Virus record (IMG/VR): IMGVR_UViG_647533160_000006 | Coordinates: 1 to 41,987 of that record | Length of the DNA stretch: 41,987 nt | Direction: 5' to 3' (one strand) | Origin: a virus | Lineage: Duplodnaviria > Heunggongvirae > Uroviricota > Caudoviricetes | Part shown: one piece after another, positions 1-41,987 of the stretch | Numbering within the stretch: position 1 is the stretch's first letter | How the letters are laid out: the number at the start of each line of letters is the position of its first letter | Position numbers and translations under genes: made by a program | Notes under the pieces: generated by a model | Database searches by the model: none | What the model was told of the DNA's origin: nothing | What the model saw: only the letters and a program-made list of their open reading frames with translations

Positions 1-933
1 ATGGACAACGACAAAATTGATCAACACAGCGACGAAATTGAAGTTGAGAGCGAAGAAAAAGAGCGCGGCAAAAAAATAGAAATAGATGAAGATCGACTCC
101 CCTCCCGGGCGATGGCAATTCATGAGCATATCCGCCAGGATGGTGAAAAAGAGCTGGAACGCGACGCAATGGCACTACTGTGGTCAGCCATTGCGGCGGG
201 TCTGTCGATGGGCGCTTCACTACTGGCAAAAGGGATATTTCATGTCGAACTGGAAGGCGTGCCGGGCAGCTTCTTGCTGGAGAATCTCGGTTATACCTTT
301 GGTTTTATTATCGTCATTATGGCCCGCCAGCAATTATTTACCGAAAACACCGTGACTGCGGTACTACCCGTCATGCAAAAACCGACAATGAGCAACGTTG
401 GCTTACTTATGCGGTTATGGGGCGTCGTGCTGCTGGGTAATATTCTCGGGACAGGTATTGCGGCGTGGGCATTTGAATATATGCCAATCTTCAATGAAGA
501 AACTCGCGATGCATTTGTCAAAATCGGCATGGATGTGATGAAGAACACCCCCAGCGAGATGTTTGCCAACGCGATCATTTCCGGCTGGCTGATCGCCACT
601 ATGGTTTGGATGTTTCCTGCAGCGGGTGCGGCAAAGATTGTGGTGATTATATTGATGACCTGGCTTATTGCACTGGGTGACACCACCCACATCGTTGTCG
701 GTTCTGTAGAAATCCTCTATCTGGTGTTTAACGGCACGCTGCACTGGAGCGATTTCATCTGGCCCTTCGCACTACCTACTTTAGCGGGGAACATCTGCGG
801 CGGCACCTTTATCTTCGCGTTAATGAGTCATGCACAGATCCGTAACGACATGAGCAACAAGCGCAAAGCCGAAGCACGCCAAAAAGCAGAACGTGCGGAA
901 AACATTAAGAAAAATGATAAAAATCCGGCATAA
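1..933 (+). CDS. yfdC: FNT-family inner membrane channel YfdC (chromosomal flank)
   Basis: 310-aa ORF from window start with multiple hydrophobic segments; N-terminus MDNDKIDQHSDE matches my recollection of E. coli YfdC; lies immediately upstream of argW as in E. coli. Confidence 0.85.
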   Translation: MDNDKIDQHSDEIEVESEEKERGKKIEIDEDRLPSRAMAIHEHIRQDGEKELERDAMALLWSAIAAGLSMGASLLAKGIFHVELEGVPGSFLLENLGYTFGFIIVIMARQQLFTENTVTAVLPVMQKPTMSNVGLLMRLWGVVLLGNILGTGIAAWAFEYMPIFNEETRDAFVKIGMDVMKNTPSEMFANAIISGWLIATMVWMFPAAGAAKIVVIILMTWLIALGDTTHIVVGSVEILYLVFNGTLHWSDFIWPFALPTLAGNICGGTFIFALMSHAQIRNDMSNKRKAEARQKAERAENIKKNDKNPA

Positions 934-1008
934 ATGGCGAGGGTTTAAGCAATCGAGCGGCAGTGTACTTACCCCGCAGTCCATTAGCGGGTATACTCAT
1001 GCCGCATT

Positions 1009-1083
1009 GTCCTCTTAGTTAAATGGATATAACGAGCCCCTCCTAAGGGCTAATTGCAGGTTCGATTCCTGCAGGGGACACCA
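1009..1083 (+). tRNA. argW: tRNA-Arg (anticodon CCU)
   Basis: 75-nt sequence GTCCTCTTAGTT...GCAGGTTCGATTCCTGCAGGGGACACCA; acceptor stem pairs, anticodon loop CTCCTAA, T-loop GGTTCGATTCC, encoded CCA end. Confidence 0.9.
1069..1083 (+). other. attL core (prophage left junction inside argW 3' end)
   Basis: 15-bp CTGCAGGGGACACCA at the 3' end of argW is repeated exactly at 40284-40298; integrase gene follows ~160 bp downstream. Confidence 0.6.
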
Positions 1084-1244
1084 TTTATCAGTTCGCTCCC
1101 ATCCGTACCAGTCCGCAAAATCCCCTGAATATCAAGCCTTCCGTATATTCAAAGTTCGTCATGGTTCGCGTCAGATCGTTGACAGCCGCACTCCATGACG
1201 GGTAAAAAGTGGATAAAATAATTTTACCCACCGGATTTTTACCC

Positions 1245-2402
1245 ATGCTCACCGTTAAGCAGATTGAAGCAGCAAAGCCGAAAGAAAAACCATACCGCCT
1301 TCTCGATGGTAATGGCCTGTACCTTTATGTCCCTGTATCCGGGAAAAAGGTATGGCAGCTTCGCTACAAGATTGACGGTAAGGAGAAAATCCTGACCGTA
1401 GGAAAATATCCGCTAATGACTTTGCAGGAGGCAAGGGATAAAGCATGGACTGCGAGGAAAGACATCTCGGTTGGCATCGATCCGGTAAAAGCGAAAAAGG
1501 CTTCGTCTAATAACAATTCCTTTAGCGCCATTTACAAGGAATGGTACGAGCACAAGAAGCAAGTCTGGTCAGTAGGGTATGCGACTGAACTTGCCAAAAT
1601 GTTTGATGACGACATTTTACCTATCATCGGCGGCCTTGAAATTCAGGATATTGAGCCGATGCAACTGCTGGAAGTAATCCGCAGATTTGAAGATCGCGGT
1701 GCAATGGAGCGAGCCAACAAAGCACGCAGAAGATGCGGCGAGGTTTTCCGTTACGCTATTGTCACCGGCAGGGCTAAATATAACCCGGCACCTGACCTTG
1801 CTGACGCCATGAAGGGATACCGCAAGAAGAACTTCCCGTTTCTTCCTGCAGACCAGATCCCGGCATTCAACAAAGCACTGGCAACATTTTCAGGAAGTAT
1901 CGTATCGCTCATTGCGACTAAAGTTTTGCGCTACACAGCCCTAAGAACGAAAGAGCTTCGCTCCATGCTATGGAAGAACGTTGATTTTGAAAACAGGATT
2001 ATCACCATCGACGCCAGTGTGATGAAGGGACGCAAAATTCATGTGGTCCCGATGTCAGACCAGGTGGTTGAACTTCTCACTACACTAAGCTCAATCACTA
2101 AACCAGTATCAGAGTTTGTTTTTGCCGGGCGCAACGATAAGAAAAAGCCAATCTGCGAGAACGCTGTGCTACTTGTGATCAAACAAATCGGCTATGAGGG
2201 TCTGGAAAGCGGCCACGGATTCAGGCATGAATTCAGCACGATTATGAACGAGCACGAATGGCCTGCTGACGCTATTGAAGTGCAACTGGCACATGCCAAC
2301 GGCGGATCTGTGCGCGGTATTTACAACCATGCTCAGTATTTCGATAAGCGCAGAGAAATGATGCAGTGGTGGGCGGACTGGATTGATGAAAAGGTGGAGT
2401 GA
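1245..2402 (+). CDS. intS: Tyrosine recombinase / phage integrase (IntS-like)
   Basis: ORF next to argW; translation from MLTVKQIEAAKPKEKPYRLLDGNGLYLYV gives 385 aa, the length I recall for E. coli IntS; the track ORF starts at an upstream GTG (1209) without a convincing RBS. Confidence 0.85.
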   Translation: MLTVKQIEAAKPKEKPYRLLDGNGLYLYVPVSGKKVWQLRYKIDGKEKILTVGKYPLMTLQEARDKAWTARKDISVGIDPVKAKKASSNNNSFSAIYKEWYEHKKQVWSVGYATELAKMFDDDILPIIGGLEIQDIEPMQLLEVIRRFEDRGAMERANKARRRCGEVFRYAIVTGRAKYNPAPDLADAMKGYRKKNFPFLPADQIPAFNKALATFSGSIVSLIATKVLRYTALRTKELRSMLWKNVDFENRIITIDASVMKGRKIHVVPMSDQVVELLTTLSSITKPVSEFVFAGRNDKKKPICENAVLLVIKQIGYEGLESGHGFRHEFSTIMNEHEWPADAIEVQLAHANGGSVRGIYNHAQYFDKRREMMQWWADWIDEKVE

Positions 2403-2512
2403 TCCACCTTAACCACTATCGAAGTGCACAAAGCCTTGCAATTAAGTGCAAAGCTTTGTATATGCACCTTAGCTTATTTATATAAAATAAATTAATATCA
2501 AAGATATCCTTA

Positions 2513-4819
2513 CTAAGGACTTATTGCCCCAAATGCTTTGAATATTGCACCTTCCCCTTCTCCAGAAGATGTGCATACAAAACCAATGTGACCACCTGGC
2601 GAAGGATTTTTGAAAAATAAAACATCTCCTCTAACCCAATATCCAGTTTTTGGCAACTGTGTTACAGAAAATATTCTTTGATACCCTGCTACATTCTGCG
2701 ATTCATACAAATATGAATCCGTCCCTAAAGAAAGGAATTGTTTTGCCCCTACAGAAGATTTGGCATCACTATCAACAAGGCGACCCGCCCTTCCCCCTGA
2801 ATTTATTAATGGATACAACCAAAGTATGGTGTCTTTCTCTTGCCCAACCCCTGATATTGCTGCATTTTTTATAGATGCATTTTCAATTCCAGACACACCT
2901 ATATATGCTCGTTGCGAATCGGTACCGTTACCTATTGTCCTATTTATTAATTCAAAATTTTCTATCTTTACTGGATTTTCAAAATTAAGTATTTTTATAC
3001 CATTTGTTGCGGCAAACGTGATATCTCCGTTAACAGTGACAGTCAGGCCATCTATTACAGCTTCATATATTGAACCTATTGTTCCTCTTCCAGGCTTGAA
3101 CCCGGATGATATGATATTACATTCACTGAATGTTAATCTAATTATTTTAGAACTATCAAAATGGGTGCCATTTGATGCGTTCGTTAAAGAACCGTCTGGC
3201 TTGGTATCATAATGATTACATCTTATCAGTTTTGCAGCTCTTAAGTCGACTGAATGATCAAAGAACTCATTTCTGTGCTCTCCAATCAACCCTCTAAAAG
3301 TGCAATCAATGTATTTTAAATTAGGTGTATTTGATTTGCATGTTATGTTGAAAGAATTTGAAAGATATGAGTTTACCACCTTAATGTCATTAACTGGATT
3401 CGATTGAGTCCTATAGATGCTAAATGAAGAGAATTTTGCTTCATTTGCAGTAACTCCTTCAAGTACTACATTTGAAATTTTGCGTACTTCTGACTCTATG
3501 GCAAAGTTATGTCCAGGTGAACTTGATATACTACCAAGCCCGGAGTTATAGGCGTCGCCACTAATATAAATATTGTCTCCGCCAGCAACAACAAAAGCTG
3601 AACGCCCCATTTTGTTAATAGAGAAATTAGTAACTCGTGAATAACAATCATCTCCATTCAATCCTGCTAAATAAATAGCATCCATTGCTCCGTCATATGC
3701 TGTATAATGTGCATCAAATATCAAAACCTTATGATCAATAAACCAAAATCCATATTCTGGACATTGATATCCAGAATCCCCGAACTCCCCGCCTAATATT
3801 ACACTCTTTCCATTGAAATCAATATTAACTCTTCCTGAGATGGAAATAATTGGACAGCCATTAAACCCAAATAAAATACCTCTATTTGCACGATAGTCAA
3901 AATTTGTTTGAATTGTTTTAATTGGGAGGCCAGTTACCGGATCAAATGACCCAACCCGCAATCCATCTGAGAAAATAAAATTGCTATCATTAAATTCATA
4001 CCGCAGTGGATAATTGAAATTTCTTACTGTACATTTCTGGTTTGGTATATAAGACCCGCCAAATCCTGTCGCACCTGAAAGATACTGGCTTCCAACATAA
4101 AAATCTCCTTTTGGAAAAATTACCCTCACAGGCCCACTTCTTGTTTCAATATATCTCGCAAGCCTTTCAAGAATTTCATCATTTTTTGCACCATCATTAC
4201 TTTCATGTAACTTAAATGGTTCTATTCCTACATATATTGTTTCTTCTTTTATAAAAGAAACAGGCTCCCATAATGAAGGTTCTGGGTAACTCCCAGGAGG
4301 GACAAGAACATTATCTAATCCTTTCCTTGTATAAACTTTACCTTCTTTAAGAAAAAGCCCTGCCTGTCTCCTGTCGTCAATTGTAAATCCTGACTCAAAT
4401 GTTCCTATTAGATTAATACCATAGCTATTAGATAGCTCTTTCCAAATATTAAAAAGATTATGCTCCACCTGTTTCCGTAACTGATCAGGATCATACTTCA
4501 GCACATTCGGAAAATAGAACTGCTGCGCCCCATATGCATCGTACACAGCCATAGAATGACCTTGCACAGTTACGAACTTGGCAATCTGTCCGTTATATAC
4601 CGGATATCCGGCAGCGTTAATGATGATTGGTTGCGAAACGGGAACGTGAGAACCGTCTTCGTTCTCCACATAAACCTGAATCTGGTTTTCAGGATTTACC
4701 GGATCAGTGTCAATTTTACCGATATAAATTTTGCCATTGGCTACGGCTTTAAAAGAACGAGCCATAGTGAAGAGTTGCGAAGGCATAGATACAATCACAT
4801 TGGCTGTAATGTCTGTCAT
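2513..4819 (-). CDS. Tailspike protein (P22 gp9-like N-terminal head-binding domain, divergent receptor-binding region)
   Basis: 768 aa; first ~110 aa ([43 protein letters not shown]...VLKYDPDQ) match the recalled P22 tailspike head-binding domain; the remainder is not recognisably P22, Sf6 or HK620. Confidence 0.85.
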
Positions 4820-4877
4820 TTAATTTGCTCCAGATACAATGAATCGCCGCAGCATGGCTACGGTGAATTTTGGGCAT

Positions 4878-4900
4878 AAAAAAACCCAGCCGAAGCTGGG
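4878..4900 (-). terminator. Rho-independent terminator between ant and tailspike gene
   Basis: Minus-strand read CCCAGC-TTCG-GCTGGG followed by TTTTTTTAT. Confidence 0.7.
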
Positions 4901-4919
4901 TCGTTGCGTTGGTTATCTG

Positions 4920-5798
4920 TCAGTAGTTATGTACTGAAGGAGGTAATTCTTTATTCTTAAGTCTCATCCATGCGGAAAGATTCGTTGGTCCTTCTGGCTC
5001 ATTGATATCAACATCTCGTGTGTGATTGATTAAAACGTCCCTCGCCATTCCGATAACATACGAGAACTCATGACCGTAGTCGTAGCATCTGCCGGAATAG
5101 TTCGATTGAATTTGTTTTAATGCCGGATACAGTTCGCGGAATAATGCCTGTGAGCGGTTGGCATAATCCCATAACCATACAAGGCTGTTTGCTTCTTTTG
5201 CAGAAAGCTCGTTGGTTTTCTTCTCTTGTTTGCCGATAAACTCGCCTTCAAGCACTACCCTGTGGATGTACTCTACGGCCAGCGGGATTTGTTCAATTGA
5301 AAGTTCATCAATGCTGTCAATACCAAAACGCTGATGAACCATATTGTATGCATCGTCATAGCGAAGTCCTTTCTTTCCTACCAGCATGTTTACTGCATCG
5401 CGTAGCGGCGTTCTTTCCTCAACAGTGGTTTTCTTGCCTTTCACATACTCGCCATGTTTGCGAATTGAAGGTAGAACTTCTGCTGTTACCCACTTGCGGA
5501 ATTTGTGCGGGACCGAACCTTTATTGACAGCATCGCGGCAGCGCAGAACCAATGTATACATACCTGATTCGCTAACAATGCTTAGATTCTGCTCACCACC
5601 AAGGGTGTAACTTAAAGTTACTCCCTTTTCATCGTCATCAAGTGCAGTAAGCGCCTTGCGTGAGTTAGTCAGGGTTAAAGCATCACAAACATCTTTTGCT
5701 ACAAACCACGGATCACCGCATTTGTTGATGACGCGGATTTCACTGTCGCCGAATTTGAAGATGGTGAAATCGTTTTGTGCCTTTGCTATACTTTTCAT
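4920..5798 (-). CDS. ant: Phage antirepressor Ant (BRO-N / KilA-type)
   Basis: Motif [29 protein letters not shown] typical of Bro-N antirepressors; lies downstream of arc as in P22 immI; start chosen at internal Met (MKSIAKAQ) leaving a 68-nt arc-ant spacer; ORF is open up to 5864. Confidence 0.75.
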
Positions 5799-5866
5799 GT
5801 CAATATTTCCTAATCCGATTTGTTGATACCGAAGCCCTGACTGTTCCCGCAGTTGGGGCTTCAACT

Positions 5867-6028
5867 TTACGCGCCAATGCGCCCTTCCTTCTTAAAGCTT
5901 TCCATTACTCTCTGATAAATCTCAGAGTTAACAGACCGACCATTCTCTTCCGCCACCTTGCGTACCAAATCCAATACTTCTTTAGGCCACCGCAAATTGA
6001 ACTGCGGCATCTTGCTCATTCCTTTCAT
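5867..6028 (-). CDS. arc: Arc repressor (ribbon-helix-helix)
   Basis: Translation [53 protein letters not shown] (53 aa) is essentially the P22 Arc sequence as I recall it; the track ORF is extended upstream. Confidence 0.9.
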
Positions 6029-6044
6029 ATTCACCTCACAATAT

Positions 6045-6061
6045 AGGTCCACCGTGGACCT
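6045..6061. promoter_or_regulatory. Mnt operator (Omnt)
   Basis: Perfect 17-bp palindrome AGGTCCACCGTGGACCT in the arc-mnt divergent region. Confidence 0.8.
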
Positions 6062-6070
6062 ATTGAGAAT

Positions 6071-6091
6071 ATAGTAGAGTGCTTCTATCAT
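6071..6091. promoter_or_regulatory. Arc operator (Oarc)
   Basis: 21-bp ATAGTAGAGTGCTTCTATCAT, matching the Arc operator as I recall it, adjacent to Omnt. Confidence 0.75.
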
Positions 6092-6118
6092 GTCAATACA
6101 CTAACTTGGAGTGATGGC

Positions 6119-6370
6119 ATGGCTAGAGATGATCCGCACTTTAACTTCCGTATGCCTATGGAAGTAAGGGAGAAATTAAAATTCAGGGCGGAGGCGAATG
6201 GGAGATCAATGAACTCCGAGTTGTTACAAATCGTCCAAGATGCTCTATCAAAACCATCGCCTGTGACTGGATATCGCGACGATGCAGAACGACTCGCTGA
6301 TGAGCAGTCAGAGCTTGTTAAGAAGATGGTGTTTGATACGCTGAAGGATTTGTACAAAAAACCCACCTGA
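6119..6370 (+). CDS. mnt: Mnt repressor
   Basis: 83-aa product MARDDPHFNFRMPMEVREKLKFRAEANGRSMNSELLQIVQDAL... matches recalled P22 Mnt; divergent from arc. Confidence 0.9.
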   Translation: MARDDPHFNFRMPMEVREKLKFRAEANGRSMNSELLQIVQDALSKPSPVTGYRDDAERLADEQSELVKKMVFDTLKDLYKKPT

Positions 6371-6388
6371 AGGTGGGTCCTATTTATT
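6356..6388. terminator. Bidirectional hairpin terminator (mnt 3' end / lipoprotein gene 3' end)
   Basis: ACCCACC-TGAA-GGTGGGT flanked by an A-run on one side and CCTATTTATT on the other; convergent genes end here. Confidence 0.65.
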
Positions 6389-6806
6389 AGTCTTGCTTTG
6401 TTGATGGTATAAGAGATGCGTTTGCCTCTTTTGGCTTCAAGGTATACATCCCACCATTAAAAGGATCTACAGCAAGCCAACCAATTAACCCACCAAACAC
6501 AAGGTTTCCACCAATATACCAACCATTAGCATTGGCTTTGATTGGCAGGGTAACTGGTTCGTACCCATCCTTTTCCATAGTGATCTGGTAGCTCTTTTTG
6601 CCAAAATAACTACCATCTGACTTGGCAAGAGTTACTCCTTGCGGGGTCTTGCCTTGCGCAACAATCACGCCTGATTCGTCTTTTACTTTAAAGCTCGCAC
6701 CGGAAGGATTGCTGTTCACTTGCACGAGCTGTGTTTCGTCACCAACAATAGTTGCGCACCCAGATAACAATATAGCGCCAGCAACAACGCCGATAATCCT
6801 CTTCAT
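6387..6806 (-). CDS. Putative lipoprotein with PEGA-like domain (accessory gene in sieA slot)
   Basis: Signal peptide plus lipobox MKRIIGVVAGAILLSGC; PEGA-like pattern SNPSGA...GKTP...KDGYEP; C-terminal Gly-rich hydrophobic segment; sits between gp16 and mnt. Confidence 0.6.
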   Translation of the reverse strand: MKRIIGVVAGAILLSGCATIVGDETQLVQVNSNPSGASFKVKDESGVIVAQGKTPQGVTLAKSDGSYFGKKSYQITMEKDGYEPVTLPIKANANGWYIGGNLVFGGLIGWLAVDPFNGGMYTLKPKEANASLIPSTKQD

Positions 6807-6924
6807 ATCAATTTCCATATTTGAAAAAACCGGAAACATCCTAATGACAAACCATTCAAATGTGAAGTAGGCAAAAGATGTTTACTTTTTTCATGGTATC
6901 CTGCGAAAAACTAAGGAGGTTGGT

Positions 6925-7254
6925 GTGTTAGAAATAGTCGTACTCGCTCTTGGGATATCCTGTTGCGTACTATATGCAGGGTTAGCTGCCCTCAAGAAAC
7001 AGGTTAAGGAATTAGATCGCTCACATGAAATTGATACAAAAATTGCGCGATTAACAGAAGAGAATAAACACTTAAAAAATTCCATAAGGGCACTAACTGA
7101 TGACAACTACAAACTGTCCCATGCATTGGCTAAGTGGGAAATAGTAAGTTATGAAAGAATGACCGACATGATTTTTTCGTCTTATATGGCTACAAAATCT
7201 CCTGAAACATCAGGAAAAGCAATAATTGCAGCCATTGAAAAGAGAATTAAATAG
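6925..7254 (+). CDS. Small membrane-anchored coiled-coil protein (accessory gene in sieA slot)
   Basis: GTG start 5 nt after AGGAGG; N-terminal TM helix (LEIVVLALGISCCVLYAGLAAL) then heptad-like charged helix; divergent from the lipoprotein gene. Confidence 0.6.
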   Translation: MLEIVVLALGISCCVLYAGLAALKKQVKELDRSHEIDTKIARLTEENKHLKNSIRALTDDNYKLSHALAKWEIVSYERMTDMIFSSYMATKSPETSGKAIIAAIEKRIK

Positions 7255-7273
7255 CCTTCCTTGGCGTGCATTT

Positions 7274-9115
7274 CTACTGCCTGGTAGCTTCGTTAGTTAG
7301 GAGAGGGCGAACGGCGTTAGCAGCCTGATTTAACGCTCGCTCATATGCCGGAGTTCCAGGCTTGACGTTTGCAAGGCGGAGAAGCATGTTTCTTGCTGCT
7401 TTAGACTCATACAAACGCATCATTGCACCAAAGCCAGCCTCAAGCCCCATTGATACGCCAAGAGTTGCAGTTGCGCCAATCGTCCTTATCCTGTTGGCTT
7501 GCGATTGCCCCGTCTGAGTTACTACATTTGCGGTGTCTGACCTTGCTGTTTGCTGTAGAACTTCATGAAGAGCATCAAGCTCTTTCATGTGCTTTCCAGA
7601 AAAAATAGTGTTGTAAATTTCACCGCCTGACTGAGATTTCAGCTTATTAACTTCAGTGATGAACTTGGCTGGAGAGTCACCGGCCTTTTCCGCTATTTTG
7701 CTGACGTAAGCTGCACGCATAGCATCTTTCCCTTTATCATCCAATGCGCTCCAGATTCGTTTCACGTCAGATGGTTTTCTGCTTAATACAACGGTATTTA
7801 TAAGTTCAGGACTGGCTTCACTGCTTGCCTTGTTGAGCTTGTTAGCAATGTTTTTATTAAGCACCTTATTATAAACGTTTGCATAATCGGAATTTGCTTT
7901 AAGGTATTTTGCTGCGTCTGATGCACCGAGGTTTTTAGCAACTGCGTTACGAAGGTCTTTTGACATTGCATTCTCTACCATATTGGTAGCTGCTTTTGCC
8001 TGGTTGGGGAAGACCATAGCATCTCCCTGAACATTAGATCTAAATGCTGTTCTGTGCTGACGCAAGAGATCAAACGTAACATCCAAATCAGTTGCAGGGT
8101 TTGCTAATTCTTCACGTAGGTTACGCAAGGATGTAAGCAGGCTTTGATTGGCAGACGTCCCAAGCCGTTCCTGTCTTGCGATCGCTGTATTCAGAGCATT
8201 CATGGTATTTGTGGTATCAACTGCGGCATTACCCATTTTATTGGTGACGTCATTGATAACAGCGCCAGCGGCATCCTTCCGCCACCTTAACGTGGTGGTC
8301 AGAGATTTCACCACATCATCAGGGTTATACTCACCAAAACGGTCAAAATAATTACTTACCAGCTTACTACGCGTTGCATATTGCTCAGCTCGCTTTGAGC
8401 CTGTCCCGAGCAAAGCTCCCTCGGCATCCTGAGTAAGGCCGCGAGTGAAAGCATTTTTCGGCGGGATAACATCAGATGTCATTGGTGTCACGCCCATCGA
8501 TTCTGATGTGGCAATTTTCTTCGCCACTTCTGGCGCAATATCACCTTTTATAGCCGTTATTCCACGCCCTATTCCCTTTGCTGCTGCGGAAAGAACACCC
8601 TGAGCGGCAAGGTTAACTCCGGCATTTTTAGCTGCATTTTGTGCGAAATCGCCTTTCTGATTTGCGGCCTCTGCCAGTGATCCAATAGCCATGCTTCCTG
8701 CCGTTCCAACTCCTGGAACTAAATACCCACCAATTGTTTCACCTGCTTGTGCGTAGGGGTCTGTCGGTCTGTCTACTGGACGATAGACATCATCCAATAC
8801 TTTTGGCCCACCAAGCCCCTGACTGATTGCATTAATCAGACTTGCGCCACCCTGCAATACGTCAAATGGTATGTTTACCAGACCACGACCAGCCTGTTCT
8901 GTAATTTGCCCTGCACTTTGACCACCAGTGAGCCAACCGCCAGCTTGTTGCATCAATGATGGTTCTTCCCGTGTTGGTGCATTATTGGCATGATTAACTG
9001 TTTGTTGCTGAACAGCCTGACCAGCAAAATACTCATCAATGGCGGTGCCAATATCTTCGGTGCTCGTACCATCAGGAAAGGTAAATGTCTTACCGTTTGC
9101 AGTTACTTTCATCAT
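7274..9115 (-). CDS. Ejection (DNA transfer) protein, P22 gp16-like
   Basis: 613 aa, last gene of the late operon, size and order as P22 gene 16; Ala/Gly-rich. Confidence 0.8.
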
Positions 9116-10527
9116 TCCACCGTAAATTGAATGCCTGATTTTGAGGTATATGATCCAACCTGATTCCGTGGTTCTCCTGAAGGTGTCGAATCTTGTGCTG
9201 GCGCTGCGTCAGTATTCATTGACATATACCGCTTAACGGCACTCCCCAATGATTCACCTTTTTTAACATCCAACCCCAATATCTGACCGCCATTACGCGA
9301 TTGTCCAGGGTTGCCATTCGCGCTCATCCACTCGGCTTTAAACTCATTAAACTGCGCGTTTCGTCGCTCAAGGTTTGCCATTGCATCAAGCCATCTTGCG
9401 ACCGTCTCAGGGTTATCCATGTCAGTTGGCGCACCCTGTCGAACGATCTCAACGTCTTTATCCGTTGCTGGGCCGGGAGGTAGGAATTTAAGAACCTGAC
9501 TGTTAACAAGGGCATTTTGGCGAATGCGCAAATCACGCAATGTTGTATCGCTTCCGGTAAGTTTTGCGAACATGTTCTGTGCGTTACCGAACAAACCTGT
9601 CGTTGGTTTTTCTGCTCTGAACTGTTGAGCAAGCGCACTCATGGAATTGGCTGAGTTTGATGATGCTGTGGCATTGTTTACAGCCGTCTCGATGCCTTTT
9701 TCCATATTTACTGACAGCTTAGGTGCTTCGCTAATCAACTGCTGAGCCTTTTCCTGCGCTTGCTGCATCTTAAACCCGAACTCTTGCTGATCCAGAGCCA
9801 AGCGTTGTGCTGCGATATTGTGCCCAGTCATTGCTGACTGATAGGAAAGGTTTTGCCCTCTCGCCTGAAGTGCTTCACCAGCCTGATTGCTGCGGATTGT
9901 CTCTGCCAGCCTGCCTCGGTCAATTTCACGACCAGCCATCTTATCCTGAACAGCAAACGCCTTTTCTGGTCCAAGCGCACCGAGAGACATAGTAGTCAGC
10001 ATGTGTGATAGCTGCTCTGGATTCTGGATACCTGTCTGAATCATCCAGTCAGCATTCGCACCAACGCGATTTAACCTGTCCTTGTTGTCAGTAATGAATT
10101 TACTGTAGGCTTCCGGTCCCTGAGAAAGAGCGACGTTAGCCCTCATGGCTAAATCGCCCATATCGTTGCGTTGCTGATCATTAAGACCTGAAAACGCCTG
10201 TTGTGCCTGTGCAACAAACGCTGGATTTTCCTGGGCAAACTTAAATAGTCCCGATGGATCACCAGAAGCCCATGCATCAGCATGAACCTTATTGAACGCA
10301 CTAATCGCTTTCTGTTGCTGTTCCTGATTGTAAATATCAGCAACTCCAGCCAGACCACGTAACGCGGTCAGACCAACGTTATTTGCACCTGAGCGAGCCA
10401 ACTCATTGTTTTCGCGGATCAGACCAAGCGTTGCGTTAATGTCGCTTGCCTTTGGCGCATTCTCATTTTGCGTACCGATGCCAGCCAGAAAACCACCAGA
10501 ATTAATACCCTGTTGCCACGTAGCCAT
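9112..10527 (-). CDS. Ejection protein, P22 gp20-like
   Basis: 471 aa (P22 gp20 is 471 aa), position between gp7 and gp16 homologs. Confidence 0.8.
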
Positions 10528-10536
10528 GATTACCCC

Positions 10537-11229
10537 TTAAAACAACGAGCCAAGCAGACCAAGACCGCCGCCGATCGCAGCCCCCCACGGAGTGGATGAA
10601 CCAATTAATTTCGCAAGTCCAGCCCCAGCAATAGCACCAGACGCACCTCCGCCAATAGCAGATTGCATTGCTGATGGTCTGTTGGCATTTGCCGCTGCAA
10701 GAGCCGCACTTTGCTGAGAAATCTGACTCATGTTGTTGGCATATGTCTGCCCGGCGTTTGCCTGACCTTGCAGTGCGCCAAGACCAACATTTGCCAGATT
10801 CTGGTAGTTGTTCATCTGACCAGATAGCCATTGCTGACCAAGCGTTGGTGCGATTGTTGCTAACTGATTACTGGTTGCGGTGGAACCCAATCCACCTGTT
10901 GCTTCCGCTGCAGCCAGACTCTGATAGCGAGCCTGACCTGCAAGGTCTTTATACTGCTGAGAATTGTAATACTGGTTAAGTGCCTGACCTTGCCCCTCCA
11001 GAGACGATAAGTTCTCGAGGCTGCCGACATACTTCTCAGCCAGAGGAGTAAACGGCTTCAGGTTGTTCATGATGGTGTTGAACTGCTGATCTTGCTTGTC
11101 TGCTGCATACTTCTGAGCTTCTGCGGCATACTTTGCGCTTTTATCAGAGCTGCCACCTTTCCCGCCTTTTTCAGGGCAATAAGGTTCCTCGCCGCGCAGT
11201 TTTCTGCCCAGCTTAAATGCATATAACAT
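10537..11229 (-). CDS. Ejection protein, P22 gp7-like
   Basis: 230 aa, N-terminus MLYAFKLGRKLRGEEPYCPEKGGKGG; P22 gene order 14-7-20-16. Confidence 0.8.
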   Translation of the reverse strand: MLYAFKLGRKLRGEEPYCPEKGGKGGSSDKSAKYAAEAQKYAADKQDQQFNTIMNNLKPFTPLAEKYVGSLENLSSLEGQGQALNQYYNSQQYKDLAGQARYQSLAAAEATGGLGSTATSNQLATIAPTLGQQWLSGQMNNYQNLANVGLGALQGQANAGQTYANNMSQISQQSAALAAANANRPSAMQSAIGGGASGAIAGAGLAKLIGSSTPWGAAIGGGLGLLGSLF

Positions 11230-11231
11230 AG

Positions 11232-11690
11232 CTATCTCCCGTGATTCAGGAAGTCGATTAGTTCTTCGCGTGTGGCGCTGTAAAACGTCACGTCATCCAC
11301 GCCTTTGAAGTATTTCTTGATGGTTCCTACACGCTTAAGGCCAATCATTGCGCAGTACATCTGCCCGTGGCGGAATTTGCGTGCGGCGAACGATGTGACG
11401 CACTGAACGGTGGTGTTAGTCAGAATGTATCGCCAGAACGCCAGCCCAATTTCCTTGCTGAAGCCGCGAATCTCTGGCAGGTACATGGCGTGGCAATCGA
11501 ATGTCAGCGGCTGAATCTCCTGATAGTAAACAATGCCGCCGAACTGCCCGTGCACGTTCACCTCAAAGTAACGGCAATCAGGTTTGTAGTCGTATCCATC
11601 ACCGTTGTTGCTCCCGGCAATAATGTCAGGGTGATTTCCGACTGCTTCGATCAGGTCGATGTTTCGCGTTGGTTTGAACTGAATCATCAC
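11232..11690 (-). CDS. P22 gp14-like virion-assembly protein
   Basis: 152-aa ORF between tail needle and gp7 homologs, at the position of P22 gene 14. Confidence 0.65.
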
Positions 11691-12535
11691 TGCTCCGCGA
11701 TTATCTTGATGGTTGTGGCAGTAAACGCCGCACCATTTGACTGGATGGTTAACGTACTGCCATTTGTGGCAAGAAAGCCGTCTTTATCCACGCTGAAGAA
11801 CGTAGCTAACAGGATGTTGTCGGTTGTTGTCGCCGCATTACGACTGCTGACCAGTGTGTCAGGAACAGAGCCGGAAAAGGTTAGCTGCATTGACCTGTTT
11901 GCGGTTCCGCTGGGCCACGTCCCGACGATCGACAGCTTGAAGAACAAGGTTTTGTTCTCGTTGAACACAACCATCTTGTTGTTAACGGTGTCGAAGAATG
12001 GTGCCAACGAGCCGGATGACGGCGTGAGCGTTTTCAGCAGGCTAACAAGGTTAGTCGGAGCTGTCGGGATGGTTACAGATACGCCAGAGTAAACAACCTC
12101 TGACTTCTTGCGAGTAGTGGCATACTCAAGAGCATCGATGCGCGTTTCATGGTCTGAAAGCGTGTTTTGAATGGCGGCAACTTCATCCGTCAGGTAATCA
12201 ATATCGTTTTCTGCTGTCGTTAATCGTGAATCAAGGCCGACTATCGCCGCTTCTGCGTTAGTGATCCTTGTTTCGTGGTCCTGTATCTTCGCTTCAGCCG
12301 ATGCCAGTCGAATTTCGTGATCGACCAGAATCACATCCTGCTCATCGTTCCTGACTTGTGCGTCATAAGCGCCCTGCCCGGCTTCGTTGGCCTTGTTCGC
12401 CACGTTACCAACATCAGTACCCTGTGCGATAACGTACAACAGATATGACTGCGAGAAGATATTGCGTGGAAGGACTGATGTGTCGAGTCGTGTAGCCTGA
12501 ATGATTACCGGCTCATTGAGATTCGAATCAGCCAT
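11687..12535 (-). CDS. Tail needle (P22 gp26-like N-terminus, longer C-terminus)
   Basis: N-terminus [43 protein letters not shown] matches recalled P22 gp26; 282 aa rather than 233, with an unrelated C-terminal ~90 aa, as in Sf6-type knob needles. Confidence 0.8.
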
Positions 12536-13953
12536 TACTCAATCCTTATCTGGCAGCCTGACAGAGTGACAGGTGACTTCGTGATAACGCGCAATTTGAA
12601 GCCGACATTTTTCCTGATGCGCCCGACTCGCTTCCACAAAACACGTTTGTCATAAACGAACGGTTCATTCTGCTCAATCATCTGCTCACGTCCGTAATTG
12701 ATGCCGTCAGTGGTTGCAGACAGAAACAGGCGGTCAGCGTACTGCGCAACACCCGTCGATGATTCCACCTCCAGATCAAAGCATCTGGCGTTATCTGCTT
12801 TGAAGAGTGGAGTAAACAGCAGGTGTTCCTGTTGCTTGTCGTACTGGCTGCTGATGTCGAATTGCAGTTTCCCGGTAACAGATTCCAGCTTATCGCCGCA
12901 CGTTATCTGATTGCCTTCGTAAATGAAGTCGATAGCGCGGTACACATCGTCATACAGGCCTGTTTTCAGTACACACCATTGCGGACCATTGGCGCTTGAA
13001 GATGCGTCGTACACCAGAACATGGCGCGGAAGATGGATAATCAGCAGCTCATGCGCATCAAATCGCAGAGACTCCATCACGCCATCAGCCAGTTCATCAG
13101 CAGTGTAGGAGCGGAGTATTTTCTCAATGCTCGCGCTGGCGATTGGTGATACCTGACCGGAGCCGATGATGTATACAGACGGCGCGCCTGTTGCCGGATT
13201 GCTGATAAACGCATAGGAATCAGCAAACGGAGTTTTGCAGTAAGTCCCGGCGATGCCTTTTTGCACCATCAGCGATGGCTGTGCGACATACAAAGCAGCA
13301 CCAACTGTGGTTGCACCAGTCAGGGAGAAATATTCAATCGTCGATGAACCAAAGCAGACGATGAAGTCTCGCCATGTTCCGATGCCGATAATACCGTCAG
13401 GCTGAGACTCGGCACGATATTGTGCACTGTATCGGTCAGGGTGCGATTCGTCTTCAAGGTCAGTGATAAACCATGAATCAGTTCCGTCTTTTGACCACGC
13501 ATAACGCCCACGTAAGCGCGTAATGTCGCGAACTGAACCTAACTCGTACTGTGTGAATCCGCTGTCTGTAGGCCAGTTTGAGACGGTTTTAACCGTGCCA
13601 TCATAGCGATACTCGACCAGTTGACCATTAACACCTACAGCCTGAGATGTCCGACCATGCGCCATTGATACGCGACCACTTCCGGCGACGTCACCGACTT
13701 CGCTTTCGCCTTTGTAAAGCTTCCCACCACACACGCGATAAACAGCATTCTGCGCCATGTTGTACTCGACTCCGCGCGATACACCGTTTACATCAGAGCG
13801 TTTGGCAATGCCCGGGAATGAGCGAAGATATCCGCTGCTGTTAAGGATTTCTTTGGGTGTAGCCAACATATTCACTGGTAGATAGTCGATATAGTCGGCA
13901 TTTCGGAAGTCTTTGCCGACACCTTTCATGAGCGGAAGTTGCTGAATCGGCAT
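12535..13953 (-). CDS. Tail accessory / head completion protein, P22 gp10-like
   Basis: 472 aa (P22 gp10 is 472 aa), position between gp4 and needle. Confidence 0.8.
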
Positions 13954-14430
13954 TATTCGCTCCCGTTATCGCAAGGTTCCTTTCGGTGGAAGTAATTCCA
14001 ACCGTTCCACTTCGCCAACTGGTTACCGCTACCAACAGGCATACGGTTTGGATAACCGGACTTACATTTAGCGGCTTTTGCTCTGTCCATTGCAGACAGT
14101 TTGACGAGTCGCTCTTTCCCGTATCTGGCAGTGGTTATAAGTTTTGCAGGCGCTTCCAGCGCATAATCCGGTGCAATGCGGCAGGCAAGGTTGAAAATGA
14201 CAGCATTGATAGCGTTATTTGATAAACCGTGCTCATCGCCAGGATCTGGAGCGACATCTGCATCAGCAAAAATGTAGCCAACGTTGATACCAGGTGACAC
14301 ATCACCGCCAAGCCATTCAGCCATCATCATTTCAAGGTCATTGACGCCGTCTTCCATGGACTGCGGTTCGACATCGGTTAACGTGGCATTTGATGCCACA
14401 CCGAGCTTACGTAATGCCGCAAGGACTAAA

Positions 14431-14453
<23 letters not shown>
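13953..14453 (-). CDS. Head completion / tail adaptor protein, P22 gp4-like
   Basis: From internal Met [33 protein letters not shown], matching recalled P22 gp4; the track ORF is extended upstream through the repeat. Confidence 0.8.
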
Positions 14454-14691
<238 letters not shown>

Positions 14692-14708
14692 GCTTGTCTC
14701 CAGATAAA

Positions 14709-14730
14709 AAAGGGAGCCGAAGCTCCCTTT
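14709..14730 (-). terminator. Rho-independent terminator after coat gene
   Basis: Minus-strand read AAAGGGAGC-TTCG-GCTCCCTTT followed by TTTTATCT, immediately after the coat stop. Confidence 0.75.
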
Positions 14731-14735
14731 GGTTA

Positions 14736-16031
14736 TCACGCGGTCTGGTTAGGCAGACCAACACCAATTGCCTCTGGTCGTACAGCACATGCTGAATACC
14801 ACACAGCAATACGGCACTTACCAGACAGAGTGTTGATATCACCCTGCGTTGCGAAGATGCCGTTAACACCAATACCAGGAATGCTGAAGGAAGACGTTTT
14901 CATGCCAGCAAACAGTTCATGGGTTACCGGGATCGGCTGAGATAGCAGGCGGATTGAGTCATCAGCCCAGAACACGTTAGCGGTGGTTGTTGCCACGTTC
15001 AGAACGTTTACCGGAGTGGTATCAGCAAGAGAGGTGTTTACGTTAGCGTAAGCCTTCTCTTCTTTTGTCAGTGACGCGTCATCCAGTGCAATCGGCTTCG
15101 GCGTGATTTCGATGTGAGTACCATCGATCACACGGGTGATTGAGAAAGTAGCATCATCAGTCAGCACGTTCTTCGCCATCTGAGACAGGAATTTCACACC
15201 AGTGAAGCTGATTTTGTCGCCGCGCTTAAACCCGGTGGTGGAGGATACGGTCACCGTTGCAACACGGTTGTCGACGTTCTCTTTGTTACCATCGGTATCA
15301 AGAGTGTATGCCTGCGGCTTAAACTTCTGCGCACCAGAAACAGTTACACCAGTAGCGGTTGACTTGGTAACTGCCGGAAGTTTCGGTGAGCGAAGAATTT
15401 CATCAAAGCCAGCAATCTGACGCTGAATAGTACCGTTGCGATACGCTTCTTCAGGAACGCGACCGAAGATGTCACCATCTACCAGGTTGCGGCCTGCTTT
15501 GCGGTAATCGTCAGGGTTCAGGAAGTAACTGATGCCCATATCGCGGTTTAGCTCACGGGAGAACATCAGGCGCTCTGCATCAGACACAAAATCCCAGCCA
15601 GACAGGCCAGTAGATGGACCAATTGCGCGGGTATCGTGAACAACAAGCGAGCCCATTTCAGTTGCCTGTTTGGCAATTGCTGACTCAATGTTATTCGCCA
15701 GTTTTTTGGCGGATGCCTGGATGCGGCGACGGTAAGAACGCTCATCACGCAGGTCATCTGCACGAAGCTCGAAGAAATCGTTATCCGGATCGCCCATGTT
15801 GCATTTCACGGAGAGTTCCAGAATCCCGGTTGCGTTGCCAGTTAAATCCCAGCCAGTCTGGGTTGGCGCTTCCTGCTCAACAGGCATCCACACGGTGTTG
15901 CTTGAACGCTGCATGGATTCTGCCGGAGGGGTGTATTTTGTCACTTTGGACGCCATTGGCGTCAGGTTCTGGACGGTTTCGATGATTTCATCCAGAGCAT
16001 ACGTGACCAGTTGACCTTCATTTAATGCCAT
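14736..16031 (-). CDS. Major coat protein (P22 gp5-like)
   Basis: 431-aa product [27 protein letters not shown]... collinear with recalled P22 coat protein. Confidence 0.9.
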
Positions 16032-16942
16032 TATCGAATTCCTTTATTCAGTTGCGCCTTGAGCTTGCGGTATGTCTCTACATCCCCTTTGTTTGCTGCC
16101 GCTTCCATCTGCTTTTCAATCGCAGATATATTTGCAGCAACAGCGTGTCCATGAATGGGTTCATCAGGTAGCGGGGCTTCTGAAACAGGTTTGGCTCGAG
16201 GCTTGAGAGTTAAACGTTCTGACAGTCGAGTGAGTTCAATCAGCGCGGATTGCCCGTCCATCGCCAGCAACTGGCGTGTTTTCTCAGGATTAGCACCAAG
16301 GTGATACATGAGAGCAGCGGATTTCTCCGGGAAGAGGCGCATGATGTCGGCACCGACTGCTGGCGGCACCAGTTGCATGAATGCATCCTCTTTCTCCTGA
16401 TAGTCAGGGATATTGAGCTTTTCCGCTGCGTCGTAGTGCTTACGGGCTGCCTCGACGTATTGCGCTGATTGCTGGGTGAACTCCTGAGTTTTGCGACCCT
16501 GCTCGGCGACAGCCTGGCTTCGTGCGTCCATAGCCTTGATCTGCCATTCACTGTTTGCCTGCTGGAAGGCAGCCAGTGCGCGGCTCTGGTCATAGTCGTA
16601 CTTAGCCAGTGCATCTTCGGAAAGATAATCGTTAGGGTCTGGTTGTTTTGGTAACTCAGGGTTCACCCGCAGGTGCTCCGGCAACTCTCCACGCTTAACC
16701 GCTTCCATCTGCTGCTCAAGCTCACGCTGGCGTTTGCGTTCTATGCGGCGACGGGCAAATTCAGCATTAGTTGCCGGGTCTTGTTTTGGTTTCTCATCGT
16801 CTTTCAGGACAATCTCGAAGCCTTCTTCCTGACCTGCGTTGTCGTTGGCATTATCGACAACTAAGCCATCAGCAGATGCCGCTGCATGATTGCCGGGCAG
16901 GGTTAATTCTTCAGAAGCCTGAATGTCGGTGGTTTGTTCCAT
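16031..16942 (-). CDS. Scaffolding protein (P22 gp8-like)
   Basis: 303 aa, highly charged helical composition, between portal and coat. Confidence 0.85.
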
Positions 16943-16955
16943 GATTAACTCTCTC

Positions 16956-19121
16956 TTATTGAGGTGTCTCGGCTACTCCGCCGGAGGGGATTTGAACTTG
17001 ACGCATAAGATTCGCGAAATCCATGCGTTGTGAATGAGTCTGGTCTGCATCTTTAAGAAGCAGCTCAGCGTTAGCACGAGCATCTTTGCTGCGCTGTTGC
17101 TGGAATTGACCTACGAGCTTGAGGTACTCACGCAGTTCTGCCTGCTTGTCGAGATCCATATTGTTGAAGATTTCCGCAATCTTCGCCGCGTTGAGTTGGT
17201 TTTGTGCTTCAACCTTGGCAGCTTCAACCTGAATCTGCGCCTGTTGGTTCTCTGCCTTGATCAATTCAGCCTGACCTTGCAGAAGGATACCCTGCGCCTG
17301 AATTTGCTCTGCTGATGGCTGCTGCGGCTGTTGTTGTGCCTGCTGTACCATCTCCATCTCTTCAGGTGTTTCTGGTTTCTTCAGCCCCATCATCACCAGT
17401 TGCTTGTTAGCGTACTCTCGCATCATCTCGACGCCTTTACCGTCAAGCAGCGTGAAGTATTGCAGCATCAGCATCTGGAACTCTGGAGTACCTTGCGGAA
17501 CCTTAGTGAGCAATTCCTGAATCTCTGCGCGGTTCTGTTCCTTCATGCTCTGGAAGGATGGCCCAACGTCCGTATAGCACTCATAGCGACCGCGAATGTC
17601 GTTGAGTGTGACCACATTACCGGACTGGTAATCTACAACTTGTGCGTAGAGTTGAACGTCTTTCTCGCTTCCATCTTCAAGTGTCAGCGTTACATGACGA
17701 GGAACGTCATAAATATCGTTGACCATTGAGGCATAAATCTCGCCATCACGTCGCATTGCGGTAGCCAGGTTATCCTGAAACACGTATGTCTCAAGGTCTG
17801 CCCGCATGTTCAGTTGATTGACGGTATCGAAAGCGACCTGAGAGTTTGCTGCCTGCGCATCCACACCAAGACTAGCCACCTCTTTCACTGCGTTGGTGGC
17901 AGCCTCAAGCATGTAAGCGTTGGCTTGCGGCACTTCAGGGTTTTCCATGTAGGAGATTGGACCAATCGGCAGGTCGTTACCGTTTTCATCGGTCCTGTTC
18001 TGCAGATAGTACGGATAGTCATCATTTCCACCGTACATGTATTCGTAGCCTTCGATTTGCTCAGGGAAGAAGGTCGGTTTCTTCTTCGGTGAACGAGCAA
18101 CAATATCGGCGTTGAATGACATGATCATGTTACGAAGGCGTTGACCGTCTTTCGTCAGCCTTACCACTCCTTCGTAGCACTCCTTGTCACCAGCGAATGA
18201 CCATTCGCCATACACTGGAACGATTGGAATATGCTCTCCGGCTATCTTCTCGCGGTCTTTCAGTATCTGCGTGCAGGTGATGATCGACTTATACACACGC
18301 CGACGCTTCACCTTGCGCTCTGCTACCTTAATGAATCCACGATTAGCCAGGTCGTCGATGACGTCTTTGATATCCTGCTGGTAATAGCTGACCGGCTCAC
18401 CTGTCAGCGGGTCGCGGTAGATGAAGACTTTCTCTTTCTTCTCTTCTACCTCGTAATACTCAGCGACGTAGACGACATCATTCGATACCCACGGAAACAG
18501 CCATGTATCGTTTGGATTCTGGAAAGATGGCAGCGTGTCAGGATCAATACCGTAATCCTCTGCGAACTCTTTCCAGCCATTGCGTGACAAGGCGTTAATC
18601 ACCGTGCAGTGCTTAGCGTCGCTCTTATCCATCTGCTTGCTGTTTGCGTCCCATATGACGTGTGAGCAGGCTTCATGAATTGGCAGGCGTCGAATTACCT
18701 GATTGTTGCTTGTTGGGTCGTTGTCTTCGTACTGCGTGACCAGACGCCATGCACCAACGCCGGACTCTATCTGCTCACGAACGCCAACGTTAACGGCAAT
18801 CTTTGCCGTGTTATGGCGCATATCAGTACGATACATCCCCATCAACACATCGGCTGCATCAGGATTAGCACCGTCTTTGGGTCTGAAGAGAACGTCGATA
18901 GGGTTCCGGCGCATCTCTGCGACCAGTTTCCTGACCACCGGGCGAACAACATCGAATTGTCCGCGATATTGCAGAGTCGTGTAGTTTGATAGCCAGTCAT
19001 CCCATTGCGACACTCGGCTAAAATACAGGTCATTTGTCGCCTCGGTTCTGGCTTCATCGCTCGCCATCCAGTCTGCGTCAAACTTACACAGAATGGAATT
19101 GAGTCTGTTTTCGTCGGCCAT
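16956..19121 (-). CDS. Portal protein (P22 gp1-like)
   Basis: 721 aa with Gln-rich C-terminal barrel-like tail; follows terminase large subunit. Confidence 0.85.
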
Positions 19122-20621
19122 TTAAGTTCTCCGTGCGATGGGCCTGATTGGGGCTGGTATCTTTTTCTCTTTTGGTTTTTTGATGTCGCGCATCATTTTT
19201 GCGAAGCGGCGCATCATGTATGCATAGCGAACGGCGGATAGCACGTCGTCGTTAAGCTTGACGATTTTCCCGTTTTCATCACGGTGATAGAGGCGGAACT
19301 CCTCAAAGAATGGCTCACAGGTGTTGAATACTTTGAAGCGACCATCGAGCATCATGTCGCGCAATTCAGTGATTCCAGGCTCAACAGCATTACCGCCATC
19401 AGGCCATGTCGCATGCTCCTGCAACATCATAAATCCAGCGTCCGCATACTGCCCTTTGAGCTGCTCACCGCCGCCCTTCTCGTGCTGGTTTCCGTCATGG
19501 GGCCATGCGGTTGGCACTTTATGCGCCCATGGTTTAACGGCTCCCCACGCCTGAACAGCTGTCTTTTCTTTCGCCTTCCACACGCGTGAAAGGTAGATTA
19601 TGTCTGCGTCCTTATCCCACCAAAGCTGAACCTGCGCCTGCGGGTGATCCCATCCGAAATCCATACCGCCAATTACGTAGAAGTGATCAGGACACTCGAA
19701 CGGCTGACACTTAATCGTCTCTTCCGGTATCTGGAAGATTCGACCGCTACCCATCGTAGGAATACCGCGAGCACGCGCCTCTCTCTCATGCTCAGGATAG
19801 GATGCGATGATTTGCTCTTTCTGCTCGTCGGTGTAGTGCTCAGCGTCATAGATGGTCATGTTGACCACTTTCTGCGACTTGCTGGGATTCTTCAGGAACT
19901 TGGTAACAACGTCAGACATCCCCATCAGAGGGGTAAACGTCAGAATTGAGAATTGCCCGTATTTGTTGGTACGGGTAAGCCCTTCGCCATAAATGCTGTA
20001 TGGTGGTTCTTCGTCAAACCACACGCCGTGGATTGTGTCACCCTGCCAGCGAGCGCGGCCTTGCGAGTATGGTTTGAAGTAGCAGATTGAAATGCCATCT
20101 TCAACGCCATCAGCCGTGTGATGCTTAACCAGAAGGTGATCAACAAGGTTCGGAAAGAAAGGAGACTTCTTCCAGCTAATGATGTCCTCTTTCGGTATGG
20201 AGCCGTAGCCAGGCTCATCATTCTCTTCGATACGACCGCACAGGATGCGTTGAGTCGTTTTGGTTACAGTCTCGTTTGTCTCTCCACCAATCCAGAAGAC
20301 AACAGGCTCATAGAAACGCTTACCTTTCCACTCACCGCCATATTTACCATCAGCAGGATAGCCTTTTGTTCCCGGATAACGCCCGGTAAGGTGAAACGCG
20401 ACTTCAGCAGCACCAGTAAATGACTTACCAAGCTGGTTACCAGCCATAAAACAGCGCTCTGGATAGTCATGCCCGGCGTCGATGAACTCACGCTGTTTGC
20501 TGTATGGCGTAAATTCATATAGCAGGTGTGTGTTCCGGTAGTTCTCTTCTTCTTCGAGTAGCTCGAGCAATTCTATTTGCTCTTCGTCGCTCAGGTTATC
20601 AAGAATCGCGTCCAGTTCCAC
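19122..20621 (-). CDS. Terminase large subunit (P22 gp2-like)
   Basis: 499 aa, ATPase motif region GNQLGKS, same length as P22 gp2. Confidence 0.85.
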
Positions 20622-21093
20622 GGTTGAATAGCTCCTTGATACGAGAGCGCCGCTTATCGCGATCTCCCTTATCAGGTGTCACGTCTTCAACTTGCGACTG
20701 CTCTTTGAGGCCCAAATCACGGGCGATGATGTTAGCGTTGAGAAGGTCAGCGGCTGCGCCAGAGAATTTCTGGTCGTAGATGACCTGTTCTGCTCGCGTA
20801 ACGACTTCAGATAAATCTTCTCGCAGGCGATATGTGCGCCATGTTTCAAGCGTCACATCAATAAACAGAGTGAGGCCGGTAATGGTCATCGCTCGCATCT
20901 TGGCGATAGGCTCTTGTATCACTTCACCCTGATACGAGAACGCCTTCATCTCCCATAGCGGGTTAGCTTCAACCCACTCGAAGTATTCACAACAAGCAGC
21001 CCACAGCGCCTCGGGCGATTCGAATTTAGGATTTCGCCCATGACTACTGCGGGCCTCCCAAAATCGGTTGCCCTTTGGTGCTGCCATATTCAT
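20599..21093 (-). CDS. Terminase small subunit (P22 gp3-like)
   Basis: 164 aa directly upstream of and overlapping the large terminase gene. Confidence 0.75.
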
Positions 21094-21291
21094 CTCACTT
21101 AGTTGTTATTTCAGGCTGAGGACTCTTTCGCGCCTTCAATCAGTGACTGCTTCAGCAATTCGAGTGTGCCAATCGCCTCGCATAAACTGATTTCACCATC
21201 GTAATCATGGATGACGCTTTCCAGCCTCTCGTATAGCTCTTGAGTAATTGGGAATTTCTTCTCCTTACCCAAATTGATTACGCGGCTCACA

Positions 21292-21534
21292 TCATGCTCC
21301 GGTAGTGAACAGGTCTAACGCTTCCTTCGATTTACGTACCGCTTCGATTGTGCGGGTCGTGATATCTGAATTAGCGCCACCTGACTGGAAGTGAATTTTG
21401 AATAGCTCAAGCTTCAGCTCGTCAGTGCCAATGAATTGAAATGCTTCTTCTGCGGCTGCGTTCTGGTTCATGACCAGCTTGTAAATCTCTAACTGGAATT
21501 TCTGTTCTTCAGTCATGGGAATAATCTCTGCCAT
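21292..21534 (-). CDS. Hypothetical small protein upstream of terminase
   Basis: 80-aa ORF with ACGGAG RBS; family not recognised. Confidence 0.5.
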   Translation of the reverse strand: MAEIIPMTEEQKFQLEIYKLVMNQNAAAEEAFQFIGTDELKLELFKIHFQSGGANSDITTRTIEAVRKSKEALDLFTTGA

Positions 21535-22039
21535 TGTTGGCTCCGTTTATCCGTTAAAAGGGATATCAGTTAAGTTATCCCGTGTAGGGTATAAGCCATT
21601 GTCGAGACCACTCATTGAATGGTCTCTGCAATAACCGATGTCTTTCCATCAGTCCGCCACCACAAATAATCTTTTTTGCCATAAGGCAGGAGGTTCATCT
21701 TTCAGTGGCTGCCAGTGTTATTTCCCCACTTACTGGCTTGGGTTGTTTCGCGGTATTGCCGCAACTGGTGGTGCACAGATTTAGTTAAATCTGTTCTCAC
21801 CTGAACTATCTTTTACATACCCGGATTGTGGGGATGTAAATCACGGTTTCATTATCAAGCCCACCCGTAGATAGGCTTTGTAATGAACTGGCTCTTATCT
21901 CAACGCAGCCCCTTACCGCGCGCAAGATGCTCAATATCAAGCATCAGCAATGAGATGTTTAATCTGGATTCACTCCAGAAGTGAGCACCACCCTGTCTAC
22001 AGAGCCAGATGTGAAGGATGATGAGTAAAATTATCGCTA

Positions 22040-22507
22040 TCATCGAAGGCATTGCGTCCTGATGTATTCCTGAAGCGTTCTCAGTGCTGTTTGGTCGCGG
22101 ATAATTCCGTCCCGGATACCGAGAACGTTTCGTCCAGCAACTGGAGAGAGTTCGACGGTGGCATCATTGCCCATGCCGGAGGCGCTGGAGGTTTCGGCTG
22201 AGGATGGCACAGGGCATTTTCCTTTGACGAGCACCCTGCCACCATTATCAAGCTTGCGCCGAAGAGCATCATTTTCAGCTTTCGCATCAGCTAACTCCTT
22301 CGTGTATTTAGCATCGAGTGCATCAGCATCGCGCTGGCGCTGCTGCATGTCAGTAATGGTGGCAGTCGCCTGCTTCAGCTCTCTGACTTTTTTATCGCGC
22401 TGCTCCTTGTAGGCGATGGCGTTATCACGGTAATGATTAACAACCCACGACAGGCAGACGATGATGCAGATAACCAGAGCGGAGATAATCGCGGTGACTC
22501 TGCTCAT
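22040..22507 (-). CDS. Rz: Spanin, inner membrane subunit Rz
   Basis: [21 protein letters not shown]... matches recalled lambda Rz; start overlaps the endolysin stop (ATGA). Confidence 0.9.
22081..22287 (-). CDS. Rz1: Spanin, outer membrane lipoprotein subunit Rz1 (embedded in Rz)
   Basis: Embedded +1-frame [24 protein letters not shown] with lipobox and Pro-rich segment PPAPPAW. Confidence 0.75.
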
Positions 22508-22980
22508 ACCTCAATCTCTCTGACCGTTCCGCCTGCTTCTTTGAATTTTGCAATCAGGTTGTCAGCCTTATGCTCGAACTGACCATAACCAGCGCCCGGC
22601 AGTGAAGCCCAGATATTGCTGCAACGGTCGATTGCCTGACGGATGTCACCGCGATCAATCATCGGTAAAGCGCCACGCTCTTTAATCTGTTGCAATGCCA
22701 CAGCATCCTGGCTTTTCGGAGAGAAGTCTTTCAGGCCAAGCTGCTTACGATAGGCATCCCACCAACGGGAAAGAAGCTGGTAGCGTCCGGCGGCTGTTGA
22801 TTTGAGTTTGGGGTTTAGCGTGACAAGTTTACGAGGGTGATCGGAGTAATCAGTGAATAGCTCACCACCTACAATGACGTCATAACCATGATTTCTGGTT
22901 TTCTGACGTCCGTTATCAGTTCCCTCTGACCACGCCAGCATATCGAGGAACGCCTTACGTTGATTATTGATTTCCACCAT
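22504..22980 (-). CDS. R: Endolysin R (lambda-type lytic transglycosylase)
   Basis: 158-aa [39 protein letters not shown]... matches recalled lambda R. Confidence 0.9.
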
Positions 22981-23287
22981 CTTCTACTCCGGCTTTTTTA
23001 GCAGCGAAGCGTTTGATAAGCGAACCAATCGAGTCAGTACCGATGTAGCCGATGAACACGCTCGTTATATAAGCGAGATTGCTACTTAGTCCGGCGAAGT
23101 CGAGAAGGTCACGAATGAACCAGGCGATAATGGCACACATCGTTGCGTCGATTACTGTTTTTGTAAACGCACCGCCATTGTATCTGCCGCGAAGGTACGC
23201 CATTGCAAACGCAAGGATTGCCCCGATGCCTTGTTCCTTTGCCGCGAGAATGGCGGCTAACAGGTCATGTTTTTCTGGCATCTTCAT
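22964..23287 (-). CDS. S: Holin S (class I, lambda S107-like)
   Basis: 107-aa [39 protein letters not shown]... with dual-start motif, matches recalled lambda S. Confidence 0.9.
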
Positions 23288-24115
23288 GTCTTACCCCCAA
23301 TAAGGGGATTTGCTCTATTTAATTAGGAATAAGGTCGATTACTGATAGAACAAATCCAGGCTACTGTGTTTAGTAATCAGATTTGTTCGTGACCGATATG
23401 CACGGGCAAAACGGCATGAGGTTGTTAGCGCAGCCTCTTGCCACCCGCTTTCACGAAGGTCATGTATAGAAGGCCGCAGCGTAACTATCACTGATGAATT
23501 CAGGATAGCCAGTGGCTACGGCTCAGTTTGGGTTGTGCTGTTGCTGGGCGGCGATGACGCCTGTACGCATTTGGTGATCCGGTTCTGCTTCCGGCATTCG
23601 CTTAATTCAGCACAACGGAAAGAGCATTTATGGCTCGCATCGCGGGAAAAAGCCCACGGTAGAGAGTCGAACTCTACAAATACTCTTACCTGTTGTGCGC
23701 TACGTTTCGTGGAGCTAACGGCGACGCTAGTACCGGTCTATGCGTCGCACCCTTGAGGGATTTACTAAGGCAACATGCCCGTTGTTACCCACTCAATTGG
23801 ACCCTCCCCGTCGCCATCTGGGTCTAGTCAGGAATCGAACCTGCCGAGGGTACATTTGAATGGGTGCCCATTATTAATCACACCGGGCCAGTGCGCCGAA
23901 TTTGGTTGCGGGGAGTCGGAAGACCCCGTGATTTTGGTTTCTTAGGCCGCCATCAACATCAAATCATCGTTTGCATTTATCTTTGTGGTCAGTTTCTAAA
24001 AACCCGCAAAGTCGCCAACTCTGACGAAAACTATCGTTGTGCTGCCACAACGATAAGAGCACTCGGTGCATTTAAGCCAAGCCCCATAAGGGAGAATGCT
24101 CTTACCTGTTGTGCA

Positions 24116-24150
24116 AACGCAAAAAGCCCCGAGCTATTAACTCAGGGCTT
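24116..24150 (-). terminator. tR'-like intrinsic terminator of the pR' leader
   Basis: Minus-strand read AGCCCTGAG-TTAATAG-CTCGGGGCT followed by TTTTTGCGTTTG, about 30-60 nt downstream of pR'. Confidence 0.7.
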
Positions 24151-24184
24151 TATTTAACGAGTGCATTTATCCATCGTTGAGTCA

Positions 24185-24213
24185 AATTTACCCAACTTTA
24201 TTCAATAAGTCAA
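24185..24213 (-). promoter_or_regulatory. Late promoter pR' (with Q-utilisation region)
   Basis: Minus-strand read TTGACT-17 bp-TAAATT immediately downstream of Q, near-identical to the lambda pR' sequence as I recall it. Confidence 0.75.
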
Positions 24214-24255
24214 TATCATGTCGTTAATATGTTGCCATCCGTGGCAATCATGCCG

Positions 24256-24879
24256 CTAACGTGTGACCGCATTCAAAATGTTGTCTGCAATTGACTCTTC
24301 CTTGTGGCATTGCACCACCAGAGCGTCATACAGCGGCTTAACAGTGCGTGACCAGGTGGGTTGAGTAAGGTTTGGGATTAGCATCGTTACAGCGCGATAT
24401 GCGGCGCTTGCTGGCATCCTTGAATAGCCGACGCCTTTACATCTTCCGCACTCTTTCTCAACAACTCTCCCCCACTGCTCTGTTTTTGCTATATCAACCG
24501 CACGACCTGTACCGTGGCAATCTCTGCATCTTGCGCCCGGCGTCGCGGCACTACGGCAATAATCCGCATAAGCGAATGTTGCGAGTACTTGCAGTACCTT
24601 TGCCTTAGTATTTCCTTCAAGCTTTGCAACGCCACGGTATTTCCCCGATACCTTGTGTGCAAATTGCATCAGATAGTTGATAGCCTTTTGTTTGTCGTTC
24701 TGGCTGAGTTCATGCTTACCGCAGAATGCAGCCATTCCGAATCCTGCTTGTGATTGCGCCATCCCCATAGCAGCCATCACATCAGTACCGGAAAGAGAGT
24801 CAGAAGCCGTAGCCCGTGGTGAGTCGCTCATCATCGGGCTTTTTGGCGAATGAAATTTAGCTACGCTTTCGAGTCTCAT
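24256..24879 (-). CDS. Q: Late antiterminator Q
   Basis: 207-aa MRLESVAKFHSPKSPMMSDSPRATASDSLSGTDVMAAMGMAQ... matches recalled lambda Q. Confidence 0.9.
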   Translation of the reverse strand: MRLESVAKFHSPKSPMMSDSPRATASDSLSGTDVMAAMGMAQSQAGFGMAAFCGKHELSQNDKQKAINYLMQFAHKVSGKYRGVAKLEGNTKAKVLQVLATFAYADYCRSAATPGARCRDCHGTGRAVDIAKTEQWGRVVEKECGRCKGVGYSRMPASAAYRAVTMLIPNLTQPTWSRTVKPLYDALVVQCHKEESIADNILNAVTR

Positions 24880-25064
24880 GGCCTTCCCCTTTTGCCCTGT
24901 TTGACCATCAGGACGCCGTTAACTATTACGTGACGCTCGCCTTTGCTGTCTCGGTTGTACTTGAGCACTGTTCCTCTTGCGCAGGAAAGCATCCTCGCCA
25001 CTTCGGTCTGATTGCCTCGTGTCTGGATAAGAAGCTCTGGTATCGTTTGAATTGTGGCGTTCAT
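24876..25064 (-). CDS. ninH: NinH-like protein
   Basis: 62 aa with ...GNQTEVARMLSCARGTVLKY... resembling lambda NinH; directly upstream of Q. Confidence 0.7.
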   Translation of the reverse strand: MNATIQTIPELLIQTRGNQTEVARMLSCARGTVLKYNRDSKGERHVIVNGVLMVKQGKRGRP

Positions 25065-25423
25065 GCGTTCTCCAGTTCGGTGATTTTTATTCCAAGCCGT
25101 CCGCCTGGTACTTTCACACCACGAATTACGCGAATGTCATCGAATTGCTCGTCGTCTTCCGCAAATCCGGCGTGGATAAGGGAGTCGAGTAAACCCTTCA
25201 GGATGTTATCTAGGTCGCGGCGGCGGGAGTCTGGAACGTCTGCGATTACTTTGATGCGGAGTCGTGATTTGGTGAAAATATCTAACTTGAGTTGGTGGAT
25301 GATTTGCTGAACGTCTTTTCGGTATTTCTGGCCTTTATCGCTGATGTAGTATTGGCTTCCCCGTCTTCGCCAGTAGGTATTCACCGACGGCGGGTATGGA
25401 AGCACAAACTGATATTCGTTCAT
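25061..25423 (-). CDS. rusA: Holliday junction resolvase RusA
   Basis: 120 aa with motif DVPDSRRRDLDNILKGLLDSLIHAGF, matching the recalled RusA family. Confidence 0.85.
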   Translation of the reverse strand: MNEYQFVLPYPPSVNTYWRRRGSQYYISDKGQKYRKDVQQIIHQLKLDIFTKSRLRIKVIADVPDSRRRDLDNILKGLLDSLIHAGFAEDDEQFDDIRVIRGVKVPGGRLGIKITELENA

Positions 25424-25710
25424 GACTTAATCTTCCCCTCCTTCAGCAGTATCGCCTGCGTCCTGATCACGCCTTCGAGGTGGTAAAGTCTGGCGTCTTT
25501 GTTGTCGAGGTTATGGGTGCGTCGGTCGATTTCATCGTGACACGCGCTACAAGCCCATGCGCCGATCAGGTCGTCAGGCTTCATTCCCGTTCCGCAAATT
25601 CCAGCCATCCGGTAATGTGCCAGAACTGTAGTTTCAGGATTGCCATTGCATATGCCGTAAATACGTACCTGGCATTCTCTGCCGCGAGATTCTTTGCGTA
25701 GGTTAGCCAT
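25420..25710 (-). CDS. YbcO-like nin-region protein (DUF1364, Cys-cluster)
   Basis: 96 aa MANLRKESRGRECQVRIYGICNGNPETTVLAH...CSACHDEIDRRTH; resembles E. coli YbcO from memory. Confidence 0.6.
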   Translation of the reverse strand: MANLRKESRGRECQVRIYGICNGNPETTVLAHYRMAGICGTGMKPDDLIGAWACSACHDEIDRRTHNLDNKDARLYHLEGVIRTQAILLKEGKIKS

Positions 25711-26432
25711 TAAGCAGCCTCCCCTGTTACTTTCAGCATTCCGTTATCGAGCAGCTTTCTGGTCAGCCACTGTTGACCACGCCCGGTGATTTTTGTGGTG
25801 AACGATATCTGTATTCCGTGATTTGTGTTGACCGCTGTTTCTTTCACTGTGAAATAGCCGCGATCCATATATTCCTGCATTGGCACATTGCGCCGGGAAC
25901 CTGAAGCAATAAGGATTTTGTGATCGCGCATCCACGCAAACAGTTTGTTTGGACCAATACCAACAACCTTTGCAAAGTTTCCAATCAAAATTCCGCTGGC
26001 CTCGCCAACGCGATCGGCAAACTCAACTTTAGGTGCGGCAATTGCGAGCTGGTTTTCCAGTTGCATTTTCTGCTCAGCAAGATCAGCAGCAAGGCGCAAC
26101 GCTTCCGGTAGCGTTTTGGGGATATTAACCGCAGCTTCTTCAAGCTCTCGCCAGCGGTCAACAAGGCGAGCGGTAAACTCTGGCGACAACTGGGCAACAA
26201 CGACAATACTGTCTCGCTTACCTTGTTCGCCTTCGAAGACGTAATGCTCGTACTGAACATTGAACCCTAAGTTATTGATTCTTTCGGAAACCTCAATTTG
26301 AGGAAGCCGGATAACACCATTTTTAGCCAGCGTTTCGATGGTACGTTTCACATTGTCATGACGCTTACCCACCAACTCAGCGATTTCAATGCTTGTCATT
26401 TTGATGGCATTGCCATTTATTAACTCATTCAT
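25710..26432 (-). CDS. Rha/Roi-type phage regulatory protein (Ant-like C-terminal domain)
   Basis: 240 aa; N-terminus MNELINGNAIKMTSIEIAELVGKRHDNVKR typical of Rha/ORF6N DNA-binding domains; nin-region position. Confidence 0.6.
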   Translation of the reverse strand: MNELINGNAIKMTSIEIAELVGKRHDNVKRTIETLAKNGVIRLPQIEVSERINNLGFNVQYEHYVFEGEQGKRDSIVVVAQLSPEFTARLVDRWRELEEAAVNIPKTLPEALRLAADLAEQKMQLENQLAIAAPKVEFADRVGEASGILIGNFAKVVGIGPNKLFAWMRDHKILIASGSRRNVPMQEYMDRGYFTVKETAVNTNHGIQISFTTKITGRGQQWLTRKLLDNGMLKVTGEAA

Positions 26433-26601
26433 CGTCTTCTTCCTCGTACATTGAGCTATTCGGATCGCTCATCAGTTCTGCGCAGCAATCGGAGCACACG
26501 TGAACTTCCAGCACATGCAGCTTCTGACCGCAATTAGCGCACGTTAAAGCCCGCTCGACGCTTTCTTTCTGGTATTGAAGGGATTGGGATGGGCTAAGCA
26601 T
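26425..26601 (-). CDS. ninF: NinF-like small Cys-cluster protein
   Basis: 58-aa ORF (below track threshold) [47 protein letters not shown]... resembles lambda NinF; translationally coupled to neighbours. Confidence 0.55.
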   Translation of the reverse strand: MLSPSQSLQYQKESVERALTCANCGQKLHVLEVHVCSDCCAELMSDPNSSMYEEEDDE

Positions 26602-26983
26602 TATTGGCGTCCTGCATCATGAGAAAGACAATCATGGCGGCGCGGAGTGGGTTTTCATCTTGAGTCATATGATACGGGGTACTATCACTGCCAACTTTTC
26701 TATGCGCTGCCTTCCATAATCCATTTTCTGGCGCTGGAATAATGCCAATTCTGTTCTCTACGATAATCGGCTCTGCATCTTCAGGATTATTGCAGTAGTC
26801 GTACCATCGATAATTACCATTTGATTCATTGCCGACAGACCGTCCATCTGCGTTGTGCGGATAACCTAATGGTTTTGCCCCTACTATCGCTTTAAATACT
26901 CGCTTGTTAATTTCAAAATCACTTAACTGTGAATAATCCATTGTCATTTCCTCGCACGATGTCTTAGCCACCGGATATCCCAC
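26594..26983 (-). CDS. nin-region hypothetical protein
   Basis: 129-aa ORF (probable start at [17 protein letters not shown] near 26947) in the tightly packed operon between ninD-like and ninF-like genes. Confidence 0.55.
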
Positions 26984-27120
26984 AGGTGAGCCGTGTAGTT
27001 GAAGGTTTTTACGTCAGATTCTTTTGGGATTGGCTTGCGTTTATTTCTGGAGCGTTTCGTTGGAAGGTATTTGCAGTTTTCGCAGATGATGTCGGTGAAA
27101 CTTCGTCGCTGTCGCCTCAT
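26944..27120 (-). CDS. ninD: NinD-like small protein
   Basis: From [58 protein letters not shown]; resembles lambda NinD from memory; start overlaps ninB stop. Confidence 0.55.
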
Positions 27121-27557
27121 GCCGCCCTGTCTCCCCATCTTGCTTTCCACTCCAGAGCCAGTCGCGCTTCGTCTGACCACTTAACGCCACGTTCTGTACC
27201 GAATGCCTGTATAAGCTCTAATAGCTCCGCAAATTCGCTTACACGCATCCTGCTGGTTGACTGTCCTATTACCACAAAGCCATTCCCGGCAAGGTTAGGA
27301 ACAACGTCCTGCTGCTTTAATGCTGCGGTAAACACACACTTCCAGCTTTCTGCATCCAGCCAGCGACCATGCCATTCAACCTGACGAGAGACGTCACCTA
27401 AGCAGGCCCATAGCTTCCTGTTCTGGTCTAAGCTGCGGTTGCGTTCCTGAATGGTTACTACGATTGGTTTGGTTGGGTCTGGAAGAATTTGCTGTACTGC
27501 GTGAATAGCGTTTTGCTGATGTGCTGGAGATCGAATTTCAAAGGTTAGTTTTTTCAT
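27117..27557 (-). CDS. ninB: NinB (Orf recombination mediator)
   Basis: From [50 protein letters not shown], matching recalled lambda NinB. Confidence 0.85.
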
Positions 27558-27571
27558 GACTTCCCTCTCCC

Positions 27572-27605
27572 CCAAATAAAAAGGCCTGCGATTACCAGCA
27601 GGCCT
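27572..27605 (-). terminator. tR2-like intrinsic terminator between replication genes and nin region
   Basis: Minus-strand read AGGCCTGC-TGGTAATC-GCAGGCCT followed by TTTTTATTTGG, right after the primase-helicase stop. Confidence 0.65.
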
Positions 27606-27634
27606 GTTATTAGCTCAGTGATGTAGATGGTCAT

Positions 27635-29515
27635 TTAATACTCCGTCACGTTTTCCTGTCGCCACGCCTCGTCATATTCCGATTTCGGCATATTGGCGAT
27701 GTAGCTATATGGCGATCCTGATTCAAGTTGCAGGAACTGGTGCGATTGCTCGTCAAGGAACAACGGGACACCACCTTCCCAACCTTCGCCGTTACGTTGT
27801 TTTTCAAGCATCAAAACAGATGCCGGAGACGCCAGTAGCTGTTCGTCCTTCTCTGACATCTTTTCACCACTCTGAACTCTCTGTAACGCTCTCTCGCGAG
27901 CCTTGTTACGCCAGATGATGAAAAGGTTGTCTGTCAGGTCTGTTATCGCTCCAGAGCCTTTTACGTCCATTTTCCCGGTTGGTTTTTCTTCGCTGTCTCC
28001 TTTTCGCGAGTGAGTAACGAGAATGACGTGGGAGTTTGTTTTGTTTTTGAAGTCGCAAATCGAGTCAACAAACGCCTTCTGCCCGTTATAGTCATCGTCG
28101 CCTATGCCACATTTCATCAGGCTGTCGATGATGAATAACTGGATCCCGTATCGGCGGCGAGCGTAGTCGAATATTTCGATCAGCCTGTCGGCTTTCGCCG
28201 TTCCGGTCAGGCCAAACACCCAAAGTCTTTCGTCATAAAATTTAAATGCAGAGTCAATTTCCAGCACTGGCGGAATCTTGCAGCACGTCGCCTGACGGGT
28301 AAGGCGCTTAAGGAGAATACCAGGCTTCAGCTCAAGTGACGCGATGCACGTCTTCACACCCTGACGCATTGCCTCAAGTGCCATATGCCCGACAACCTCC
28401 GTTTTTCCGTGACCGTTCACACCATTGACCAGCGTCAACTCTGCCTCACGGAACTGGAATTTATCTGCCAGAGATTCCCACGGTGGATTAAACAGATACT
28501 GCTGCTTGCCGTAGAAAGCATTGATAGTGTCCTGGTAAAACTCTCGCGCACTGTAGAGTTCTTCAGGATCGAAGTAGGATGCCGTGCCGATGTACTGCCA
28601 GATTTCATCCTCGGTAACACCGTTCATCAGGCATTCGTTGATGTCTTTGTACGGCAGAGTAACAAGACGGCAACGATGTTCACCGAGTCGGCTTGCGATT
28701 TCCCTTGCGGCTTCACGACCAACATCATCAACGTCCATCGAGATGAATATTTCCTCAAACCTGTCGAGATTGTGATACTCAAACTCAATCCACTGCTGCT
28801 TAGCGCCTTTCCCGCCACCAAACGGCACGGATAACGCCGAGATGCCGTATTGCGCATAGCTCATACAATCAATTTCGCCTTCGCAAAGTACAACCGCCCT
28901 CACGCCAGCGTCCAGAGCCTGCCATCCGAACAGACAAGGTTCGCAATCACCTTCTGCCATAATGACTTTCTTCCCGTCCGGGCGCTCAGTGCTGATTCGC
29001 TTGACCTGCAACAACTCACCATCGCGTTTGTACGGAAGCACCAGTGCATCAAGTTCTCGTTCTCCATTCCACACCTTGCCGCTGACAACCTCGTAGCGCT
29101 TTACGACTTCTGGCGATATGCCACGCGATTGCAAGTACTCAAGATGGGATTCTGTTCTGGTAACGTAGCGGGCGATTTTCTTGCGATCAGGTCTGGAGAA
29201 TTTCTTCTCACGTTTGGCATCGAAATGGTGATCGTCATCCTTGATACCGAGAAATGCTTTCGCTTCCTGCATAGCCTGATGCAGGTTAATTCCACGACAT
29301 GCCATCCACAAATCAAGCATGTCACCGCCGTCTCCCTCAGCGAAATCAGCCCATTTTTTCTTGCCGCTAAGGTTGACCTTAAGGCTGTTTCCCTTGTCGC
29401 CGTTGACGTTACCGGCAACCCACTCATGCCCCTCTTTCTTGCCGTTTGGCAACAGGTGCGGAGCCACCCTGTCAACCTGCGCCCAAAGCAGGTCGCTGAG
29501 TTCACTTGGCGTCAT
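27635..29515 (-). CDS. Replicative primase-helicase (Toprim + DnaB/P-loop helicase domains)
   Basis: 626 aa; Toprim-like segment (VVLCEGEIDCMSYAQYGISALSVPFGGG) and Walker A (VNGVNGHGKT); occupies the lambda P position. Confidence 0.75.
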   Translation of the reverse strand: MTPSELSDLLWAQVDRVAPHLLPNGKKEGHEWVAGNVNGDKGNSLKVNLSGKKKWADFAEGDGGDMLDLWMACRGINLHQAMQEAKAFLGIKDDDHHFDAKREKKFSRPDRKKIARYVTRTESHLEYLQSRGISPEVVKRYEVVSGKVWNGERELDALVLPYKRDGELLQVKRISTERPDGKKVIMAEGDCEPCLFGWQALDAGVRAVVLCEGEIDCMSYAQYGISALSVPFGGGKGAKQQWIEFEYHNLDRFEEIFISMDVDDVGREAAREIASRLGEHRCRLVTLPYKDINECLMNGVTEDEIWQYIGTASYFDPEELYSAREFYQDTINAFYGKQQYLFNPPWESLADKFQFREAELTLVNGVNGHGKTEVVGHMALEAMRQGVKTCIASLELKPGILLKRLTRQATCCKIPPVLEIDSAFKFYDERLWVFGLTGTAKADRLIEIFDYARRRYGIQLFIIDSLMKCGIGDDDYNGQKAFVDSICDFKNKTNSHVILVTHSRKGDSEEKPTGKMDVKGSGAITDLTDNLFIIWRNKARERALQRVQSGEKMSEKDEQLLASPASVLMLEKQRNGEGWEGGVPLFLDEQSHQFLQLESGSPYSYIANMPKSEYDEAWRQENVTEY

Positions 29516-29622
29516 GATTCCCTCAGATTGAGATTTTTAAACCAGAAATCGACAAACGAAATACTTAACCAACCGTGGTTATAACCAGCGACCAGTAGCG
29601 ATTTGATTTTTGATTTCATGGT

Positions 29623-30483
29623 TCACCTGTCGAAAAACACGTAGCCAGTTTTCGATACGGTGATTGCGGATGATGGTTTGGATTGTGGTTGAATAGTTTC
29701 TGGCTTCTCGTCGTTCCAGCGTTGACCGTTCAGGTAGCTCGATGGTAACAACCTGTCGAATCCGAACTGCTTACCATTCCTGCATGCGATGTCTTCTGCC
29801 AGCATCGTGGCAAACTCTCTTGCCGTACCCTTGGTAGTTTTACGCCATTCCCTGAACTGTGTTCTGAATGCCGAAGCTGCGTTTTTCTTCCCGGCTTTCC
29901 GCATGCCTGCACACCAGAATATTTCCTCGAATGCCTTGTCGGTTTCTTCGTGACGGTCATGTGATTTTTCACACTCCGTCCGAACACTTTCGGACATAGT
30001 GTTTTTATTATTTCTTTTTTCTTTTGTAATAGTTTCTTTTGTGTGTCCCTGTTTTGGTGACAGCGCTGTCACCGTTTTGGTGACACTTTTTGTCACCAAT
30101 GCAGTGACATTATCACCAGAGTAGTGACACCCTTCTATTTGCCATTCCTCGATGTTCTTGTTAGGCCCGATTTGCTGGCCTTCGCGAAGGATAACCTTCA
30201 TCGCGATAAGCTCATTCTTGGCCTTGTTTACCTTCTGTCTTGGCAGCCTGGTAATTTGAGCTAACTGACTATCAGAGATGCGATCCATCTTTTTACCGTA
30301 GCCGTATGTTTTACGGCATATGGCGTGGGCAACCTTGCTCTGATTTTTAGTTAAATCTGCGCCGATAAGCTCTTCATACAGGGCATTTGCAAGACGGGTA
30401 TAACCATCTTCAACTTCTGCCACACGACGCTCCACAGGCCGTTGTGAAGGCCTTAAATGTGTTACGGTTGCAAGATTACTCAT
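29623..30483 (-). CDS. O: Replication initiator, lambda O-like
   Basis: N-terminal region ...[56 protein letters not shown] resembles lambda O; iterons lie inside the gene. Confidence 0.8.
30050..30135. repeat. Replication origin iterons (about 4 GGTGACA/TGTCACC dyad repeats) with adjacent AT-rich tract
   Basis: GTTTTGGTGACAGCGCTGTCACC, GTTTTGGTGACACTTTTTGTCACC, CAGTGACATTATCACC, AGTAGTGACACC in series inside the O-like gene; AT-rich tract at ~30000-30045. Confidence 0.7.
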
Positions 30484-30622
30484 GACCTTTCTCCTTCTGC
30501 ATCAGCTTCACTTTTTCCAACTCAGCCCGGAATCGACCAGGCTGCTTGAAGCTGGACAGGAAGCGATCACGTAGTATGTGTTTGTGAATTTTGTCCTGGT
30601 AAGGACTGAGTTGTTTTGTCAT
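30476..30622 (-). CDS. Small hypothetical protein (48 aa) between cII and O
   Basis: ATG 5 nt after AGGAG; [48 protein letters not shown]; stop overlaps O start. Confidence 0.4.
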
Positions 30623-30656
30623 AATTACTCCTGTGGATTGATCCAGTCTTTCTACA

Positions 30657-30935
30657 TCAGGCCTCGAAGAATTCGCCGTTCTTCGGGGCTTTTTCTTTTG
30701 TCAGCATTCTGGCTACTTGCTTAGCCAGTTCCGCCAACTCCTCGTCTTCAACACCCCATTCAAGAACAGCCAGAAGCATTCCCATTTTTGGGATGAAGCT
30801 ATCTTTCCATCGCGAAATTTGCGATTCATTAATCCCTAACGCGTCGGCAACCTTTCGCTGACCACGTACAGCAATTCGATTCAGGATGTTGCTTGTAATT
30901 GCATTCGCTTTCTTGCGAGTACTTGTAAGTTCCAT
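30657..30935 (-). CDS. cII: CII-like transcriptional activator
   Basis: From [62 protein letters not shown], resembling lambda CII; AAGGAAA RBS; the track ORF is extended upstream. Confidence 0.8.
30661..30700 (+). terminator. Plus-strand intrinsic terminator antisense to cII 3' end (OOP-like)
   Basis: GCCTCGAAGAA-TTCGCCGT-TCTTCGGGGC followed by TTTTTCTTTTG on the strand opposite cII. Confidence 0.6.
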
Positions 30936-30992
30936 ATGTAAGTATTTCCTTAACAAATAAGAAGTTATGCGCATCAACTTATGCGCGTTGTA

Positions 30993-31037
30993 TTCCCGCA
31001 TTTCGGCGGGAATGATGACCATGACTGTTAAAGAGCG
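30993..31037 (-). promoter_or_regulatory. nutR (boxA + boxB)
   Basis: Minus-strand read CGCTCTTTAACAG (boxA) then hairpin TCCCGC-CGAAAT-GCGGGA (boxB) between cro and cII; boxB is identical to the nutL copy. Confidence 0.75.
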
Positions 31038-31043
31038 GTGTTA

Positions 31044-31238
31044 CTATTTGTTTTTCTTGTTGCTTGGGAAAGGACGAACTTCCTCTCCAATCACACTGCC
31101 ATCAGGCTTTACCGTAACCATGATGTTACGGCCTGCCAGAATGGCCTTGCTGATAGCGCACTGGATTACACCAAAGTCACTGGCTGCTTTAGCCTGTCCA
31201 TGGATTTTGGCGTAATCGGCAAGTGTCATTCGAATCAT
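31044..31238 (-). CDS. cro: Cro-like repressor
   Basis: C-terminal part [40 protein letters not shown] parallels lambda Cro; GGAGA RBS; divergent from cI. Confidence 0.8.
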
Positions 31239-31268
31239 ATGCACTCTCCGTTATTAACCATGAACAAA

Positions 31269-31333
31269 GAATACTACAGGTATTCAAAGCAATCAATACT
31301 CAGGGTATTTTTAGTTTAAGTACCTTAGCTATT
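31269..31333. promoter_or_regulatory. OR operator cluster with pR/pRM
   Basis: GAATAC-N5-GTATTC at 31269-31285, AATAC-N5-GTATT at 31294-31310, weaker AGTAC-N5-CTATT at 31318-31333, ~25 bp apart; TAGAAT -10 six nt before the cI ATG. Confidence 0.7.
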
Positions 31334-31344
31334 AGAATTAAGCT

Positions 31345-32061
31345 ATGGAAAATAAAAAATCACTGACGACAGAACAGCTCGAAGACGCTAAGCGGCTTAA
31401 GGCTTTGTATGAGTCAAAAAAGAAAGAATTGGGAATAACCCAATACTCAATCGCTGATGAACTGGGTATCACCCAAGGAGCGGTAGGGCATTATCTTAAT
31501 GGCAGAAACGCGCTAAACGTTGAGGTTGCATCTGGTTTTGCACGATTGTTGCAAGTCTCAATTGCTGATTTTAGCCAGTCAATTGCTGCCAAGGTTGCAG
31601 AACAGGCAGAAAGCCTTAAGAGCGATGCCAACGTAAGGTATGCAGGGGAATACAGAGCAGGAAAGAGGTATCCGGTGTTAAGCAGTATCCAGGCTGGCTC
31701 GTGGTGTGAAGCATGCGAACCATACACCATTAAAGACATAGATGTTTGGCTTGAGTCTGACGCGCATATTCAAGGTAATGCGTTTTGGCTTAAAGTGGAA
31801 GGTGATTCAATGACGGCACCGGTTGGGTTAAGCATTCCAGAGGGAACATTCGTTCTTTTCGATACCGGAAGGGAGGCGATCAACGGCAGCTTGGTCATAG
31901 CAAAACTTTCTGACTCTAACGAAGCAACATTCAAGAAGCTGATAATCGACGGAGGAAATAAATACCTCAAGGGACTTAACCCTGCATGGCCTCTCGTGCC
32001 AATCAATGGAAACTGCAAGATTATAGGCGTTGCAATTGAGACAAAACTAAGGCTGGTTTGA
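31345..32061 (+). CDS. cI: CI-like prophage repressor (HTH + LexA-type S24 peptidase domain)
   Basis: 238 aa; N-terminus LTTEQLEDAKRLKALYESKKKELGITQYSIADELG parallels lambda CI; C-terminal ...VEGDSMTAP...FKKLI... autocleavage-domain pattern. Confidence 0.85.
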   Translation: MENKKSLTTEQLEDAKRLKALYESKKKELGITQYSIADELGITQGAVGHYLNGRNALNVEVASGFARLLQVSIADFSQSIAAKVAEQAESLKSDANVRYAGEYRAGKRYPVLSSIQAGSWCEACEPYTIKDIDVWLESDAHIQGNAFWLKVEGDSMTAPVGLSIPEGTFVLFDTGREAINGSLVIAKLSDSNEATFKKLIIDGGNKYLKGLNPAWPLVPINGNCKIIGVAIETKLRLV

Positions 32062-32078
32062 TCACGCAAGGGGCGCTT

Positions 32079-32447
32079 ATGGTTGGAACCGCTATAGCAA
32101 GCTTTTTTGGGATGTTGGCAATCTCGACAATTTACGGCTTAGCGCATGCTTTTATTGCGAAATCTCTATCAGAAAAAATAAGCCAGGCTTGGGCGCATAG
32201 GTCAGCTCGTTTCATGATTCTGGTGATCATAGCAATACAAGGGATATCTGCATTTATCCTCTATGGATCAAGCTTATACCTATTGTATCAAGGCGCGACA
32301 TTTACGCCTTACACCAGTGATTACGGAACTCTATACGATGGTAGTGAAGACATCTCTATGGCTTGGATTGTCTTTGGTTTATCTATGGCCGTGTCTGTTG
32401 TAGCAGATATCATTAAGGTAATTCTCGTCTTAACCTTCGCTGACTAA
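32079..32447 (+). CDS. Small multi-TM membrane protein co-transcribed with cI (rex slot)
   Basis: ATG 6 nt after AAGGGG; ~122 aa with four hydrophobic segments; overlaps/abuts cI stop; no similarity to RexA/RexB that I can see. Confidence 0.6.
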   Translation: MVGTAIASFFGMLAISTIYGLAHAFIAKSLSEKISQAWAHRSARFMILVIIAIQGISAFILYGSSLYLLYQGATFTPYTSDYGTLYDGSEDISMAWIVFGLSMAVSVVADIIKVILVLTFAD

Positions 32448-32535
32448 CCTATAATCCCGGCAGCAATAGCTATCGGGATCCACTTCACATATCCCGCATA
32501 AAAAGCACTGAACAAGCAGACACCGAAAAAAATAA

Positions 32536-32621
32536 ATATCCTTTGTATTCATTTGCTTATCATTATTTCATCAAAAATAAATACCTTGGGTATTTACACA
32601 ATAAAATACCTACAGTATTCT
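32536..32621. promoter_or_regulatory. OL operator cluster with pL
   Basis: Same half-site family as OR: AATAT-N5-GTATT (32536-32550), AAATAC-N5-GTATTT (32579-32595), AATAC-N5-GTATT (32604-32620); candidate -35 TTTACA / -10 TATTCT. Confidence 0.65.
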
Positions 32622-32666
32622 TTAGCCATCAGCAGGACGCTGGTAGCCAAACGGAACATATTGGCA

Positions 32667-32708
32667 GGCTCTTTAACATTGATGGGATTGTCCCGCCGAA
32701 ATGCGGGA
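32667..32708 (+). promoter_or_regulatory. nutL (boxA + boxB)
   Basis: GGCTCTTTAACA (boxA) then TCCCGC-CGAAAT-GCGGGA (boxB); RNA sequence identical to the nutR boxB. Confidence 0.75.
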
Positions 32709-33019
32709 ACCAAAGAGTAGTTGGCTTTGGGGTGACGTGAAGTGCAGCTGCACGACGGCAACCGGAAGATAAGCACCCGGCGCGTCACCGCCAAAGTCAA
32801 TTCCATAGGCGAAATGCAGCCGCCAAACACAGCCAATGCTGCACATGCAACAGGAGGATTTATGTGAATGCATAACTTCAAAACCGAGGTTAATTAAATC
32901 TCTCGATCCGAGCATTGACCTATTAGGTGGCGAGATGCTCTTTCTGCCCCTCAGTTCGAGGGGCCAGAAACCACTTTGCAATCACTATCAATTCCAAAGT
33001 TGTTTCATCGGAGGTCAAC

Positions 33020-33325
33020 ATGACAGTAGTCATTACATATCTGGCTGACGATAACGCCAGAAATCGCCGCAGAGCACGCAGACAGGCTCAACGTGAACAG
33101 GCAATGCAAGAGCAGCTACTGGCGCGAAAAATTGCGCTAAAGCTCTCTGGTTGCGTCAGGGCAGATAAAGCAGCATCACTCGGAAGCCTTCGCTGCAAGA
33201 AGGTAGTAGAAGTCGAGCGTAAACAGAACCGTATTTACTACCGCAAGCCACGCAGTGAAATAGGTGTGACTTGTGTTGGTCGCCAGAAGCAACGCGGAAA
33301 ATCAATTCCAGCTTATTGCGATTGA
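33020..33325 (+). CDS. N: N-like antiterminator
   Basis: From ATG 5 nt after GGAGG; N-terminal Arg-rich motif DDNARNRRRARRQAQREQ; ~101 aa; the track ORF is extended upstream. Confidence 0.75.
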   Translation: MTVVITYLADDNARNRRRARRQAQREQAMQEQLLARKIALKLSGCVRADKAASLGSLRCKKVVEVERKQNRIYYRKPRSEIGVTCVGRQKQRGKSIPAYCD

Positions 33326-33333
33326 GGTGAGCC

Positions 33334-33498
33334 ATGCTCAAGAAAGTCAAACGCCGACTTTACAAAGAAGGTAGATATTCATGCCAGTTGCCAAAATGCG
33401 ACACAACAAAATGGAGTGTCGATGATTGGTGTAACTGGATAGATAGATACGGAACTTGGTGGGAACGTATTTATTTTCGCAGCAAACCACTTATTTGA
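33334..33498 (+). CDS. Small Cys/Trp-rich hypothetical protein (54 aa)
   Basis: GAGGTG RBS; MLKKVKRRLYKEGRYSCQLPKCDTTKWSVDDWCNWIDRYGTWWERIYFRSKPLI; below track length threshold. Confidence 0.45.
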   Translation: MLKKVKRRLYKEGRYSCQLPKCDTTKWSVDDWCNWIDRYGTWWERIYFRSKPLI

Positions 33499-33506
33499 GG
33501 TGATAT

Positions 33507-33593
33507 ATGGAAGAAGAATTTGAAGAGTTCGAAGAGCATCCGCAGGATGTGATGGAACAATACCAGGACTATCCGTATGACTACGACTATTGA
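33507..33593 (+). CDS. Acidic aromatic micro-protein (28 aa)
   Basis: GAGGTG RBS 5 nt before ATG; MEEEFEEFEEHPQDVMEQYQDYPYDYDY; stop overlaps the ral start; the RBS-start sequence is duplicated at 33828-33845. Confidence 0.35.
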   Translation: MEEEFEEFEEHPQDVMEQYQDYPYDYDY

Positions 33594-33777
33594 TAAAAAT
33601 CAATGGTGTGGACAATTCAAGCGATGCAATGGATGCAAGCTGCAATCGGAATGCATGGTTAAGCCTGAAGAAATGTTTCCTGTAATGGAAGATGGGAAAT
33701 ATGTCGATAAATGGGCAATACGAACGACGGCAATGATTGCCAGAGAACTTGGTAAACAGAATAACAAGGCTGCCTGA
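33577..33777 (+). CDS. ral: Restriction alleviation protein Ral
   Basis: 66-aa MTTTIDKNQWCGQFKRCNGCKLQSECMVKPEEMFPVMEDGKYVDKW... matches my recollection of lambda Ral. Confidence 0.7.
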   Translation: MTTTIDKNQWCGQFKRCNGCKLQSECMVKPEEMFPVMEDGKYVDKWAIRTTAMIARELGKQNNKAA

Positions 33778-33796
33778 TGGTGGCCTTTATTTTTTG
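33767..33796 (+). terminator. Intrinsic terminator after ral
   Basis: AAGGCTGCC-TGAT-GGTGGCCTT followed by TATTTTTTGG. Confidence 0.6.
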
Positions 33797-33836
33797 GCCG
33801 TAAATAATTTCATGCTTATTACAATCAAGGTGATAT

Positions 33837-34259
33837 ATGGAAGAACAAGCAAACAAGATTCTCGTAGAACTACTGCAAAAAGCCAGTAATGGAATAGACG
33901 CGGCTGTTTCATTTAGCCAGGCACAGATTCCTGATGTTGTTCATCAGTTGCTAATATGGAGTTTTGTCCATAGCGCACTTTTCCAAGTGGCTGGATTGTT
34001 GCTTTTAATTGCAGCAATTAAACTTCCTAGTTTTGCAAGAACGGCAAGAAATAATGGCGAGAGATGGACGTCTTTCGATGGACGTCCAAATGATGGACAT
34101 TTTATATCTTCGGTTTATTACGATATATGCACTGTATTTGTTCCTATATTTGGCTCAATTATGGGTGTTTTAATTATTGCCTTCAATTTCGAATGGTTGA
34201 AGATTTGGCTTGCACCTAAGTTATTCCTAATTGAATATGCGGCATCATTGGTTAAGTAA
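33837..34259 (+). CDS. Membrane protein, candidate superinfection-exclusion factor
   Basis: 140 aa with two strongly hydrophobic helices (ALFQVAGLLLLIAAIKL, VFVPIFGSIMGVLIIAF); flanked by terminators on both sides. Confidence 0.6.
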   Translation: MEEQANKILVELLQKASNGIDAAVSFSQAQIPDVVHQLLIWSFVHSALFQVAGLLLLIAAIKLPSFARTARNNGERWTSFDGRPNDGHFISSVYYDICTVFVPIFGSIMGVLIIAFNFEWLKIWLAPKLFLIEYAASLVK

Positions 34260-34263
34260 TTTC

Positions 34264-34289
34264 AGGCCGCATAGTCGGCCTTTATTTTT
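34264..34289 (+). terminator. Intrinsic terminator after the membrane protein gene
   Basis: AGGCCG-CATAGT-CGGCCT followed by TTATTTTTGG. Confidence 0.7.
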
Positions 34290-34311
34290 GGCATAAACAA
34301 CAGAGGATAAC

Positions 34312-34608
34312 ATGGAATTTAAAGGTACTGAAGGTAAGTGGGAAATAATGATGGATGGCGATGAGATTAAAATCATCCATGCAGACTCTCTTGAAAATGG
34401 CACAGGCTGGCGTTCGTACATTGCAATCTGTGAGGAAGTTCAATGCATTGAAGATGCCAATCTAATAGCGGCAGCGCCTGACCTTCTCGAAGCACTTCAG
34501 TTATTACTTAAGCAAACCAAAAATAGAACAACGACAACATATCCAGAATGGTATGGAGCTGTTAATAAAGGTCTCGCAGCAATAAGAAAAGCTCTTGGGG
34601 ATAAGTAA
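34312..34608 (+). CDS. Hypothetical early protein (98 aa)
   Basis: ORF with GAGGA RBS; family not recognised. Confidence 0.5.
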   Translation: MEFKGTEGKWEIMMDGDEIKIIHADSLENGTGWRSYIAICEEVQCIEDANLIAAAPDLLEALQLLLKQTKNRTTTTYPEWYGAVNKGLAAIRKALGDK

Positions 34609-34796
34609 TGAAAGTAAAAATAACCGCTTCTAATACCAGTTTTGTTAGTGTTGGTGATATTACAGAAGTAATAACAAACCATGATGGAACACAAGTTATG
34701 TGGTCTGCTTTCTGTAAAAGATATGAGCGAGTTAGTTGGTGTGAAAACGTATGGGGCGTCGAATACGAAGAGTTACCTGAAATGCATGACGAATAA
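34608..34796 (+). CDS. Hypothetical early protein (62 aa)
   Basis: ATG overlapping upstream stop (TAATGA); family not recognised. Confidence 0.45.
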   Translation: MKVKITASNTSFVSVGDITEVITNHDGTQVMWSAFCKRYERVSWCENVWGVEYEELPEMHDE

Positions 34797-34891
34797 GCAC
34801 TGTGTATTCATTCCAACGAGTGAATACACGGAGCAATGTCGCTCGTAACTAAACAGGAGCCGACTTGTTCTGATTATTGGAAATCTTCTTT

Positions 34892-34917
34892 GCCCTCCAG
34901 TGTGAGGGCCTTTTTAT
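34892..34917 (+). terminator. Intrinsic terminator upstream of cIII
   Basis: GCCCTC-CAGTGT-GAGGGC followed by CTTTTTATAT; preceded by a 9-bp-stem hairpin at 34802-34829. Confidence 0.65.
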
Positions 34918-34981
34918 ATGCATACCAATAACGCTTCACTCGAGGCGTTTTCGTTATGCAATCAAACAGAAGGAGCATCCT

Positions 34982-35152
34982 ATGCAACAGTTCGCTATTG
35001 CAGGGGCGGCATCGGTTCGCCCTTTCAACCCGATTTTATCGGTACAGCATTCACGAAAAAATATTTTAACCGGAGCAGACTTTAAACAACCAAGAATGAA
35101 AAGCTTGCTCGAAAAGCTTTGGGATATTTTGAAACAACAAGGCCGTCCATGA
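34982..35152 (+). CDS. cIII: CIII-like FtsH inhibitor
   Basis: 56 aa from ATG after AAGGAG: MQQFAIAGAASVRP...MKSLLEKLWDILKQQGRP parallels lambda CIII; the track ORF is extended upstream. Confidence 0.7.
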   Translation: MQQFAIAGAASVRPFNPILSVQHSRKNILTGADFKQPRMKSLLEKLWDILKQQGRP

Positions 35153-35233
35153 GTTTTACAGATAACTGGTCAGACGAAGAATTCATTCGTCAGATGAACA
35201 AAATGCTCAATCAGCACAAAGAACAGGAGAAAG

Positions 35234-35545
35234 ATGATGATTCTGACTCTGAATGATAAGCGTGAAATATCGCAAATAATCGCAAGTTTTACTGATGAAG
35301 ATTACGAGCGAATCAACAGTGAAGTTGATCGCCTCTGCAAACGTTGCGACCCAATAAGCGAAATGCTTCGCTCATATAAACCAGATGAACACACTAAAGA
35401 CGCTATCGACTGGCTGGAAGATGATGACTGTAACTATCAGGAAAAATCCGCTGAATGGTTCTGGGATGCAATAACCGAAAGAGTTAAGGCTGAATATGCC
35501 TTCGCAATATTCAAACGCAGACACATTTATGGAGAAGCAGCATGA
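35234..35545 (+). CDS. Hypothetical early protein (103 aa)
   Basis: ORF after AGGAGA; directly upstream of and overlapping recT; a 35-aa ORF (35149-35256) coupled to the cIII stop overlaps its start. Confidence 0.5.
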   Translation: MMILTLNDKREISQIIASFTDEDYERINSEVDRLCKRCDPISEMLRSYKPDEHTKDAIDWLEDDDCNYQEKSAEWFWDAITERVKAEYAFAIFKRRHIYGEAA

Positions 35546-36444
35546 GCAATATCGTTGAATTCGTTAAACAGCAGGAGCAGTTATTCTGCGGAGCATTGAC
35601 TGAACAGACGGTGACATGGGCTAAGGAAAGCCAGTTTGCAATTCAGTATTTCCAGAAAAACGATTACCTGGCTAAAACAGCACTGGCAAACCCAACCAGC
35701 GCACAGAACGCCATCATCAATGTTGCGGCGATCGGCATCACCTTAAACCCGGCCAGCAAACTTGCTTATCTAGTTCCGCGCGACGGCATGGTTTGCCTTG
35801 ATATCAGCTATATGGGATTACTTCACCTTGCGCAATCGACAGGTTCAATTAAGTGGGGGCAATGCAAACTGGTGTACTCAAACGACACCTATGAATCAAA
35901 TGGCCTTGATTCAGCACCAACCCACAAATACAACGCATTTGGTGAGCGAGGCTCTATTGTTGGAGGTTATTGCACGGTTAAAACAGCAGATGGTGACTAC
36001 CTGACTGAAGAAATGAGTCTGGCGGAAATTAAAGCTGTGGAAGCAACGAGCAAGGCAAAGAATGGACCGTGGAAAACATTCTGGGAAGAGATGGCGCGTA
36101 AAACAATAGTTAAACGCGCCAGCAAATACTGGCCTAAAGCCCAGCGACTGGATAATGCCATTCACCTGCTTAACGAAGATGAAGGTATGCATCAGGAACC
36201 AGTTATGCCGCACAAATCAGAGGAAGATATCCGCGAAGATGAACGGAAACGCCAGCAGGAAATTATGGAAAAAGCACAACTTCTTTGTGATGAAATGGCT
36301 CAGGCAGAAAACATGGATGATTTGAAGCGATATTTTGCAGAAGCATATCGCCTGACATCTGGAATGAAATTACAGCAGAACGTACAAGCCATTTACATAG
36401 AATGCAAAGCGAAACTGGAGGTTGCCAGTGAGCAAACTGTATGA
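35542..36444 (+). CDS. recT: RecT-family single-strand annealing recombinase
   Basis: 300 aa with conserved-looking blocks ...NVAAIGITLNPASKLAYLVPRDG... and ...GPWKTFWEEMARKTIVKRASKYWP. Confidence 0.75.
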   Translation: MSNIVEFVKQQEQLFCGALTEQTVTWAKESQFAIQYFQKNDYLAKTALANPTSAQNAIINVAAIGITLNPASKLAYLVPRDGMVCLDISYMGLLHLAQSTGSIKWGQCKLVYSNDTYESNGLDSAPTHKYNAFGERGSIVGGYCTVKTADGDYLTEEMSLAEIKAVEATSKAKNGPWKTFWEEMARKTIVKRASKYWPKAQRLDNAIHLLNEDEGMHQEPVMPHKSEEDIREDERKRQQEIMEKAQLLCDEMAQAENMDDLKRYFAEAYRLTSGMKLQQNVQAIYIECKAKLEVASEQTV

Positions 36445-36910
36445 AATTGCCAATGAATACGCAAAATTGATGGATTCAGATTTAGAACCAGAGATGATTG
36501 CTGACACAATAGAAGGCATGGAAGGAGAATTTACCGATAAAATAGAGCAACTTCTTTCCGTCATTAAAAATGAATCTGGTTATGCTGAACGCCTCAAGGA
36601 AGAGGCAAAGTCGCTGAATGAGCGAGCCGCAGTAATTCAAAATAAGATTGACAGCATCAAATCATATATAGCGTCATCGCTTGAAATGGTTGGCAAGAAA
36701 AATATTCGAGCAGGTATTCACCAGGTAACAATCCGCAAACCGTCAGAAACTGTAGAAATCATCGACTCAAGCGCCCTTCCTCCTGAATACGTTGAGTTTG
36801 AAACGACAATTAAAGCCGACAAACTGGCAATCAAACACCAACTAAAAGCAGGAATAAATATCCCCGGCGCTCAACTCAAAGTTGGGAAACCTTCACTTCT
36901 TATCAAATAA
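36428..36910 (+). CDS. Recombinase-associated protein (Siphovirus Gp157-like)
   Basis: ~160 aa from GTG 6 nt after GGAGG; acidic helical N-terminus; immediately follows the annealing protein as Gp157-family genes usually do. Confidence 0.45.
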   Translation: MSKLYEIANEYAKLMDSDLEPEMIADTIEGMEGEFTDKIEQLLSVIKNESGYAERLKEEAKSLNERAAVIQNKIDSIKSYIASSLEMVGKKNIRAGIHQVTIRKPSETVEIIDSSALPPEYVEFETTIKADKLAIKHQLKAGINIPGAQLKVGKPSLLIK

Positions 36911-36921
36911 CGGTATCGACT

Positions 36922-37236
36922 ATGAAAAAGACTCCATGGGAGAAATGGGAAGTCGATTTCTTGCGCGAGGTAGCGGCGACAATGCCAGTTGAAGTTATCG
37001 CTGAAAAACTGGAAAGGACTGAAAAAGCAGTAATGGCGAAAGCAACAAGGATTGGCGCTGACATTGTTAGCCGACTTCGTGGAAGACGATGGACAAGAGC
37101 CGAAGTATCACTTTTCGGTAAGTTCTCCGCAGAAGAAATAGCAATTGCAACCTGCCGCTCAATTTATTCAGTGAGAGCTATGCGATACAAGCTAAAAAAA
37201 CTCGATGAAGAGAGAACAGGCATACAAATAAATTAA
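36922..37236 (+). CDS. Hypothetical basic protein with internal duplication
   Basis: 104 aa; two similar W...AEEIA...R segments; possibly nucleic-acid binding. Confidence 0.5.
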
Positions 37237-37252
37237 CAAAGAGGAATTTACC

Positions 37253-37417
37253 ATGAGAGGGCTTGCATACAATCCCGGCATTCTTCCGGCAGAAATGATT
37301 ATTCGCCAACGCGTAAAGCCAATGCCATCGAGAGAGGAATTGCTTAAGAGAAATTCTTTTCCATCAGTAAATCAAAACAAATATCTGAATGCGATGTGGC
37401 GGAGTGGGAAGAAATGA
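37253..37417 (+). CDS. Small hypothetical protein (54 aa)
   Basis: ATG 6 nt after AGAGGAA; stop overlaps the next start (ATGA). Confidence 0.4.
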
Positions 37418-38073
37418 AACAAATGTCACTAATTGAGATGGATGGATTTCTGAAAGGTAAATGCATACCACGAGATTTAAAGGTTAACGAAACAAACGCT
37501 GAATATCTGGTGCGTAAATTTGCTGAAGCGGAGGCCAAGATTTCGGCTCTGTCCGAAGACCACCAGAAAGCGATTGAGTCAATTAAGCAGGCTGATGCAG
37601 CTGTTAAGTTGGCACACGAGAAGTTTTCGGCGCTGGCTGCGGAGAATGCGGGGCTGAAGTCTGGCGTAACTTACTTCGCATATTCACCTGAATATGGATT
37701 CGATTATTTCAAAGACAAACAGAGTGCAATTGATACCGCTCAGGCAGAGATTGATGCTTACCGCGAAGATGTAGAGAACGGGTGGAACGAGGATGTCCAG
37801 CGCATTTCCTGGGGTATTGTGGTGCAACAGGCGCAGGGGTTCGACGCGCAGGGGCTGCACACGTCCGATATCCGGCATACATATCAGACGTGCGATTACA
37901 GACTGGTAGATGCGGTTGAAACCCCAGCCACCGACTCTTTCCTGTCTGAAGTACGGGCGCAGGGGGTGGAGATGTTCTCAGAAAAATTCGGAGGTGGCAC
38001 TCCGCTTTCCAATATGGTCAAAGAGATAGCGGCCGATTTTGCGGCGCAACTCCGCAAAGGAGGAAACCAGTGA
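37414..38073 (+). CDS. Hypothetical early protein with N-terminal coiled coil
   Basis: ~219 aa from ATG; heptad-rich N-terminus; the track ORF begins at an upstream GTG. Confidence 0.55.
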
Positions 38074-38756
38074 TCAAGATTGACTATCAGGCACTGCGTG
38101 AAAAGGCAGAGAAAGCAACTAAAGGAAGCTACATCGTAGGGCATACATCTGTTAACCAGCACGGTAATTTAACAGGAGTTTTTGTTTGTCAAAAATGGAA
38201 AGGAGAACCCGGTGGCGTGATTGCAGAATGTCATGTTAACTGCCTGGTTGAAACAGATGCTCAGGCTTATGCAAACGCTGAATTTATTGCTGCCTTTAAT
38301 CCAAAGATTGCTCTGGCACTACTGGATGAACGGGAAAGAAACCAGCAATACATCAAATCACGCGACCAGGAGAACGAGGATATTGCACTAACGGTTGGGA
38401 AGCTGAGAGTTGAGCTGGAAGCCGCAGAGAAGCGCAACGCAAAATTACAAAGCGAGAATGCATACATCCGCAACCGGTACAAAGAACTGGACCTATTAAT
38501 CGGGAAAAACATTCTTGTCATGCAGGCTGCGATTATCGAATGGCAGGCAACTGGCGACGCTAAAAGCGGACTGGCATGGATTTATAACACACTGTTTGGC
38601 CAAGGCGAATTGCCGGACAAATCTGAGAAAGATGCTCAGGCCTACTTTAAGCGCAAATATGCACCGATTGACGAAAAGCTTATGGAGCTTCACAAGTGGT
38701 TTTGGGAGCAAAGTGAAGCCGAGCGCGCCGCTGGCATTCGCATCAAAGGAGAGTGA
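38070..38756 (+). CDS. Ead/Ea22-like early protein
   Basis: 228 aa; N-terminal [19 protein letters not shown]...FIAAFNPKIALALLDERE and central coiled coil resemble the Ea22-like family as I recall it. Confidence 0.6.
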   Translation: MIKIDYQALREKAEKATKGSYIVGHTSVNQHGNLTGVFVCQKWKGEPGGVIAECHVNCLVETDAQAYANAEFIAAFNPKIALALLDERERNQQYIKSRDQENEDIALTVGKLRVELEAAEKRNAKLQSENAYIRNRYKELDLLIGKNILVMQAAIIEWQATGDAKSGLAWIYNTLFGQGELPDKSEKDAQAYFKRKYAPIDEKLMELHKWFWEQSEAERAAGIRIKGE

Positions 38757-38757
38757 T

Positions 38758-39435
38758 ATGAGCGCTATAACCAAAGAACGTATCAAATTATTCATTAAAA
38801 ATCCGCTTGATAACGGGCTTACCCGTGGCGAACAAATGGAACTGGCACGGATTGCACTGGCATCGCTGGAACGCGAACAGATTCGCCACGAGCATGCCAA
38901 ATGGTCTGACTCCACATTTGGCTGCGTTGGCCCCATTGGTCCGCTGAAACATCTCTCAAAAGAGGCACTGGAAGCCGCAGCCGAACCAGACGATCTTAGC
39001 GAGTGGGCTGATATGCAGTTTCTGTTGTGGGATGCACAGCGCCGTGCTGGCATCAGCGATGCTGAAATTACCGTTGCTATGGAAGATAAATTGAAGATCA
39101 ACATGGAGCGCCAGTGGCCTGAGCCAAAAGATGGTGAGCCTCGCTTGCACATTAAAGAACCCGGCAACTCTCCGGTAACTCCGGATGGTTGGGTCATGGT
39201 GCCGAAGAGACTAACAGCCGAGAACGGCGCTAAGGGTGCGCTATCCGGTGAATTTTCAGAAACTACGTTTATCAGCTGCCCGGAATGCTTTGGCGATGAT
39301 GATTGCGATACCTGTGACGGTAGCGGGCGGATTGAAATTAAAGTACCAGTCACGTGGACGACCATAAAATCCATCTGGGATAAAGGTATTGCGTATTTTG
39401 CAGCAGAACCGCCTCAGGAGGTTAACCGTGGCTAA
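38758..39435 (+). CDS. Hypothetical early protein with C-terminal Cys cluster
   Basis: 225 aa from ATG overlapping the upstream stop; C-terminal CPECFGDDDCDTCDGSGR zinc-ribbon-like motif; the track ORF starts further upstream in-frame. Confidence 0.55.
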   Translation: MSAITKERIKLFIKNPLDNGLTRGEQMELARIALASLEREQIRHEHAKWSDSTFGCVGPIGPLKHLSKEALEAAAEPDDLSEWADMQFLLWDAQRRAGISDAEITVAMEDKLKINMERQWPEPKDGEPRLHIKEPGNSPVTPDGWVMVPKRLTAENGAKGALSGEFSETTFISCPECFGDDDCDTCDGSGRIEIKVPVTWTTIKSIWDKGIAYFAAEPPQEVNRG

Positions 39436-39712
39436 CCTGCAACTTGCCGTTAAAGGTAAATTTTTCGATGCCATGATTCGCGGAGAGAAAACGGAGGAGT
39501 ATCGCCTGTGTAATGACTACTGGAATAAGAGAATCATGTTCCGGGAATATGACCGCCTGATTATCACAAAGGGATATCCGAAGCGCGACGACTCCAGTCG
39601 CAGAATTGATGTCCCGTATGACGGATATGAAATCAAGACAATCACACATCCGCACTTCGGCGATAAACCGGTAAAGGTGTTCGCGATAAAGGTGAATATC
39701 GGCAATGAATAA
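39428..39712 (+). CDS. Hypothetical early protein (94 aa)
   Basis: GTG 7 nt after AGGAG; VANLQLAVKGKFFDAMIRGEKTEEYRL... Confidence 0.5.
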   Translation: MANLQLAVKGKFFDAMIRGEKTEEYRLCNDYWNKRIMFREYDRLIITKGYPKRDDSSRRIDVPYDGYEIKTITHPHFGDKPVKVFAIKVNIGNE

Positions 39713-39745
39713 CAATCCTCGAACTCGCGGGGATTTCTTTTATCT

Positions 39746-39770
39746 GAACTCGCTACGGCGAGTTTTGTTT
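39746..39770 (+). terminator. Intrinsic terminator
   Basis: AACTCGC-TACG-GCGAGTT followed by TTGTTTT. Confidence 0.65.
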
Positions 39771-39784
39771 TATGGAGATGATAA

Positions 39785-39952
39785 ATGCACTTCCGGGTGA
39801 CAGGTGAATGGAATGGAGAACCATTCAACAGAGTTATCGAAGCGGAGAACATCAACGACTGCTATGACCACTGGATGCTGTGGGCGCAGATAGCGCATGC
39901 AGACGTAACCAATATTCGAATTGAAGAACTGAAAGAACACCATGCCGCCTGA
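39785..39952 (+). CDS. Small hypothetical protein (55 aa)
   Basis: ATG 7 nt after GGAG; MHFRVTGEWNGEPFNRVIEAENINDCYDHWMLWAQIAHADVTNIRIEELKEHHAA; sits between two terminators. Confidence 0.45.
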   Translation: MHFRVTGEWNGEPFNRVIEAENINDCYDHWMLWAQIAHADVTNIRIEELKEHHAA

Positions 39953-39967
39953 TGGCGGTTTTTTATT
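39945..39967 (+). terminator. Intrinsic terminator ending the left early operon
   Basis: CCGCC-TGAT-GGCGG followed by TTTTTTATT. Confidence 0.75.
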
Positions 39968-40009
39968 ACCTGATTTGCAGGTTCGATTCCCTATTCGGAG
40001 ATAGTACTC

Positions 40010-40210
40010 ATGCAACACGAACTACAACCTGATTCATTGGTTGATTTGAAATTCATCATGGCTGATACTGGCTTTGGTAAAACCTTCATCTATGACCGGA
40101 TTAAGTCCGGCGACCTGCCTAAAGCCAAAGTTATCCACGGGCGAGCAAGATGGTTATATCGTGACCATTGTGAATTCAAAAATAAGCTCTTAAGCCGCGC
40201 CAATGGGTAA
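40010..40210 (+). CDS. torI: AlpA/TorI-family excisionase (recombination directionality factor)
   Basis: 66-aa MQHELQPDSLVDLKFIMADTGFGKTFIYDRIKSGDLPKAKVIHGRARWLYRDHCEF...; winged-helix excisionase pattern; matches my recollection of TorI; adjacent to attR. Confidence 0.7.
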   Translation: MQHELQPDSLVDLKFIMADTGFGKTFIYDRIKSGDLPKAKVIHGRARWLYRDHCEFKNKLLSRANG

Positions 40211-40283
40211 AATAGCGGGTAAAATATTTCTCACATATAAAAAACACCATTCCAATCAATCCCCTGCCTCGTCAAGTAGATGT

Positions 40284-40298
40284 CTGCAGGGGACACCA
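40284..40298 (+). other. attR core (displaced copy of argW 3' end)
   Basis: CTGCAGGGGACACCA identical to argW positions 1069-1083. Confidence 0.6.
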
Positions 40299-40739
40299 GA
40301 TACCCTTCAAACCAAATCTACCTTCACCCCGTAAAAGATGGGTTTGGCAGCACACTTGCCCTATATCTACTCATTTTTACTGCAACAGGTTGAAATCTCA
40401 GCACTGTCAGAAAGCGCTGATGACTAAACAGCCCTGGGCCGGGCGATGTAACCATCATACAGAATCCTGATAGCGAAATATGGCGTGACTCGATACTTCA
40501 CTCTGCAATGCATTCCTTGATGAATTCGCAGGCCCGTGATACTCGGGACAGGTCACTGAATGACGACAATGTCCTGGAAATCAGCGAACCGCGTATCCGG
40601 AGTACATTTGAGCGACTGTACCAGAACATGAATGAGGCGTTTGGATTAGGTGATTATTAGTTGGGCTAAGCATTTTTGTATTATTATTTTCCGGTTGAGG
40701 GATATGGAGATATCGACAACAACCGGAAAAAGTTTACGT

Positions 40740-41987
40740 CTATATTGCTGAAGGTACAGGCGTTTCCATAACTATTTGCTCGCGTTTTTTACTCAGGAAG
40801 AAAATGCCAAATAGCAACATCAGGCAGACAATACCCGAAATTGCGAAGAAAACTGTCTGGTAGCCTGCGTGGTCAAAGAGTATCCCAGTCGGCGTTGAAA
40901 GCAGCACAATCCCAAGCGAACTGGCAATTTGAAAACCAATCAGAAAGATCGTCGACGACAGGCGCTTATCAAAGTTTGCCACGCTGTATTTGAAGACGGA
41001 TATGACACAAAGTGGAACCTCAATGGCATGTAACAGCTTCACTAATGAAATAATCCAGGGGTTAACGAACAGCGCGCAGGAAAGGATACGCAACGCCATA
41101 ATCACAACACCGATAAGTAATGCATTTTTTGGCCCTACCCGATTCACAAAGAAAGGAATAATCGCCATGCACAGCGCTTCGAGTACCACCTGGAATGAGT
41201 TGAGATAACCATACAGGCGCGTTCCTACATCGTGTGATTCGAATAAACCTGCATAAAAGACAGGAAAGAGTTGTTGATCAAAAATGTTATAGAAAGACCA
41301 CGTCCCCACAATAAATATGACAAAAACCCAGAAGTTTCGATCCTTGAAAACTGCGATAAAATCCTCTTTTTTTACTCCTCCCGCATCCGCCGCTATGCAC
41401 TGGTGATCCTTATCTTTAAAACGCATGTTGATCATCATAAATACAGCGCCAAATAGCGAGACCAACCAGAAGTTGATATGGGGACTGATACTAAAAAATA
41501 TACCGGCAAAGAACGCGCCAATAGCATAGCCAAAAGATCCCCAAGCGCGCGCTGTTCCATATTCGAAATGAAAATTTCGCGCCATTTTTTCAGTGAAGCT
41601 GTCAAGCAAACCGCAGCCCGCCAGATAACCCAGGCCAAAAAAGAGCGCACCCAGAATTAAACCTACAGAAAAATTGCTTTGCAGTAACGGTTCATAAACG
41701 TAAATCATAAACGGTCCGGTCAAGACCAGGATGAAACTCATACACCAGATGAGCGGTTTCTTTAGACCGAGTTTATCCTGAACGATGCCGTAGAACATCA
41801 TAAATAGAATGCTGGTAAACTGGTTGACCGAATAAAGTGTACCTAATTCCGTCCCTGTCAACCCTAGATGTCCTTTCAGCCAAATAGCGTATAACGACCA
41901 CCACAGCGACCAGGAAATAAAAAAGAGAAATGAGTAACTGGATGCCAAACGATAGTACGCATTTCTGAATGGAATATTCAGTGCCAT
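40740..41987 (-). CDS. cscB: Sucrose:H+ symporter CscB (LacY-family MFS)
   Basis: 415-aa 12-TM protein, start codon at the window edge; MALNIPFRNAYYRLASSYSFLFFISWSLWWSLYAIWLKGH matches my recollection of CscB. Confidence 0.8.
   Translation of the reverse strand: MALNIPFRNAYYRLASSYSFLFFISWSLWWSLYAIWLKGHLGLTGTELGTLYSVNQFTSILFMMFYGIVQDKLGLKKPLIWCMSFILVLTGPFMIYVYEPLLQSNFSVGLILGALFFGLGYLAGCGLLDSFTEKMARNFHFEYGTARAWGSFGYAIGAFFAGIFFSISPHINFWLVSLFGAVFMMINMRFKDKDHQCIAADAGGVKKEDFIAVFKDRNFWVFVIFIVGTWSFYNIFDQQLFPVFYAGLFESHDVGTRLYGYLNSFQVVLEALCMAIIPFFVNRVGPKNALLIGVVIMALRILSCALFVNPWIISLVKLLHAIEVPLCVISVFKYSVANFDKRLSSTIFLIGFQIASSLGIVLLSTPTGILFDHAGYQTVFFAISGIVCLMLLFGIFFLSKKREQIVMETPVPSAI

Follow-up and report, generated by a model that had tools for sequence, protein, structure and literature searches.

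A complete-looking P22-like prophage at argW of Escherichia coli, assembled from familiar phage modules and carrying a rare tailspike receptor-binding domain

The window analyzed here, the whole 41,987-nucleotide stretch of IMG/VR record IMGVR_UViG_647533160_000006, contains a 39,215-bp element that is very probably a complete-looking temperate P22-like podovirus prophage (Lederbergvirus in the current sense of the genus) at the 3′ end of E. coli argW. Judged by sequence comparison, the element is almost wholly assembled from well-known phage modules and is, for that reason, ordinary except for the rare receptor-binding domain of its tailspike, its only uncommon part. Feature coordinates are collected in Table 1.

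Table 1. Features of the prophage and its insertion site, with coordinates in the window and supporting evidence.
Feature	Coordinates	Strand	Evidence
argW, tRNA-Arg(CCT), integration target	1009..1083	+	ARAGORN; Rfam tRNA 63.4 bits
attL core, 15-bp direct repeat CTGCAGGGGACACCA	1069..1083	.	exact repeat; core shared with HK620, Sf6, KplE1
attL arm (P'), overlaps intS promoter region	1084..1244	+	nearly identical to K-12 KplE1 attL
intS, tyrosine integrase, 385 aa	1245..2402	+	98% aa identity to IntS of HK620, Sf6, IME10
Tailspike (gene 9 equivalent), 768 aa: conserved head-binding domain and rare beta-helix receptor-binding domain	2513..4819	-	
ant, antirepressor, 292 aa	4920..5798	-	55% to P22 Ant; phrog_245 E=4e-114; Bro-N and P22_AR_C domains
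sar antisense RNA	5800..5866	+	Rfam RF00262, 71.6 bits (gathering score 43)
arc repressor, 53 aa	5867..6028	-	99% identical to P22 Arc
immI control region, Pant/Pmnt with Arc and Mnt operators	6029..6118	.	89/90 nt identical to P22 38246-38335
mnt repressor, 83 aa	6119..6370	+	98% identical to P22 Mnt, equal length
Predicted lipoprotein, accessory, 139 aa, sieA position	6387..6806	-	lipobox LSGC; phrog_6823
Accessory ORF, 109 aa, adjoins gene 16	6925..7254	+	putative HK620 hkcB counterpart by position and length
gene 16, ejection protein, 613 aa	7274..9115	-	75% identical to P22 gp16, full length
gene 20, ejection protein, 471 aa	9112..10527	-	N-terminal half 86% P22, 83% HK620; P22 length
gene 7, ejection protein, 230 aa	10537..11229	-	98% HK620, 92% P22
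gene 14	11232..11690	-	97-98% HK620 and Sf6
gene 26, tail needle, Sf6-type long form, 282 aa	11687..12535	-	85% to Sf6 gp9 (282 aa), full length
gene 10, 472 aa	12535..13953	-	100% HK620, 94% P22
gene 4, 166 aa	13953..14453	-	99% IME10; 166 aa also called in L010
gene 5, coat protein, 431 aa	14736..16031	-	99% IME10, 73% P22
gene 8, scaffold, 303 aa	16031..16942	-	99% IME10, 86% P22
gene 1, portal, 721 aa	16956..19121	-	100% IME10, 78% P22
gene 2, large terminase, 499 aa	19122..20621	-	99% IME10, 93% P22
gene 3, small terminase	20599..21093	-	100% aa, 488/495 nt identical to P22
Rz spanin	22040..22507	-	94% HK620 Rz
Rz1 lipoprotein, embedded in Rz	22081-22287	-	lipobox VAGC
R endolysin, 158 aa	22504..22980	-	98% lambda R
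S holin/antiholin, 107 aa, MKM dual start	22964..23287	-	99% lambda S
pR' late promoter, qut, tR' terminator	24123..24213	-	promoter and terminator scan
Q late antiterminator, 207 aa	24256..24879	-	100% aa identical to lambda Q
nin region: ninH, rusA, YbcO-type nuclease, roi, ninF, ninX-like, ninE, ninB	24876..27575	-	ninH, rusA, hkbD, roi 95-100% HK620; NinB 99% lambda; PF07102 match
Toprim primase/DnaB-like helicase, 626 aa	27635..29515	-	phrog_239 E=2e-171; Toprim_2, AAA_25, DnaB_C
O-like replication initiator, 286 aa	29623..30483	-	PF04492 E=1e-37
cII	30657..30935	-	97% HK620 and IME10 cII
cro	31044..31238	-	98% HK620 Cro
OR1-OR3 with pR and pRM	31239..31344	.	136/136 nt = HK620 9100-9235, holding annotated OR1-3
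cI repressor, 238 aa, LexA/S24 family	31345..32061	+	100% identical to HK620 cI
hkaS-like membrane protein, downstream of cI	32058..32447	+	96% HK620 hkaS; phrog_6534
OL1-OL3, pL, nutL	32450..32800	+	~98% identical to HK620 OL/nutL region
N antiterminator, 101 aa: HK620-type ARM and N-terminal part, lambda/Sf6-type C-terminus	33020..33325	+	alignment; tblastn
ral	33577..33777	+	100% lambda Ral
cIII	34982..35152	+	phrog_550 CIII; 39-46% to lambda and HK620
RecT recombinase and Gp157/Gam-like protein	35542..36910	+	PF03837, PF05565; 93% nt identity to HK140
ea (early-left accessory) genes	36922..39952	+	D5-like HTH, DUF2737, Ead/Ea22-like, EaA-like dATP/dGTP pyrophosphohydrolase, others
16-nt copy of argW T-arm, upstream of torI	39975..39990	.	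conserved throughout IntS/TorI module family
torI-type excisionase (RDF), 66 aa	40010..40210	+	100% identical to HK620 HkaC, Sf6 gp18, IME10 homologue
attR arm and 15-bp core (core 40284-40298)	40211..40298	.	repeat and att comparison

The prophage is delimited by two exact copies of CTGCAGGGGACACCA, at 1069-1083, where it forms the final 15 nt of tRNA-Arg(CCT), and at 40284-40298. The same repeat is annotated as pawZ in E. coli K-12, at the right end of CPS-53/KplE1. Insertion at argW, proposed by the first-pass annotation, is supported by ARAGORN and Rfam and by E. coli chromosome on both sides: the left flank is yfdC-argW (at most 99.7% identity, present in 5,426 of 5,426 complete genomes) and the right flank carries cscB (LacY-type MFS).

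Integrase and excisionase lie at attL and attR, respectively, with intS converging on the tailspike gene, exactly as had been described from the sequence. By sequence comparison, KplE1, HK620 and Sf6 carry this same int-attP-xis arrangement, the IntS/TorI module, in which the split of int and xis across attP has been published and studied experimentally (PMC2951348, PMC3509656); overlap of the intS promoter with the att site has been described (PMC2951348), and Kapi1, another P22-like argW phage, has a matching int/xis layout (PMC8787464). Pfam integrase domains were found on the identical intS gene in L010. When joined, the attL and attR halves rebuild an HK620-type attP, collinear with and nearly identical to that of HK620. 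On the sequence evidence, integration and excision depend on IntS at attL, expressed from a promoter inside attL, and on the TorI-type directionality factor at attR, with the 15-bp core restoring argW.

The matching att halves also bear on whether the element could be a chimera of at least two lambdoid prophages of one strain, joined through shared sequences during assembly. The source is a draft assembly, and the long near-identical stretches common to lambdoid prophages can mislead assemblers. However, run SRR024257, assembled independently in Logan, gives exactly the same left 14.5 kb, and the complete VCSW5 genome runs collinear with the left 21 kb at 96-98%. At 39.2 kb the element is also of the right size, with each functional module present once and in canonical order, making such an artefact highly improbable. 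Over the 14.8 kb compared, no difference separates the window from assembly GCA_000163195.1.

The minus-strand ORFs at 7274-21093 match P22 genes one-to-one, in agreement with the proposed order 3-2-1-8-5-4-10-26-14-7-20-16, and their lengths equal or nearly equal those of P22, IME10 or Sf6 counterparts. All P22 assembly genes are present and full-length, and DNA would probably be packaged by the P22 headful mechanism; P22 gene 3 contains the pac site. Next to gene 16, a 109-aa gene is also called at the corresponding position in VCSW5 and L010, and hkcB of HK620, likewise 109 aa, directly follows gene 16.

The tailspike, correctly placed beside mnt/arc/ant by the first-pass annotation, begins with a P22 head-binding domain (aa 1-113; PF09008, E=7e-67). 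Its receptor-binding domain shares at most 28% identity with any isolated-phage protein, occurs, among 5,426 complete genomes of E. coli, in VCSW5 alone, and has ~15 homologues among 5.8 billion protein clusters. The structure model has moderate confidence (pLDDT 68.7), and its fold matches are the HK620, Sf6, P22 and CBA120 tailspikes, at low TM-scores (0.2-0.37). The element probably yields virions that would adsorb via this beta-helix tailspike, which would bind and most likely cleave a surface polysaccharide (O-antigen or capsule).

The P22-like immI region was likewise recognized earlier, and mnt, arc, ant, sar and the control region are all present; on the sequence evidence, this second, P22-type immunity region governs the antirepressor. 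PADLOC returned no match for the lipoprotein gene at the sieA position. Identity between this Ant and its P22 counterpart is only 55%, and Ant may or may not act on the HK620-type CI.

The other immunity region, by comparison of its sequence with known repressors and operators, is that of HK620. The operator half-sites AATAC-N5-GTATT noted earlier are the annotated HK620 OR and OL operators, and the arginine-rich motif of N does differ from that of lambda (DNARNRRRARRQAQ here versus DAQTRRRERRAEKQAQ in lambda). Judged by sequence, lysogeny is held by the HK620-identical CI acting on HK620-type OR/OL operators, together with Cro, CII, CIII and N/nut antitermination. Late genes are turned on by the lambda-identical Q at a lambda-type pR'/qut, which is nearly identical to that of lambda (one difference, in the qut stretch), and lysis is carried out by lambda-type S, R, Rz and Rz1. 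For replication, the primase/helicase gene shows 97.5% nt identity to mEp043, and two 19-bp iteron-like repeats lie within the O-like gene (30044-30085).

No frameshifts, internal stops or IS elements were found in the virion, lysis, replication or regulatory genes, and module searches against phage genomes indicated that the virion, lysis and regulatory genes compared keep the lengths of their closest references, consistent with the earlier statement that no gene is truncated. Inducibility is plausible, and the prophage would probably respond to the SOS system via CI autocleavage. K-12 KplE1, which shares this recombination module, was reported not to be SOS-inducible, although a CI module is missing from it (PMC2951348).

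Intact frames could nevertheless conceal a cryptic prophage whose lytic cycle is blocked by missense or regulatory mutations, which would escape the methods used, by the lack of a susceptible host, or by incompatible mosaic partners, such as the hybrid N, the pairing of mEp043-type replication proteins with an early region of HK620 type, or the fit of an Sf6-type needle to an IME10-type head. The exact element is found in integrated copies only, as are both public occurrences of the exact tailspike, and IMG/VR holds a phage-form (attP) contig of a relative, not of this phage. KplE1 shares the recombination module and is itself a defective remnant, and the related VCSW5 prophage has three annotated pseudogenes in the ea region, indicating that decay occurs within the lineage. 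Against this, every essential gene is as long as its functional homologue; OR, OL, the immI operators, pR'/qut and the att arms are identical or nearly so to those of viable phages; and the same module combinations are known from isolated viable phages, e.g., IME10, HK140 and mEp043. A cryptic state is accordingly considered unlikely, and the reading as a complete-looking temperate prophage is preferred.

Seven isolated phages together cover 76% of this prophage at ≥90% nt identity, and coverage reaches 93% once the argW prophage of E. coli VCSW5 is added. Of the 5,426 complete genomes of E. coli, 195 carry P22-type head modules. Regarding the genus, intergenomic similarity to P22 is higher for the element (39%) than for the recognised members HK620 (22%) and Sf6 (18%). 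P22-like virion genes joined to lambda-like control genes are standard in all P22-like phages, P22 included. The earlier mosaic reading holds for a P22-type virion and immI combined with a lambdoid early and lysis region, but not as a special mosaic. The combination probably arose through ordinary recombination in the lambdoid gene pool.

Compared with lambda (NC_001416), the likenesses are Q (100%), S (99%), R (98%), NinB (99%) and Ral (100% aa), a nearly identical pR'/qut, and shared early and late regulatory logic, whereas the virion genes, int/xis/att, immunity and replication P are without similarity (overall 10%). Several of the first lambda-like assignments are more exactly alleles of other phages: cI, cro and the operators are those of HK620; RusA, for which the lambda record has no annotation, is of HK620/HK140 type, as are roi and ninH; CIII reaches only 39% identity to its lambda counterpart; and the replication genes are of mEp043 type. 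KplE1/CPS-53 of K-12 shares attB argW, the 15-bp repeat (pawZ), nearly identical attL/attR arms, intS at attL, torI at attR and the 16-nt T-arm copy upstream of torI (PMC2951348), but only a 10-kb remnant is left of it, the immunity, replication, lysis and virion modules are all missing, and gtr-type genes adjoin its intS.

P22 (AF217253) has an identical virion gene order and the same overall lambdoid layout, with close gp3 (100%), gp2 (93%), gp10 (94%) and immI (Mnt 98%, Arc 99%, sar present, control region 89/90). It differs in its adjacent int and xis, gtrABC, c2 immunity, gp19 lysozyme, Erf/Abc recombination and endorhamnosidase tailspike, and in more distant coat (73%) and portal (78%) proteins (similarity 39%). 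IME10 (NC_019501) matches genes 2, 1, 8, 5, 4 and 10 (99-100% aa), IntS (98%), TorI (100%), and S, R and Q (99-100%), but has a c2-like repressor (42%), divergent genes 20 and 16 (34-41%), a distant mnt alone (50%), and different tailspike receptor domain, replication and recombination genes (similarity 43%).

HK620 (NC_002730) resembles the element in IntS (98%), TorI (100%), cI (100%), cro (98%), OR (136/136), OL/nutL (~98%), roi, hkbD, rusA, ninH and Q (95-100%), Rz (94%), and gp7, gp10 and gp14 (97-100%). In contrast, its Sf6-type terminase, portal, scaffold and coat show no match or 27-38% aa identity; it keeps mere remnants of mnt and ant, has its own tailspike receptor domain, carries hkcF (O-antigen polymerase-like) between tailspike and int, and uses a DnaB-type P and another recombination module (similarity 37%). 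The VCSW5 argW prophage (NZ_CP082355.1, 1456123-1496506) differs in the needle C-terminus, the nin region, parts of the ea region, the lysis cassette (other holin, RrrD lysozyme, other lysis protein) and replication (GIY-YIG, replication protein and ATP-binding protein instead of O-like and primase-helicase genes). It nonetheless shares the insertion site, the yfdC-argW and cscB flanks, ~21 kb from intS through gene 3 at 96-98% nt identity, the tailspike (99%), immI, HK620-type cI/cro and the RecT/Gp157 module, with an overall similarity of 69%.

The 39-kb P22-like element in this window is a new recombinant member of a familiar phage group, and its integration site is equally well known. The last 15 nt of argW, the sole tRNA gene of the window, recur exactly at the far end of the element, and this repeat, together with the E. 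coli flanks, delimits an insertion into argW, as the first-pass annotation had proposed. A search of 5,426 complete E. coli genomes found the left flank, yfdC-argW-intS, in every one of them (identity up to 99.7%). The right flank gene is cscB, encoding a LacY-type sucrose transporter; K-12, in contrast, carries dsdC where the csc sucrose locus stands here. Over its left 14.8 kb, the window matches NCBI assembly GCA_000163195.1 (GG749328.1), evidently its source, and a Logan contig of run SRR024257 at 100% identity. Between attR and cscB lies a DUF4942 fragment, a remnant of some other element, which is annotated likewise in VCSW5 (E. coli genome NZ_CP082355.1), the carrier of the closest related argW prophage.

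Positions of the principal features of the element and its flanks
Feature	Position	Strand	Remark
argW, tRNA-Arg(CCT)	1009-1083		also identified as tRNA by Rfam
Last 30 nt of argW	1054-1083		represented in two pieces in the attP region
15-nt core, first copy	1069-1083		CTGCAGGGGACACCA
Insertion	1084-40298		39,215 bp
Tailspike-intS gap	2403-2512		110 bp
Predicted lipoprotein gene	6387-6806	-	139 aa; signal peptide ending LSGC; weak PEGA/transthyretin-like domain
Morphogenesis block	7274-21093	-	homologues of P22 genes 16, 20, 7, 14, 26, 10, 4, 5, 8, 1, 2, 3
Unmatched segment	23627-24114		~490 bp, from tR' to the S-proximal lambda-like ORF
Terminator-like hairpin	24056-24031	-	within the unmatched segment
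N	33020-33325	+	101 aa
Ead/Ea22-like gene	38070-38756	+	N-terminal PF13935
EaA-like gene	38757-39435	+	PF04447, E=1e-41
argW T-arm 16-mer	39975-39990		TTGCAGGTTCGATTCC; upstream of torI
15-nt core, second copy	40284-40298		exact; downstream of torI
attR-cscB gap	40299-40739
DUF4942 fragment	40508-40660	+	50 aa; PF13708, E=8e-6

The recombination genes occupy the positions first assigned to them, integrase at attL and excisionase at attR, in an arrangement that was already known. Integration at the argW 3' end with the same core is characteristic of the IntS-TorI module of HK620, Sf6 and KplE1 (CPS-53), the cryptic argW prophage of K-12. IntS, 98% identical by tblastn to the integrases of HK620, Sf6 and IME10, reads away from attL, inside which its promoter is predicted, while the recombination directionality factor (RDF), a 66-aa protein with 100% identity to HK620 HkaC/TorI, lies at the opposite end, which places int and xis on either side of attP. 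The attP rebuilt by joining the attR and attL sides is collinear with, and nearly identical to, those of HK620 and Sf6. Both arms are also nearly identical to attL and attR of KplE1, where the 15-bp repeat is annotated as pawZ and attL has been mapped experimentally (PMC2951348). An intS promoter inside attL with torI at the other prophage end constitutes the published module, described as conserved in KplE1, HK620, Sf6, CUS-3 and other argW prophages (PMC2951348; PMC3509656), and Kapi1, another P22-like argW phage, has the same int/xis layout (PMC8787464). The element is a further natural substrate for this well-studied recombination system.

Within the attP region, the end of argW is split into a T-arm 16-mer and the core. 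The two abut in tRNA coordinates, sharing one base, yet stand 293 bp apart with torI between them, as if the RDF gene had been inserted into a once-longer tRNA-homologous attP. About 2e-5 exact matches to a 16-mer would be expected by chance, and a full-text search of the available papers for its sequence found no mention of it. The 16-mer was considered as a nested or degenerate att site peculiar to this element, a reading rejected because HK620, Sf6, IME10, VCSW5 and K-12 KplE1 have the 16-mer at the same place and show the same split. A G-to-A change (TTGC to TTAC) in the HK620-annotated CII-binding site upstream of torI was likewise rejected as a regulatory defect, since KplE1 carries the same base.

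Long ORFs were compared by tblastn with the annotated genes of P22, IME10, HK620, Sf6 and lambda. The P22-type order 3-2-1-8-5-4-10-26-14-7-20-16 followed by the tailspike gene, initially read from gene order and lengths on the minus strand, was borne out in full: the 12 morphogenesis genes and the tailspike gene are collinear and full-length, the gaps within the block never exceed a small ORF, and amino acid identities range from 61 to 100% to P22 and from 85 to 100% to IME10, HK620 or Sf6. The products of genes 2, 1, 8, 5, 4 and 10 are 99–100% identical to those of IME10, gp7, gp10 and gp14 show 97–100% identity to HK620, and the needle protein gp26 shows 85% identity to that of Sf6. Each morphogenesis protein fits a functional reference in length: gp20 (471 aa), gp10 (472 aa), gp8 (303 aa) and gp2 (499 aa) equal those of P22, gp5 (431 aa) and gp1 (721 aa) those of IME10, and gp26 (282 aa) that of Sf6, while gp16 has 613 aa compared with 609 in P22. 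Because gene 3 matches that of P22 at 488 of 495 nt (gp3 being 100% identical), a short-tailed podovirus virion with headful packaging from pac is predicted.

The P22 immI set is present with mnt, arc, ant, the sar antisense RNA and the Pant/Pmnt operator region. Mnt and Arc are 98% and 99% identical to their P22 counterparts, the 90-bp control region is identical at 89 positions, and ant, noted earlier along with mnt and arc, is a divergent allele (55% to P22 Ant; phrog_245, E=4e-114). The sar RNA (RF00262, 71.6 bits) and the tRNA were the only hits of an Rfam scan of the whole window. In the immC region the matches are to HK620: cI at 100%, cro at 98% and the OR1-OR3 span at 136 of 136 nt, with OL/pL/nutL differing by a handful of SNPs outside the operators, which points to the HK620 immunity type. 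The AATAC-N5-GTATT half-sites, originally remarked on as differing from lambda, are therefore the annotated HK620 operators. The arginine-rich motif (ARM) of N, also recognized at the outset as unlike that of lambda, is of the HK620 type. N itself is a hybrid at the domain level: residues 1 to ~63, including the ARM DNARNRRRARRQAQ, are HK620-type (94%), and residues ~64-101 (ERKQNR...GRQKQRGKSIPAY) are lambda/Sf6-type, whereas the N proteins of HK620 and P22 share a C-terminus different from this one.

Of the genes initially assigned to lambda, Q (100%), S (99%, with an MKM dual start), R (98%) and NinB (99%) are indeed lambda-like, and Q is followed by lambda-type pR'/qut and a terminator; Rz, with an embedded Rz1 lipoprotein gene, is 94% identical to that of HK620. 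The nin-region genes ninH, rusA, a YbcO-type nuclease gene and roi are 95–100% HK620/HK140-type. Replication genes comprise an O-like initiator (PF04492) and a 626-aa Toprim/DnaB-like primase-helicase, whose gene has 97.5% nucleotide identity to phage mEp043. Next to tR', the unmatched segment has no match of at least 85% in the seven comparison phages or VCSW5, and contains only short plus-strand ORFs and an extra terminator-like hairpin. Late-operon morons of other lambdoid phages occupy this position.

Ten accessory ORFs were screened with PADLOC, which detected no defence system, only a match to the DpdH model and a marginal one to LmuB. The former covers residues 117-215 of the Ead/Ea22-like protein (E=1.4e-34). 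DpdH is part of the Dpd 7-deazaguanine DNA-modification defence cluster, of which no other components are present. The neighbouring EaA-like protein, also in the early-left accessory region, contains a dATP/dGTP pyrophosphohydrolase domain, a nucleotide-pool enzyme. In the gene 16-mnt interval, the position of P22 sieA is taken by a predicted lipoprotein (phrog_6823, unknown function; no PADLOC match), a candidate superinfection-exclusion or surface-modifying moron. Between the tailspike gene and int, a search for O-antigen-conversion genes (gtr, oac, wzy) found none, whereas P22 carries gtrABC there, Sf6 oac, HK620 hkcF and K-12 KplE1 yfdGHI. Since this gap holds no O-antigen-modification cassette, seroconversion of a lysogen from this locus is not expected.

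All parts needed for a P22/lambdoid life cycle are present, and the regulatory DNA matches that of viable phages exactly or nearly so. The earlier impression that no gene is truncated agrees with the comparison, in which the virion, immI, lysis, Q, nin and replication genes showed no IS elements, frameshifts or internal stops; in the VCSW5 prophage, by contrast, three genes of the accessory ea region are annotated as pseudogenes. On SOS induction, CI would undergo autocleavage and N-dependent early transcription would follow; TorI and IntS would then excise the prophage, Q-dependent late transcription would lead to headful packaging from the pac site in gene 3, S/R/Rz/Rz1 would lyse the cell, and the tailspike would mediate adsorption. 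When this exact genome was sought in excised or free form, the exact tailspike turned up in only two contexts, both integrated. A single IMG/VR entry, a 39,456-bp metagenomic viral contig (IMGVR_UViG_3300045988_068452), has an attP junction with the same attR-arm SNPs as the prophage; being only 93–96% identical in the torI/ea/RecT region, it is therefore a free or circular-form relative of the lineage, not the same phage. That the prophage is cryptic through invisible defects appears improbable, and the element is probably a temperate phage able to function, from an E. coli isolate of the Human Microbiome era.

The rare receptor-binding domain (RBD) of the tailspike is the only lead with some novelty in the element. 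Residues 1-113 of this 768-aa protein, encoded after mnt/arc/ant as first noted, form a P22 head-binding domain (PF09008 1-113/113, E=6.8e-67) and match the N-terminal domains of the Sf6 and P22 tailspikes among PDB sequences. Residues ~125-768 are encoded by the lowest-GC stretch of the window (36–41%). Across 50,697 phage records, this region is best matched by the tail fibre of an Aeromonas phage, at 28% identity; among 5,426 complete E. coli genomes only VCSW5 contains it, and no relatives were found in IMG/VR. Searching 5.8 billion protein clusters yielded approximately 15 homologues, most of which have a different, PF18668-type N-terminal anchor; apart from the members of the 99% cluster, the closest is 65% identical. 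Tailspikes typically swap domains in such fashion. An AlphaFold model from a small alignment (pLDDT 68.7, with 80–94 across most of 320-660) is beta-rich, and its best Foldseek matches, of high probability and low TM-scores, are the tailspikes of Sf6, P22, HK620 and CBA120, along with other glycan enzymes of the right-handed beta-helix type. The protein probably has an ordinary tailspike architecture with an uncharacterised glycan specificity. We suggest, tentatively and against somewhat unfavourable odds, that the RBD has a polysaccharide specificity, and possibly an enzymology, so far undescribed in any phage. In that case the prophage would mark an unusual surface glycan of its host and could supply a new depolymerase acting on O-antigen or capsule. 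The rare domain could be exploited as a glycan-specific depolymerase or as a reagent for typing.

Most of the element is matched by known relatives. Seven isolated phages (P22, IME10, HK620, Sf6, lambda, HK140 and mEp043) cover 76% of it at a nucleotide identity of at least 90%, a figure that rises to 93% when the VCSW5 prophage is added. Of the 5,426 complete E. coli genomes, 195 carry the P22-type head module (at least 80% coverage) and 44 the immI-plus-ant segment; none has the whole element, the best match covering 64% of its right half. Assembly chimerism would offer another source for the mosaic and is unlikely, given the independent Logan assembly (SRR024257), collinearity with VCSW5 across 21 kb, the single copy of each module and the matching att halves. 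The element adds another recombinant to those known from the lambdoid/P22-like gene pool and illustrates how a P22-like phage of E. coli can bring together the immunity of HK620, the immI region of P22, Q and the lysis genes of lambda and the replication genes of mEp043; its importance beyond cataloguing is small.

By a VIRIDIC-like measure, the element is 69% similar to the VCSW5 prophage, 43% to IME10, 39% to P22, 37% to HK620, 27% to Sf6 and 10% to lambda. IME10, HK620 and Sf6, which their records assign to Lederbergvirus, reach 34%, 22% and 18% to P22, so the element, comparable with accepted members in its similarity to the type species, falls well inside the spread of the genus. None of these four reaches a genus threshold of 70% to P22, and that threshold is therefore not what unites the genus. 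The element also shares with Lederbergvirus the virion gene order, the P22-type head-binding domain of the tailspike and, upstream of the head genes, a lambdoid early region with N, cI, cro and cII, the replication and nin genes, Q and the lysis genes. The features of Lambdavirus, namely a lambda-type head, long non-contractile tail genes and int/xis/attP, are absent, and neither tblastn nor blastn matched lambda nu1-J or int/xis in the element. The junction of a P22 virion module with lambdoid early genes, which the first-pass annotation had highlighted, does exist, but phages of this group are normally built in this way and it marks no special event; every regulatory or recombination feature singled out there has already been described for HK620, KplE1 or P22.

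What the first reader, a model, noticed from the sequence alone, without database searches (positions are those of the whole stretch)
2513..4819. Tailspike with P22-type head-binding domain but unrecognised ~650-aa receptor-binding part
The first ~110 residues match the P22 gp9 N-terminal domain nearly residue for residue, but the protein is 768 aa and the rest does not resemble P22, Sf6 or HK620 tailspikes as I recall them. It probably encodes a distinct O-antigen or capsule depolymerase specificity.
Basis: partly seen in the sequence, partly recalled or inferred. Interest (0 to 1): 0.5.

Follow-up and report, generated by a model that had tools for sequence, protein, structure and literature searches.

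The report
P22-type tailspike with uncharacterised depolymerase module
This is the tailspike gene of a complete P22-like prophage in E. coli: a standard head-binding anchor joined to a rare, uncharacterised sugar-cutting module, which is an ordinary kind of phage mosaicism but a receptor specificity nobody has yet tested.

Summary
Window 2513-4819 (minus strand) is an intact 768-aa ORF. Residues 1-113 are a full-length Pfam Head_binding domain: 76% identical to P22 gp9, 92% to Sf6 and 97.5% to CUS-3. Residues 114-768 match no Pfam, NCBIfam or PDB entry by single-sequence search, and only a weak C-terminal PHROG. No deposited phage exceeds 28% identity.

AlphaFold gives a right-handed beta-helix. 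It is remotely homologous to the Acinetobacter phage APK89 tailspike, a proven glycosidase. D334, D380, R406, E442 and E444 are conserved across that alignment.

The module is a low-GC cassette (36% against 48%). It is bounded by the YDPDQ junction and a point about 54 nt past the stop codon. Related modules (44-65% identical) sit on other anchors in sipho- and myoviruses.

It occurs in 1 of 5,426 complete E. coli genomes. Both lysogens I could examine carry the O8 mannan cluster plus a rare O40 / S. dysenteriae 9 / K47-type locus. The rare glycan is the more likely receptor, but the two hosts look clonal.

Verdict: a real, probably functional tailspike depolymerase of untested specificity. 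It is a new member of a known kind, of moderate to low interest.

The parts
2513..4819 (-). Complete tailspike gene: 768 codons plus a TAG stop at 2513-2515. A GGAG Shine-Dalgarno sequence lies about 9 nt upstream of the ATG.
   Evidence: The exact protein is EFF13660.1 / WP_000129898.1.
4481..4819 (-). Head-binding (particle-anchor) domain, aa 1-113.
   Evidence: PF09008 E 6.8e-67. PDB matches to Sf6 7sg7 and P22 2vky/1lkt. This part is present at 90-97% nt identity in 1,126 of 5,426 complete E. coli genomes.
4481..4495 (-). YDPDQ codons (aa 109-113), the 5' recombination junction of the cassette.
   Evidence: Nucleotide similarity to all other E. coli P22-like tailspike genes stops at gene nt 338-351. 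Homologues on other anchors begin to align at aa 114. CUS-3 annotates a 'boundary sequence' at this place.
2460..4480 (-). Low-GC exchangeable cassette: RBD coding sequence (aa 114-768) plus about 54 nt of 3' untranslated sequence.
   Evidence: GC is 36.3% (GC3 23.8%) against 43.7% for the anchor and 47.7% for the rest of the prophage. Similarity to other intS prophages resumes at window ~2459.
4424..4489 (-). Predicted alpha-helical neck, aa 111-132.
   Evidence: AF2 secondary structure, helix H111-132. It aligns with the 'RE(A/L)WRRS..AG.NLV.GSFE.G' segment of spikes that carry Tail_spike_N anchors.
4232..4414 (-). Small beta domain, aa 136-196, between the neck and the beta-helix.
   Evidence: AF2 strands 136-196, pLDDT 72-88.
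2840..4222 (-). Right-handed parallel beta-helix, aa ~200-660, with a capping helix at 210-225.
3488..3820 (-). Putative catalytic centre, aa 334-444: D334, D348, Q352, D380, Y383, R406, H437, E442, E444. The local motif is [12 protein letters not shown].
   Evidence: These residues are invariant or nearly so in alignments A1, A2 and A3, the last of which includes the proven glycosidase APK89_gp46. A profile of the family matches crAss001 gp22 (7qoj) over this same region, E 2.6e-14.
2516..2839 (-). C-terminal domain, aa 661-768, including the widely shared terminal motif G(D)..PG...GW.CT..G....A.FK.
   Evidence: AF2 gives lower confidence here (35-82). phrog_21471 matches the C-terminus at E 8.8e-6. 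The terminal ~60 aa recur in otherwise unrelated spikes.
4883..4902 (-). Terminator-like hairpin followed by a T-run, between the ant-like gene and the tailspike start.
   Evidence: the sequence is.

Best explanation
The gene encodes the functional tailspike of a complete 39-kb P22-like (Lederbergvirus-type) prophage integrated at argW. Residues 1-113 are the conserved head-binding anchor that plugs the spike onto the tail. Residues 114-768 are a horizontally acquired cassette made of a helical neck, a small beta domain, a right-handed beta-helix and a C-terminal domain. By analogy with P22, Sf6 and HK620, it should form a trimer that binds and cleaves a host surface polysaccharide so the virion can reach the outer membrane.

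The chemistry is most likely glycoside hydrolysis, using the conserved carboxylates D380, E442 and E444 with D334 and R406 nearby. This rests on homology to the proven endoglycosidase APK89_gp46.

The receptor is most likely one of the two surface glycans encoded by its lysogens. I favour the rare O40 / Shigella dysenteriae type 9 / K47-type pyruvylated heteropolysaccharide over the common O8 polymannan.

Shown here: the domain architecture, the fold, the cassette boundaries, the rarity of the module, its remote homology and the host loci. Inferred: trimerisation, catalysis, the hydrolytic mechanism and the identity of the receptor.

My sub-probabilities are: tailspike depolymerase 0.9; hydrolase rather than lyase 0.65; receptor is the O40/K47-type glycan 0.5; receptor is O8 0.15. 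The overall confidence of 0.7 refers to the core claim: a functional P22-type tailspike carrying an exchangeable beta-helix depolymerase of a specificity not yet characterised.
For: Anchor: PF09008, E 6.8e-67.

Genomic position: the gene follows P22 gp7/gp20/gp16, arc/mnt and an ant-like gene, and lies next to int and tRNA-Arg. att repeats at 1064-1083 and 40279-40298 delimit the prophage.

Homology: APK89 tailspike at 24.5% identity, E 1e-10, and Foldseek E 1.8e-17. That enzyme is a hydrolytic glycosidase (PMC8092837). D334, Q352, D380, Y383, R406, E442 and E444 are invariant across the alignment that includes it.

Intactness: 23 near-identical cluster members, most of them full-length 768-aa copies.

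Module mobility: 44-65% identical RBDs sit on Tail_spike_N anchors in siphovirus-like, E217-like and T4-like phages. One of these is followed by an Acyl_transf_3/SGNH acyltransferase of the type phages use for O-antigen O-acetylation, then by int at argW.

Composition: a sharp GC drop across the cassette.

Receptor: VCSW5 carries an O40-family wzy/wzx cluster with a pyruvyltransferase, plus an O8 cluster with no annotated defect. The window's genome encodes identical Wzy, GT4, pyruvyltransferase and WbdA proteins, under accessions EFF13352, EFF13351, EFF13349 and EFF13336. The O40-type wzy is in 8 of 5,426 genomes, O8 wzm-wzt in 308 of 5,426, and the RBD in 1 of 5,426. The locus proteins carry the S. 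dysenteriae names WffP and WffQ.
Against: No activity data exist for this protein or for any relative above 30% identity.

The two lysogens share identical O-locus alleles, so they probably represent one clonal lineage. The receptor inference therefore rests on a single independent observation.

A lysogen need not display the receptor.

wzx of the O40-type locus is annotated as frameshifted in VCSW5, although the same annotation appears in AR_0369 and in NCTC9040.

The close subfamily has Ala where the wider family has a conserved Asp (A440, in the consensus motif PG...DIE.E).

The model is a monomer built from a 16-sequence alignment, with mean pLDDT 71.8. The anchor (aa 1-120) is below pLDDT 50, and parts of the C-terminal region (aa 670-675 and 687-713) are too.
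Confidence: 0.7

Rival explanations
1. The module is an O8-specific endomannosidase that cuts the O8 polymannan, as was described biochemically for coliphage Omega-8 (my recollection; that phage has no sequence I could find).
For: Both lysogens encode the O8 ABC-transporter mannan cluster, with no annotated defect in VCSW5. O8 would be the LPS O-antigen of these strains.
Against: O8 is common, at 308 of 5,426 complete genomes, yet the RBD occurs in only one of them. That one also carries the rare O40-type locus, found in 8 of 5,426. This gives a naive likelihood ratio of about 38:1 for the rare glycan. The O8-associated RBP subtype already proposed, G7C gp66-like and including a Lederbergvirus prophage (PMC10408124), is not homologous to this RBD. 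VCSW7, which is O8 with the same WbdA allele but an O155-type second locus, lacks the RBD.
Confidence: 0.15
2. The beta-helix is a polysaccharide lyase acting by beta-elimination at a uronic acid, not a hydrolase. Its target would be an acidic glycan such as a capsule or colanic acid.
Confidence: 0.2
3. The gene is a non-functional relic, or a binding-only fibre with no enzymatic role, in a decaying prophage.
For: No expression or activity data exist. The close subfamily has lost the Asp of the wider DIE.E motif.
Against: The ORF is intact and 99% conserved in VCSW5 and among the cluster members I compared. The prophage has a full P22-type morphogenesis, lysis, immunity and replication gene set, plus both att sites. 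The remaining catalytic-centre residues are invariant down to 20% identity.
Confidence: 0.05

Closest known systems
P22 gp9, Sf6 gp14, HK620 gp9 and CUS-3 tailspikes (Lederbergvirus tailspikes)
   Same: The N-terminal head-binding domain (76-97.5% identity), the YDPDQ module junction, the gene position at the end of the late region next to int, and the overall plan of anchor plus beta-helix plus C-terminal domain.
Acinetobacter phage vB_AbaP_APK89 tailspike gp46 (K89 capsule glycosidase)
   Same: It is the closest experimentally characterised homologue: 24.5% identity over the catalytic half, E 1e-10, and Foldseek E 1.8e-17 with TM ~0.5. It shares the invariant residues D334, Q352, D380, Y383, R406, E442 and E444.
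   Different: It has a different anchor (Friunavirus), host and substrate. The C-terminal third does not align. The identity is too low to transfer substrate specificity.
Uncharacterised spikes with the same RBD family: P0002-P0014 (44-65% identity), Aeromonas phage phiARM81ld p16 (28%) and the Gamaleyavirus E20/F22 second spike (29%)
   Same: They are homologous over most or all of the RBD and keep the same conserved centre.
   Different: Their anchors differ (Tail_spike_N, P2 tail-collar and others) and they sit in sipho- and myovirus or N4-like genomes. None has a known receptor.
crAss001 tail fibre gp22 (PDB 7qoj)
   Same: It is the best solved-structure match to the family profile, E 2.6e-14, covering the GD.G.Q / DG.Y / N.RQG / PG..DIE.E rungs.
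   Different: The match covers only about 150 residues. The depositors' name gives no function. It is not detectable with the single sequence.
The O8-associated RBP subtype of Pas et al. 2023 (G7C gp66, MK-13 RBP1, prophage 90-1)
   Same: It is also linked to O8 hosts, and it too occurs on a Lederbergvirus anchor.
   Different: It is not homologous. G7C gp66 aligns only over the ~50-aa neck segment, at a pairwise E of 0.017.

Membership tests
P22-like (Lederbergvirus) tailspike | N-terminal Head_binding domain (PF09008) | tested here: met
   aa 1-113 against the full profile, E 6.8e-67. The PDB search matches the P22, Sf6 and CUS-3-type N-domains.
P22-like (Lederbergvirus) tailspike | Gene lies at the end of the virion module, after the ejection proteins and immI region and next to int/att | tested here: met
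   The order is gp7, gp20 and gp16 homologues, arc/mnt, an ant-like gene, the tailspike, int, then tRNA-Arg.
P22-like (Lederbergvirus) tailspike | Central right-handed parallel beta-helix | tested here: met
P22-like (Lederbergvirus) tailspike | Homotrimeric assembly | not testable with these tools
   Only a monomer could be modelled.
P22-like (Lederbergvirus) tailspike | Receptor-destroying activity on O-antigen or capsule | not testable with these tools
   This needs the purified protein and polysaccharide substrates.
P22 gp9, Sf6 gp14 and HK620 gp9 receptor-binding modules | Sequence homology of the RBD to one of these characterised modules | tested here: not met
   phmmer against the PDB matches only aa 1-127. 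tblastn against phages finds only N-terminal matches to these phages.
APK89_gp46-type beta-helix glycosidases | Significant sequence and fold similarity across the catalytic rungs, with conserved acidic residues | tested here: met
   E 1e-10 at 24.5% identity. Foldseek E 1.8e-17. D334, D380, R406, E442 and E444 are invariant.
APK89_gp46-type beta-helix glycosidases | Hydrolytic cleavage of a glycosidic bond | not testable with these tools
   This is known for APK89_gp46 only (PMC8092837).
Beta-helix polysaccharide lyases and epimerases (AlgE4, K1 lyase, RbmB) | Fold similarity together with the lyase catalytic constellation | tested here: inconclusive
O8-specific RBP subtype (Pas et al. 2023) | At least 30% identity over the RBD to G7C gp66 or other subtype members | tested here: not met
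   BLASTP against G7C gp66 gives only a 50-aa neck alignment, E 0.017.

The most novel reading that the evidence does not exclude
The cassette is the first identified depolymerase specific for the E. coli O40 / K47 (Shigella dysenteriae type 9-like) pyruvylated polysaccharide, which in O8 strains would be a second, K-antigen-like surface glycan (my reading of it as a group-4-type K antigen is from memory). It would then define a previously unnamed beta-helix glycosidase family (local motif [12 protein letters not shown]; wider family PG..DIE.E) that moves between podo-, sipho- and myovirus anchors.
Probability: 0.4. Interest if true: 0.4.

Novelty: new member of a known kind. Interest (0 to 1): 0.3.

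Why it matters
Tailspike modules decide which serotypes a phage, or an engineered pyocin or tailocin, can attack. Each new module with a defined specificity becomes a typing reagent and a targeting part.

This one is rare and matches no named protein family apart from a weak C-terminal PHROG hit. It is tied to an unusual host surface: O8 mannan plus an O40/K47-type glycan. It could therefore add a specificity for which no enzyme is known.

It is also a clean example of the YDPDQ junction being used to import a module from spikes that carry a different anchor. It does not change how tailspikes are understood to work.

Tried and rejected
1. Single-sequence searches of the RBD. Pfam, NCBIfam and the PDB gave nothing. 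PHROGs gave only a weak hit to the C-terminal 75 aa.

2. Foldseek against the PDB gave only generic beta-helix hits, with E 1e-5 to 1e-3 and low TM scores. These are not informative about specificity.

3. Pattern scans for relatives in the GTDB species-representative genomes and in IMG/VR found no confirmed relative. The broader alignment A2 was too divergent for that tool.

4. I tested whether the RBD belongs to the published O8 subtype (G7C gp66). It does not.

5. A literature search for the accessions and for the strain name found nothing. The assignment of assembly GCA_000163195.1 to strain 'B354' is only my recollection and is not used as evidence.

The host O-locus was instead inferred from identical proteins whose accessions fall in the same EFF13xxx block.

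7. I could not retrieve the O40/K47 structure paper (Zhao et al. 2007). The repeat-unit structure is therefore not asserted.

8. I first read the 'frameshifted wzx' in VCSW5 as receptor loss. I dropped that reading because the same annotation appears in AR_0369 and in NCTC9040.

9. P0169 (784 aa) looked like the same RBD on another anchor. It is the same protein with a start codon called 16 aa further upstream.

Full report
**1. The observation**

Window 2513-4819 holds a single uninterrupted ORF of 768 codons on the minus strand, with ATG at 4819 and TAG at 2513-2515. A GGAG ribosome-binding site lies upstream.

Pfam's Head_binding model (PF09008) matches residues 1-113 end to end, E 6.8e-67. 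A search of all PDB chain sequences hits only residues 1-127. Those hits are the head-binding domains of Sf6 gp14 and P22 gp9, the head-binding parts of other P22-type spikes, and weakly WceF.

Over the anchor, identity is 75.9% to P22 gp9 and 92% to Sf6, and 97.5% to CUS-3. Two refinements apply: the gene is on the minus strand, and the anchor is closest to the E. coli/Shigella versions rather than to P22 itself.

**2. Context**

The window is an E. coli chromosomal segment. It runs yfdC, tRNA-Arg(CCT) at 1009-1083, an IntS-type integrase, the tailspike, an ant-like Bro-N/P22AR_C gene, and arc/mnt. Then come P22 gp16/gp20/gp7 ejection proteins and the rest of a P22-type virion, lysis, immunity and replication set. 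It ends at a LacY-family permease gene.

A 20-nt repeat of the tRNA 3' end, at 1064-1083 and 40279-40298, delimits a 39.2-kb prophage. The exact protein is EFF13660.1 / WP_000129898.1 from assembly GCA_000163195.1, scaffold GG749328.1.

The prophage looks complete, and the spike is 99% conserved in VCSW5 and in the members of its 23-sequence cluster that I compared. I see no sign of decay.

**3. The receptor-binding part**

Residues 114-768 match no Pfam, NCBIfam or PDB entry by single-sequence search. PHROGs gives only a weak hit to the C-terminal 75 aa. Among 50,697 deposited phage genomes the best RBD match is 28% identity, to the Aeromonas phage phiARM81ld 'tail-collar fiber'. Only 17 records match at all.

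In a library of 1.84 billion cluster representatives, 401 proteins match at E<=1e-3 but only 13 at E<=1e-30.

An AlphaFold2 model built on 16 homologues has mean pLDDT 71.8. The anchor is unmodelled because the alignment is empty there. The model gives:
- a helix at 111-132;
- a small beta domain at 136-196;
- a capping helix at 210-225;
- a long right-handed beta-helix to about residue 660, with pLDDT mostly 80-97;
- a less confident C-terminal domain.

**4. Likely chemistry**

A profile of 32 family members matches the crAss001 tail fibre gp22 (7qoj) at E 2.6e-14. The match covers the rungs that carry the conserved motifs GD.G.Q, DG.Y, N.RQG and PG..DIE.E.

Against predicted viral structures, the model matches the tailspikes of Acinetobacter phages APK89 and IME546 at E ~1e-17 with TM ~0.5. 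tblastn gives 24.5% identity to APK89 at E 1e-10.

APK89_gp46 has been shown by NMR and MS of its products to be a glycosidase that cleaves K89 capsule hydrolytically, leaving GlcNAc at the reducing end (PMC8092837).

I aligned the window RBD with close and distant homologues and with APK89_gp46. D334, Q352, D380, Y383, R406, N416, P435, E442 and E444 are invariant. They sit on successive rungs of the helix.

I therefore infer an endoglycosidase with a carboxylate-based centre. This is an inference from remote homology. A lyase mechanism is not excluded, because lyases and epimerases are the top structural neighbours.

One oddity remains. The close subfamily reads [10 protein letters not shown], with Ala and an extra His where the wider family has PG...DIE.E.

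**5. Cassette anatomy and mobility**

Nucleotide similarity to the tailspike genes of 1,126 other complete E. coli genomes covers only gene positions 1 to about 345. It stops just after the YDPDQ codons. CUS-3's annotation marks a 'boundary sequence' at this position.

On the 3' side, similarity to other intS prophages resumes at window ~2459, which is 54 nt past the stop codon.

Between these points GC falls to 36.3% (GC3 23.8%). The anchor is 43.7% and the rest of the window 47.7%.

Homologues that are 44-65% identical over residues 114-768 carry different N-termini, mostly Pfam Tail_spike_N (TSP1/gp66 type). They sit in siphovirus-like temperate phages, an E217-like myovirus and a T4-like myovirus. 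More distant relatives use P2 tail-collar, Mtd_N or T7-fibre anchors.

The 65%-identical homologue, P0002, lies in a prophage that also uses argW in E. coli. It is followed by an Acyl_transf_3/SGNH acyltransferase. Phages typically carry that gene type for O-antigen O-acetylation and seroconversion, which points to a surface glycan as the receptor.

The neck segment of the cassette resembles the 'RELWRRS..AG..LV.GSFE.G' segment that ends the anchor region in G7C gp66-type spikes. This suggests the cassette was captured from such a spike. I could not check whether it corresponds to the recombination 'motif one' of Pas et al..

**6. Which receptor?**

The RBD occurs in only one of 5,426 complete E. 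coli genomes, strain VCSW5, at 98.6% nt identity and at the same argW site.

VCSW5 has two polysaccharide clusters near his:
- Between galF and gnd: an O40-family wzy/wzx cluster with three glycosyltransferases and a pyruvyltransferase.
- Between gnd and his: the O8 mannan cluster (manC, manB, wzm, wzt, a methyltransferase and three glycosyltransferases including wbdC), with no annotated defect.

The window's own genome encodes proteins identical to VCSW5's Wzy (EFF13352.1), GT4 (EFF13351.1), pyruvyltransferase (EFF13349.1) and O8 WbdA (EFF13336.1). These accessions lie about 310-325 numbers before the tailspike's EFF13660.1, consistent with the ~360 kb between the O-antigen region and argW seen in VCSW5. 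Both lysogens therefore have the same dual surface-glycan genotype.

The locus proteins carry S. dysenteriae names, WffP and WffQ. The literature links the O40, S. dysenteriae type 9 and K47 polysaccharides structurally (title of Zhao et al. 2007, cited in PMC7685785). From memory, not verified here, the K47 reference strain is an O8 strain.

The frequencies point to the rarer glycan. The O40-type wzy is in 8 of 5,426 complete genomes and O8 wzm-wzt in 308 of 5,426. A spike specific for common O8 would not be expected to be this rare, nor to sit precisely in a strain that also has the rare locus. The naive likelihood ratio is about 38:1 for the O40/K47-type glycan.

Three further observations bear on this:
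- The O8-associated RBP subtype already proposed (G7C gp66-like; PMC10408124) is unrelated to this RBD.
- A soil isolate from the same study, VCSW7, is O8 with the same WbdA allele but an O155-type second locus, and it lacks the RBD.
- The O40-type locus occurs both with the O8 cluster (AR_0369) and with no O8 genes visible in the 14 kb downstream that I fetched (NCTC9040).

The caveats are strong. The two lysogens share identical alleles and are probably one lineage, so this is one observation. Lysogeny does not prove receptor display. wzx is annotated as frameshifted, although it is annotated that way in all three O40-type genomes I inspected.

**7. Comparison and verdict**

In how it works and in its architecture, this is a P22-family tailspike. 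It meets every membership feature I could test: anchor, gene position and beta-helix.

It is not a member of the P22, Sf6, HK620 or CUS-3 RBD families. It is a remote member of the beta-helix glycosidase group that includes APK89_gp46.

The modular exchange at YDPDQ, the compositional discontinuity and the sharing of RBDs across phage morphotypes are all well-known phenomena (for example PMC10408124). What is new is this particular module: it is rare, it belongs to no named family, and its substrate is untested. The candidate substrate I can name is the O40/K47-type glycan, at probability about 0.5.

I rate it a new member of a known kind, interest 0.3.

Noticed in passing
window 1009-1083, 1064-1083 and 40279-40298: tRNA-Arg(CCT) (argW) lies at 1009-1083. 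Its last 20 nt are repeated, 18 of 20 identical, at 40279-40298, giving attL and attR of a 39.2-kb P22-like prophage. The far flank (40740-41987, minus strand) is a 415-aa LacY-family sugar/H+ symporter. From memory, it is the size of the sucrose permease CscB.
   Followed up: partly
window 14501-14546: A perfect run of about eight copies of the hexanucleotide TCTGGC lies inside the ORF at 13953-14552 (minus strand), at the 5' extension of the gp4-like gene. It would encode a dipeptide repeat and could vary in length by slippage.
   Followed up: no
L005 (VCSW5 1830000-1879999); L016 (AR_0369); L015 (NCTC9040); L017 (VCSW7): O8 strains carry a second, variable Wzy-dependent cluster between galF and gnd: O40-type in VCSW5 and AR_0369, O155-type in VCSW7. 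The O40-type cluster contains the same ISAs1 remnants and a wzx annotated as 'frameshifted' in three different genomes. The frameshift call may therefore be a shared feature or an annotation artefact rather than strain-specific inactivation.
   Followed up: partly
window 4920-5864 (minus strand) against L001 19022-19900: The ant-like Bro-N/P22AR_C gene just upstream of the tailspike is 314 aa here and 292 aa in VCSW5. The tailspike genes differ by 1.4% at nucleotide level, although the host O-locus proteins are identical. The two prophages are therefore not simple vertical copies.
   Followed up: no
window 6387-6839 (minus strand) and 6925-7254 (plus strand): Two small ORFs with no Pfam hit lie between the gp16 homologue and the arc/mnt genes, roughly where P22 carries sieA (from memory). 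RefSeq calls the VCSW5 counterpart of one of them a 'peptidase associated/transthyretin-like domain-containing protein'.
   Followed up: no
L002 7759-9630 (minus strand): The siphovirus-like argW prophage that carries the 65%-identical RBD (P0002) encodes a 623-aa Acyl_transf_3 plus SGNH protein directly downstream of its spike. This is a candidate O-antigen O-acetyltransferase for seroconversion of the same receptor.
   Followed up: partly
window 4424-4489 (aa 111-132): The neck of the cassette aligns with the 'RELWRRSLAEAGL.LV.GSFE.G' segment found at the anchor/RBD border of G7C gp66 and other Tail_spike_N spikes. It may correspond to the cross-genus recombination motif that Pas et al. reported as absent from Lederbergvirus prophages. 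I did not verify this against their sequence logos.
   Followed up: partly

Follow-up and report, generated by a model that had tools for sequence, protein, structure and literature searches.

The C4 antisense RNA of the immI region of P1 and P7 is a small RNA that prevents synthesis of the antirepressor (Ant) by occluding a ribosome binding site. It is processed from the transcript of its own target and pairs in trans through short loop sequences, rather than being a convergent, fully complementary cis-antisense RNA. The sar RNA of phage P22 is reportedly the subject of Liao et al. 1987, Wu et al. 1987 and Schaefer & McClure 1997, as cited in later papers, and the last of these is said to deal with sar structure. 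A further source places P22 sar within the mnt/arc/sar control of ant and presents it as a demonstrated regulator (PMC2629481). According to the UAB_Phi20 paper, which restates the P22 model, sar is transcribed from Psar and is discussed together with late-promoter transcripts (PMC12111858). Moreover, a third source describes detection of sar by small-RNA sequencing of P22-infected cells (PMC13397905).

The window, i.e. the whole stretch of 41,987 nucleotides that was analysed, contains a gap of exactly 68 nt between arc and ant (5799-5866, read from the sequence and the ORF list). This gap is bounded by the arc stop codon (complement of 5867-5869) and the ant ATG (complement of 5796-5798), and the 68-nt arc-ant spacer proposed in a first-pass annotation, which presumed an internal Met as the start of Ant, is therefore exact in its coordinates. 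With high probability the spacer represents the sar gene in the immunity I (mnt-arc-ant) region of a P22-like (Lederbergvirus) prophage, with expression of the RNA and repression of ant expected from the example of P22. The region comprises the following elements:

2513-4819, minus strand: tailspike gene (ORF in the immunity I region of the window)
4883-4902, minus strand: intrinsic terminator after ant, GACCCAGC-TTCG-GCTGGGTT followed by TTTTT (terminator scan)
4920-5798, minus strand: ant, antirepressor of 292 aa and predicted target of sar (Pfam; same start in PGAP)
5867-6028, minus strand: arc, 53 aa (Pfam Arc, E = 1e-30; aligned with arc of P22 and epsilon34)
6045-6096, no strand assigned: control region, divergent promoter/operator block (coordinates transferred from BK000583)
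6045-6067, no strand assigned: Omnt (transferred from BK000583)
6071-6091, no strand assigned: Oarc (transferred from BK000583)
6068-6096, minus strand: Pant (transferred from BK000583; promoter scan TTGACA-17-TATATT)
6063-6091, plus strand: Pmnt (transferred from BK000583; promoter scan TTGAGA-17-TATCAT)
6119-6370, plus strand: mnt repressor gene, 83 aa (Pfam Arc and Repressor_Mnt)

Judged from sequence, the whole mnt-arc-ant circuit in which sar would work is present in the window. As in the P22-type immunity I region, the mnt and arc-ant operons are divergent, with overlapping Pant and Pmnt promoters and operators for Arc and Mnt, and the control region with Omnt, Oarc, Pant and Pmnt matches P22 at 105 of 106 positions. 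In megablast comparisons, an identity of 95.7-96.6% to P22, epsilon34 and many Lederbergvirus genomes extends from position 5783 rightwards through arc and mnt. The records of P22 and epsilon34 both annotate a terminator at the place of 4883-4902. The Arc protein differs from P22 Arc by R16K. In the window, arc, ant and the tailspike gene lie on the minus strand, as does the late operon, and late read-through would therefore carry ant, as in P22.

Near the left end of the window, a tRNA-Arg (CCU) gene is located at 1009-1083 (plus strand), and phage homology starts at about position 1069; it therefore resembles a P22-like prophage with argW, the integration site reported for Kapi1, as its point of insertion. 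Overall the window is mosaic, its best match being IME10 with 57% coverage of the first 25 kb. To the right of the circuit, a stem-loop (ACCCACC-TGAA-GGTGGGT, 6361-6378) is situated between mnt (plus strand) and a convergent 150-aa ORF (6387-6839, minus strand). On the plus strand it is followed by a T-run and preceded by an A-run, which gives it the appearance of a bidirectional terminator. The 150-aa ORF takes the place of epsilon34 gene 15 ('conserved hypothetical') and displays a signal peptide and a lipobox-like LLSGC motif; it has no Pfam match, and it is possibly a prophage lipoprotein in the ant moron. A further ORF at 6925-7254 (plus strand) occupies the position of the epsilon34 hkcB homologue.

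The Rfam covariance model of sar (RF00262) matches 5800-5866 on the plus strand over positions 1-68 of its 68 positions, with a score of 71.6 bits (E = 2.5e-14) compared to a curated gathering score of 43. Besides tRNA, it is the sole ncRNA family above threshold in the whole 42-kb window, and a sequence relationship to C4 is likewise not seen among the Rfam matches above threshold. Weak matches to STnc370 and to sroH/CrcZ merely reflect the terminators of ant and mnt and were rejected, the sroH and CrcZ matches being due to the stem-loop at 6361-6378; those to mir-921 and a snoRNA are chance matches. In a gap-free alignment the misc_RNA of P22 maps to 5799-5868 and sar of epsilon34 to 5800-5867, and the homologous bases in P22 (BK000583) and in the epsilon34 record are annotated as Psar, sar antisense RNA and sar terminator. 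The suspicion of a Sar-like antisense RNA locus, raised in the first-pass annotation, is supported by the covariance score and by this alignment, and the comparison of the spacer with the P22 sar region that had been proposed as a check gives clear similarity. Homology to P22 places the first nucleotide of the putative RNA at G5799 and its 3' end at 5866-5868:

5799-5867, plus strand: predicted sar antisense RNA of about 68-70 nt (Rfam RF00262; homology to P22 and epsilon34)

The predicted RNA is thus intercistronic between arc and ant, runs on the plus strand opposite ant and covers the ant Shine-Dalgarno sequence. Within it and on the opposing strand, the following structural elements can be recognised:

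5799-5827, plus strand: sar stem-loop 1 with a 7-bp stem (5799-5805 with 5821-5827; fold, covariation)
5808-5811, plus strand: anti-Shine-Dalgarno UCCU in the loop of stem-loop 1 (read from sequence)
5808-5811, minus strand: ant Shine-Dalgarno core AGGA, 9 nt before the AUG and fully covered by sar (read from sequence)
5831-5862, plus strand: sar stem-loop 2, putative intrinsic terminator hairpin with 14 bp (three of them G-U), a UCCC loop and an AACUUUA tail (fold; alignment)

A 71-nt plus-strand RNA folds into these two stem-loops with -29.7 kcal/mol, and its minimum-free-energy structure equals the centroid structure. None of 200 dinucleotide shuffles is as stable (-11.5 ± 2.6 kcal/mol; z = -7.1). 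The architecture corresponds to that of sar, i.e. a 5' stem-loop that presents the anti-Shine-Dalgarno sequence in its loop, followed by a long 3' hairpin rich in GC. The latter (GAAGCCCTGACTGT / TCCC / GCAGTTGGGGCTTC, 5831-5862) is the imperfect long hairpin that had been noticed opposite ant. It is indeed imperfect as DNA; as plus-strand RNA, however, the mismatches are G-U wobbles and the stem consists of 14 consecutive pairs.

A structure of this kind could also serve the arc-ant mRNA alone, working in cis as an attenuator, a processing site or part of the leader, and no antisense RNA would then be involved. The complement of the hairpin does fold on the ant mRNA strand (-16.0 kcal/mol). 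On that strand, however, the three G-U pairs turn into A-C mismatches, and stem-loop 2 alone is clearly more stable on the plus strand (-21.9 kcal/mol). The same holds for the whole spacer, the opposite strand of which folds at only -18.6 kcal/mol compared to -29.7 kcal/mol for the plus strand, and a 101-nt minus-strand stretch shows no excess of fold stability over shuffles (z = -0.5). Moreover, the minus strand is devoid of a U-run after the hairpin, and the homologous RNA of P22 has been detected. An element confined to the mRNA is very unlikely on these grounds, to which the conservation of the promoter and the pattern of hairpin variation described below have to be added.

Just outside the spacer, inside the 5' end of ant, the elements of a promoter are found on the strand of sar:

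5764-5769, plus strand: -35-like hexamer GTGAAA of putative Psar, within ant codons 10-12 (promoter scan; P22 columns)
5784-5792, plus strand: extended -10 element TGcTATACT of putative Psar, overlapping ant codons 3-5 for S-I-A (no difference from P22 and epsilon34)

The promoter scan reports GTGAAA-17-TATACT with an upstream TG (5764-5792, plus strand; 9 of 12 matches) inside ant codons 2-12, which coincides with the columns annotated as Psar in P22 and epsilon34. By its sequence only, this is a promoter within the 5' end of ant with a start site adjoining the ant start codon; its -35 hexamer is poor (4 of 6 matches). The first-pass annotation had stated that neither a clear promoter nor a U-tract could be assigned. 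The first half of this statement does not hold, since a putative promoter lies at 5764-5792, outside of the interval that had been considered, whereas the second half stands, the U-tract being weak (AACUUUA). The same weak U-tract is present in P22 sar, where the hairpin is annotated as the sar terminator, and hairpin plus tail are identical in epsilon34. The T-run of the sar hairpin was too short for the generic terminator scan to call it. By homology to the terminator annotated in P22, sar probably ends at this 3' hairpin.

According to the ORF list, the frame of ant is open up to a TTG at 5864, and translation from this codon would give a protein of 314 aa and leave no intergenic spacer. 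Such a start is found in the record of Kapi1 (MT813197), in which a 945-nt anti-repressor gene beginning at TTG (locus L003, 1601-2545) spans sar and overlaps arc by 4 nt. That the spacer is coding is nevertheless extremely unlikely. The ATG at 5798 is conserved in every related locus together with the AGGA Shine-Dalgarno sequence 9 nt upstream, whereas the length of the in-frame open stretch upstream of it, which can be used in a qualitative manner only, varies from 3 to 114 codons among relatives and even within one stem-loop class. Furthermore, substitutions in the spacer are paired, as in an RNA, and not codon-like. In RefSeq E. coli genomes, NCBI PGAP annotates an ant CDS of 879 nt that begins at this ATG, with the 68-nt spacer left free, and ant of both P22 and epsilon34 begins at the ATG homologous to 5798. 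Ant is thus predicted to initiate at ATG 5798, the internal Met presumed in the first-pass annotation, and not at the upstream TTG. The ant start given in the Kapi1 record is probably wrong.

The Ant protein itself departs from the P22 type. Pfam assigns its N-domain (residues 20-110) to Bro-N and its C-domain to P22_AR_C, whereas the N-domain of P22 Ant is P22_AR_N; the P22-type combination of P22_AR_N and P22_AR_C is hence not found. While residues 122-292 are 85% identical to residues 130-300 of P22 Ant, the N-terminal 121 residues are unrelated. This chimera is an allelic domain swap and does not affect the assignment of the locus to sar. Only the first five codons of both genes are alike (M-K-S-I-A in the window, M-N-S-I-A in P22) and overlap the -10 element of Psar. 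Parts of the ant body in the window match many Stx-converting phages at 80-90% identity.

Comparison with the described loci reveals that P22 sar occupies the same position between arc and ant, is likewise antisense to the ant ribosome binding site and shares length and two-stem-loop architecture with the sar of the window. In the 3' 40 nt, 39 positions are identical and one base of the hairpin loop differs; the -10 element of Psar is identical, whereas the -35 hexamer is GTGTTA in P22 and GTGAAA in the window. The first 30 nt, however, which form stem-loop 1 and pair with the ribosome binding site, are identical at just 12 positions, yet they still form a stem-loop of this type. This half has diverged because the ant allele differs, the target in P22 having a P22_AR_N domain in place of Bro-N. 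When the 5' halves of P22 and the window are paired with the heterologous ribosome binding site, predicted energies are -12 to -13 kcal/mol, in contrast to -47 to -51 kcal/mol for the cognate pairs. Since the pairing half is only 40% identical, kinetic properties of P22 sar are not transferable. In epsilon34 (EU570103, sar annotated by similarity), stem and loop of the hairpin do not differ from those of the window, layout and flanking mnt are the same, and the identity over 5783-6400 is 96.6%, but stem-loop 1 and the Ant N-domain are of the P22 type.

The closest named phage is Kapi1 (vB_EcoP_Kapi1) with an identity of 97.8% over ant and spacer. It differs in its mnt-side neighbourhood and in an HNH endonuclease gene between ant and the tailspike gene (L003, 990-1490); this gene is absent from the window, where the ant terminator alone separates ant and the tailspike gene. 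A 161-nt block comprising promoter and sar is covered to at least 80% in 392 of 5426 complete E. coli genomes, and, among all matching records, 62 show a best-place identity of at least 99% and 435 one of 95-99%. Neither the Kapi1 record nor the E. coli prophage records with this block carry a sar annotation. The Kapi1 isolation paper makes no mention of ant, sar or mnt, and the Kapi1 lysogen RNA-seq paper shows no clear non-coding signal in this part of the genome; it used uninduced lysogens and a standard library of total RNA, a type ill-suited to an RNA of 68 nt.

Comparative evidence comes from two samples. The first comprises 120 loci (L004-L123) and was collected by scanning IMG/VR with the hairpin sequence. 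Being picked by the hairpin, it is uninformative on hairpin conservation, and a second sample of 80 loci was therefore chosen by Ant protein homology alone (73-100% identity). All 80 of these Ant-anchored loci contain the sar element, abutting the ant start on the antisense strand, and a covariance model of our own scores 51.7-85.3 bits on the sar strand compared to at most 23.6 bits on the opposite strand. In the 15 distinct sequences among them, helices 1 and 2 are both 99% paired, while slid controls reach 27-49%, and the changes in hairpin variants of the L164, L177 and L180 types are compensatory or wobble-compatible on the sar strand. In the hairpin-anchored loci, stem-loop 1 occurs in at least 26 different sequences, all of which fold and expose a pyrimidine-rich anti-Shine-Dalgarno sequence in the loop. 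For stem 1, 96% of the cells are paired over 18 distinct sequences (slid-partner controls 20-64%), and three of the six pairs have changed on both sides. Both sar helices covary or remain wobble-compatible on the sar strand, and the retention of such pairing in the variant hairpins speaks against a structure serving the mRNA only.

A second argument against a purely mRNA-borne element is the promoter. The extended -10 motif TGn-TAnnnT is present in 114 of 115 related loci, ends 3 nt before the complement of the ant ATG and is conserved over at least five unrelated Ant N-termini, with an xTGxxx hexamer 17 bp upstream in all Ant classes; in all of them it is found at the right distance and in the antisense direction. 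Otherwise unrelated Ant proteins have a common N-terminal pentapeptide, M-x-S-[IVL]-[AS] (5784-5798 in the window; loci L001-L123). The codons of this pentapeptide are the complement of the extended -10 element of Psar (TGnTAnnnT), and therefore the promoter on the opposite strand, embedded in ant codons 2-5, appears to constrain the N-terminus of unrelated Ant proteins.

The genes upstream of the hairpin in the hairpin-anchored loci encode P22-type Arc, other ribbon-helix-helix proteins or non-Arc proteins, a diversity that is used qualitatively only. At many of these loci the upstream gene ends on the hairpin itself, its stop codon sharing the hairpin's first two bases; at P22-type arc loci, a TGA overlaps the foot of the hairpin stem. 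Classes of stem-loop 1, classes of Ant N-termini and upstream genes are found in many combinations (L004-L123, e.g. L015, L042, L109 and L112).

Both the invariant hairpin and the -10/ATG block act like junctions of a mosaic. It might be argued that both are kept mainly as sites of homologous recombination ('boundary sequences') of a mosaic ant moron and not for the function of an RNA. At least 10 different upstream genes, Arc-like and not, are found next to the same hairpin, classes of stem-loop 1 are reassorted with those of the Ant N-terminus, and the record of CUS-3 annotates 'boundary sequences' under the match to a query of ant plus spacer. However, service as a junction is compatible with a function as sar, and on its own it leaves the covariation of stem-loop 1, the strand-biased pairing and the well-placed promoter element unexplained. 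In addition, the P22 homologue is a demonstrated regulator (PMC2629481). Recombination as the main reason for conservation is thus highly improbable.

On the model of P22, a sigma-70 promoter with an extended -10 element (Psar, 5764-5792), located in the first 12 codons of ant, would fire on the plus strand and give rise to an untranslated RNA of about 68 nt, which would start at G5799 next to the ant start codon and end at the hairpin 5831-5862. This RNA would adopt two stem-loops and form the perfect complement of the whole arc-ant intercistronic RNA, with the ant Shine-Dalgarno sequence facing the loop of stem-loop 1. The perfect complementarity to its own ant leader results from sar being cis-encoded opposite this leader. 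A duplex of the 5' 30 nt of sar with the segment containing the ant ribosome binding site has a calculated energy of -46.6 kcal/mol. Pairing would hide the ribosome binding site, so that no antirepressor would be translated. Templates blocked in this way would be transcripts from Pant as well as late-operon read-through, which would proceed on the minus strand through arc and ant into the tailspike gene. By analogy to P22, the sar RNA of the window most likely blocks translation of Ant; its transcription, its exact ends and the repression of ant would all follow the P22 homologue.

The locus is an ordinary, previously unannotated copy of the known P22 sar and does not represent a new kind of system. 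Mildly new are only the allele-specific 5' half, the covariation support and the reassortment around two invariant junctions. Among P22-like phages, at least eight clearly different classes of stem-loop 1 and ant ribosome binding site assort independently both of the Ant N-domain and of the gene upstream, and recombination at two junctions that hardly vary, one being the Psar -10/ATG block and the other the putative terminator hairpin, may account for this reassortment. A tentative and rather doubtful extension of these data is that stem-loop 1 serves as a specificity module, its classes defining groups within which sar represses ant in trans, e.g. when a prophage meets a P22-like phage that superinfects or shares its host cell. 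If this were true, the diversity of sar would tune cross-immunity and antirepressor crosstalk and would not represent neutral mosaicism.

The main value of the finding lies in annotation. This allele of sar goes unannotated in Kapi1, whose ant CDS is drawn across it, as well as in hundreds of E. coli prophages, and the comparative data provide covariation support for the two-stem structure of sar. Recognising sar fixes the start of ant and adds a regulator to models of antirepressor control, and hence of induction and of the crosstalk between prophages.

Follow-up and report, generated by a model that had tools for sequence, protein, structure and literature searches.

What occupies the position at which phage P22 carries sieA, and do the two small genes found there act together? 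We addressed these questions in a window of 41,987 nucleotides, the whole stretch of viral DNA analysed here, in which both genes belong to a P22-like prophage of E. coli that has inserted at argW. An earlier note on this sequence had described two divergently transcribed genes between gp16 and mnt and had proposed them as candidates for a superinfection exclusion or receptor-masking system.

The interval between gp16 and mnt

Both open reading frames lie within the gp16-mnt interval as described, diverging from an intergenic region of 118 bp (Table 1). They are real, conserved genes, previously annotated as hypothetical proteins of the known variable "ant moron", a region of P22-like phages that is prophage-expressed and highly variable (Villafane et al., 2008; PMC2629481), which agrees with the prophage-expressed position assigned to them earlier. 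The leftward gene encodes a lipoprotein and the rightward gene a protein of 109 amino acids, ORF109. As expected of morons, the genes are patchily distributed in otherwise syntenic phages and are inserted between conserved genes. Promoter-like and terminator-like motifs, which are motif matches only, are present and conserved. The hairpin that separates the lipoprotein gene from mnt is annotated in epsilon34 as a rho-independent terminator, and the immI region beyond it is intact (mnt, arc, the sar RNA at 5800-5866 and ant). Since an hkcC-like HExxH gene is the alternative divergent neighbour of this slot in P22, SE1 and HK620, we read the 13-codon remnant of such a gene as the scar of a module replacement.

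Table 1. Features of the gp16-mnt interval in window coordinates, with the basis for each assignment or a remark
Feature	Position	Strand	Basis or remark
mnt	6119..6370	+	Left neighbour of the slot
G+C-rich hairpin	6361..6378		Lies where mnt and the lipoprotein gene converge
Lipoprotein gene (139-aa precursor; epsilon34 gene 15 / PHROG 6823)	6387..6806	-	Profile and homologue comparison
Lipoprotein beta-sandwich	residues 25-93 (6734-6528)	-	Predicted model
Lipoprotein hydrophobic Gly-rich helix, conserved	residues about 95-113 (6524-6468)	-	Model pLDDT 56-58, low confidence
Lipoprotein beta-hairpin, conserved	residues 121-131	-	Downstream of the Gly-rich stretch
Sigma-70-like putative promoter of the lipoprotein gene	6838..6866	-	TTCACA, 17 nt, TAGGAT (motif matches only)
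13-codon remnant (MKKVNIFCLLHI, then stop)	6856..6894	-	From an hkcC-like 121-aa HExxH gene (PHROG 1365)
sieA-cassette adaptor: -10-like TGGTATCCT (6894-6902), AGGAGG (6914-6919), GTG (6925-6927)	6894..6927	+	5' block comparison
ORF109 (PHROG 8100)	6925..7254	+	Coding frame, homologues, selection
ORF109 TM helix	residues 4-22 (6934-6990)	+	Only hydrophobic segment
ORF109 leucine zipper	residues 36-71 (7030-7137)	+	Heptad register
ORF109 C-terminal domain, invariant	residues 72-109 (7138-7251)	+	Homologue comparison
gp16 DNA-ejection protein gene	7274..9115	-	Its stop codon is the right cassette edge

ORF109 and the sieA cassette

In P22, sieA and gene 16 are transcribed towards each other, so that ORF109 alone occupies the sieA position proper: it is the only one of the two genes that lies between genes 16 and 9, converges with gene 16 and follows a putative PsieA, Shine-Dalgarno sequence and GTG. 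The proposal that this is the P22 sieA site thus stands for ORF109, on the grounds of strand, gp16 boundary and 5' block, and falls for the lipoprotein, which lies outside that position. Start codon and ribosome-binding site are those described in the earlier note, the GTG being placed 5 nt past a perfect AGGAGG. P22 SieA (Leavitt et al., 2024; PMC10883804) and ORF109 share their locus and strand, a similar distance to the gp16 stop codon (22 and 19 nt, respectively), a near-identical 5' block with its Shine-Dalgarno sequence and GTG, an N-terminal TM helix that no positive charge precedes, and a most conserved part that is predicted to face the cytoplasm. They differ in number of TM helices (three in SieA, one in ORF109), in length (162-164 versus 109 amino acids) and in the dimeric leucine zipper predicted for ORF109. 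The SieA pattern of at least three TM helices together with FxRYPxEAxxFNK was not recovered, ORF109 having a single segment and the motif being absent from both proteins. Profile comparison with P22 SieA gave hhalign probabilities of 0.3% for the ORF109 family and 0.4% for the lipoprotein family, in keeping with the earlier judgement that neither resembles SieA.

The adaptor is near-identical 5' of P22 sieA, epsilon34 gp14, HK620 hkcB, the corresponding SE1 gene and ORF109, where it forms part of a longer common 5' block (6878-6927), and the coding sequences of P22 sieA, the window, epsilon34 gp14 and SE1 diverge straight past the GTG. This block was found in 69 phage records, among them HK620, where it lies between hkcC and hkcB. 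Across five ORF109 upstream contexts the only constant element is TG[G/C]TATCCTGC..AAAACTAAGGAGGTTGG[T/C]GTG. A motif scan for a classical -35/-10 promoter of ORF109 found none, the extended -10-like element alone being conserved, and promoter activity of the adaptor is unproven because the -35 region of P22 is not conserved in the window; part of the common block could instead be a recombination boundary or a 5' remnant of hkcC.

A census of 80 IMG/VR loci with the 5' block revealed 11 unrelated small ORF families together with truncations, SieA being one such family, and nine of the 11 encode a TM helix or signal peptide. The slot families named so far are SieA, ORF109, hkcB/gp14, sec129, a 161-aa lipoprotein of Gally, tm62, tm75, tm106, tm149 and others; equating tm62 with orf62 of phage L, which would count against exclusion, proved wrong, since tm62 is not in L or ST64T. 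The slot ORFs end mostly 0-57 nt from the gp16 stop codon, and a protein-based search placed gp16 within 60 nt of ORF109 at 39 of 40 loci. One gp16 C-terminal type (at least 95% identity) flanks five different slot families, including those of ORF109 and SieA. By these sequence comparisons ORF109 is the true replacement of sieA, one allele of the sieA cassette. In single copy, sieA preceded by 85 bp of its native DNA is enough to give 10^7-fold exclusion, and sieA is missing from two thirds of sequenced P22-like phages (PMC10883804). Slot position amounts to guilt by association; of about 12 slot families, SieA alone has a known function. The slot resembles the temperate-phage cargo sites described in PMC13586616 in having conserved flanks and fast-exchanged, unrelated cargo, and differs from them in carrying one small ORF, membrane or secreted, joined to a common putative promoter, ribosome-binding site and start codon; PADLOC recognises none of the slot cargo families.

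The TM helix and coiled coil proposed earlier for ORF109 were both recovered, and the AlphaFold2 model is a single long helix (residues 2-90). Its heptads run in register through I36, I40, L43, N47, L50, I54, L57, N61, L64, L68 and W71, the a/d positions from I40 to L68 being invariant or nearly so. The heptads are uninterrupted, with Leu or Ile at a/d and Asn at a, as in GCN4-type parallel zippers, and weak profile matches to GCN4/Fos/Jun zippers (E about 0.02) were obtained. We predict ORF109 to be an inner-membrane-anchored dimeric leucine zipper. No Lys or Arg precedes the TM helix and four follow it, a pattern conserved in homologues, and by the positive-inside rule, the sole basis for this topology, the conserved C-terminal domain probably faces the cytoplasm. 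Contrary to the envelope location suggested in the earlier note, the conserved part of ORF109 is thus predicted not to be exposed in the envelope. The C-terminal third evolves under a dN/dS of 0.12, and its 38 residues stay invariant down to 50% overall identity.

ORF109 has 14 homologue clusters and is carried by 17 of 5426 E. coli genomes and 13 phage records, and most P22-like phages lack it. When 1.84 billion representatives were searched exhaustively by HMM, about five true ORF109 clusters only were recovered and no distant relatives with other domains. Epsilon34 gp14 and HK620 hkcB share its cassette, adaptor and architecture (TM helix, coiled coil and conserved C-terminus), but ORF109 matches gp14 in the coiled coil and nowhere else (33% over 67 aa; hhalign probability 56%) and the C-terminal domains are unrelated; homology of ORF109 to gp14/hkcB is therefore not established. 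Matches to PADLOC LmuB and to DivIC/bZIP/ZapB were set aside as coiled-coil noise.

A widespread proteobacterial lipoprotein

The open reading frame of the lipoprotein extends over 6387-6839 and offers a further upstream ATG. Translation almost certainly starts at the ATG at 6806 (MKRIIG...), because the PHROG 6823 profile and every homologue begin there. The further ATG shares bases with a promoter-like -10 (6843-6838) that is conserved, and the same -35/-10 pattern (TTCACG, 17 nt, TAAGAT) is retained in the otherwise diverged intergenic region of Gally/720R6. The signal peptide reads MKR-IIGVVAGAILL-SGC, with a charged n-region, a hydrophobic h-region and a lipobox. This lipobox, noticed earlier, is the sequence LSGC and conforms to the bacterial pattern [LVI][ASTVI][GAS]C; its Cys17 (6758-6756) and the following Ala18 are invariant in 36 homologues, and three family members match LPAM_1. 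The protein is 98% identical to epsilon34 gp15.

Searches of both proteins against Pfam, NCBIfam, PADLOC and PDB sequences yielded nothing above threshold. The profile and structure searches suggested in the earlier note thus provided no Pfam, NCBIfam or PADLOC family and, for the lipoprotein, a fold class: its predicted model supports a transthyretin-like beta-sandwich. That fold is what survives of the PEGA-like domain proposed from the sequence, since the PEGA profile (PF08308) scores 17.3-17.6 bits, below the Pfam cut-off of 20.8, and matches five of 36 family members, in every case under the cut-off. The Gly-rich hydrophobic stretch is also present; it is internal rather than a tail, being followed by a conserved beta-hairpin.

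The lipoprotein has 728 homologues and is present in 303 GTDB species, with identities of 52-60%. Across 74 related viral contigs its partner in the slot is one of six different genes, or none. In siphovirus prophages of E. coli and Proteus it separates the tail chaperone gene from the tape-measure gene, in Pseudescherichia it lies between I and J, and in Enterobacter, Photorhabdus (where rimJ and murJ flank it), Lonsdalea and Halomonas it is a chromosomal gene. A conserved chromosomal neighbour was sought across 80 species and none was found, the contexts being lineage-specific. Judging by this distribution, it belongs to an old chromosomal proteobacterial family, a predicted outer-membrane lipoprotein of bacteria that several kinds of phage appear to have captured; its partner is for this reason more likely to be a component of the host envelope than a protein of the phage. 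So deep a conservation among free-living bacteria speaks for a general role in the envelope rather than for phage defence.

Homology to SieA, Cor, Llp or spanins was not found for either protein, nor did a literature search find a functional study of either. Cor (phi80/N15/HK022) and Llp of T5 are outer-membrane lipoproteins that inactivate FhuA. Like the lipoprotein of the window they are small phage-encoded lipoproteins beside tail genes, and they offer a model for blocking entry via a host outer-membrane protein. The likeness is limited to the signal peptide (PHROG 1119, residues 12-31, E 0.0039): the NCBIfam Cor profile NF047972 scores 11.7 bits (cut-off 31), the mature protein does not match, size and fold differ, and the family in the window has widespread chromosomal orthologues. 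The HK97 gp15 moron is an exclusion protein of the inner membrane that derives from YebO (Cumby et al., 2012; summary in PMC3594210). Small and membrane-bound, it too was captured from a bacterial family, and its site, flanked by the genes for tail chaperone and tape measure, is the one that the lipoprotein family occupies in the ED1a-type E. coli and the Proteus prophages; gp15 is an inner-membrane protein whereas the lipoprotein is predicted to reside in the outer membrane, and the two are unrelated, the comparison being one of insertion site.

Possible functions of the two proteins

If the two proteins cooperated across the envelope, in the manner of a spanin or as an exclusion system of two components, a coiled-coil stalk in the inner membrane would reach a lipoprotein of the outer membrane. 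Divergent transcription from a short intergenic region, the combination of a TM/coiled-coil protein with a lipoprotein, and weak PHROG matches of ORF109 to Rz-like spanins (E 0.015-0.06) fit this arrangement, but the two genes assort independently. Among P22-like viral contigs, ORF109 is present in 10 of 74 lipoprotein carriers and the lipoprotein in 10 of 40 ORF109 carriers; among complete E. coli genomes, 126 have the lipoprotein, 17 have ORF109 and 10 have both. They are two unrelated, independently shuffled genes, and on this ground we rejected both the spanin pair and the single system implied by the earlier note. Moreover, both genes lie outside the lysis cassette (22040-23287), where the prophage already has an endolysin, a holin and a genuine Rz-like spanin (22040-22507; PHROG 13, E 3e-75), charge bias predicts a cytoplasmic coiled coil for ORF109, and the modelled lipoprotein forms a compact beta-sandwich that, in contrast to Rz1, has hardly any tether. 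A trans-envelope pair is therefore highly improbable. ORF109 might instead act mainly as RNA, antisense read-through into the 3' end of gene 16 silencing the late mRNA of incoming relatives. STnc6030 of BTP1, which is expressed in the lysogen, runs antisense to the 3' end of an injection-protein gene and the tailspike gene's 5' end and confers immunity to BTP1, is reported to act as an antisense RNA (PMC7067206), and ORF109 converges with gp16 over a 19-nt gap with no plus-strand terminator found before gp16. Selection on the ORF109 protein, its invariant C-terminus and the strong Shine-Dalgarno sequence speak against an RNA role, as does the abundance of TM helices and signal peptides among unrelated slot ORFs, which an RNA-only role would not need; we consider it improbable. 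A little less probable still is a service to the phage's own cycle, for example in late read-through into the tailspike gene or in handling resident ejection proteins. The reported upregulation of sieA upon induction and the tight linkage of ORF109 to the 3' end of gp16 would suit such a service, but ORF109 is absent from most P22-like phages, and since identical gp16 C-terminal types occur beside unrelated slot genes, ORF109 is not needed for gp16 function.

For the lipoprotein, the alternative to exclusion is a host-fitness factor of the Bor/Iss type, contributing to envelope robustness, serum or bile resistance or vesiculation and providing a housekeeping-type lipoprotein that is missing from E. 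coli and Salmonella themselves. Bor of lambda, or Iss, is a prophage-expressed outer-membrane serum-resistance lipoprotein moron with bacterial homologues; the lipoprotein is likewise a prophage moron with bacterial homologues but has no sequence relationship to it. A fitness role would account for the chromosomal location and high conservation of the family in many free-living Proteobacteria, where no phage genes adjoin it, and for the lack of likeness to Cor/Llp past the signal peptide. Carrier phages also differ in receptors and tail types, which argues against masking of one specific receptor. On the other hand, phage copies always lie in tail or ejection-gene clusters, twice in slots of proven exclusion genes, and these slots may in turn merely be insertion sites that phages tolerate (PMC2629481). 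We regard a pure fitness role as rather unlikely.

The explanation that we favour, tentatively and at somewhat less than even confidence, is that ORF109 is a sieA-cassette allele that excludes phages at the inner membrane, and that the lipoprotein is a separate captured moron that converts the outer membrane, the two not being one system. The analysis shows the anatomy and distribution of the two genes, the structure of the cassette and the absence of homology to known families; the expression, topology, localisation and every function of both proteins are here what we infer. ORF109 would be transcribed in the lysogen from the adaptor, with a predicted start near 6909, antisense to the late operon, would insert into the inner membrane with its N-terminus out and its C-terminus in, and would pair through its GCN4-type zipper, presenting the 38-residue C-terminal domain to the cytoplasmic face. 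There, as a committed guess, it would exclude superinfecting P22-like phages, its target being the gp16/gp20 DNA conduit, at the end that meets the inner membrane, or a host factor on which the conduit depends. Against this guess, we know of no characterised injection blocker that resembles a cytoplasm-facing, single-pass zipper. The lipoprotein would be a copy, captured by the phage, of a lipoprotein conserved in Proteobacteria, with a hairpin terminator downstream and, upstream, a promoter-like signal predicted to start transcription near 6831; lipidated at Cys17 and sorted to the outer membrane by Ala at +2, it may lie flush on the periplasmic leaflet with its hydrophobic glycine-zipper helix packed into the membrane or onto some conserved component of the host envelope. 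The outer membrane would thereby undergo lysogenic conversion, with a Cor/Llp-like entry block as the leading specific possibility. Superinfection exclusion by ORF109 is plausible from the positional evidence, and the case for exclusion by the lipoprotein is weaker. A bolder extension, which we think doubtful, is that the slot, between the adaptor and the gp16 stop codon, is a dedicated exclusion or defence site with at least 12 interchangeable and unrelated small proteins, membrane or secreted, each of them a different exclusion effector, in which ORF109 would be of a new kind, a membrane-tethered dimeric zipper at the cytoplasmic face, and that, independently, three phage lineages have co-opted the pan-proteobacterial lipoprotein family to close the outer membrane against incoming phages.

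Should they have no phenotype, the lipoprotein and ORF109 would be ordinary hypothetical moron genes. The lipoprotein nevertheless gives a handle on an uncharacterised envelope protein family conserved across Proteobacteria, and the new lead is a cassette of swappable ORFs on a constant adaptor, of which SieA is the sole studied member. If other alleles also exclude, the locus would hold about a dozen small, easily cloned and mechanistically distinct inhibitors of podovirus DNA delivery, which would serve as tools for dissecting the gp7/gp20/gp16 conduit, and the slot would explain lysogen-dependent host-range gaps in O-antigen-specific phages of E. coli, Salmonella and Klebsiella.

The prophage and its ant moron

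The window holds a P22-like (Lederbergvirus-type) E. coli prophage inserted at argW, since host genes lie at both of its ends, and its integrase has the orientation seen in KplE1/HK620-type phages. The region under study is the 'ant moron' of P22-like phages, the most variable portion of their late region (Villafane/Casjens; PMC2629481). Beyond it follow, in order, mnt, arc, sar RNA, ant and tailspike, and since the sar RNA is present, mnt-arc-sar-ant, the immI module, seems to be intact. Beside sar, the 74-aa ORF is too long for arc, whose product has 53 aa in both P22 and epsilon34. One protein of the early-left region has a dATP/dGTP pyrophosphohydrolase domain and drew no match in PADLOC.

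Features of the prophage and its host flanks
Feature	Positions	Strand	Remark
FNT-family transporter gene (yfdC-like)	1-933		host flank
tRNA-Arg(CCT)	1009-1083		host flank
Integrase	1209-2402		transcribed away from tRNA
Tailspike	2513-4819		
sar antisense RNA (RF00262)	5800-5866	plus	Rfam 71.6 bits
74-aa ORF	5867-6091		
mnt	6119-6370	plus	
Lipoprotein gene	6387-6806	minus	139-aa precursor
HExxH gene remnant (hkcC-like, 121-aa, PHROG 1365)	6894-6856	minus	13 codons, MKKVNIFCLLHI-stop
ORF109	6925-7254	plus	PHROG 8100
Hairpin then T-run	7198-7217	minus	antisense inside ORF109
gp16	7274-9115	minus	late operon, directly before region under study
gp20	9112-10527	minus	late operon
Rz	22040-22507		genuine Rz
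Pyrophosphohydrolase-domain protein	38515-39435	plus	PF04447, E 1e-41
LacY-family permease gene (cscB-like)	40740-41987		host flank

A constant adaptor with exchangeable cargo at the sieA position

ORF109, which encodes a 109-aa protein, takes the place of sieA in this phage. P22 sieA is convergent with gene 16, stopping 22 nt short of it; for ORF109 and gp16 the distance is 19 nt. The sequence upstream of P22 sieA reads ...AACTTTTTTCATGGTATCCTGCACAAAACTAAGGAGGTTGGTGTG and that upstream of ORF109 ...TACTTTTTTCATGGTATCCTGCGAAAAACTAAGGAGGTTGGTGTG; from the second codon onward the two genes are unrelated. This block also precedes epsilon34 gp14 and HK620 hkcB, and was found in 69 phage records. 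Across five upstream contexts of ORF109 only TG[G/C]TATCCTGC..AAAACTAAGGAGGTTGG[T/C]GTG is constant, which fits an extended -10 promoter that would need no -35. In single copy, sieA preceded by 85 bp of its upstream sequence suffices for 10^7-fold exclusion (Leavitt et al.; PMC10883804).

For a census of the site, IMG/VR was searched for the block and the downstream sequence translated (loci L104-L183). The block leads 11 unrelated ORF families, together with truncated forms: sec129 (21 loci), ORF109 (15), gp14/hkcB (12), SieA (11), tm62 (6), tm75 (5), tm106 (5), tm149 (3), sec99 (2), sol140 (1) and sec68 (1). Almost all have a TM helix or signal peptide, and every family but SieA is 'unknown' in Pfam and PHROGs. 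The commonest occupant is not SieA but sec129, a 129-aa secreted protein (PHROG 2651; 21 of 84 loci); tiny two-TM proteins of 62 and 75 aa also occur. The ORFs mostly end 0-57 nt from the gp16 stop, and a single gp16 C-terminal type (≥95% identity) flanks five families, ORF109 and SieA among them. On these sequence comparisons, the sieA position is a cassette in which a constant expression adaptor serves about a dozen unrelated families of membrane or secreted cargo, an arrangement for which we found no description in searchable papers. The HExxH gene is the divergent neighbour of this slot in P22, SE1 and HK620, with its start codon (CAT) within the conserved block, and what is left of it here is a scar of the exchange by which the lipoprotein module arrived.

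Independent assortment of ORF109 and the lipoprotein

The two divergent genes between gp16 and mnt were correctly described in the earlier note, but its proposal that they form one system did not hold, as they assort independently in E. coli genomes and IMG/VR contigs. Complete E. coli genomes carry the lipoprotein gene in 126 cases, ORF109 in 17 and the whole 1.3-kb arrangement in 10. Among 74 P22-like IMG/VR contigs with the lipoprotein, its neighbour is sec129 (20), the 161-aa family Gally161 (17), gp14/hkcB (12), ORF109 (10), tm62 (4), tm75 (2) or none (about 9); the 40 contigs with ORF109 comprise 10 with the lipoprotein, 10 with the HExxH gene and 20 other contexts. Divergent from the lipoprotein gene in epsilon34, Gally and vB_EcoP-720R6 lies the gene for epsilon34 gp14 or for a 161-aa lipoprotein, and in SE1/ST160-type Salmonella phages ORF109 adjoins the 121-aa HExxH protein. 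A cooperating spanin-like pair is rejected because of this independent assortment and because a genuine Rz is present elsewhere in the prophage. In Gally (L003 3170-3655) and vB_EcoP-720R6 (L004 1881-2366) the slot is occupied by the 161-aa lipoprotein, which has a Q-rich coiled coil (PHROG 6067) and a different, non-block 5' region, and is partnered with the window-type lipoprotein.

The features attributed to ORF109 were borne out: it starts with GTG at 6925, 5 nt past AGGAGG, has a single hydrophobic helix (residues 4-22) and shows clean a/d heptads over residues 36-71, with Asn at two a positions. The model consists of one long helix and a short C-terminal helix (pLDDT 85). Heptad positions are invariant or nearly so across the family, and the C-terminal 38 residues stay invariant in relatives with as little as 50% overall identity (dN/dS 0.12). 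Every family member has no K/R ahead of the TM helix and 2-5 just after it, which by the positive-inside rule predicts a cytoplasmic zipper and C-terminal domain; the most conserved motif of SieA is likewise predicted to be cytoplasmic. Only about 5 clusters in 1.84 billion representatives make up this tiny family, and the gene always adjoins gp16 in a P22-like prophage, whether of E. coli, Salmonella or Klebsiella. The hairpin that closely follows the gp16 stop may terminate or attenuate transcription of the late operon, or be there by chance.

Identity between the lipoprotein and epsilon34 gp15 is 98%, and the protein is also present in Gally and vB_EcoP-720R6. We place its start at 6806, not 6839, because MKR/MKK is where the PHROG 6823 profile (E 8e-86) and every homologue begin; a promoter-like TTCACA-17-TAGGAT motif ahead of the gene ends at 6838. 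The expected lipobox is present (LSGC), directly followed by an invariant Ala, and the suggested PEGA-like domain has a Pfam PEGA match, but one under threshold. For an AlphaFold2 model (mean pLDDT 78) 36 sequences were aligned; in it residues 25-93 form a beta-sandwich and residues 121-131 a hairpin that rejoins it, both confident, and the invariant WYIGGNxxFGGLIGWLxV segment between them (95-112) becomes a helix of low confidence. With almost no tether between Cys17 and the first strand (residue 25), and with its hydrophobic glycine-zipper helix, the protein may lie flush on the membrane leaflet.

Lipoprotein spread and proposed roles

A pattern scan found the lipoprotein family in 303 of 185,579 species genomes, at 52-60% identity, including Halomonadaceae, Pasteurellaceae, Shewanella, Nitrosomonas, Gallionellaceae, Mariprofundus and Syntrophaceae. 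Source annotations read only 'hypothetical', 'PEGA domain-containing' or 'transthyretin-like'. The homologue lies between rimJ and murJ in Photorhabdus and among metabolic genes in Enterobacter, and no conserved genomic neighbour of the bacterial homologues was found. Within Enterobacterales, phages have captured the family in at least three settings: the ant moron of P22-like phages, the tail chaperone/tape-measure gap of Proteus and E. coli ED1a-type prophages (the site of the gp15 exclusion moron in HK97), and the site between I and J in Pseudescherichia. The Proteus homologue has a promoter-like site, and terminators on its flanks. The ED1a-type siphovirus prophages whose lipoprotein homologue lies between T and the tape-measure gene have, between tail genes M and L, a porin gene as well (Porin_1/Porin_4; L005/L007/L009 10261-11424), a second envelope moron of that tail cluster. 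Judged from its distribution, the lipoprotein family is old and mostly bacterial. We found no description in searchable papers of epsilon34 gp15 as a member of a pan-proteobacterial lipoprotein family repeatedly captured by phages, which it is. Conservation of this depth implies that the protein's partner belongs to the conserved envelope machinery rather than to the phage.

That the slot transcript works as an antisense RNA, a role reported for BTP1 STnc6030 (PMC7067206), is disfavoured because ORF109 is strongly conserved at the protein level, and the patchy distribution speaks against a function in the phage's own cycle. Our tentative joint reading, to which we give slightly less than an even chance, is that ORF109 excludes superinfecting phages and that the lipoprotein acts separately, in lysogenic conversion. 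ORF109 would be expressed by the lysogen, form a dimer tethered in the inner membrane and exclude superinfecting P22-like phages at the cytoplasmic face of that membrane. The lipoprotein would independently change the outer membrane by lysogenic conversion, with roughly equal odds for an entry block like that of Cor/Llp and a fitness role like that of Bor.

Follow-up and report, generated by a model that had tools for sequence, protein, structure and literature searches.

Two conserved hairpins and an empty accessory-gene slot between the lysis and packaging modules of a P22-like prophage

What lies between the lysis cassette and the packaging genes of a P22-like prophage, where about 500 nucleotides had appeared to hold no credible gene? 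The window analyzed here is a 41,987-nt stretch of Caudoviricetes DNA (IMG/VR record IMGVR_UViG_647533160_000006), and the gap at 21535-22039 is located on its minus strand, together with the late genes, with the lysis module on one side and the packaging module on the other (Table 1). In most of the records examined, annotation is absent over most of this stretch, and the same arrangement in Escherichia coli M160133 leaves 365 nt without PGAP annotation; no description of the region was found in the literature searched. Nevertheless, parts of it occur in 2681 of 5426 complete E. coli genomes (about half), and also in the classic phages P22, Sf6, HK620, HK97-like phages and ES18. An earlier note on this DNA proposed three readings: a decayed gene, a regulatory RNA or a packaging-related site. 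The gap is the junction of the lysis and packaging modules in its unoccupied state, and it is judged rather likely to be composed of a small gene, an empty slot and a non-coding part of the late mRNA carrying two punctuation hairpins. A scan of the region for tRNA and tmRNA genes returned none.

Table 1. Features in and around the junction (positions are those of the window)
Feature	Position	Strand	Remarks
Rz	22040-22507	minus	
Rz1	22081-22287	minus	
Small membrane-protein gene, probable (Sf6 gp65 / epsilon34 gp67 / PHROG 11822)	21900-22052	minus	Last lysis-cassette gene
H3, predicted Y-shaped fold	21897-21956	minus	Over 3' end and stop codon of the small gene; local MFE -23.3 kcal/mol
H4, first copy of the hairpin family	21849-21886	minus	UCAUUA-CA-AAGCCUAUC-UACG-GGUGGGCUU-GA-UAAUGA; -18.7 kcal/mol
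Empty cassette junction	21877-21885	minus	9-mer CATTACAAA; at the 5' foot of H4
Optional two-hairpin module (H5, H6; predicted)	21767-21848	minus	-11.0 and -11.6 kcal/mol; breakpoints 21837/21779
Conserved non-coding core	21583-21761	minus	Predicted hairpins H7-H10, and H11
Second cassette entry point	21632-21637	minus	At the 5' foot of H11; empty in the window
H11, second copy of the hairpin family	21596-21634	minus	UUAUUG-CA-GAGACCAUUC-AAU-GAGUGGUCUC-GA-CAAUGG; -17.5 kcal/mol; full form of the hairpin in the earlier note
35-aa ORF	21575-21682	minus	Rejected as a gene
Leader of orf80	21535-21595	minus	Shine-Dalgarno GGAG at 21541-21544; least diverse part of the region
DUF2560/orf80	21292-21534	minus	
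59-aa ORF	21111-21290	minus	
Small terminase	20599-21093	minus	
Large terminase	19122-20621	minus	

As had been noted before, the coding strand between Rz and orf80 contains no ORF of 60 aa or more, only one of 50 aa, which does overlap the Rz stop codon (by 13 nt), and one of 35 aa. The verdict that neither is credible stands for the shorter of the two and fails for the longer, which probably encodes a genuine small membrane protein with a single pass, as suggested by its homologues. The predicted protein, of 50 aa from the first ATG or 47 aa from the second (22043), matches PHROG 11822 over residues 1-50 of 50 (E = 7.8e-37), and belongs, with nothing in its sequence to set it apart, to the group of Sf6 gp65 and epsilon34 gp67; the gene is annotated in both of these phages and by PGAP. 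It has 65 close homologues, whose proteins are 94-98% identical, and homologues in Klebsiella, Raoultella and Kluyvera that align without gaps at 44-58% identity (52% for the Klebsiella homologue). An alignment of 17 sequences has constant length and 12 invariant residues, and a profile search recovered 27 clusters among 1.84 billion representatives. Moreover, the gene is always found right after the spanin, though holin and endolysin types differ. Codon-position counts in the E. coli pool had pointed to a spurious ORF, a reading overturned by the Klebsiella and Kluyvera homologues. Constraint against the Klebsiella version is only moderate (dN/dS 0.57), and substitutions within the E. coli pool look near-neutral, which is a caveat to the gene call. 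The last ~35 nt of the gene, which H3 overlaps, are the same in the E. coli and Klebsiella versions, an identity that is not separable from coding constraint.

The 35-aa ORF, in contrast to the 50-aa ORF, is by its sequence features no gene. It contains internal stop codons in 7 of 28 variants, being interrupted by premature stops in epsilon34, P22 and HK106; its variable sites are distributed over the three codon positions as 7/6/10, it has no codon bias, its upstream sequence contains no Shine-Dalgarno motif, and a PHROG search gave no match at E < 0.05. Together with two plus-strand ORFs of 48 and 57 aa, it was ruled out as coding by premature stops, a 2-nt indel in P22 and non-synonymous changes. 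The translated search for pseudogene remnants that had been suggested earlier found none: tblastn with the 35-aa and 57-aa ORFs returned DNA-level relatives only, with no distant protein relatives. A decayed gene might still be suspected from the annotation of ST64T/L, where the 35-aa stretch forms the N-terminus of "orf118". However, orf118 is an orf80 homologue to which a 34-nt deletion has joined this stretch in frame as an extension, and the premature stops and the lack of distant protein-level relatives also argue against decay. A packaging (pac- or cos-related) site is suggested by the adjoining terminase genes, but the same blocks precede at least four unrelated packaging modules, with P22-type, HK97-type (HNH + cos), Sepvirinae-type or ES18-type genes, at distances varying from 60 to >600 nt, and a sequence comparison of these modules found no fixed relation to one terminase type of the kind expected for pac or cos. 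The pac site of P22 is located within gene 3. Taken together, a decayed gene or a packaging site is extremely unlikely here.

Segment maps against JEP4, Sf6, HK620, L, epsilon34, HK022, HK106, P22 and SEN22 give a different picture of the gap, in which the window is the empty allele of an accessory-gene slot. An intact gene aligning here without gaps in relatives would, according to the earlier note, have indicated a sequencing error or a missed frame. Intact genes are indeed present in relatives, yet as insertions of 0.4-1 kb at two defined points and not as gap-free alignments; hence what the window shows is an unoccupied slot rather than a pseudogene or a sequencing error. At the first entry point (21877-21886), which is filled in about 80% of relatives, the inserted unit consists of an intrinsic terminator and an accessory gene of Rha, KilA-N, T5orf172 or Tad2-like type. 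In these occupied relatives, CATTACAAA is doubled and borders the unit, the junctions reading CATTACAAA / TACCAGGATTTAGCCTCGCATTCGCGGGGCTTTTTT ... stop-NN-CATTACAAAGCC. The inserted terminator is annotated in epsilon34, HK106 and ES18, and a true terminator is missing from the window. An Rz end could be recognised in 91 relatives, of which 11 are as empty as the window, 6 contain short inserts and 74 carry a gene of 144-243 aa, the insert genes clustering as Rha (34), KilA-N (28), T5orf172 (6) and Tad2-like (5); the exact empty junction is present in 16 of the 5426 complete E. coli genomes. Sf6 gene 66 (Phage_gp49_66) and related cassettes enter at the second point (at 21636 in Sf6). Altogether, the slot genes of relatives include Rha, KilA-N, T5orf172/GIY-YIG-like and Tad2-like genes, Sf6 gene 66 and annotated anti-CRISPRs, so that differing genes occupy one syntenic point between conserved flanks, as in a moron or accessory slot. 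These genes adjoin the upstream side of either of two hairpins, H4 and H11, with the stop codon 0-4 nt from the foot. When the borders of all twelve predicted hairpins were considered, ~4-5 of 11 mosaic breakpoints lay within 4 nt, against ~3 expected, and a coincidence of breakpoint and border is claimed for H4 and H11 only. The 9-mer CATTACAAAG, considered as a dispersed recombination signal, is not enriched in the window.

Part of H11 had already been recognised as an inverted repeat, GAGACCA-CTCATTGAA-TGGTCTC, which exists at 21604-21626, two bases to the right of its first approximate placement (21602-21624). A single perfect 7-bp repeat is unremarkable, with a mean of 0.38 per dinucleotide shuffle; the region contains three (P=0.025), and its eight 6-bp repeats compare with an expectation of 1.2 (P=0.003). 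H4 and H11 share a 39-nt shape, in which a lower stem of 5 bp is followed by an internal loop (CA/GA) that is fixed and by a 10-bp upper stem, topped by invariant U-G, U-A and C-G pairs and an A-N-U triloop. This family is present in at least 120 viral contigs, the hairpin being on the strand of the flanking genes, and both upstream and downstream genes vary between instances. A covariance model (R1), built without the E. coli H4, scores H11 at 61.7 bits and recovers the untrained H4 at 33.8 bits (E = 7.8e-7); besides these, the only match in the window is a weak one at 26350-26392, within a coding gene, which was taken as chance. In the ungapped alignment of H11 with the Klebsiella-type H4, 17 of 39 columns are invariant, 98% of cells are paired (86% in shuffles) and covariation is 0.494 against 0.257 in shuffles, with none of 500 as high. 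In the set of 56 distinct family sequences, the six unconstrained stem pairs are nearly always paired, through AU, CG, GC, UA and GU alike, and covariation reaches 0.350 against 0.143 +/- 0.010 in shuffles (0/500). The stems of H4 orthologues from Klebsiella, Kluyvera, Raoultella and metagenomic contigs are likewise compensated, with 96% pairing versus 83% in shuffles (0/500 as high), and H11 is 99.7% paired in 88 relatives. P22 has a compensated pair in H11 (GAGGCCA/TGGCCTC), and Sf6-type phages have another allele at this position, with a fully compensated stem. Regarding the strand, all six transitions at Watson-Crick pairs of H11 retain sense-strand pairing through G-U, and the ~106 G-U cells of the family alignment, including one invariant U-G, would be A-C mismatches if read on the opposite strand.

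The hairpin usually follows a gene closely. A stop codon is located 0-4 nt before the hairpin start in 44 of 82 family instances. H4 starts 13 nt past the stop codon of the small gene, as it does in the Klebsiella types; H11 has no ORF directly before it in the window, and the stop codons of gene 66 in Sf6 and of gp50 in Ss-VASD abut it directly, leaving a gap of 0. From the lysis cassette to the small terminase gene of Klebsiella- and Kluyvera-type phages, the hairpin is the sole intergenic element, and Pectobacterium phage ZF40 has the same hairpin layout. It is absent from phage lambda and is therefore not required for a lambdoid late operon. With Rfam 15, run in gathering and E-value modes, no relevant match was obtained in the window or on the Klebsiella-type loci, and none in the window reached the gathering score; the best hit in 21400-22150, Proteo-phage-1 (18.6 bits versus a threshold of 42), does not overlap the hairpins. 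To judge from these alignments, the family is a conserved RNA structure with clear covariation that is absent from Rfam. The idea of a regulatory RNA is the one of the three early readings to survive, in that the hairpin belongs to a covariation-supported, putatively regulatory family folding on the transcribed strand.

Beyond the small gene, about 300 nt of the gap are non-coding. They include a core common to P22, L/ST64T, HK620, HK022, HK106, epsilon34, BTP1 and others, without coding signal on either strand (P22 has a 2-nt indel), and the optional H5/H6 module, which in many relatives is swapped for a sequence of ~16 nt (a net difference of 58 nt). The region folds with a z of -8.1 on the sense strand and -4.3 on the antisense strand, and among 200-nt segments across 19-25 kb the strongest sense-strand values (-4.8 to -6.6) fall at 21500-21999, the only rival being the Q-S leader at 24000-24199 (-5.5). 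Scored over the core in full, covariation comes out at the shuffle mean, since the copies are ~94% identical; no covariation support was found for H5-H10 and H12 (for H5/H6, there were too few variants), the pairing predicted for H12 is not conserved, and neither is H7, paired in only 70% of cells. Across the twelve predicted hairpins, sense-strand transitions preserving and breaking pairs number 22 versus 13, which is not significant. In one set of 67 sequences, diversity (pi) is 0.0245 for the core and 0.134 for the four-fold sites of the adjacent orf80; it is 0.012 in the orf80 leader, and the non-coding blocks together range over 0.012-0.029 compared with 0.13-0.19 at neighbouring synonymous sites, four- to tenfold lower. 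This low diversity of the linker could reflect recombinational homogenisation or recent spread instead of selection. Outside the hairpins, all core copies are 86-99% identical, a range over which deep conservation does not show, and come from prophages of Escherichia, Shigella, Salmonella and Shimwellia, and a search for diverged copies in one genome per species yielded only copies 95-99% identical, chance matches and one true Kluyvera hairpin.

It could be hypothesized from this that only the small gene is functional, and that the rest is a neutral leftover of moron insertion and deletion that looks conserved through recent spread. The narrow host range and high identity of core copies, the lack of covariation in H5-H10 and H12, and a block that has indels and is partly dispensable are all consistent with such a scenario, which is nonetheless improbable, given that the two hairpins recur with compensated stems in phages of Klebsiella, Kluyvera, Raoultella and Pectobacterium, the flanks of which have no detectable similarity to the window, and given a core diversity 4-10x below that of adjacent synonymous sites in the same genomes. 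It is very unlikely that the region encodes a stand-alone small regulatory RNA that has a promoter and a terminator to itself and acts in trans. The strong predicted structure would suit such an RNA, as would two weak sites on the plus strand, a promoter-like one at 21643-21670 and a terminator-like one at 21672-21693, the latter annotated as a terminator in phage L; however, the sense strand has no promoter-like or terminator-like site, most relatives have a weaker plus-strand -10 (AAGAAT), folding is worse on the antisense strand, and no Rfam family matches. In the promoter and terminator scan, sites were no commoner than in shuffles and none was on the coding strand. H4 and H11 themselves do not resemble intrinsic terminators, being followed by GAUAAUGAAACCG and GCUUAUACCC, respectively, and not by a run of U, and no terminator-like site was found on the minus strand.

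The hairpins are probably mRNA punctuation, acting in processing or stability, and possibly serve as a recombination linker too; such functions are proposed from sequence comparison. Accordingly worded as a model, the non-coding part would be RNA within the late transcript, punctuated by H4 and H11, which, placed at cistron borders, would act as processing sites or as barriers to exonucleases. The conserved internal loop and triloop may be recognised by a host or phage protein, and in this way the hairpins would determine how stable, or how strongly expressed, the lysis, accessory and packaging segments are relative to one another. A by-product would be that homologous recombination could use these common ~40-nt sequences to exchange the content between them.

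The order of cause may be the reverse, with the hairpins being primarily DNA-level recombination sites, single-stranded, cruciform or short linkers, that exchange cassettes and have only incidental effects on RNA; integron attC sites, T4-type PeSL elements and lambdoid "boundary sequences" are the models for this possibility, to which a minor but appreciable weight is given. Cassette borders lie exactly at the 5' feet of H4 and H11, a 9-nt direct repeat borders the inserted unit, many unrelated genes precede the same hairpin, and a "boundary sequence" is annotated nearby in the Sf6 record. In some relatives, alignment to the window also stops at 21632 and picks up again at 21613/21614, in the H11 loop, because a different hairpin allele occupies the H11 position. 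On the other hand, no recombinase accompanies the hairpins, whose neighbour genes vary from phage to phage, and attC-type core sites (RYYYAAC/GTTRRRY) are absent from the sequence. The internal loop, the triloop and the invariant U-G are kept while the stems covary, as would be expected of a folded strand recognised by a protein and not of a homology patch, and in phages without a cassette between the lysis and small terminase genes, the hairpin stands alone at an invariant position. A role of the hairpins at the RNA level is favoured, short of proof, since a hairpin of single-stranded DNA tolerates G-T pairs as well.

Several known systems resemble parts of this junction. Lambdoid late operons carry morons, an example being ant, which precedes the P22-like tailspike gene (Villafane et al. 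2008, PMC2629481). Like these, the slot is a syntenic position between conserved modules; its genes vary, frequently bring a terminator of their own and do not matter for lysis or assembly, and some genomes have it empty. It differs in lying between Rz and the small terminase gene and in having its borders marked not by the flanking genes alone but by a specific conserved hairpin; a slot between Rz and terminase was not found discussed in the literature searched. "Boundary sequences" (bsq) of HK620 and Sf6 were reportedly described by Clark et al. in 2001, with a linker idea of modular phage evolution, and the Sf6 record carries a bsq7 feature. Those are also short conserved sequences at mosaic transitions, thought to guide homologous exchange, but the present element folds into a hairpin whose stems covary and whose unpaired bases are fixed, which points to selection on structure and not on sequence identity alone. 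PeSL (promoter-early stem-loop) elements of T4-type phages, said to have been reported by Arbiol et al. in 2010, are likewise repeated stem-loops beside small accessory ORFs, in hyperplastic regions, with a proposed role in shuffling; the junction hairpin, in contrast, has no promoter, occurs in one or two copies per genome and belongs to the late operon of another phage group. As for integron attC sites, neither core site (RYYYAAC ... GTTRRRY) is present in H4 or H11 and there is no integrase among the called or annotated genes beside the hairpins. Inspection by eye for Chi sites, IHF sites and attC cores revealed none that was convincing.

At the RNA level, the intercistronic RNase III hairpins of phage T7 (R1.1 type) and the sib retroregulator of lambda are the closest in outline, and a hairpin that remains at a 3' end can make the message before it more stable. 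Compared by shape only, they and the junction hairpin alike have two stems separated by an internal loop and lie between the cistrons of a long phage mRNA. The junction hairpin is shorter, with helices of 5 + 10 bp around a symmetric 2x2 loop, and conserves the sequence of its lower stem and loops, which is usually not the case in RNase III sites. Such a stem is also shorter than classical RNase III substrates, an observation that counts against the punctuation model. REP/BIME elements, the extragenic palindromes of enterobacteria, protect upstream mRNA from 3' exonucleases and resemble the junction hairpin as imperfect palindromes right after stop codons with conserved mismatches. However, the hairpin has an unrelated consensus and is not a dispersed chromosomal repeat: E. 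coli genomes that have any carry it at a median of one place, always in a prophage, and the window has two copies.

These observations explain a frequent annotation gap, of which parts recur in about half of complete E. coli genomes, and the probable small membrane protein at the end of the lysis cassette would be an overlooked gene. Late operons are generally treated as one unbroken message, and the hairpin makes post-transcriptional punctuation testable in tractable phages. Hairpins bracketing the slot could also guide searches for accessory and anti-defence genes; those that the slot holds include Tad2-like, Rha and KilA-N genes and annotated anti-CRISPRs. A broader proposal, put forward as speculative and unlikely, is that the 39-nt hairpin is a dedicated, protein-recognised punctuation element of Enterobacterales temperate phages, which would act in one of two ways. 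As an operator or processing signal, it would set the balance of lysis, accessory and packaging expression late in infection; as a cassette-capture site, it would explain why accessory and anti-defence genes of the types just named accumulate here. If true in either form, it would provide a new searchable landmark for accessory and counter-defence genes.

The gap between Rz and orf80 (21535-22039) of this P22-like (Lederbergvirus-type) prophage is ordinary in kind, a junction between modules whose moron slot is empty. Its hairpins H11 and H4 are copies of a structured element that is well supported and found widely among Enterobacterales temperate phages. As the earlier note had it, the coding strand of the gap lacks any ORF of at least 60 aa and has only ORFs of 50 and 35 aa, and the hairpin that it placed at about 21602-21624 is present, at 21604-21626 exactly. 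The 3' end of the tRNA-Arg(CCT) gene lies in a 20-nt direct repeat (1064-1083 and 40279-40298, 90% identical) that probably marks the attL/attR prophage ends. Elsewhere, the hexanucleotide TCTGGC is repeated about 7-8 times at 14501-14546, and the Q-holin interval (23288-24255, ~970 nt), whose coding strand also has no ORF of at least 60 aa, contains a 20-nt direct repeat, AAT(A/G)CTCTTACCTGTTGTGC, at 23679-23698 and 24095-24114.

Features of the prophage and blocks of the gap stretch (positions in the window)
Feature	Position	Strand	Remark
tRNA-Arg(CCT) gene	1009-1083		3' end repeated at 40279-40298
sar RNA	5800-5866
large terminase	19122-20621	minus
small terminase	20599-21093	minus
59-aa ORF		minus	between orf80 and small terminase
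DUF2560/orf80	21292-21534	minus	first gene past gap
35-aa ORF	21575-21682	minus
50-aa ORF	21900-22052	minus	overlaps Rz stop
Rz	22040-22507	minus	Rz1 nested inside
endolysin	22504-22980	minus
holin	22964-23287	minus
Q	24256-24879	minus
block A	22075-21877		includes 50-aa ORF
short block	21885-21844		next after block A
optional module	roughly 21843-21770
core	21761-21583		common to P22, L/ST64T, HK620, epsilon34, HK97-like HK022 and HK106
orf80 leader			last block of gap stretch

Of 5426 complete E. coli genomes, 2681 contain parts of the gap stretch, as do 219 phage records; segment maps against annotated phages resolve the stretch into a mosaic of blocks. At 21877-21886 (the slot), JEP4 (Rha) and HK620 (hkbK/hkbL, KilA-N) carry inserts of 0.7-0.9 kb; Sf6 gene 66 is inserted at 21636. 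Among 91 IMG/VR and GenBank relatives with an anchorable Rz end, the slot is empty as in the window in 11, holds short inserts in 6 and a gene of 144-243 aa in 74, with clusters of Rha (34), KilA-N with P63C (28, often with an hkbL-like partner of 85-93 aa), T5orf172/MUG113 (6, annotated as GIY-YIG), Tad2-like proteins (5) and a 91-aa ORF (4). The Tad2-like (Thoeris anti-defence 2) proteins, of 159-175 aa, come from L127 and four other IMG/VR loci, with a domain match of 89 bits against a cut-off of 25, and their genes lie between Rz and hairpin H4 (21849-21886). The GenBank phage Huey has annotated anti-CRISPRs in the slot, which may be a counter-defence hotspot.

Block A of occupied genomes ends in ...CATTACAAA; a textbook intrinsic terminator (AGCCTCGCATTCGCGGGGCTTTTTT) and the gene come next, and one or two bases past the gene's stop codon CATTACAAAGCC... 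appears again; the window has neither terminator nor inserted gene at the slot. The exact empty junction occurs in 16 complete E. coli genomes, among them M160133, in which PGAP left 365 nt unannotated. Relatives with an intact gene aligning gap-free across the gap were looked for and did not appear: the relatives' genes are insertions, and the window has the empty junction; the comparison gave no sign of a sequencing error or missed frame. After the small gene, occupied genomes (L153 1339-1400; E. coli relatives such as L003 and L005) have the terminator and not the hairpin, which recurs directly after the inserted accessory gene. This puts a terminator within the late operon, at the end of the lysis cassette, and Q-modified polymerase must read through it. 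A 240-aa minus-strand ORF of the window (25710-26432) begins MNELINGNAIKMTSIEIAELVGKRHDNV and by eye resembles Rha/Ant-type N-termini; the prophage's Rha-type gene may sit in the nin region instead of the post-lysis slot.

The hydrophobic 50-aa ORF, which the earlier note did not find credible, is probably a real, narrowly distributed and conserved small membrane-protein gene. A first reading as spurious (codon positions 10/8/12, one internal stop) was overturned by a Klebsiella phage with a 45-aa ORF in the equivalent place, 52% identical, ungapped and with its own GAGG Shine-Dalgarno sequence. Klebsiella, Raoultella and Kluyvera homologues are 44-58% identical to the E. coli protein and constant in length, and the 47-aa form starting at the second ATG gives the best alignment with 45-aa homologues. 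Twelve residues of the family are invariant: a hydrophobic N-terminus that closes with IWLCR, a single Trp, and ARGKGLR at the C-terminus; dN/dS between window and Klebsiella is 0.57. The gene comes last after the spanin in ten further contigs, without exception, while the holin, endolysin and spanin families upstream vary between them, and a profile search returned 27 clusters among 1.84 billion representatives.

The 35-aa ORF was rejected as a gene: its variable sites fall 7/6/10 by codon position (25/7/43, gene-like, in the control orf80), 7 of 28 variants have internal stops (CAA to TAA in P22 and epsilon34, TGG to TAG in HK106), no Shine-Dalgarno sequence was found for it, and Sf6 gene 66 interrupts it. 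In ST64T/L, a 34-nt deletion joins the 35-aa stretch in frame to the orf80 homologue, giving the 'N-terminus of orf118'. Plus-strand ORFs across the core were discarded, since P22 has a 2-nt indel there and most changes are non-synonymous. Translated searches with the 35-aa ORF and a 57-aa plus-strand ORF returned only DNA-level relatives, none at protein level alone, and together with the internal stops this disfavours the decayed gene once suggested; a pseudogene or packaging site is scarcely credible.

In one set of 67 genomes, diversity (pi) is 0.0245 in the core and 0.012 in the leader; for orf80 it is 0.134 at four-fold sites and 0.013 at second codon positions. Block A has 0.02-0.03 versus 0.19 at Rz third positions. 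The gap blocks form a conserved island, whose low diversity fits selection and also homogenisation of a recombination linker. P22 (L008 712-1355) has an extra ~630 nt between conserved core and orf80, unrelated to the window and with a 33-aa 'ORF25' as its sole annotation; this extra stretch opens with a terminator-like hairpin (A-run on one side, U-run on the other) and folds better than shuffles (z = -4.2).

One 7-bp inverted repeat is not significant alone, but the gap as a whole is: its 6-bp inverted repeats number 8 versus 1.2 expected (P=0.003). The sense strand folds at -179.6 kcal/mol versus -132.6 +/- 5.8 in shuffles (z = -8.1), the antisense strand at z = -4.3 only. Across 19-25 kb the strongest sense-strand scores are at 21500-21999, the sole comparable window being the Q-S leader (24000-24199), whose z of -5.5 is what a PR'/6S-type leader should give. 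In its 5' part (20900-21099), the small terminase gene is more stably folded than shuffles on either strand (z about -3.8). Local folding of the gap gave twelve back-to-back stem-loops, H1-H12. Covariation support was not found for H5-H10 and H12, which score at the shuffle mean in copies about 94% identical, and H7 pairs in only 70% of cells. Transitions kept versus broke sense-strand pairing 22 to 13 over all twelve, not significant, and 6 to 0 in H11 alone.

Klebsiella, Kluyvera, Raoultella and metagenomic phages have a hairpin at the H4 place despite little shared sequence downstream of the small gene. These hairpins have a common lower stem (CAUUA/UAAUG) and CA/GA internal loop, and their upper stems differ by compensatory changes (AAGCCUAUC/GGUGGGCUU, AAGUCCUUC/GAGGGGCUU, CAGGCAUUC/GAGUGCCUG, AGCCACUUC/GAGGUGGCU). 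In the H4 alignment 96% of cells pair versus 83% in shuffles (0/500 as high), and 9 pairs changed on both sides, partly from a 1-nt register shift between two length classes. H11 (21634-21596) equals the Klebsiella-type H4 in architecture and aligns with it ungapped, 17 of the 39 columns being invariant. Ten H11 and Klebsiella-type H4 sequences, E. coli H4 excluded, went into a covariance model, which scored H11 at 61.7 and H4 at 33.8 bits (E = 7.8e-7) and found no further credible copy in the 42-kb window; each of the other loci yielded one copy or two, without exception on the gene strand (57-63 bits versus 19-24 on the opposite strand). A pattern search of IMG/VR with the conserved parts only matched at least 120 contigs. 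The six free stem pairs use AU, CG, GC, UA and GU across a set of 56 distinct 39-mers and are unpaired in only 5 of 336 cells; covariation is 0.350 versus 0.143 +/- 0.010 and pairing 96.8% versus 84.6% in shuffles (0/500 as high for each). Sf6, Ss-VASD and others have a different, fully compensated allele at the H11 position. Beside this covariation, neutral leftovers are an improbable account. No Rfam family matches the hairpin and no description was found in the literature searched; the element is apparently undescribed so far.

About 106 G-U cells in the 56 39-mers, among them one invariant U-G pair, indicate that the transcribed strand is the strand that folds. Of 82 instances of the hairpin, 44 start 0-4 nt past a stop codon. 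The genes upstream are DUF2560-like, Rha, KilA-N, hkbL-like, spanin and others; those downstream include small terminases of two types, an HNH gp74-like gene and small ORFs. In L148, L152 and a Kluyvera prophage otherwise without similarity to the window, it is the sole element between lysis cassette and small terminase gene, beginning 0-13 nt past the stop and followed after 8 nt by the Shine-Dalgarno sequence. GenBank phages with the hairpin infect Escherichia, Shigella, Salmonella, Klebsiella, Pectobacterium and Edwardsiella; Pectobacterium phage ZF40 has an equivalent layout, the stop codon abutting the hairpin, and no copy was found in phage lambda. The metagenomic phage L146 has two tandem hairpins of the family, 86 nt apart (1651-1688 and 1737-1775), in the interval from the small membrane-protein gene to the gene after it. 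A trans-acting small RNA is highly improbable. The main rival, that the hairpins are primarily a DNA-level site of cassette exchange, agrees with the assortment of flanking genes and is unlikely; it still ranks ahead of the small RNA, neutral leftovers and a pseudogene or packaging site.

The comparisons establish the anatomy, the empty slot, a small gene that is probably real, and the hairpin family with its transcribed-strand fold and its place at cistron ends. On balance we lean towards a composite reading, in which the hairpins punctuate the late mRNA, are recognised by protein and allow exchange of genes between copies. Within it, the hairpin is very likely a functional folded element, and a specific role in processing or stability is proposed tentatively. 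The hairpins would act as a processing site or exonuclease barrier, with the fixed internal loop, invariant U-G pair and triloop as a putative protein recognition surface, and their shared sequence would let homologous recombination swap the genes that lie between them.

Follow-up and report, generated by a model that had tools for sequence, protein, structure and literature searches.

The window, as we call the whole 41,987-nucleotide stretch of phage DNA that was analysed, carries its late genes on the minus strand, which is also the RNA strand of the element described here. The late promoter is followed by a very short leader and a terminator, and between these and the holin gene lies a segment in which a 16-mer, CTCTTACCTGTTGTGC, occurs twice. 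In brief, the leader and the structured elements around the segment are as follows.

24185..24213, minus strand: late promoter pR' (TTGACT-17-TAAATT), identical to that of λ.
24123..24151, minus strand: tR'-like intrinsic terminator at the end of the very short leader, standing in place of the λ 6S RNA body.
24046..24114, minus strand: hairpin module A, with a 5' arm S5 = GCACAACAGGUAAGAGC (the first 16-mer copy), an inner loop with GGGGCUUGGCUUAAAUGC and a 3' arm S3 = GCUCUUAUCGUUGUG.
24032..24055, minus strand: perfect 10-bp hairpin UAUCGUUGUG GCAG CACAACGAUA, stem 24032-24041 / 24046-24055.
23786..23866, minus strand: hairpin module C, a diverged 19-bp stem whose loop holds a T-loop hairpin, GGCAGGUUCGAUUCCUGAC (23844..23829).
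23700..23790, minus strand: structured 3' domain, "ext", absent from some copies, with GGGUAACAACGGGCAUGU.GCCUUAGUAAAUCCC and then two hairpins in which covariation is visible by eye.
23611..23698, minus strand: hairpin module B, with S5 = the second 16-mer copy and S3 = GCUCUUUCCGUUGUGC.

The original prediction described an ORF-poor stretch that λ lacks, at the cargo hotspot of the late leader, downstream of pR'/tR' and ahead of the holin gene. Of the lambdoid alignments it called for, the comparison with λ was run and agrees: the segment is extra or replaced DNA, identity with λ picks up again at GTGCTCTTTCCGTTGTGCTGAATTAAG, where homology restarts at S3 of module B, and λ keeps a single hairpin module. 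The genomic slot and the Q-dependent late expression are like those of the λ pR' leader (6S RNA) and of the Q-S cargo of Stx phages. That cargo is a tRNA or a toxin, whereas the cargo in the window is neither a tRNA nor a protein gene. The non-coding status assumed earlier is borne out. The plus-strand ORFs matched no Pfam family and their sole PHROGs match (phrog_14500, E 0.0025, 16 aa, ORF 23535-23753) is marginal. A protein-coding reading was rejected because these ORFs have no credible family and because the +1 and +2 frames of the tag described below run into early stops at variable positions. In other phages "hypothetical proteins" are annotated over the element; their lengths differ, and they are missing from most records.

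The 16-mer is present in exactly two copies in the window, at 23683-23698 and 24099-24114, as first reported; none of 100 shuffles contained two matches to it, and over 20 nt the two copies are still 95% identical. Its interpretation as the border of an insertion did not hold. A long hairpin module is present twice and the 16-mers are its S5 arms; the S3 arm, GCTCTT(T/A)(C/T)CGTTGTG, is likewise duplicated in the window, and the module occurs once in λ and also in unrelated lytic phages. A target-site duplication left by a mobile element was rejected on the same grounds, since the "empty" site of λ holds the "repeat" once, as a hairpin arm, and the partner arm is duplicated too. We did not find a transposase or terminal inverted repeats.

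The modules are stable structures. Module A folds with an MFE of -33.1 kcal/mol (z -4.1), module B with -40.1 kcal/mol (z -5.9) and module C with -34.2 kcal/mol (z -2.2). The repeats of module A are supported in the repeat analysis, the same module type is found at two other loci (L004 and L031), and a segment of the leader is complementary to its S3 arm. The perfect 10-bp-stem hairpin noted before is present at 24032-24041 / 24046-24055; it shares sequence with S3 of module A and with the start of the antisense arm described below, and is limited to the sub-lineage of the window. The loop of module B contains a T-loop hairpin (GUAGAG UUCGACU CUCUAC), a second hairpin (CGUGGG CUUUUU CCCGCG) and AUGCGAGCCAUAAAU. 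Between the conserved arms, more than 40 types of hypervariable loop occur. We suggest that the flanking modules probably act as processing or stability elements.

The tRNA T-arm motif of the original prediction, GCAGGTTCGATTCCTG, does lie on the minus strand at 23844..23829, but it is not a tRNA remnant; it sits in the variable loop of module C. Neither ARAGORN at default settings nor Rfam at gathering thresholds, the covariance-model check that had been proposed, calls a tRNA or tmRNA in 23300-24400, in agreement with the earlier view that the segment holds no intact tRNA. The tRNA models find no cloverleaf with an anticodon arm here, either as a gene or as a pseudogene, and the only tRNA in the window is a tRNA-Arg(CCT) at 1009-1083.

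The insert holds an unannotated RNA gene common to hundreds of enterobacterial phages. The RNA, missed in the original prediction, resembles tmRNA, is widely conserved and has an arm directed against tmRNA. Its conserved core (24037..23861, minus strand) is about 175 nt long. A search of 50,697 phage records recovered it in 448, and among 5,426 complete E. coli genomes 137 (about 2.5%) carry it. Identity of the core is 75-91% across Skatevirus, Nonanavirus, Drexlerviridae, Schitoviridae, Ackermannviridae, P1 and HK620, and carriers include P1, HK620, and Det7/Vi1-like, N4-like and T1-like phages. With a profile made from its relatives, the window yields one copy (24032..23858, E 1e-52) and λ yields none; λ has the flanking hairpin module, once, and lacks the core. 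The "ext" domain is present in about 25 of 36 unique motif matches, in several phage groups. Scanning contigs of species-representative genomes gave just two matches (Pseudocitrobacter and Pantoea), too few for a host-range test. We found no annotation of the core in any record examined, and no description of such an RNA in Rfam or in the literature searched.

This distribution bears on the possibility that the segment is decaying cargo, a fragment of a tRNA or ssrA or a small mobile element flanked by target-site duplications of 16 bp. The exact direct repeats, the T-loop motif and the lack of an ORF would be expected of such a remnant; the repeats, however, are hairpin arms that occur once in λ and in unrelated phages, no cloverleaf was found, and purifying and compensatory selection acts strongly on the core in the 448 phage records. 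These results contradict the reading, and we give it next to no weight.

Outside the lambdoid late leader, lytic phages have the core under a promoter of its own; it also lies next to tRNA clusters, within the ban leader of P1, and between structural genes of the opposite strand. These contexts indicate that it is a portable gene and not a λ-specific leader. The same contexts count against a cis-acting late-leader structure that would control late transcription or the processing and stability of the mRNA, with an incidental likeness to tmRNA. Such a role would suit the position between pR'/tR' and the lysis genes, the very stable modules, one of which λ keeps in the same place, and the leader segment complementary to S3 of module A. 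It would leave over the coding signature and the ssrA complementarity of the core, and we regard it as decidedly improbable. In brief, the portable core is built as follows.

23997..24033, minus strand: 5' anti-tmRNA arm in three blocks, reverse-complementary to ssrA and unstructured by itself.
23975..23996, minus strand: linker of 22 nt, GAAACUGACCACAAAGAUAAAU, a sense homologue of ssrA 68-89 that ends in the AUA resume context.
23942..23974, minus strand: tag frame without a start codon, GCA AAC GAU GAU UUG AUG UUG AUG GCG GCC UAA = ANDDLMLMAA*.
23929..23955, minus strand: helix-5 equivalent, in which UGAU of codons 7-8 pairs with the post-stop AUCA and the stop codon lies in the loop; AU/GC 31:31 covariation.
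23896..23928, minus strand: pseudoknot A, stem CGGGG/CCCCG, loop CCGA with downstream UCGG; 6 of 9 pairs have compensatory changes.
23866..23895, minus strand: pseudoknot B, stem CGCAC/GUGUG, loop GCCC with GGGC after an invariant AUUAAUAAU.

The tag frame is conserved as a frame. In 162 loci there are 42 unique tag regions, and each consists of 10 codons that begin with an alanine resume codon, with no start codon and with a stop at codon 11 (TAA in 39, TAG in 2 and TGA in 1); they vary synonymously in Ala, Val, Leu, Phe and Tyr codons. Other core-bearing phages have tags such as ANEEMYLAVA and ANDEQFLAVA. The resume context AUAAAU|GCA is nearly invariant, and its U(-5) and A(-4) align with U85 and A86 of E. 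coli ssrA, so that an upstream resume-site determinant of the tmRNA type is present. ARAGORN at -ps80 picks up this resume consensus and the same tags, and the linker has the length of the host spacer (22 nt). The fixed number of codons, the codon-11 stop in all three types, the synonymous variation, the resume context and the host-identical 22-nt spacing are, judging from the sequences, signatures of a frame that is read.

The structure of the core is supported by covariation among 62 diverse sequences. Paired cells amount to 94.9%, against 38-47% when the partner columns are slid, and 153 cells are changed on both sides, against 45.9±12.7 in shuffles, none of 500 reaching the observed value. 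Helix 5 around the stop codon and both stems of both downstream pseudoknots contain compensatory pairs, and length-compensated variants of pseudoknot B exist. It should be noted that RNAalifold on the raw alignment was uninformative because of the pseudoknots and of misaligned 5' ends. Upstream of the resume codon we did not find a supported PK1. The candidate stem CUUUGCGG/CCACAAAG is 94% paired, shows no compensatory change and varies by breaking alone; it was rejected as an internal PK1, the region being instead antisense to host ssrA. A second candidate, AGUUUU/AGAAACU, has two near-invariant strands, the 5' strand being misaligned between forms in the A2 alignment.

In several respects the core thus resembles E. 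coli tmRNA (SsrA, RF00023). Both have a frame of 10 codons without a start, from GCA AAC GA to …AA and a stop, with an AUA resume context, a stop in a helix-5-like loop and H-type pseudoknots after the tag, and positions 55-100 of the core profile are homologous to ssrA 81-126. Unlike E. coli tmRNA, the core has no acceptor stem, T-arm, CCA or supported PK1, has two and not three pseudoknots after the tag, may have an extra domain, bears an antisense arm to host tmRNA at its 5' end, and scores far under the Rfam and ARAGORN thresholds. Its best sub-threshold Rfam matches reach 22.9 bits to RF04321 (gathering 47) and 20.8 bits to RF01849 (gathering 50), below the curated cut-off of either family; sub-threshold tmRNA matches recur with similar values in the window and at five further loci. 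A tRNA-like domain, with a 7-bp acceptor stem bearing G3·U70, a T-arm and a 3' (A)CCA, was not found. The Rfam tRNA and tmRNA models yield just T-loop fragments of 11-17 nt, ARAGORN at -ps80 proposes halves of the domain that are inconsistent between loci, and there is no T-loop near the core in P1 and in most lytic-phage copies. Since the core has no conserved tRNA-like domain, we do not assign it to tmRNA.

Two ways of completing a tmRNA were considered. A one-piece molecule across modules A and B, joining GGGGCUU of the module A loop to UAGCUCC-A-CGA at the end of "ext", would give G3·U70 and A73; it was rejected because the 3' piece lies in a covarying local hairpin (GCUCC/GGAGC, GCCAC/GUGGC) and has no partner in the promoter-driven relatives. 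The second is an autonomous circularly permuted, two-piece phage tmRNA, in which the module with a T-loop hairpin, here module B, would be the tRNA-like domain, cleaved in its loop and then aminoacylated. Phage two-piece tmRNAs, as in Melnitz, the mycobacteriophage Bxz1 group and Bacillus phage G, are complete genes whose tRNA-like domain can be charged and is found by ARAGORN (PMC9004378; PMC4131195). Like the core they are phage-borne and often lie beside tRNA genes, and the best sub-threshold Rfam matches of the core are to permuted models. T-loop hairpins occur in several module types. In module B, and in the module upstream of the core at another locus (L060), the order is P2 strand, T-loop hairpin, 6-bp hairpin, AU + 13 nt, P2 strand, and module B offers a P2-like stem, a T-arm, a closed acceptor-like hairpin and a D-loop-like strand in the manner of a permuted tRNA-like domain. 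Against this, module B encodes no CCA, its G·U falls at the equivalent of 4:69 and not 3:70 in a stem that begins C-G, and its T-arm is not formed in the MFE fold. Modules of most members (P1, MK54, Skatevirus, λ-type) are free of T-loops, the more than 40 loop types speak against a conserved domain, and neither Rfam nor ARAGORN recovers one, the low-threshold ARAGORN halves being inconsistent. In contrast to the two-piece tmRNAs, the core has a missing or non-canonical tRNA-like domain and has an antisense arm, which a permuted tmRNA does not account for. We consider this explanation improbable.

The arm is directed at host tmRNA. Block 1, UAGUUUUCGUC (24033..24023), is the reverse complement of ssrA 96-106, block 2, GCGACU (24015..24010), that of ssrA 86-91, and block 3, UUUGCGGGUUUUUA (24010..23997), that of ssrA 68-81 at 13 of 14 positions. 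These appear as collinear blastn-short matches on the ssrA reverse strand (11/11, 6/6 and 13/14), with E-values that are modest block by block (a single 363-nt target). The family profile matches ssrA on both strands, 68-101 on the reverse strand (E 0.0014) and 81-126 on the forward strand (E 0.01). The target, nt 68-106 of E. coli tmRNA, runs from the 3' strand of PK1 through the A-rich resume determinant and the resume codon to codon 6 of the tag, and is conserved in 19 enterobacterial ssrA alleles. Two other short complementarities, CCCUCGGCA to ssrA 46-54 and CGGUACUA to ssrA 308-315, are each non-significant and not collinear.

RNAduplex on the whole element was unrealistic and was therefore limited to the arm. 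Across 83 arm variants the duplex with ssrA has a mean energy of -35.6 kcal/mol. Shuffles give -16 to -21, with 0-2 of 300 matching the observed energy, and pairing with the tag region of the phage itself is weaker, at -24.6 kcal/mol. A perfect match of 7-11 nt to the host tag codons is present in 98 of 98 variants with arm and tag, against 4-6 nt to the phage's own variable tag. Alone the arm folds with -8.7 kcal/mol (z -0.2), and full-length cofolding retains its pairing with ssrA 75-105 (ddG -15.4, against -7.4±2.4 for shuffled arms). The lytic-phage promoter, TTGACA-17-TAGATT, lies such that the RNA begins with the arm. Some arm variants mismatch E. coli ssrA, e.g. GCUGG, GCGUG and GCGCU. 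Both kinds of arm allele, CUUUUUA and CUUUUAA, and of host ssrA allele, GUAAAAAG and GUUAAAAG, exist; as to their linkage, the IMG/VR loci carry no host names and a single genome had both the element and an ssrA flank. The complementarity is thus extended, statistically unusual and family-wide, with an accessible seed and no internal partner that accounts for it, as in a trans-acting antisense RNA.

The computation supports conservation of the core, a covarying structure, a tag frame of the translated type and complementarity to ssrA. The best reading of these results is that the core is a tmRNA-derived RNA that would pair with host tmRNA, mask its tag template and probably put a template of its own in its place. 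From the presence of both a copy of the tmRNA message and a 5' arm antisense to host tmRNA, we infer that ribosome rescue is probably blocked or re-programmed in infection, by a template swap or by simple inhibition, after possible processing at the hairpins. We put at about even the chance that the segment is the late-operon copy of a widespread phage RNA gene that is a tmRNA derivative with an anti-tmRNA arm, acting by the proposed template swap.

In the proposed mechanism, the RNA would be expressed late, by Q antitermination in the window, from its own σ70 promoter in lytic phages and from Pban in P1, with a predicted start near GAUAGUUUUCG. During late transcription it would pair with host tmRNA and hide the host's tag template. 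The duplex would tether the phage template to the alanyl-tRNA-like domain of the host and to SmpB, and the phage resume site AUAAAU|GCA and the 10-codon tag would be offered exactly 22 nt downstream of the arm, as in the host. Rescued proteins would then be given the phage tag in place of ANDENYALAA. Because there is no conserved tRNA-like domain, decoding of the phage tag needs such an arrangement in trans, which may be sterically difficult. Two further points count against a swap: the host's own H5 and PK2-4 would stay attached, and the phage tags are still degron-like (…LMAA, …LAVA), which leaves its benefit in doubt. We therefore hold only tentatively, as possible with the balance somewhat against it, that a chimeric tmRNA is assembled in trans, the phage RNA docking by ~31 bp on host tmRNA and displacing its template while the charged host tRNA-like domain and SmpB deliver the phage tag.

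The same ssrA complementarity would also be expected of a pure anti-tmRNA antisense or decoy RNA, which would stop trans-translation by occlusion or RNase III cleavage while its tmRNA-like body titrates factors that bind tmRNA, S1 among them, and is never decoded. Most family members are without a tRNA-like domain, as such an RNA would be, and a phage fragment that inhibits tmRNA has a precedent: mycobacteriophage DS6A encodes a tmRNA fragment consisting of the tRNA-like domain only, reported to inhibit host tmRNA (PMC4131195; PMC11915505). We think an inhibitor of this kind unlikely, as it leaves unexplained the fixed 10 codons, the codon-11 stop, the synonymous variation, the resume context and the 22-nt spacing. 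DS6A and the core are alike in that the phage keeps just part of tmRNA, yet DS6A is the mirror image: it keeps the tRNA-like domain without the message, whereas the core keeps message and pseudoknots without that domain and adds base-pairing to the host RNA.

Tree et al. in 2014 reportedly described anti-sRNAs, AgvB and AsxR, of EHEC prophages. These are, like the core, lambdoid-prophage RNAs that pair with or mimic a host regulatory RNA; their targets, however, are Hfq-dependent sRNAs and not tmRNA, and they neither enclose a reading frame nor resemble tmRNA in architecture. Lambdoid, P22-hybrid and Mu phages are said to depend on tmRNA, in work by Retallack, Withey and Friedman and by Ranquet, and the phage RNA offers a testable route into this dependence.

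Phage annotation based on Rfam and ARAGORN misses the element, which sits unannotated in classic phages. The flanking modules, whose arms are conserved and whose hypervariable loops fall into more than 40 types, are a further feature of phage leaders. If real, the core would be a new kind of host-takeover RNA, derived from tmRNA, base-pairing with the ribosome-rescue RNA of the host and probably substituting its message. It would be a natural design for re-programming trans-translation, and infection may bring degradation tags other than those usual in the host. If the trans-assembled form is true, diverse lytic and temperate enterobacterial phages, including P1, would rewrite the protein-quality-control tag of their host in infection.

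The late region of this λ/P22-type prophage lies on the minus strand and has the following features.

24879..24256, minus strand, late gene Q
24213..24185, minus strand, pR'
24151..24123, minus strand, tR'-like terminator
24114..24046, minus strand, module A, a long, very stable hairpin (z -4.1)
24037..23861, minus strand, the core, a conserved RNA segment of about 175 nt between the modules
23866..23786, minus strand, module C, a hairpin with a diverged stem that contains a T-loop motif
23698..23611, minus strand, module B, a long, very stable hairpin (z -5.9)
23287..22964, minus strand, late gene S, with R and Rz next

The alignment with λ is identical through pR', diverged after it, and identical again starting at GTGCTCTTTCCGTTGTGCTGAATTAAG. 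The original prediction placed an insertion here, bounded by 16-bp repeats and carrying a tRNA fragment. The 16-mer CTCTTACCTGTTGTGC does occur exactly twice (23683-98 and 24099-114), two copies being found in 0/100 shuffles, and the match extends over 20 nt with 95% identity. Also confirmed were the T-loop motif (23844..23829), the 10-bp hairpin (24032-41/24046-55) and the lack of an intact tRNA, with zero calls from ARAGORN and from Rfam at curated thresholds. Plus-strand ORFs of the region matched zero Pfam families and gave a single marginal PHROGs match (E 0.0025).

The repeats are not, as had been proposed, insertion boundaries. On the RNA strand the 16-mer is a 5' arm, S5 (GCACAACAGGUAAGAG), and each copy pairs with a downstream 3' arm, S3 (GCUCUU(A/U)(U/C)CGUUGUG), that is duplicated too. 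λ has a single module immediately 3' of tR' (L115, approximately 990-1070) and lacks the core. The 16-mers are thus arms of conserved hairpins and not target-site duplications. Across approximately 165 related loci the module arms are highly conserved (CACAACAGGUAAGAGCAUU … AGUGCUCUUUCCGUUGUGG), and the loops are hypervariable, with 30-120 nt and more than 40 unrelated types, some of them tRNA-like with T-loop hairpins. The modules plausibly free or stabilise RNA from the Q-antiterminated late transcript; candidate functions are a processing site, a recombination linker or a cargo scaffold. The short pR' leader (24158-24171, minus strand) holds a second GAUAAAUGCA, the same as the resume-site decamer at 23981..23972, and has 86% complementarity to S3 of module A. 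By an alternative pairing of this kind, Q-dependent read-through may be coupled to how the element folds. Elsewhere, the window encodes a P22-type sar antisense RNA (5800-5866, plus strand; 71.6 bits in Rfam). It also has one tRNA gene, tRNA-Arg(CCT) (1009-1083, plus strand), probably the attachment site of the prophage. These findings make the prophage a hybrid of P22-immI and λ-late types.

A profile derived from 62 relatives detected one copy of the core in the window (E 1e-52) and zero in λ. Decayed cargo is a very unlikely reading of the core, which is shared at 75-91% identity by phages as different as Skatevirus, Nonanavirus, Drexlerviridae, Schitoviridae, Ackermannviridae, HK620 and P1. 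Of 50,697 phage records, 448 carry it, as do 137 of the 5,426 complete E. coli genomes. No record annotates it, save for occasional inconsistent "hypothetical proteins" on the opposite strand. tRNA genes often adjoin it, and in one related provirus a Sib antitoxin RNA (RF00113, 107.8 bits; L040, 1600-1748) lies approximately 250 nt downstream. A cis leader element is another, unlikely reading of the core. In P1 (L169, AF234173, 1500-1690) a full, unannotated copy with the tag ANDDLMMVAA lies in the leader of the C1-controlled ban operon, directly after the annotated "dicF-like region" and approximately 270 nt before tRNA-Asn/Thr. In lytic phages a co-oriented TTGACA-17-TAGATT promoter lies directly upstream of the core.

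A relaxed Rfam search of the window gave weak matches to permuted-tmRNA models, seen again in five independent loci and centred on AUAAAU GCA AAC GAU GAU UUG AUG UUG AUG GCG GCC UAA. The frame runs ten codons from GCA in all 162 loci (42 unique tag regions), and codon 11 is a stop (TAA 39, TAG 2, TGA 1). The tags include ANDDLMLMAA, ANDDVVLMAA, ANEEMYLAVA and ANDEQFLAVA, compared with ANDENYALAA in E. coli tmRNA. All four codons are used for Ala10 (GCG, GCC, GCT, GCA) and Val5 (GTT, GTG, GTC, GTA), CTG/TTG, TTC/TTT and TAT/TAC are also swapped, and the two other frames have early stops at variable places. Such free synonymous variation beside early stops marks, at the sequence level, a putative translated frame without a start codon. 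The tag region of the family profile matches the forward strand of ssrA, the host tmRNA gene (81-126, E 0.01), and the upstream AUA aligns with A84-U85-A86 of E. coli ssrA.

The structure, drawn by hand and then tested on the 62-sequence alignment, consists of helix 5, with the stop codon inside its loop, and pseudoknots A and B. Paired cells make up 94.9%, versus 38-47% with partners slid, and both-side changes number 153 cells versus 45.9±12.7 in shuffles (0/500 as high), with compensatory pairs in 5/5 helices. Pseudoknot B shows length-compensated variants (GCCC/GGGC, GCCCUGA/UCAGGGC, GGCGGGAG/CUCCCGCC, AUCC/GGAU). Its linker GAUUAAUAAUGGGC (23879-23866) is almost invariant in the window and all relatives and, like E. 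coli ssrA around its double stop (GCUUAAUAACC), contains UAAUAA. An optional 3' domain (23790..23700) adds hairpins whose covariation was judged by eye.

Less probably, the RNA might be an autonomous two-piece tmRNA. The conserved unit does not include a tRNA-like domain. T-loops are absent near the core in P1 and in most copies from lytic phages, and low-threshold ARAGORN chose inconsistent halves. Module B orders its elements as in a permuted tRNA-like domain, with no CCA, a misplaced G·U and no T-arm in the MFE fold. With no conserved tRNA-like domain and a non-canonical module B, the RNA is therefore not a tmRNA by membership. Known phage tmRNAs are complete genes (PMC9004378) or, in phage DS6A, a fragment holding only the tRNA-like domain (PMC4131195, PMC11915505). 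We found no counterpart of this architecture in Rfam 15 or the searched literature.

The conserved 5' end of the core, the arm, is the reverse complement of host tmRNA, as aligned here with E. coli K-12 ssrA.

Block 1, UAGUUUUCGUC, ssrA 96-106 (tag codons D-E-N-Y), 11/11 match
Block 2, GCGACU, ssrA 86-91 (AGUC-GC, resume codon), 6/6 match
Block 3, UUUGCGGGUUUUUA, ssrA 68-81 (PK1 3' strand and A-run), 13/14 match

The family profile independently matches the ssrA reverse strand at 68-101 (E 0.0014). The predicted arm:ssrA duplex averages -35.6 kcal/mol over 83 arm variants, against -16 to -21 in shuffles (0-2/300 matching it) and -24.6 for the arm paired with the tag region of the phage itself. 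In 98/98 arm and tag combinations the arm perfectly complements the invariant tag codons of the host over 7-11 nt, versus just 4-6 nt for the combination's own tag, which is highly variable. The sole plausible internal partner of the arm, helix 1, has zero compensatory changes in the 62-sequence alignment. Common variants (GCGGCU, GUGGCU, GCGAUUAU) keep or better host pairing via G·U or new pairs. The isolated arm is predicted to be unstructured, it forms the 5' end of promoter-driven transcripts, cofolding of full-length RNAs keeps its pairing with ssrA 75-105, and its target is conserved among 19 enterobacterial ssrA alleles. From arm end to phage resume codon is 22 nt, equal to ssrA nt 68-89, of which this linker is a diverged sense copy.

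Two further complementarities, each non-significant alone and not collinear, are CCCUCGGCA (23842-23850, minus strand), just 5' of the T-loop and a perfect complement of ssrA 46-54 (PK1 5' strand), and the 3'-domain hairpin loop CGGUACUA (23727-23734, minus strand), complementary to ssrA 308-315. An arm variant found in a minority of phages, CUUUUAAG, corresponds to a host ssrA allele that is likewise in the minority, GUUAAAAG; the pair in the majority is CUUUUUAG and GUAAAAAG. Phage-host co-variation is a possible reading of this comparison (L021, L058, L060 versus L180, L195, L234).

We suggest, with about even confidence overall, that the RNA acts on host trans-translation through pairing with tmRNA, the best-supported reading. 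Two features, the coding signature and a spacing identical to the host's, favour a template swap and are fitted less well by simple inhibition, as by a pure inhibitor or decoy. By such a swap, the host tRNA-like domain and SmpB would be tethered to the phage tag template.

Follow-up and report, generated by a model that had tools for sequence, protein, structure and literature searches.

A probable ES18-type replication cassette pairing an O-like initiator with a gp4/Twinkle-type primase-helicase in a P22-like lambdoid prophage

The replication segment of the early-right operon in the window (the whole 41,987-nucleotide stretch of DNA analysed) is, with a probability of roughly 0.75, the already described ES18-type replication module of a P22-like lambdoid prophage, and the mechanism proposed below for this type of cassette is held, as a whole, at the same strength. 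An O-like initiator, with its origin inside its own gene, is followed by a phage-encoded primase-helicase in the place where lambda carries P, and a conserved 35-aa protein is encoded between the two. The architecture is already known and has been in GenBank since 2005, and its recovery from this sequence adds little.

Layout and relatives of the cassette

All ORFs of the cassette lie on the minus strand, in the order 48-aa DUF2740 protein, 286-aa O-like initiator, 35-aa ORF, 626-aa primase-helicase and 26-aa NinA. The features are as follows.

30476..30622, minus strand: 48-aa DUF2740 protein (P22 orf48 / HK022 5.8-kDa protein; Pfam PF10872, 8.9e-29)
29623..30483, minus strand: O-like origin-binding initiator, 286 aa (Phage_rep_O, TIGR01610, lambda O alignment)
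30044..30129, no strand: four 19-bp iterons TGTCACC-N5-GGTGACA, spaced 20-24 bp, at O codons ~119-147
30000..30043, no strand: A+T-rich, strand-asymmetric, predicted unwinding region (15% GC over 30000-30039)
29971..30002, no strand: palindrome with 14-nt arms, flanking the A+T-rich region
29512..29619, minus strand: 35-aa micro-protein (ES18 gp60 family; phrog_21848, 4.4e-26)
27635..29515, minus strand: gp4/Twinkle-type primase-helicase, 626 aa (Toprim_2, AAA_25, PHROG 239)
29240..29446, minus strand: its zinc-less ZBD-like domain (aa ~24-92)
28616..29203, minus strand: its DnaG-type RNA-polymerase/Toprim domain (aa ~105-300)
27731..28513, minus strand: its SF4 helicase domain (aa ~335-595)
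27554..27634, minus strand: NinA, 26-aa hydrophobic micro-ORF (phrog_5907, 1.6e-19)
27582..27605, minus strand: intrinsic-terminator-like hairpin and T-run within ninA

The first four ORFs, including the sequence quoted for the 35-aa ORF, agree in position with the sequence-only reading, whose pairing of an O-like initiator with a primase-helicase is borne out by the profile matches of the two proteins (Phage_rep_O, 1.3e-37; PHROG 239, 2e-171).

The shared order of O, 35-aa gene and 626-aa primase-helicase, together with high identity, places the cassette in the ES18 type. Positions 27500-30700 are shared by ES18, epsilon34, g341c, Sf101, mEp043, SEN22, phi24B and Min27 at 88-99% DNA identity, with 98-99% for the cassette against Sf101 and mEp043 and ~88% against ES18. 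ES18 genes 58-63 and epsilon34 genes 49-54 follow a window-like order (DUF2740, O with the ori, 35-aa, 626-aa, NinA, NinB) but, unlike the window, carry an additional 92-aa gene (gp62/gp53) ahead of NinA. The ES18 GenBank record AY736146 (2005) annotates gp59 (O), gp60 (35 aa, function unknown) and gp61 ('putative primase/helicase; similar to phage T7 gene 4'), and already marks the ori within gene 59. The primase-helicase module has also been named as a third type of lambdoid/P22-like replication module (PMC10307801), and the novelty implied by the sequence-only reading finds no support. At least a partial DNA match to 27500-30700 is present in 2,133 of 5,426 complete E. coli genomes, and the whole stretch in 167; besides O, the 35-aa gene and the helicase gene, this query takes in NinA, part of NinB, DUF2740 and the 3' end of cII. 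A literature search found no experiment on any member of the cassette or on its host-factor requirements, ES18 being known here through its GenBank record. The Eru1-3 replication types of Stx phages were also compared and have gene sets that differ from the ES18-type cassette, and an Rfam scan of 27000-32200 gave no family above threshold.

The 48-aa ORF, noted earlier for its strong RBS ahead of O, indeed has one (ACAGGAGTAATTATG) and shares its final 8 nt with the start of O (ATGAGTAA). Its product scores 99.4 bits against a DUF2740 gathering cutoff of 27. HK022, HK620 and Sakai Stx phages encode a protein with 100% identity to it, and P22 orf48 one with 85%; DUF2740 thus precedes O or gene 18 irrespective of which kind of helicase follows. 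At the other end, NinA starts directly after the helicase stop (TAA-ATG) and is annotated in Sf101, ES18 and epsilon34. The two tightly coupled micro-ORFs of the sequence-only reading are both present, but NinA, a third, had been passed over. Neither DUF2740 nor NinA is specific to the gp4-like helicase type; each is a mosaic micro-gene of its own. The hairpin within ninA marks the end of the replication segment in the early-right operon; its place is tR2-like, the comparison with lambda tR2 being one of position only.

Initiator, origin and proposed mechanism

The N-terminal half of the initiator (residues 1-157) is 49% identical to lambda O residues 1-155 and includes a winged-helix domain, with residues 20-114 matching Phage_rep_O (PF04492, 1.3e-37) and a further match to TIGR01610 (1.5e-30). 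Beyond residue 157 there is no similarity to lambda O residues 156-299, which we take, from established lambda genetics, to be the P-binding domain. This C-terminal domain (O-C; residues ~160-286, nt 29626-30006) gave no match in a Pfam search but matches phrog_33384, and O-C of this type is found almost only beside the gp4-like helicase family. The lambda combination of a P-binding C-terminal domain with a P gene downstream is absent here. No P homologue follows O, and the next large gene encodes the gp4/Twinkle-type protein, in line with the replacement of P claimed by the sequence-only reading. Pfam and PHROG matches revealed no P-, DnaC- or DnaD-like loader among the cassette genes.

The origin, which the sequence-only reading had not mentioned, lies within the O coding sequence, which holds both the iterons and the A+T-rich region. 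The four clustered iterons have 0-2 mismatches each, and the remaining 42-kb window contains only two matches, with 3 mismatches, against 1.3 expected by chance. The elements are ordered iterons, A+T-rich stretch, palindrome; the lambda record likewise shows four iterons within O, and the lambda ori presumably has the same order, including the A+T-rich stretch and palindrome. The A+T-rich stretch encodes a conserved linker of 14 residues that is also kept in lambda O. ES18 has lambda-type iterons (TCCCTC-N6-GAGGGA), whereas the window has TGTCACC-N5-GGTGACA with a matching N-terminal O domain (O-N), and phi24B has GGGCAGCTCC repeats in their place; between the window and its ES18-type relatives only this origin-specificity part, iterons plus O-N, differs.

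The cassette resembles the lambda system in its O-N and in its four iterons, in lying between cII and the nin region of the pR operon, and in its modular genetics, O-N pairing with the iterons and O-C with the partner protein. It differs in having no P and a non-homologous O-C; the phage supplies an SF4 primase-helicase as partner, where lambda has a loader that captures host DnaB.

In the proposed mechanism, the N-terminal winged-helix domain of O would bind the four iterons in its own gene and open the adjacent A+T-rich stretch, as homology to lambda O and the anatomy of the ori suggest. O-C, judging by its linkage to the 35-aa gene and the helicase gene, would bring the phage-encoded hexameric SF4 helicase to the origin once this is open, and DnaB and a loader of the DnaC/P type would therefore not be needed. 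The 626-aa protein would probably, though less certainly, lay primers itself through its DnaG-type Toprim domain, which has all the catalytic acidic residues, with template recognition that may be altered or relaxed because the zinc ribbon has lost all its metal ligands. Synthesis would fall to host Pol III, and the 35-aa protein would be made in fixed proportion through translational coupling, most likely as a small accessory that the O-C/helicase complex can do without, the main alternative being a host-directed role.

Comparable arrangements are known elsewhere. In SPP1 (G38P-G39P-G40P) an origin binder is combined with the phage's own helicase, and the gene of a small protein lies between theirs; the iteron binder of RSF1010 (RepC-RepA-RepB') recruits a helicase and a primase that the plasmid itself encodes. 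P22 genes 18 and 12 similarly combine a lambdoid initiator with a phage-encoded hexameric helicase that makes host DnaB unnecessary, and have the same DUF2740 orf48 upstream, but gp12 is of the DnaB type and has no primase domain, and the primase-helicase of this type of cassette is described as non-homologous to it (PMC10307801).

The 35-aa micro-protein

The 35-aa ORF is confirmed, on its pattern of sequence variation, as a real conserved gene under purifying selection. All 31 distinct intact variants have exactly 35 codons, with a median pN of 0.28, a pS of 0.73, a dN/dS of ~0.22 and entropy peaks at the third codon position. Of the other sense frames, one is closed in 30 of these variants and one in all 31; the three antisense frames are closed in 21-31. 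Across six distinct variants, with identity to the window peptide down to 49%, 15 residues are invariant, and the window protein carries the family motif MK..[IL]K..L[IV].GYNHG.L...[FV]V...F....LR...

The ATGA coupling that had been proposed for both ends of the ORF exists at the helicase junction, where the 35-aa stop overlaps the helicase ATG, but not at the O junction, where 3 nt separate the O stop from the 35-aa start (GAC AGG TGA ACC ATG) and AGGTGA forms the Shine-Dalgarno sequence of the 35-aa ORF. Readthrough from O, in frame here (TGA ACC ATG), was rejected as a general explanation, the gap in relatives being -4, 1, 2, 4, 5, 7, 8 or 9 nt.

Searches for related proteins added few leads. 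A phmmer search with the peptide against 1.84 billion representatives gave only 5 matches, one of them an in-frame fusion of the 35-aa protein to O-C (P0125); two others were repeat proteins aligned over 17-19 residues only and were discarded. The unrelated 'pentapeptide repeat' fragments in the 90% cluster of the 35-aa protein are a clustering artefact. A profile of the family found nothing meaningful among PDB sequences, and a single-sequence AlphaFold model of the O-C fusion (pLDDT 61, low), which hints at a helix-turn-helix hairpin, was kept out of the evidence.

The gene is confined to Enterobacterales. All non-enterobacterial relatives lack it. So do three Enterobacterales loci whose O-C is of the same type and whose O and helicase ORFs are intact, including clean deletions in Xenorhabdus and Providencia. 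Since these three loci lost it while keeping O and helicase intact, the protein is probably, from this comparative pattern, an accessory, and together with the non-enterobacterial relatives they show that it cannot be an essential loader. SPP1 G39P, in contrast, is an essential loader of 126 aa, and the comparison with SPP1 and RSF1010 is one of layout.

A tentative joint reading makes the 35-aa protein either a dedicated third initiation component (a mini-adaptor) or an Enterobacterales-specific peptide that inactivates a host replication protein, and supposes in addition that the zinc-less primase domain still primes. As an adaptor, it may be a two-helix protein that docks on O-C and modulates, in an origin-specific way, how a self-loading gp4-type helicase is loaded. 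It is possible, if doubtful, that the protein instead acts wholly outside the initiation complex and merely shares the replication operon, as a host-directed factor that, for instance, inhibits or modulates a replication protein of the enterobacterial host. Its restriction to Enterobacterales, when the initiator-helicase pair is far more widespread, would fit such a role, as would its clean deletion in the Xenorhabdus and Providencia loci and a conservation well below that of the helicase (71% against 95% identity between window and epsilon34). The place of the gene argues for the initiation complex: it lies between O and the helicase, with stops and starts overlapping or nearly so, in 32 of 32 loci examined, it was not found apart from a gp4-like helicase among the 44 phage records with a match, its divergence tracks that of the helicase, and it is fused in frame to O-C in one case.

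Primase-helicase and host factors

The domain search proposed in the sequence-only reading returned Toprim_2 (3e-12), AAA_25 and a DnaB_C match below cutoff, and residues 2-622 of the 626-aa protein match PHROG 239 'DNA primase/helicase' (2e-171). The three-part architecture is that of T7 gp4 and of mitochondrial and plastid Twinkle, with the same Toprim, Walker A/B and histidine residues. The Toprim residues E212, D261, D263 and D291 align to T7 E157, D207, D209 and D237, and the SF4 motifs GHGK371T, E395, D464 and H502 align to T7 K318, E343, D424 and H465 (T7 residues numbered from 6n7i chain indices); the Toprim residues are invariant in 22 homologues, and those of the SF4 motifs are invariant as well. 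Unlike T7 gp4 and Twinkle, the protein lacks zinc ligands and has a lysine at the position aligned with the arginine finger. It further differs from them in belonging to a temperate phage with a proposed initiator-bound origin, in lacking the T7-type acidic polymerase-binding tail (its C-terminus is a conserved ...NVTEY), and in the company it keeps, no polymerase-like ORF having been seen among the 11 of 15 window ORFs of >=300 aa that were scanned.

A DnaG-type RNA-polymerase domain fold lies N-terminal to the helicase. The assignment of this domain and of the ZBD rests on TIGR01391, which aligns residues 26-143 to DnaG positions 27-155, and on a fold search, since profile searches of the N-terminal 195 residues against PDB sequences gave nothing meaningful. 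The AlphaFold model places small beta strands at residues 26-64 and has low confidence in the helicase half. No proteobacterial relative has a Cys or His at the ligand positions of a Cys4/CHC2 zinc ribbon. At the position of the T7 arginine finger R522 there is an invariant lysine (MDVK519GSG); this lysine or a nearby arginine (R504, R536) may fill the role. In T7, R522K is defective. The Toprim, Walker and histidine residues are kept, the zinc ligands are lost and a lysine takes the arginine-finger position. It can therefore reasonably be inferred that replication does without host DnaB and DnaC; a bypass of DnaG is less secure.

Template recognition by T7 gp4 is directed by its zinc-binding domain. 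[quoted passage not shown] This precedent, and the clade-wide loss of all four zinc ligands when distant Firmicutes and Bacteroidota relatives keep their Cys/His fingers, raise the rather unlikely alternative that the 626-aa protein is the replicative helicase but its primase half is catalytically silent or serves DNA binding only, with primers still made by host DnaG or RNA polymerase. The Mg-binding residues E212, D261, D263 and D291 are invariant, however, unlike those of human Twinkle. Conservation over the N-terminal 300 residues equals that of the helicase part, and the zinc-less domain has a strongly conserved motif (EW.xG..G..G.SL...L.G...W.DF..G..GDLLDLW), which argues for a retained function. 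Elsewhere, the P22 gene 12 helicase works with host DnaG, which favours a silent primase half, whereas plasmid Toprim primases without zinc fingers are active, which favours priming by the phage protein.

Firing of the origin through host DnaB, with the 626-aa protein active at some other stage (restart, for example, or late rolling-circle replication), is very improbable. Host factors can apparently suffice for O-type initiators, since 34 of 314 lambdoid phages encode an O homologue only, with no helicase or loader (PMC12315714); in this cassette, however, O-C is unrelated to that of lambda O and almost confined to the neighbourhood of the gp4-like helicase family, and no P-, DnaC- or DnaD-like loader accompanies it. 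Least credible is that the 35-codon ORF is a mere translational-coupling spacer or a chance ORF with a functionless peptide: it is very short, is left unannotated by PGAP in E. coli genomes and in the Sf101, SEN22 and phi24B records (and in mEp043, judging by feature lists), and its last codons (L-R-E/S) hold the Shine-Dalgarno sequence of the helicase gene, to which some of the conservation could be due, but the uniform length, pN below pS, closed alternative frames and 15 invariant residues described above contradict it.

The one open point that the analysis sharpens is that the 35-aa protein is conserved yet dispensable; if it is an adaptor, it would be the smallest known helicase-loading accessory. 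If the zinc-less primase domain still primes, DnaG-type primases can work without a metal-bound ribbon. The cassette is common and is also predicted to drive replication of the medically relevant Stx2 phages phi24B and Min27, and a bypass of DnaB, DnaC and DnaG by these prophages would bear on Stx-phage induction and on the interpretation of defence systems that sense phage replication proteins.

Gene order and junctions of the replication module

The window prophage is a P22-like (Lederbergvirus-type) mosaic that also encodes integrase, tailspike, ejection proteins, portal, terminase and RecT. Its replication genes form a single tightly packed minus-strand run within the early-right operon:

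31044-31244, minus strand: cro, first in transcription order
30657-31022, minus strand: cII, between cro and the 48-aa ORF
30476-30622, minus strand: 48-aa ORF (DUF2740), between cII and O
29623-30483, minus strand: O-like gene, downstream of the 48-aa ORF
29512-29619, minus strand: 35-aa ORF (phrog_21848), between O and the helicase
27635-29515, minus strand: 626-aa primase-helicase ORF, between the 35-aa ORF and ninA
27554-27634, minus strand: 26-aa ORF (NinA), after the helicase and followed by ninB

The sequence-only reading had proposed an O-like initiator paired with a 626-aa primase-helicase, which is confirmed by matches to Phage_rep_O, Toprim_2 and PHROG 239, and a 48-aa ORF with a strong RBS ahead of O, which is present as ACAGGAGTAATT-ATG. 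That description holds in essence, with a single junction wrong: of the ATGA coupling claimed at both ends of the 35-aa ORF, only the helicase side holds, and the sequence on the O side reads GAC AGG TGA ACC ATG, with a 3-nt spacer. The 48-aa ORF and O overlap by 8 nt (ATGAGTAA), and the helicase and the 26-aa ORF meet at TAA-ATG.

The 48-aa ORF belongs to DUF2740 (8.9e-29), as do P22 orf48, HK620 hkaW and the HK022 5.8-kDa protein. Its sequence is identical in phages using lambda-type P or P22-type DnaB-like helicases, and it is therefore a cII-O junction gene rather than one specific to the ES18-type helicase. PHROG 1913 tags this family as 'tail protein', a label propagated to the RefSeq annotations of Sf101, mEp043, SEN22 and HK620; the unvarying location of the gene, between cII and O, speaks against that label. 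The 26-aa ORF is NinA (phrog_5907) and contains a terminator-like hairpin with a T-run (27582-27605, minus strand), in the same position as lambda tR2.

The mechanical cII ORF comprises 121 aa. With the Pfam CII match beginning only at residue 30 and a length of 93 aa annotated in relatives, the true start is probably an internal ATG near 30938. Antisense to the cII 3' end lies a strong terminator-like hairpin (14 pairs) with a T-run (30659-30701, plus strand), and a candidate weak promoter, CATAAT, is located within the 48-aa ORF at 30620-30625. This element resembles the lambda oop antisense RNA in position and size (~70 nt), and it has no Rfam match.

Initiator, origin and primase-helicase

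In the 286-aa O-like protein, Phage_rep_O covers residues 20-114 (1.3e-37). Identity to lambda O residues 1-155 is 49%, and from residue 158 onward the protein shows no similarity to lambda O. In lambda, the C-terminal part of O binds P. The origin lies inside O and consists of four 19-bp iterons, TGTCACC-N5-GGTGACA (30044-30129; 0-2 mismatches, 20-24 bp spacing), a pattern matched only twice in the rest of the 42-kb window, each time with 3 mismatches. In the direction of O transcription the iterons are followed by a strand-asymmetric stretch of 15% GC (30000-30039) and then by a palindrome (29971-30002). The lambda record likewise shows four iterons inside O. In the lambda origin, too, the iterons precede an A+T-rich stretch and then a palindrome.

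The domain search of the 626-aa protein returned Toprim_2 (3e-12), AAA_25 and an end-to-end match to PHROG 239, 'DNA primase/helicase' (2e-171), and from residue 191 onward sequence searches matched T7 gp4 structures (4e-23) and Twinkle (7e-14). Residues E212, D261, D263, D291, K371, E395, D464 and H502, equivalent to T7 E157, D207, D209, D237, K318, E343, D424 and H465, show no variation across 22 homologues with identities down to 69%. Unlike in T7 gp4, Cys and His ligands are lacking from the N-terminal ribbon (EW.AGN...W.DFAEG), and this is so in every proteobacterial relative to as little as 34% identity, whereas more distant Firmicutes and Bacteroidota relatives retain CxxC/CxxH motifs. 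The T7 arginine finger R522 aligns with a lysine, K519 (codon 27959-27961, MDVKGSG), also invariant in the 22 aligned homologues. Human Twinkle lost primase activity through mutations in its zinc-binding domain and its Mg site (PMC9860392), whereas the 626-aa protein has lost the zinc site alone, and priming by it is therefore plausible but unproven. The phi24B 'P' protein (968 aa; locus L004, HM208303, 1840-4746) corresponds to this primase-helicase but carries, close to the Walker A motif, an intein-like insert in which Hint and LAGLIDADG homing-endonuclease domains are present; such interrupted forms also occur in Min27 and a Cronobacter homologue (P0012).

Distribution and modularity of the ES18-type cassette

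Across the 3.2-kb region, DNA identity is 98.9% with Sf101, 98.7% with mEp043, 92% with SEN22 and ~88% with ES18, epsilon34 and g341c, and the right two-thirds of the region also occur in the Stx2 phages phi24B and Min27. Among 5,426 complete E. coli genomes, 2,133 have a partial match and 167 the full stretch. In the ES18 GenBank annotation, gp58 is likened to HK97 gene 53, gp59 resembles lambda gpO and has a rep_origin feature within it, gp60 is a 35-aa product listed with unknown function, gp61 carries the label 'putative primase/helicase; similar to phage T7 gene 4' and gp63 is NinA. The epsilon34 paper names an 'ES18 DNA replication gene region' (PMC2629481), and a 2023 survey of Anderson typing phages recognised an ES18-like third type of P22-like replication module, combining a distant O relative with a non-homologous primase-helicase (PMC10307801). 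This arrangement has thus been described before and is widespread. The Eru1-3 replication types found in Stx phages have other gene sets and were rejected as the same system.

Initiator genes directly coupled to this gp4-like helicase family are widespread, extending to temperate phages of Vibrio and Pseudomonas and to prophages of gamma- and alpha-proteobacteria, with helicase identities from 60% down to 34%. The helicases of Shimwellia pseudoproteus (L009) and Pseudocitrobacter faecalis (L010) are 99% and 92% identical to that of the window, and their micro-ORFs differ from the window peptide by one and two residues, indicating recent spread of the cassette across genera.

Among relatives, the initiator C-terminal domain (O-C, aa ~160-286), micro-ORF and helicase share ~95% protein identity, whereas the N-terminal halves (O-N, aa 1-157) and iterons differ, with lambda-type iterons (TCCCTC-N6-GAGGGA) in ES18, GGGCAGCTCCTGCCCCACCCC repeats in phi24B and 23-bp repeats in SaltyDalty. 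The Stx2 phage DNA match stops at 30007, exactly at the A+T-rich region. The cassette is therefore made up of two exchangeable units, O-N plus iterons, which determines origin specificity, and O-C plus the 35-aa gene and helicase, which determines the replication machinery, mirroring the classical O-N/ori versus O-C/P modularity of lambda. This layout is the best available evidence for O-C as a putative helicase-recruiting domain. Enterobacterial O-C proteins end in ...SG[LY]VF[FL]D, and distant proteobacterial prophage initiators (loci L040-L061), whose C-terminal domains are otherwise unrelated, share the tail ...[LM].[AEQ]GV[IL]-COOH; such a tail may be a helicase-docking peptide.

In the proposed mechanism, O would bind its own iterons and open the A+T-rich stretch, O-C would recruit the phage's own SF4 helicase in place of DnaB and the P/DnaC loaders, the Toprim domain would probably prime, and host Pol III would extend the primers. 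Replication would then be independent of DnaB, DnaC and DnaG; no published experimental test of host-factor dependence was found for any cassette member. No polymerase-like ORF occurred among ten scanned of the fifteen window ORFs of at least 300 aa.

The 35-aa gene

The 35-aa ORF matches phrog_21848 (4e-26), the ES18 gp60 family, with at least 71% identity in 39 phage records and ~50% in five more (SaltyDalty, LMessi, Fraca, CharmingMan and EKP1). It lies between the O-like gene and the primase-helicase in SaltyDalty, Fraca, EKP1 and the close relatives examined, and, with one genome taken per species, 28 of the 33 Enterobacterales loci that carry this helicase have it directly upstream. All 31 distinct variants have exactly 35 codons, entropy peaks at the third codon position and each of the five alternative frames is interrupted by stops in 21-31 of the 31. 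Median pN is 0.28 against a pS of 0.73 (dN/dS ~0.22), and 15 positions are invariant among six distinct protein variants (94% to 49% identity to the window peptide; consensus MK..[IL]K..L[IV]AGYNHG.L...FV...F....LR..). The ORF is thus a genuine gene, subject to purifying selection. In 30 of 32 loci its stop codon and the helicase start overlap (ATGA or TAATG); its start codon falls -4 to +9 nt from the O stop in the 32 loci, and its final codons also form the helicase Shine-Dalgarno sequence.

In the window, O and the 35-aa ORF share a reading frame, with only TGA ACC between them (29620-29625), a relation not conserved in relatives; in Symbiopectobacterium (L039) the pair is fused, truncated and pseudogene-like. 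The RefSeq (PGAP) features listed across the matched region of complete E. coli genomes include neither the 35-aa gene nor ninA, although the exact 35-aa sequence occurs in at least 1000 public contigs as 'uncharacterised protein'.

None of the non-enterobacterial relatives examined has the gene. Clean deletions of it occur in loci of Xenorhabdus yunnanensis and Providencia alcalifaciens, and in X. stockiae unrelated sequence takes its place; each of these three loci retains the same O-C type together with an intact helicase ORF of 628 aa. The 35-aa protein diverges faster than the helicase, and a single database protein (P0125) joins O-C in frame to the micro-protein. We conclude that the 35-aa protein is probably an accessory, dispensable in some relatives. 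Association with the O-C/helicase complex is its most likely role, a host-directed function being the main alternative. As the arrangement is known and widespread, its interest is low, and this conserved, dispensable protein is the sole point worth experiment.
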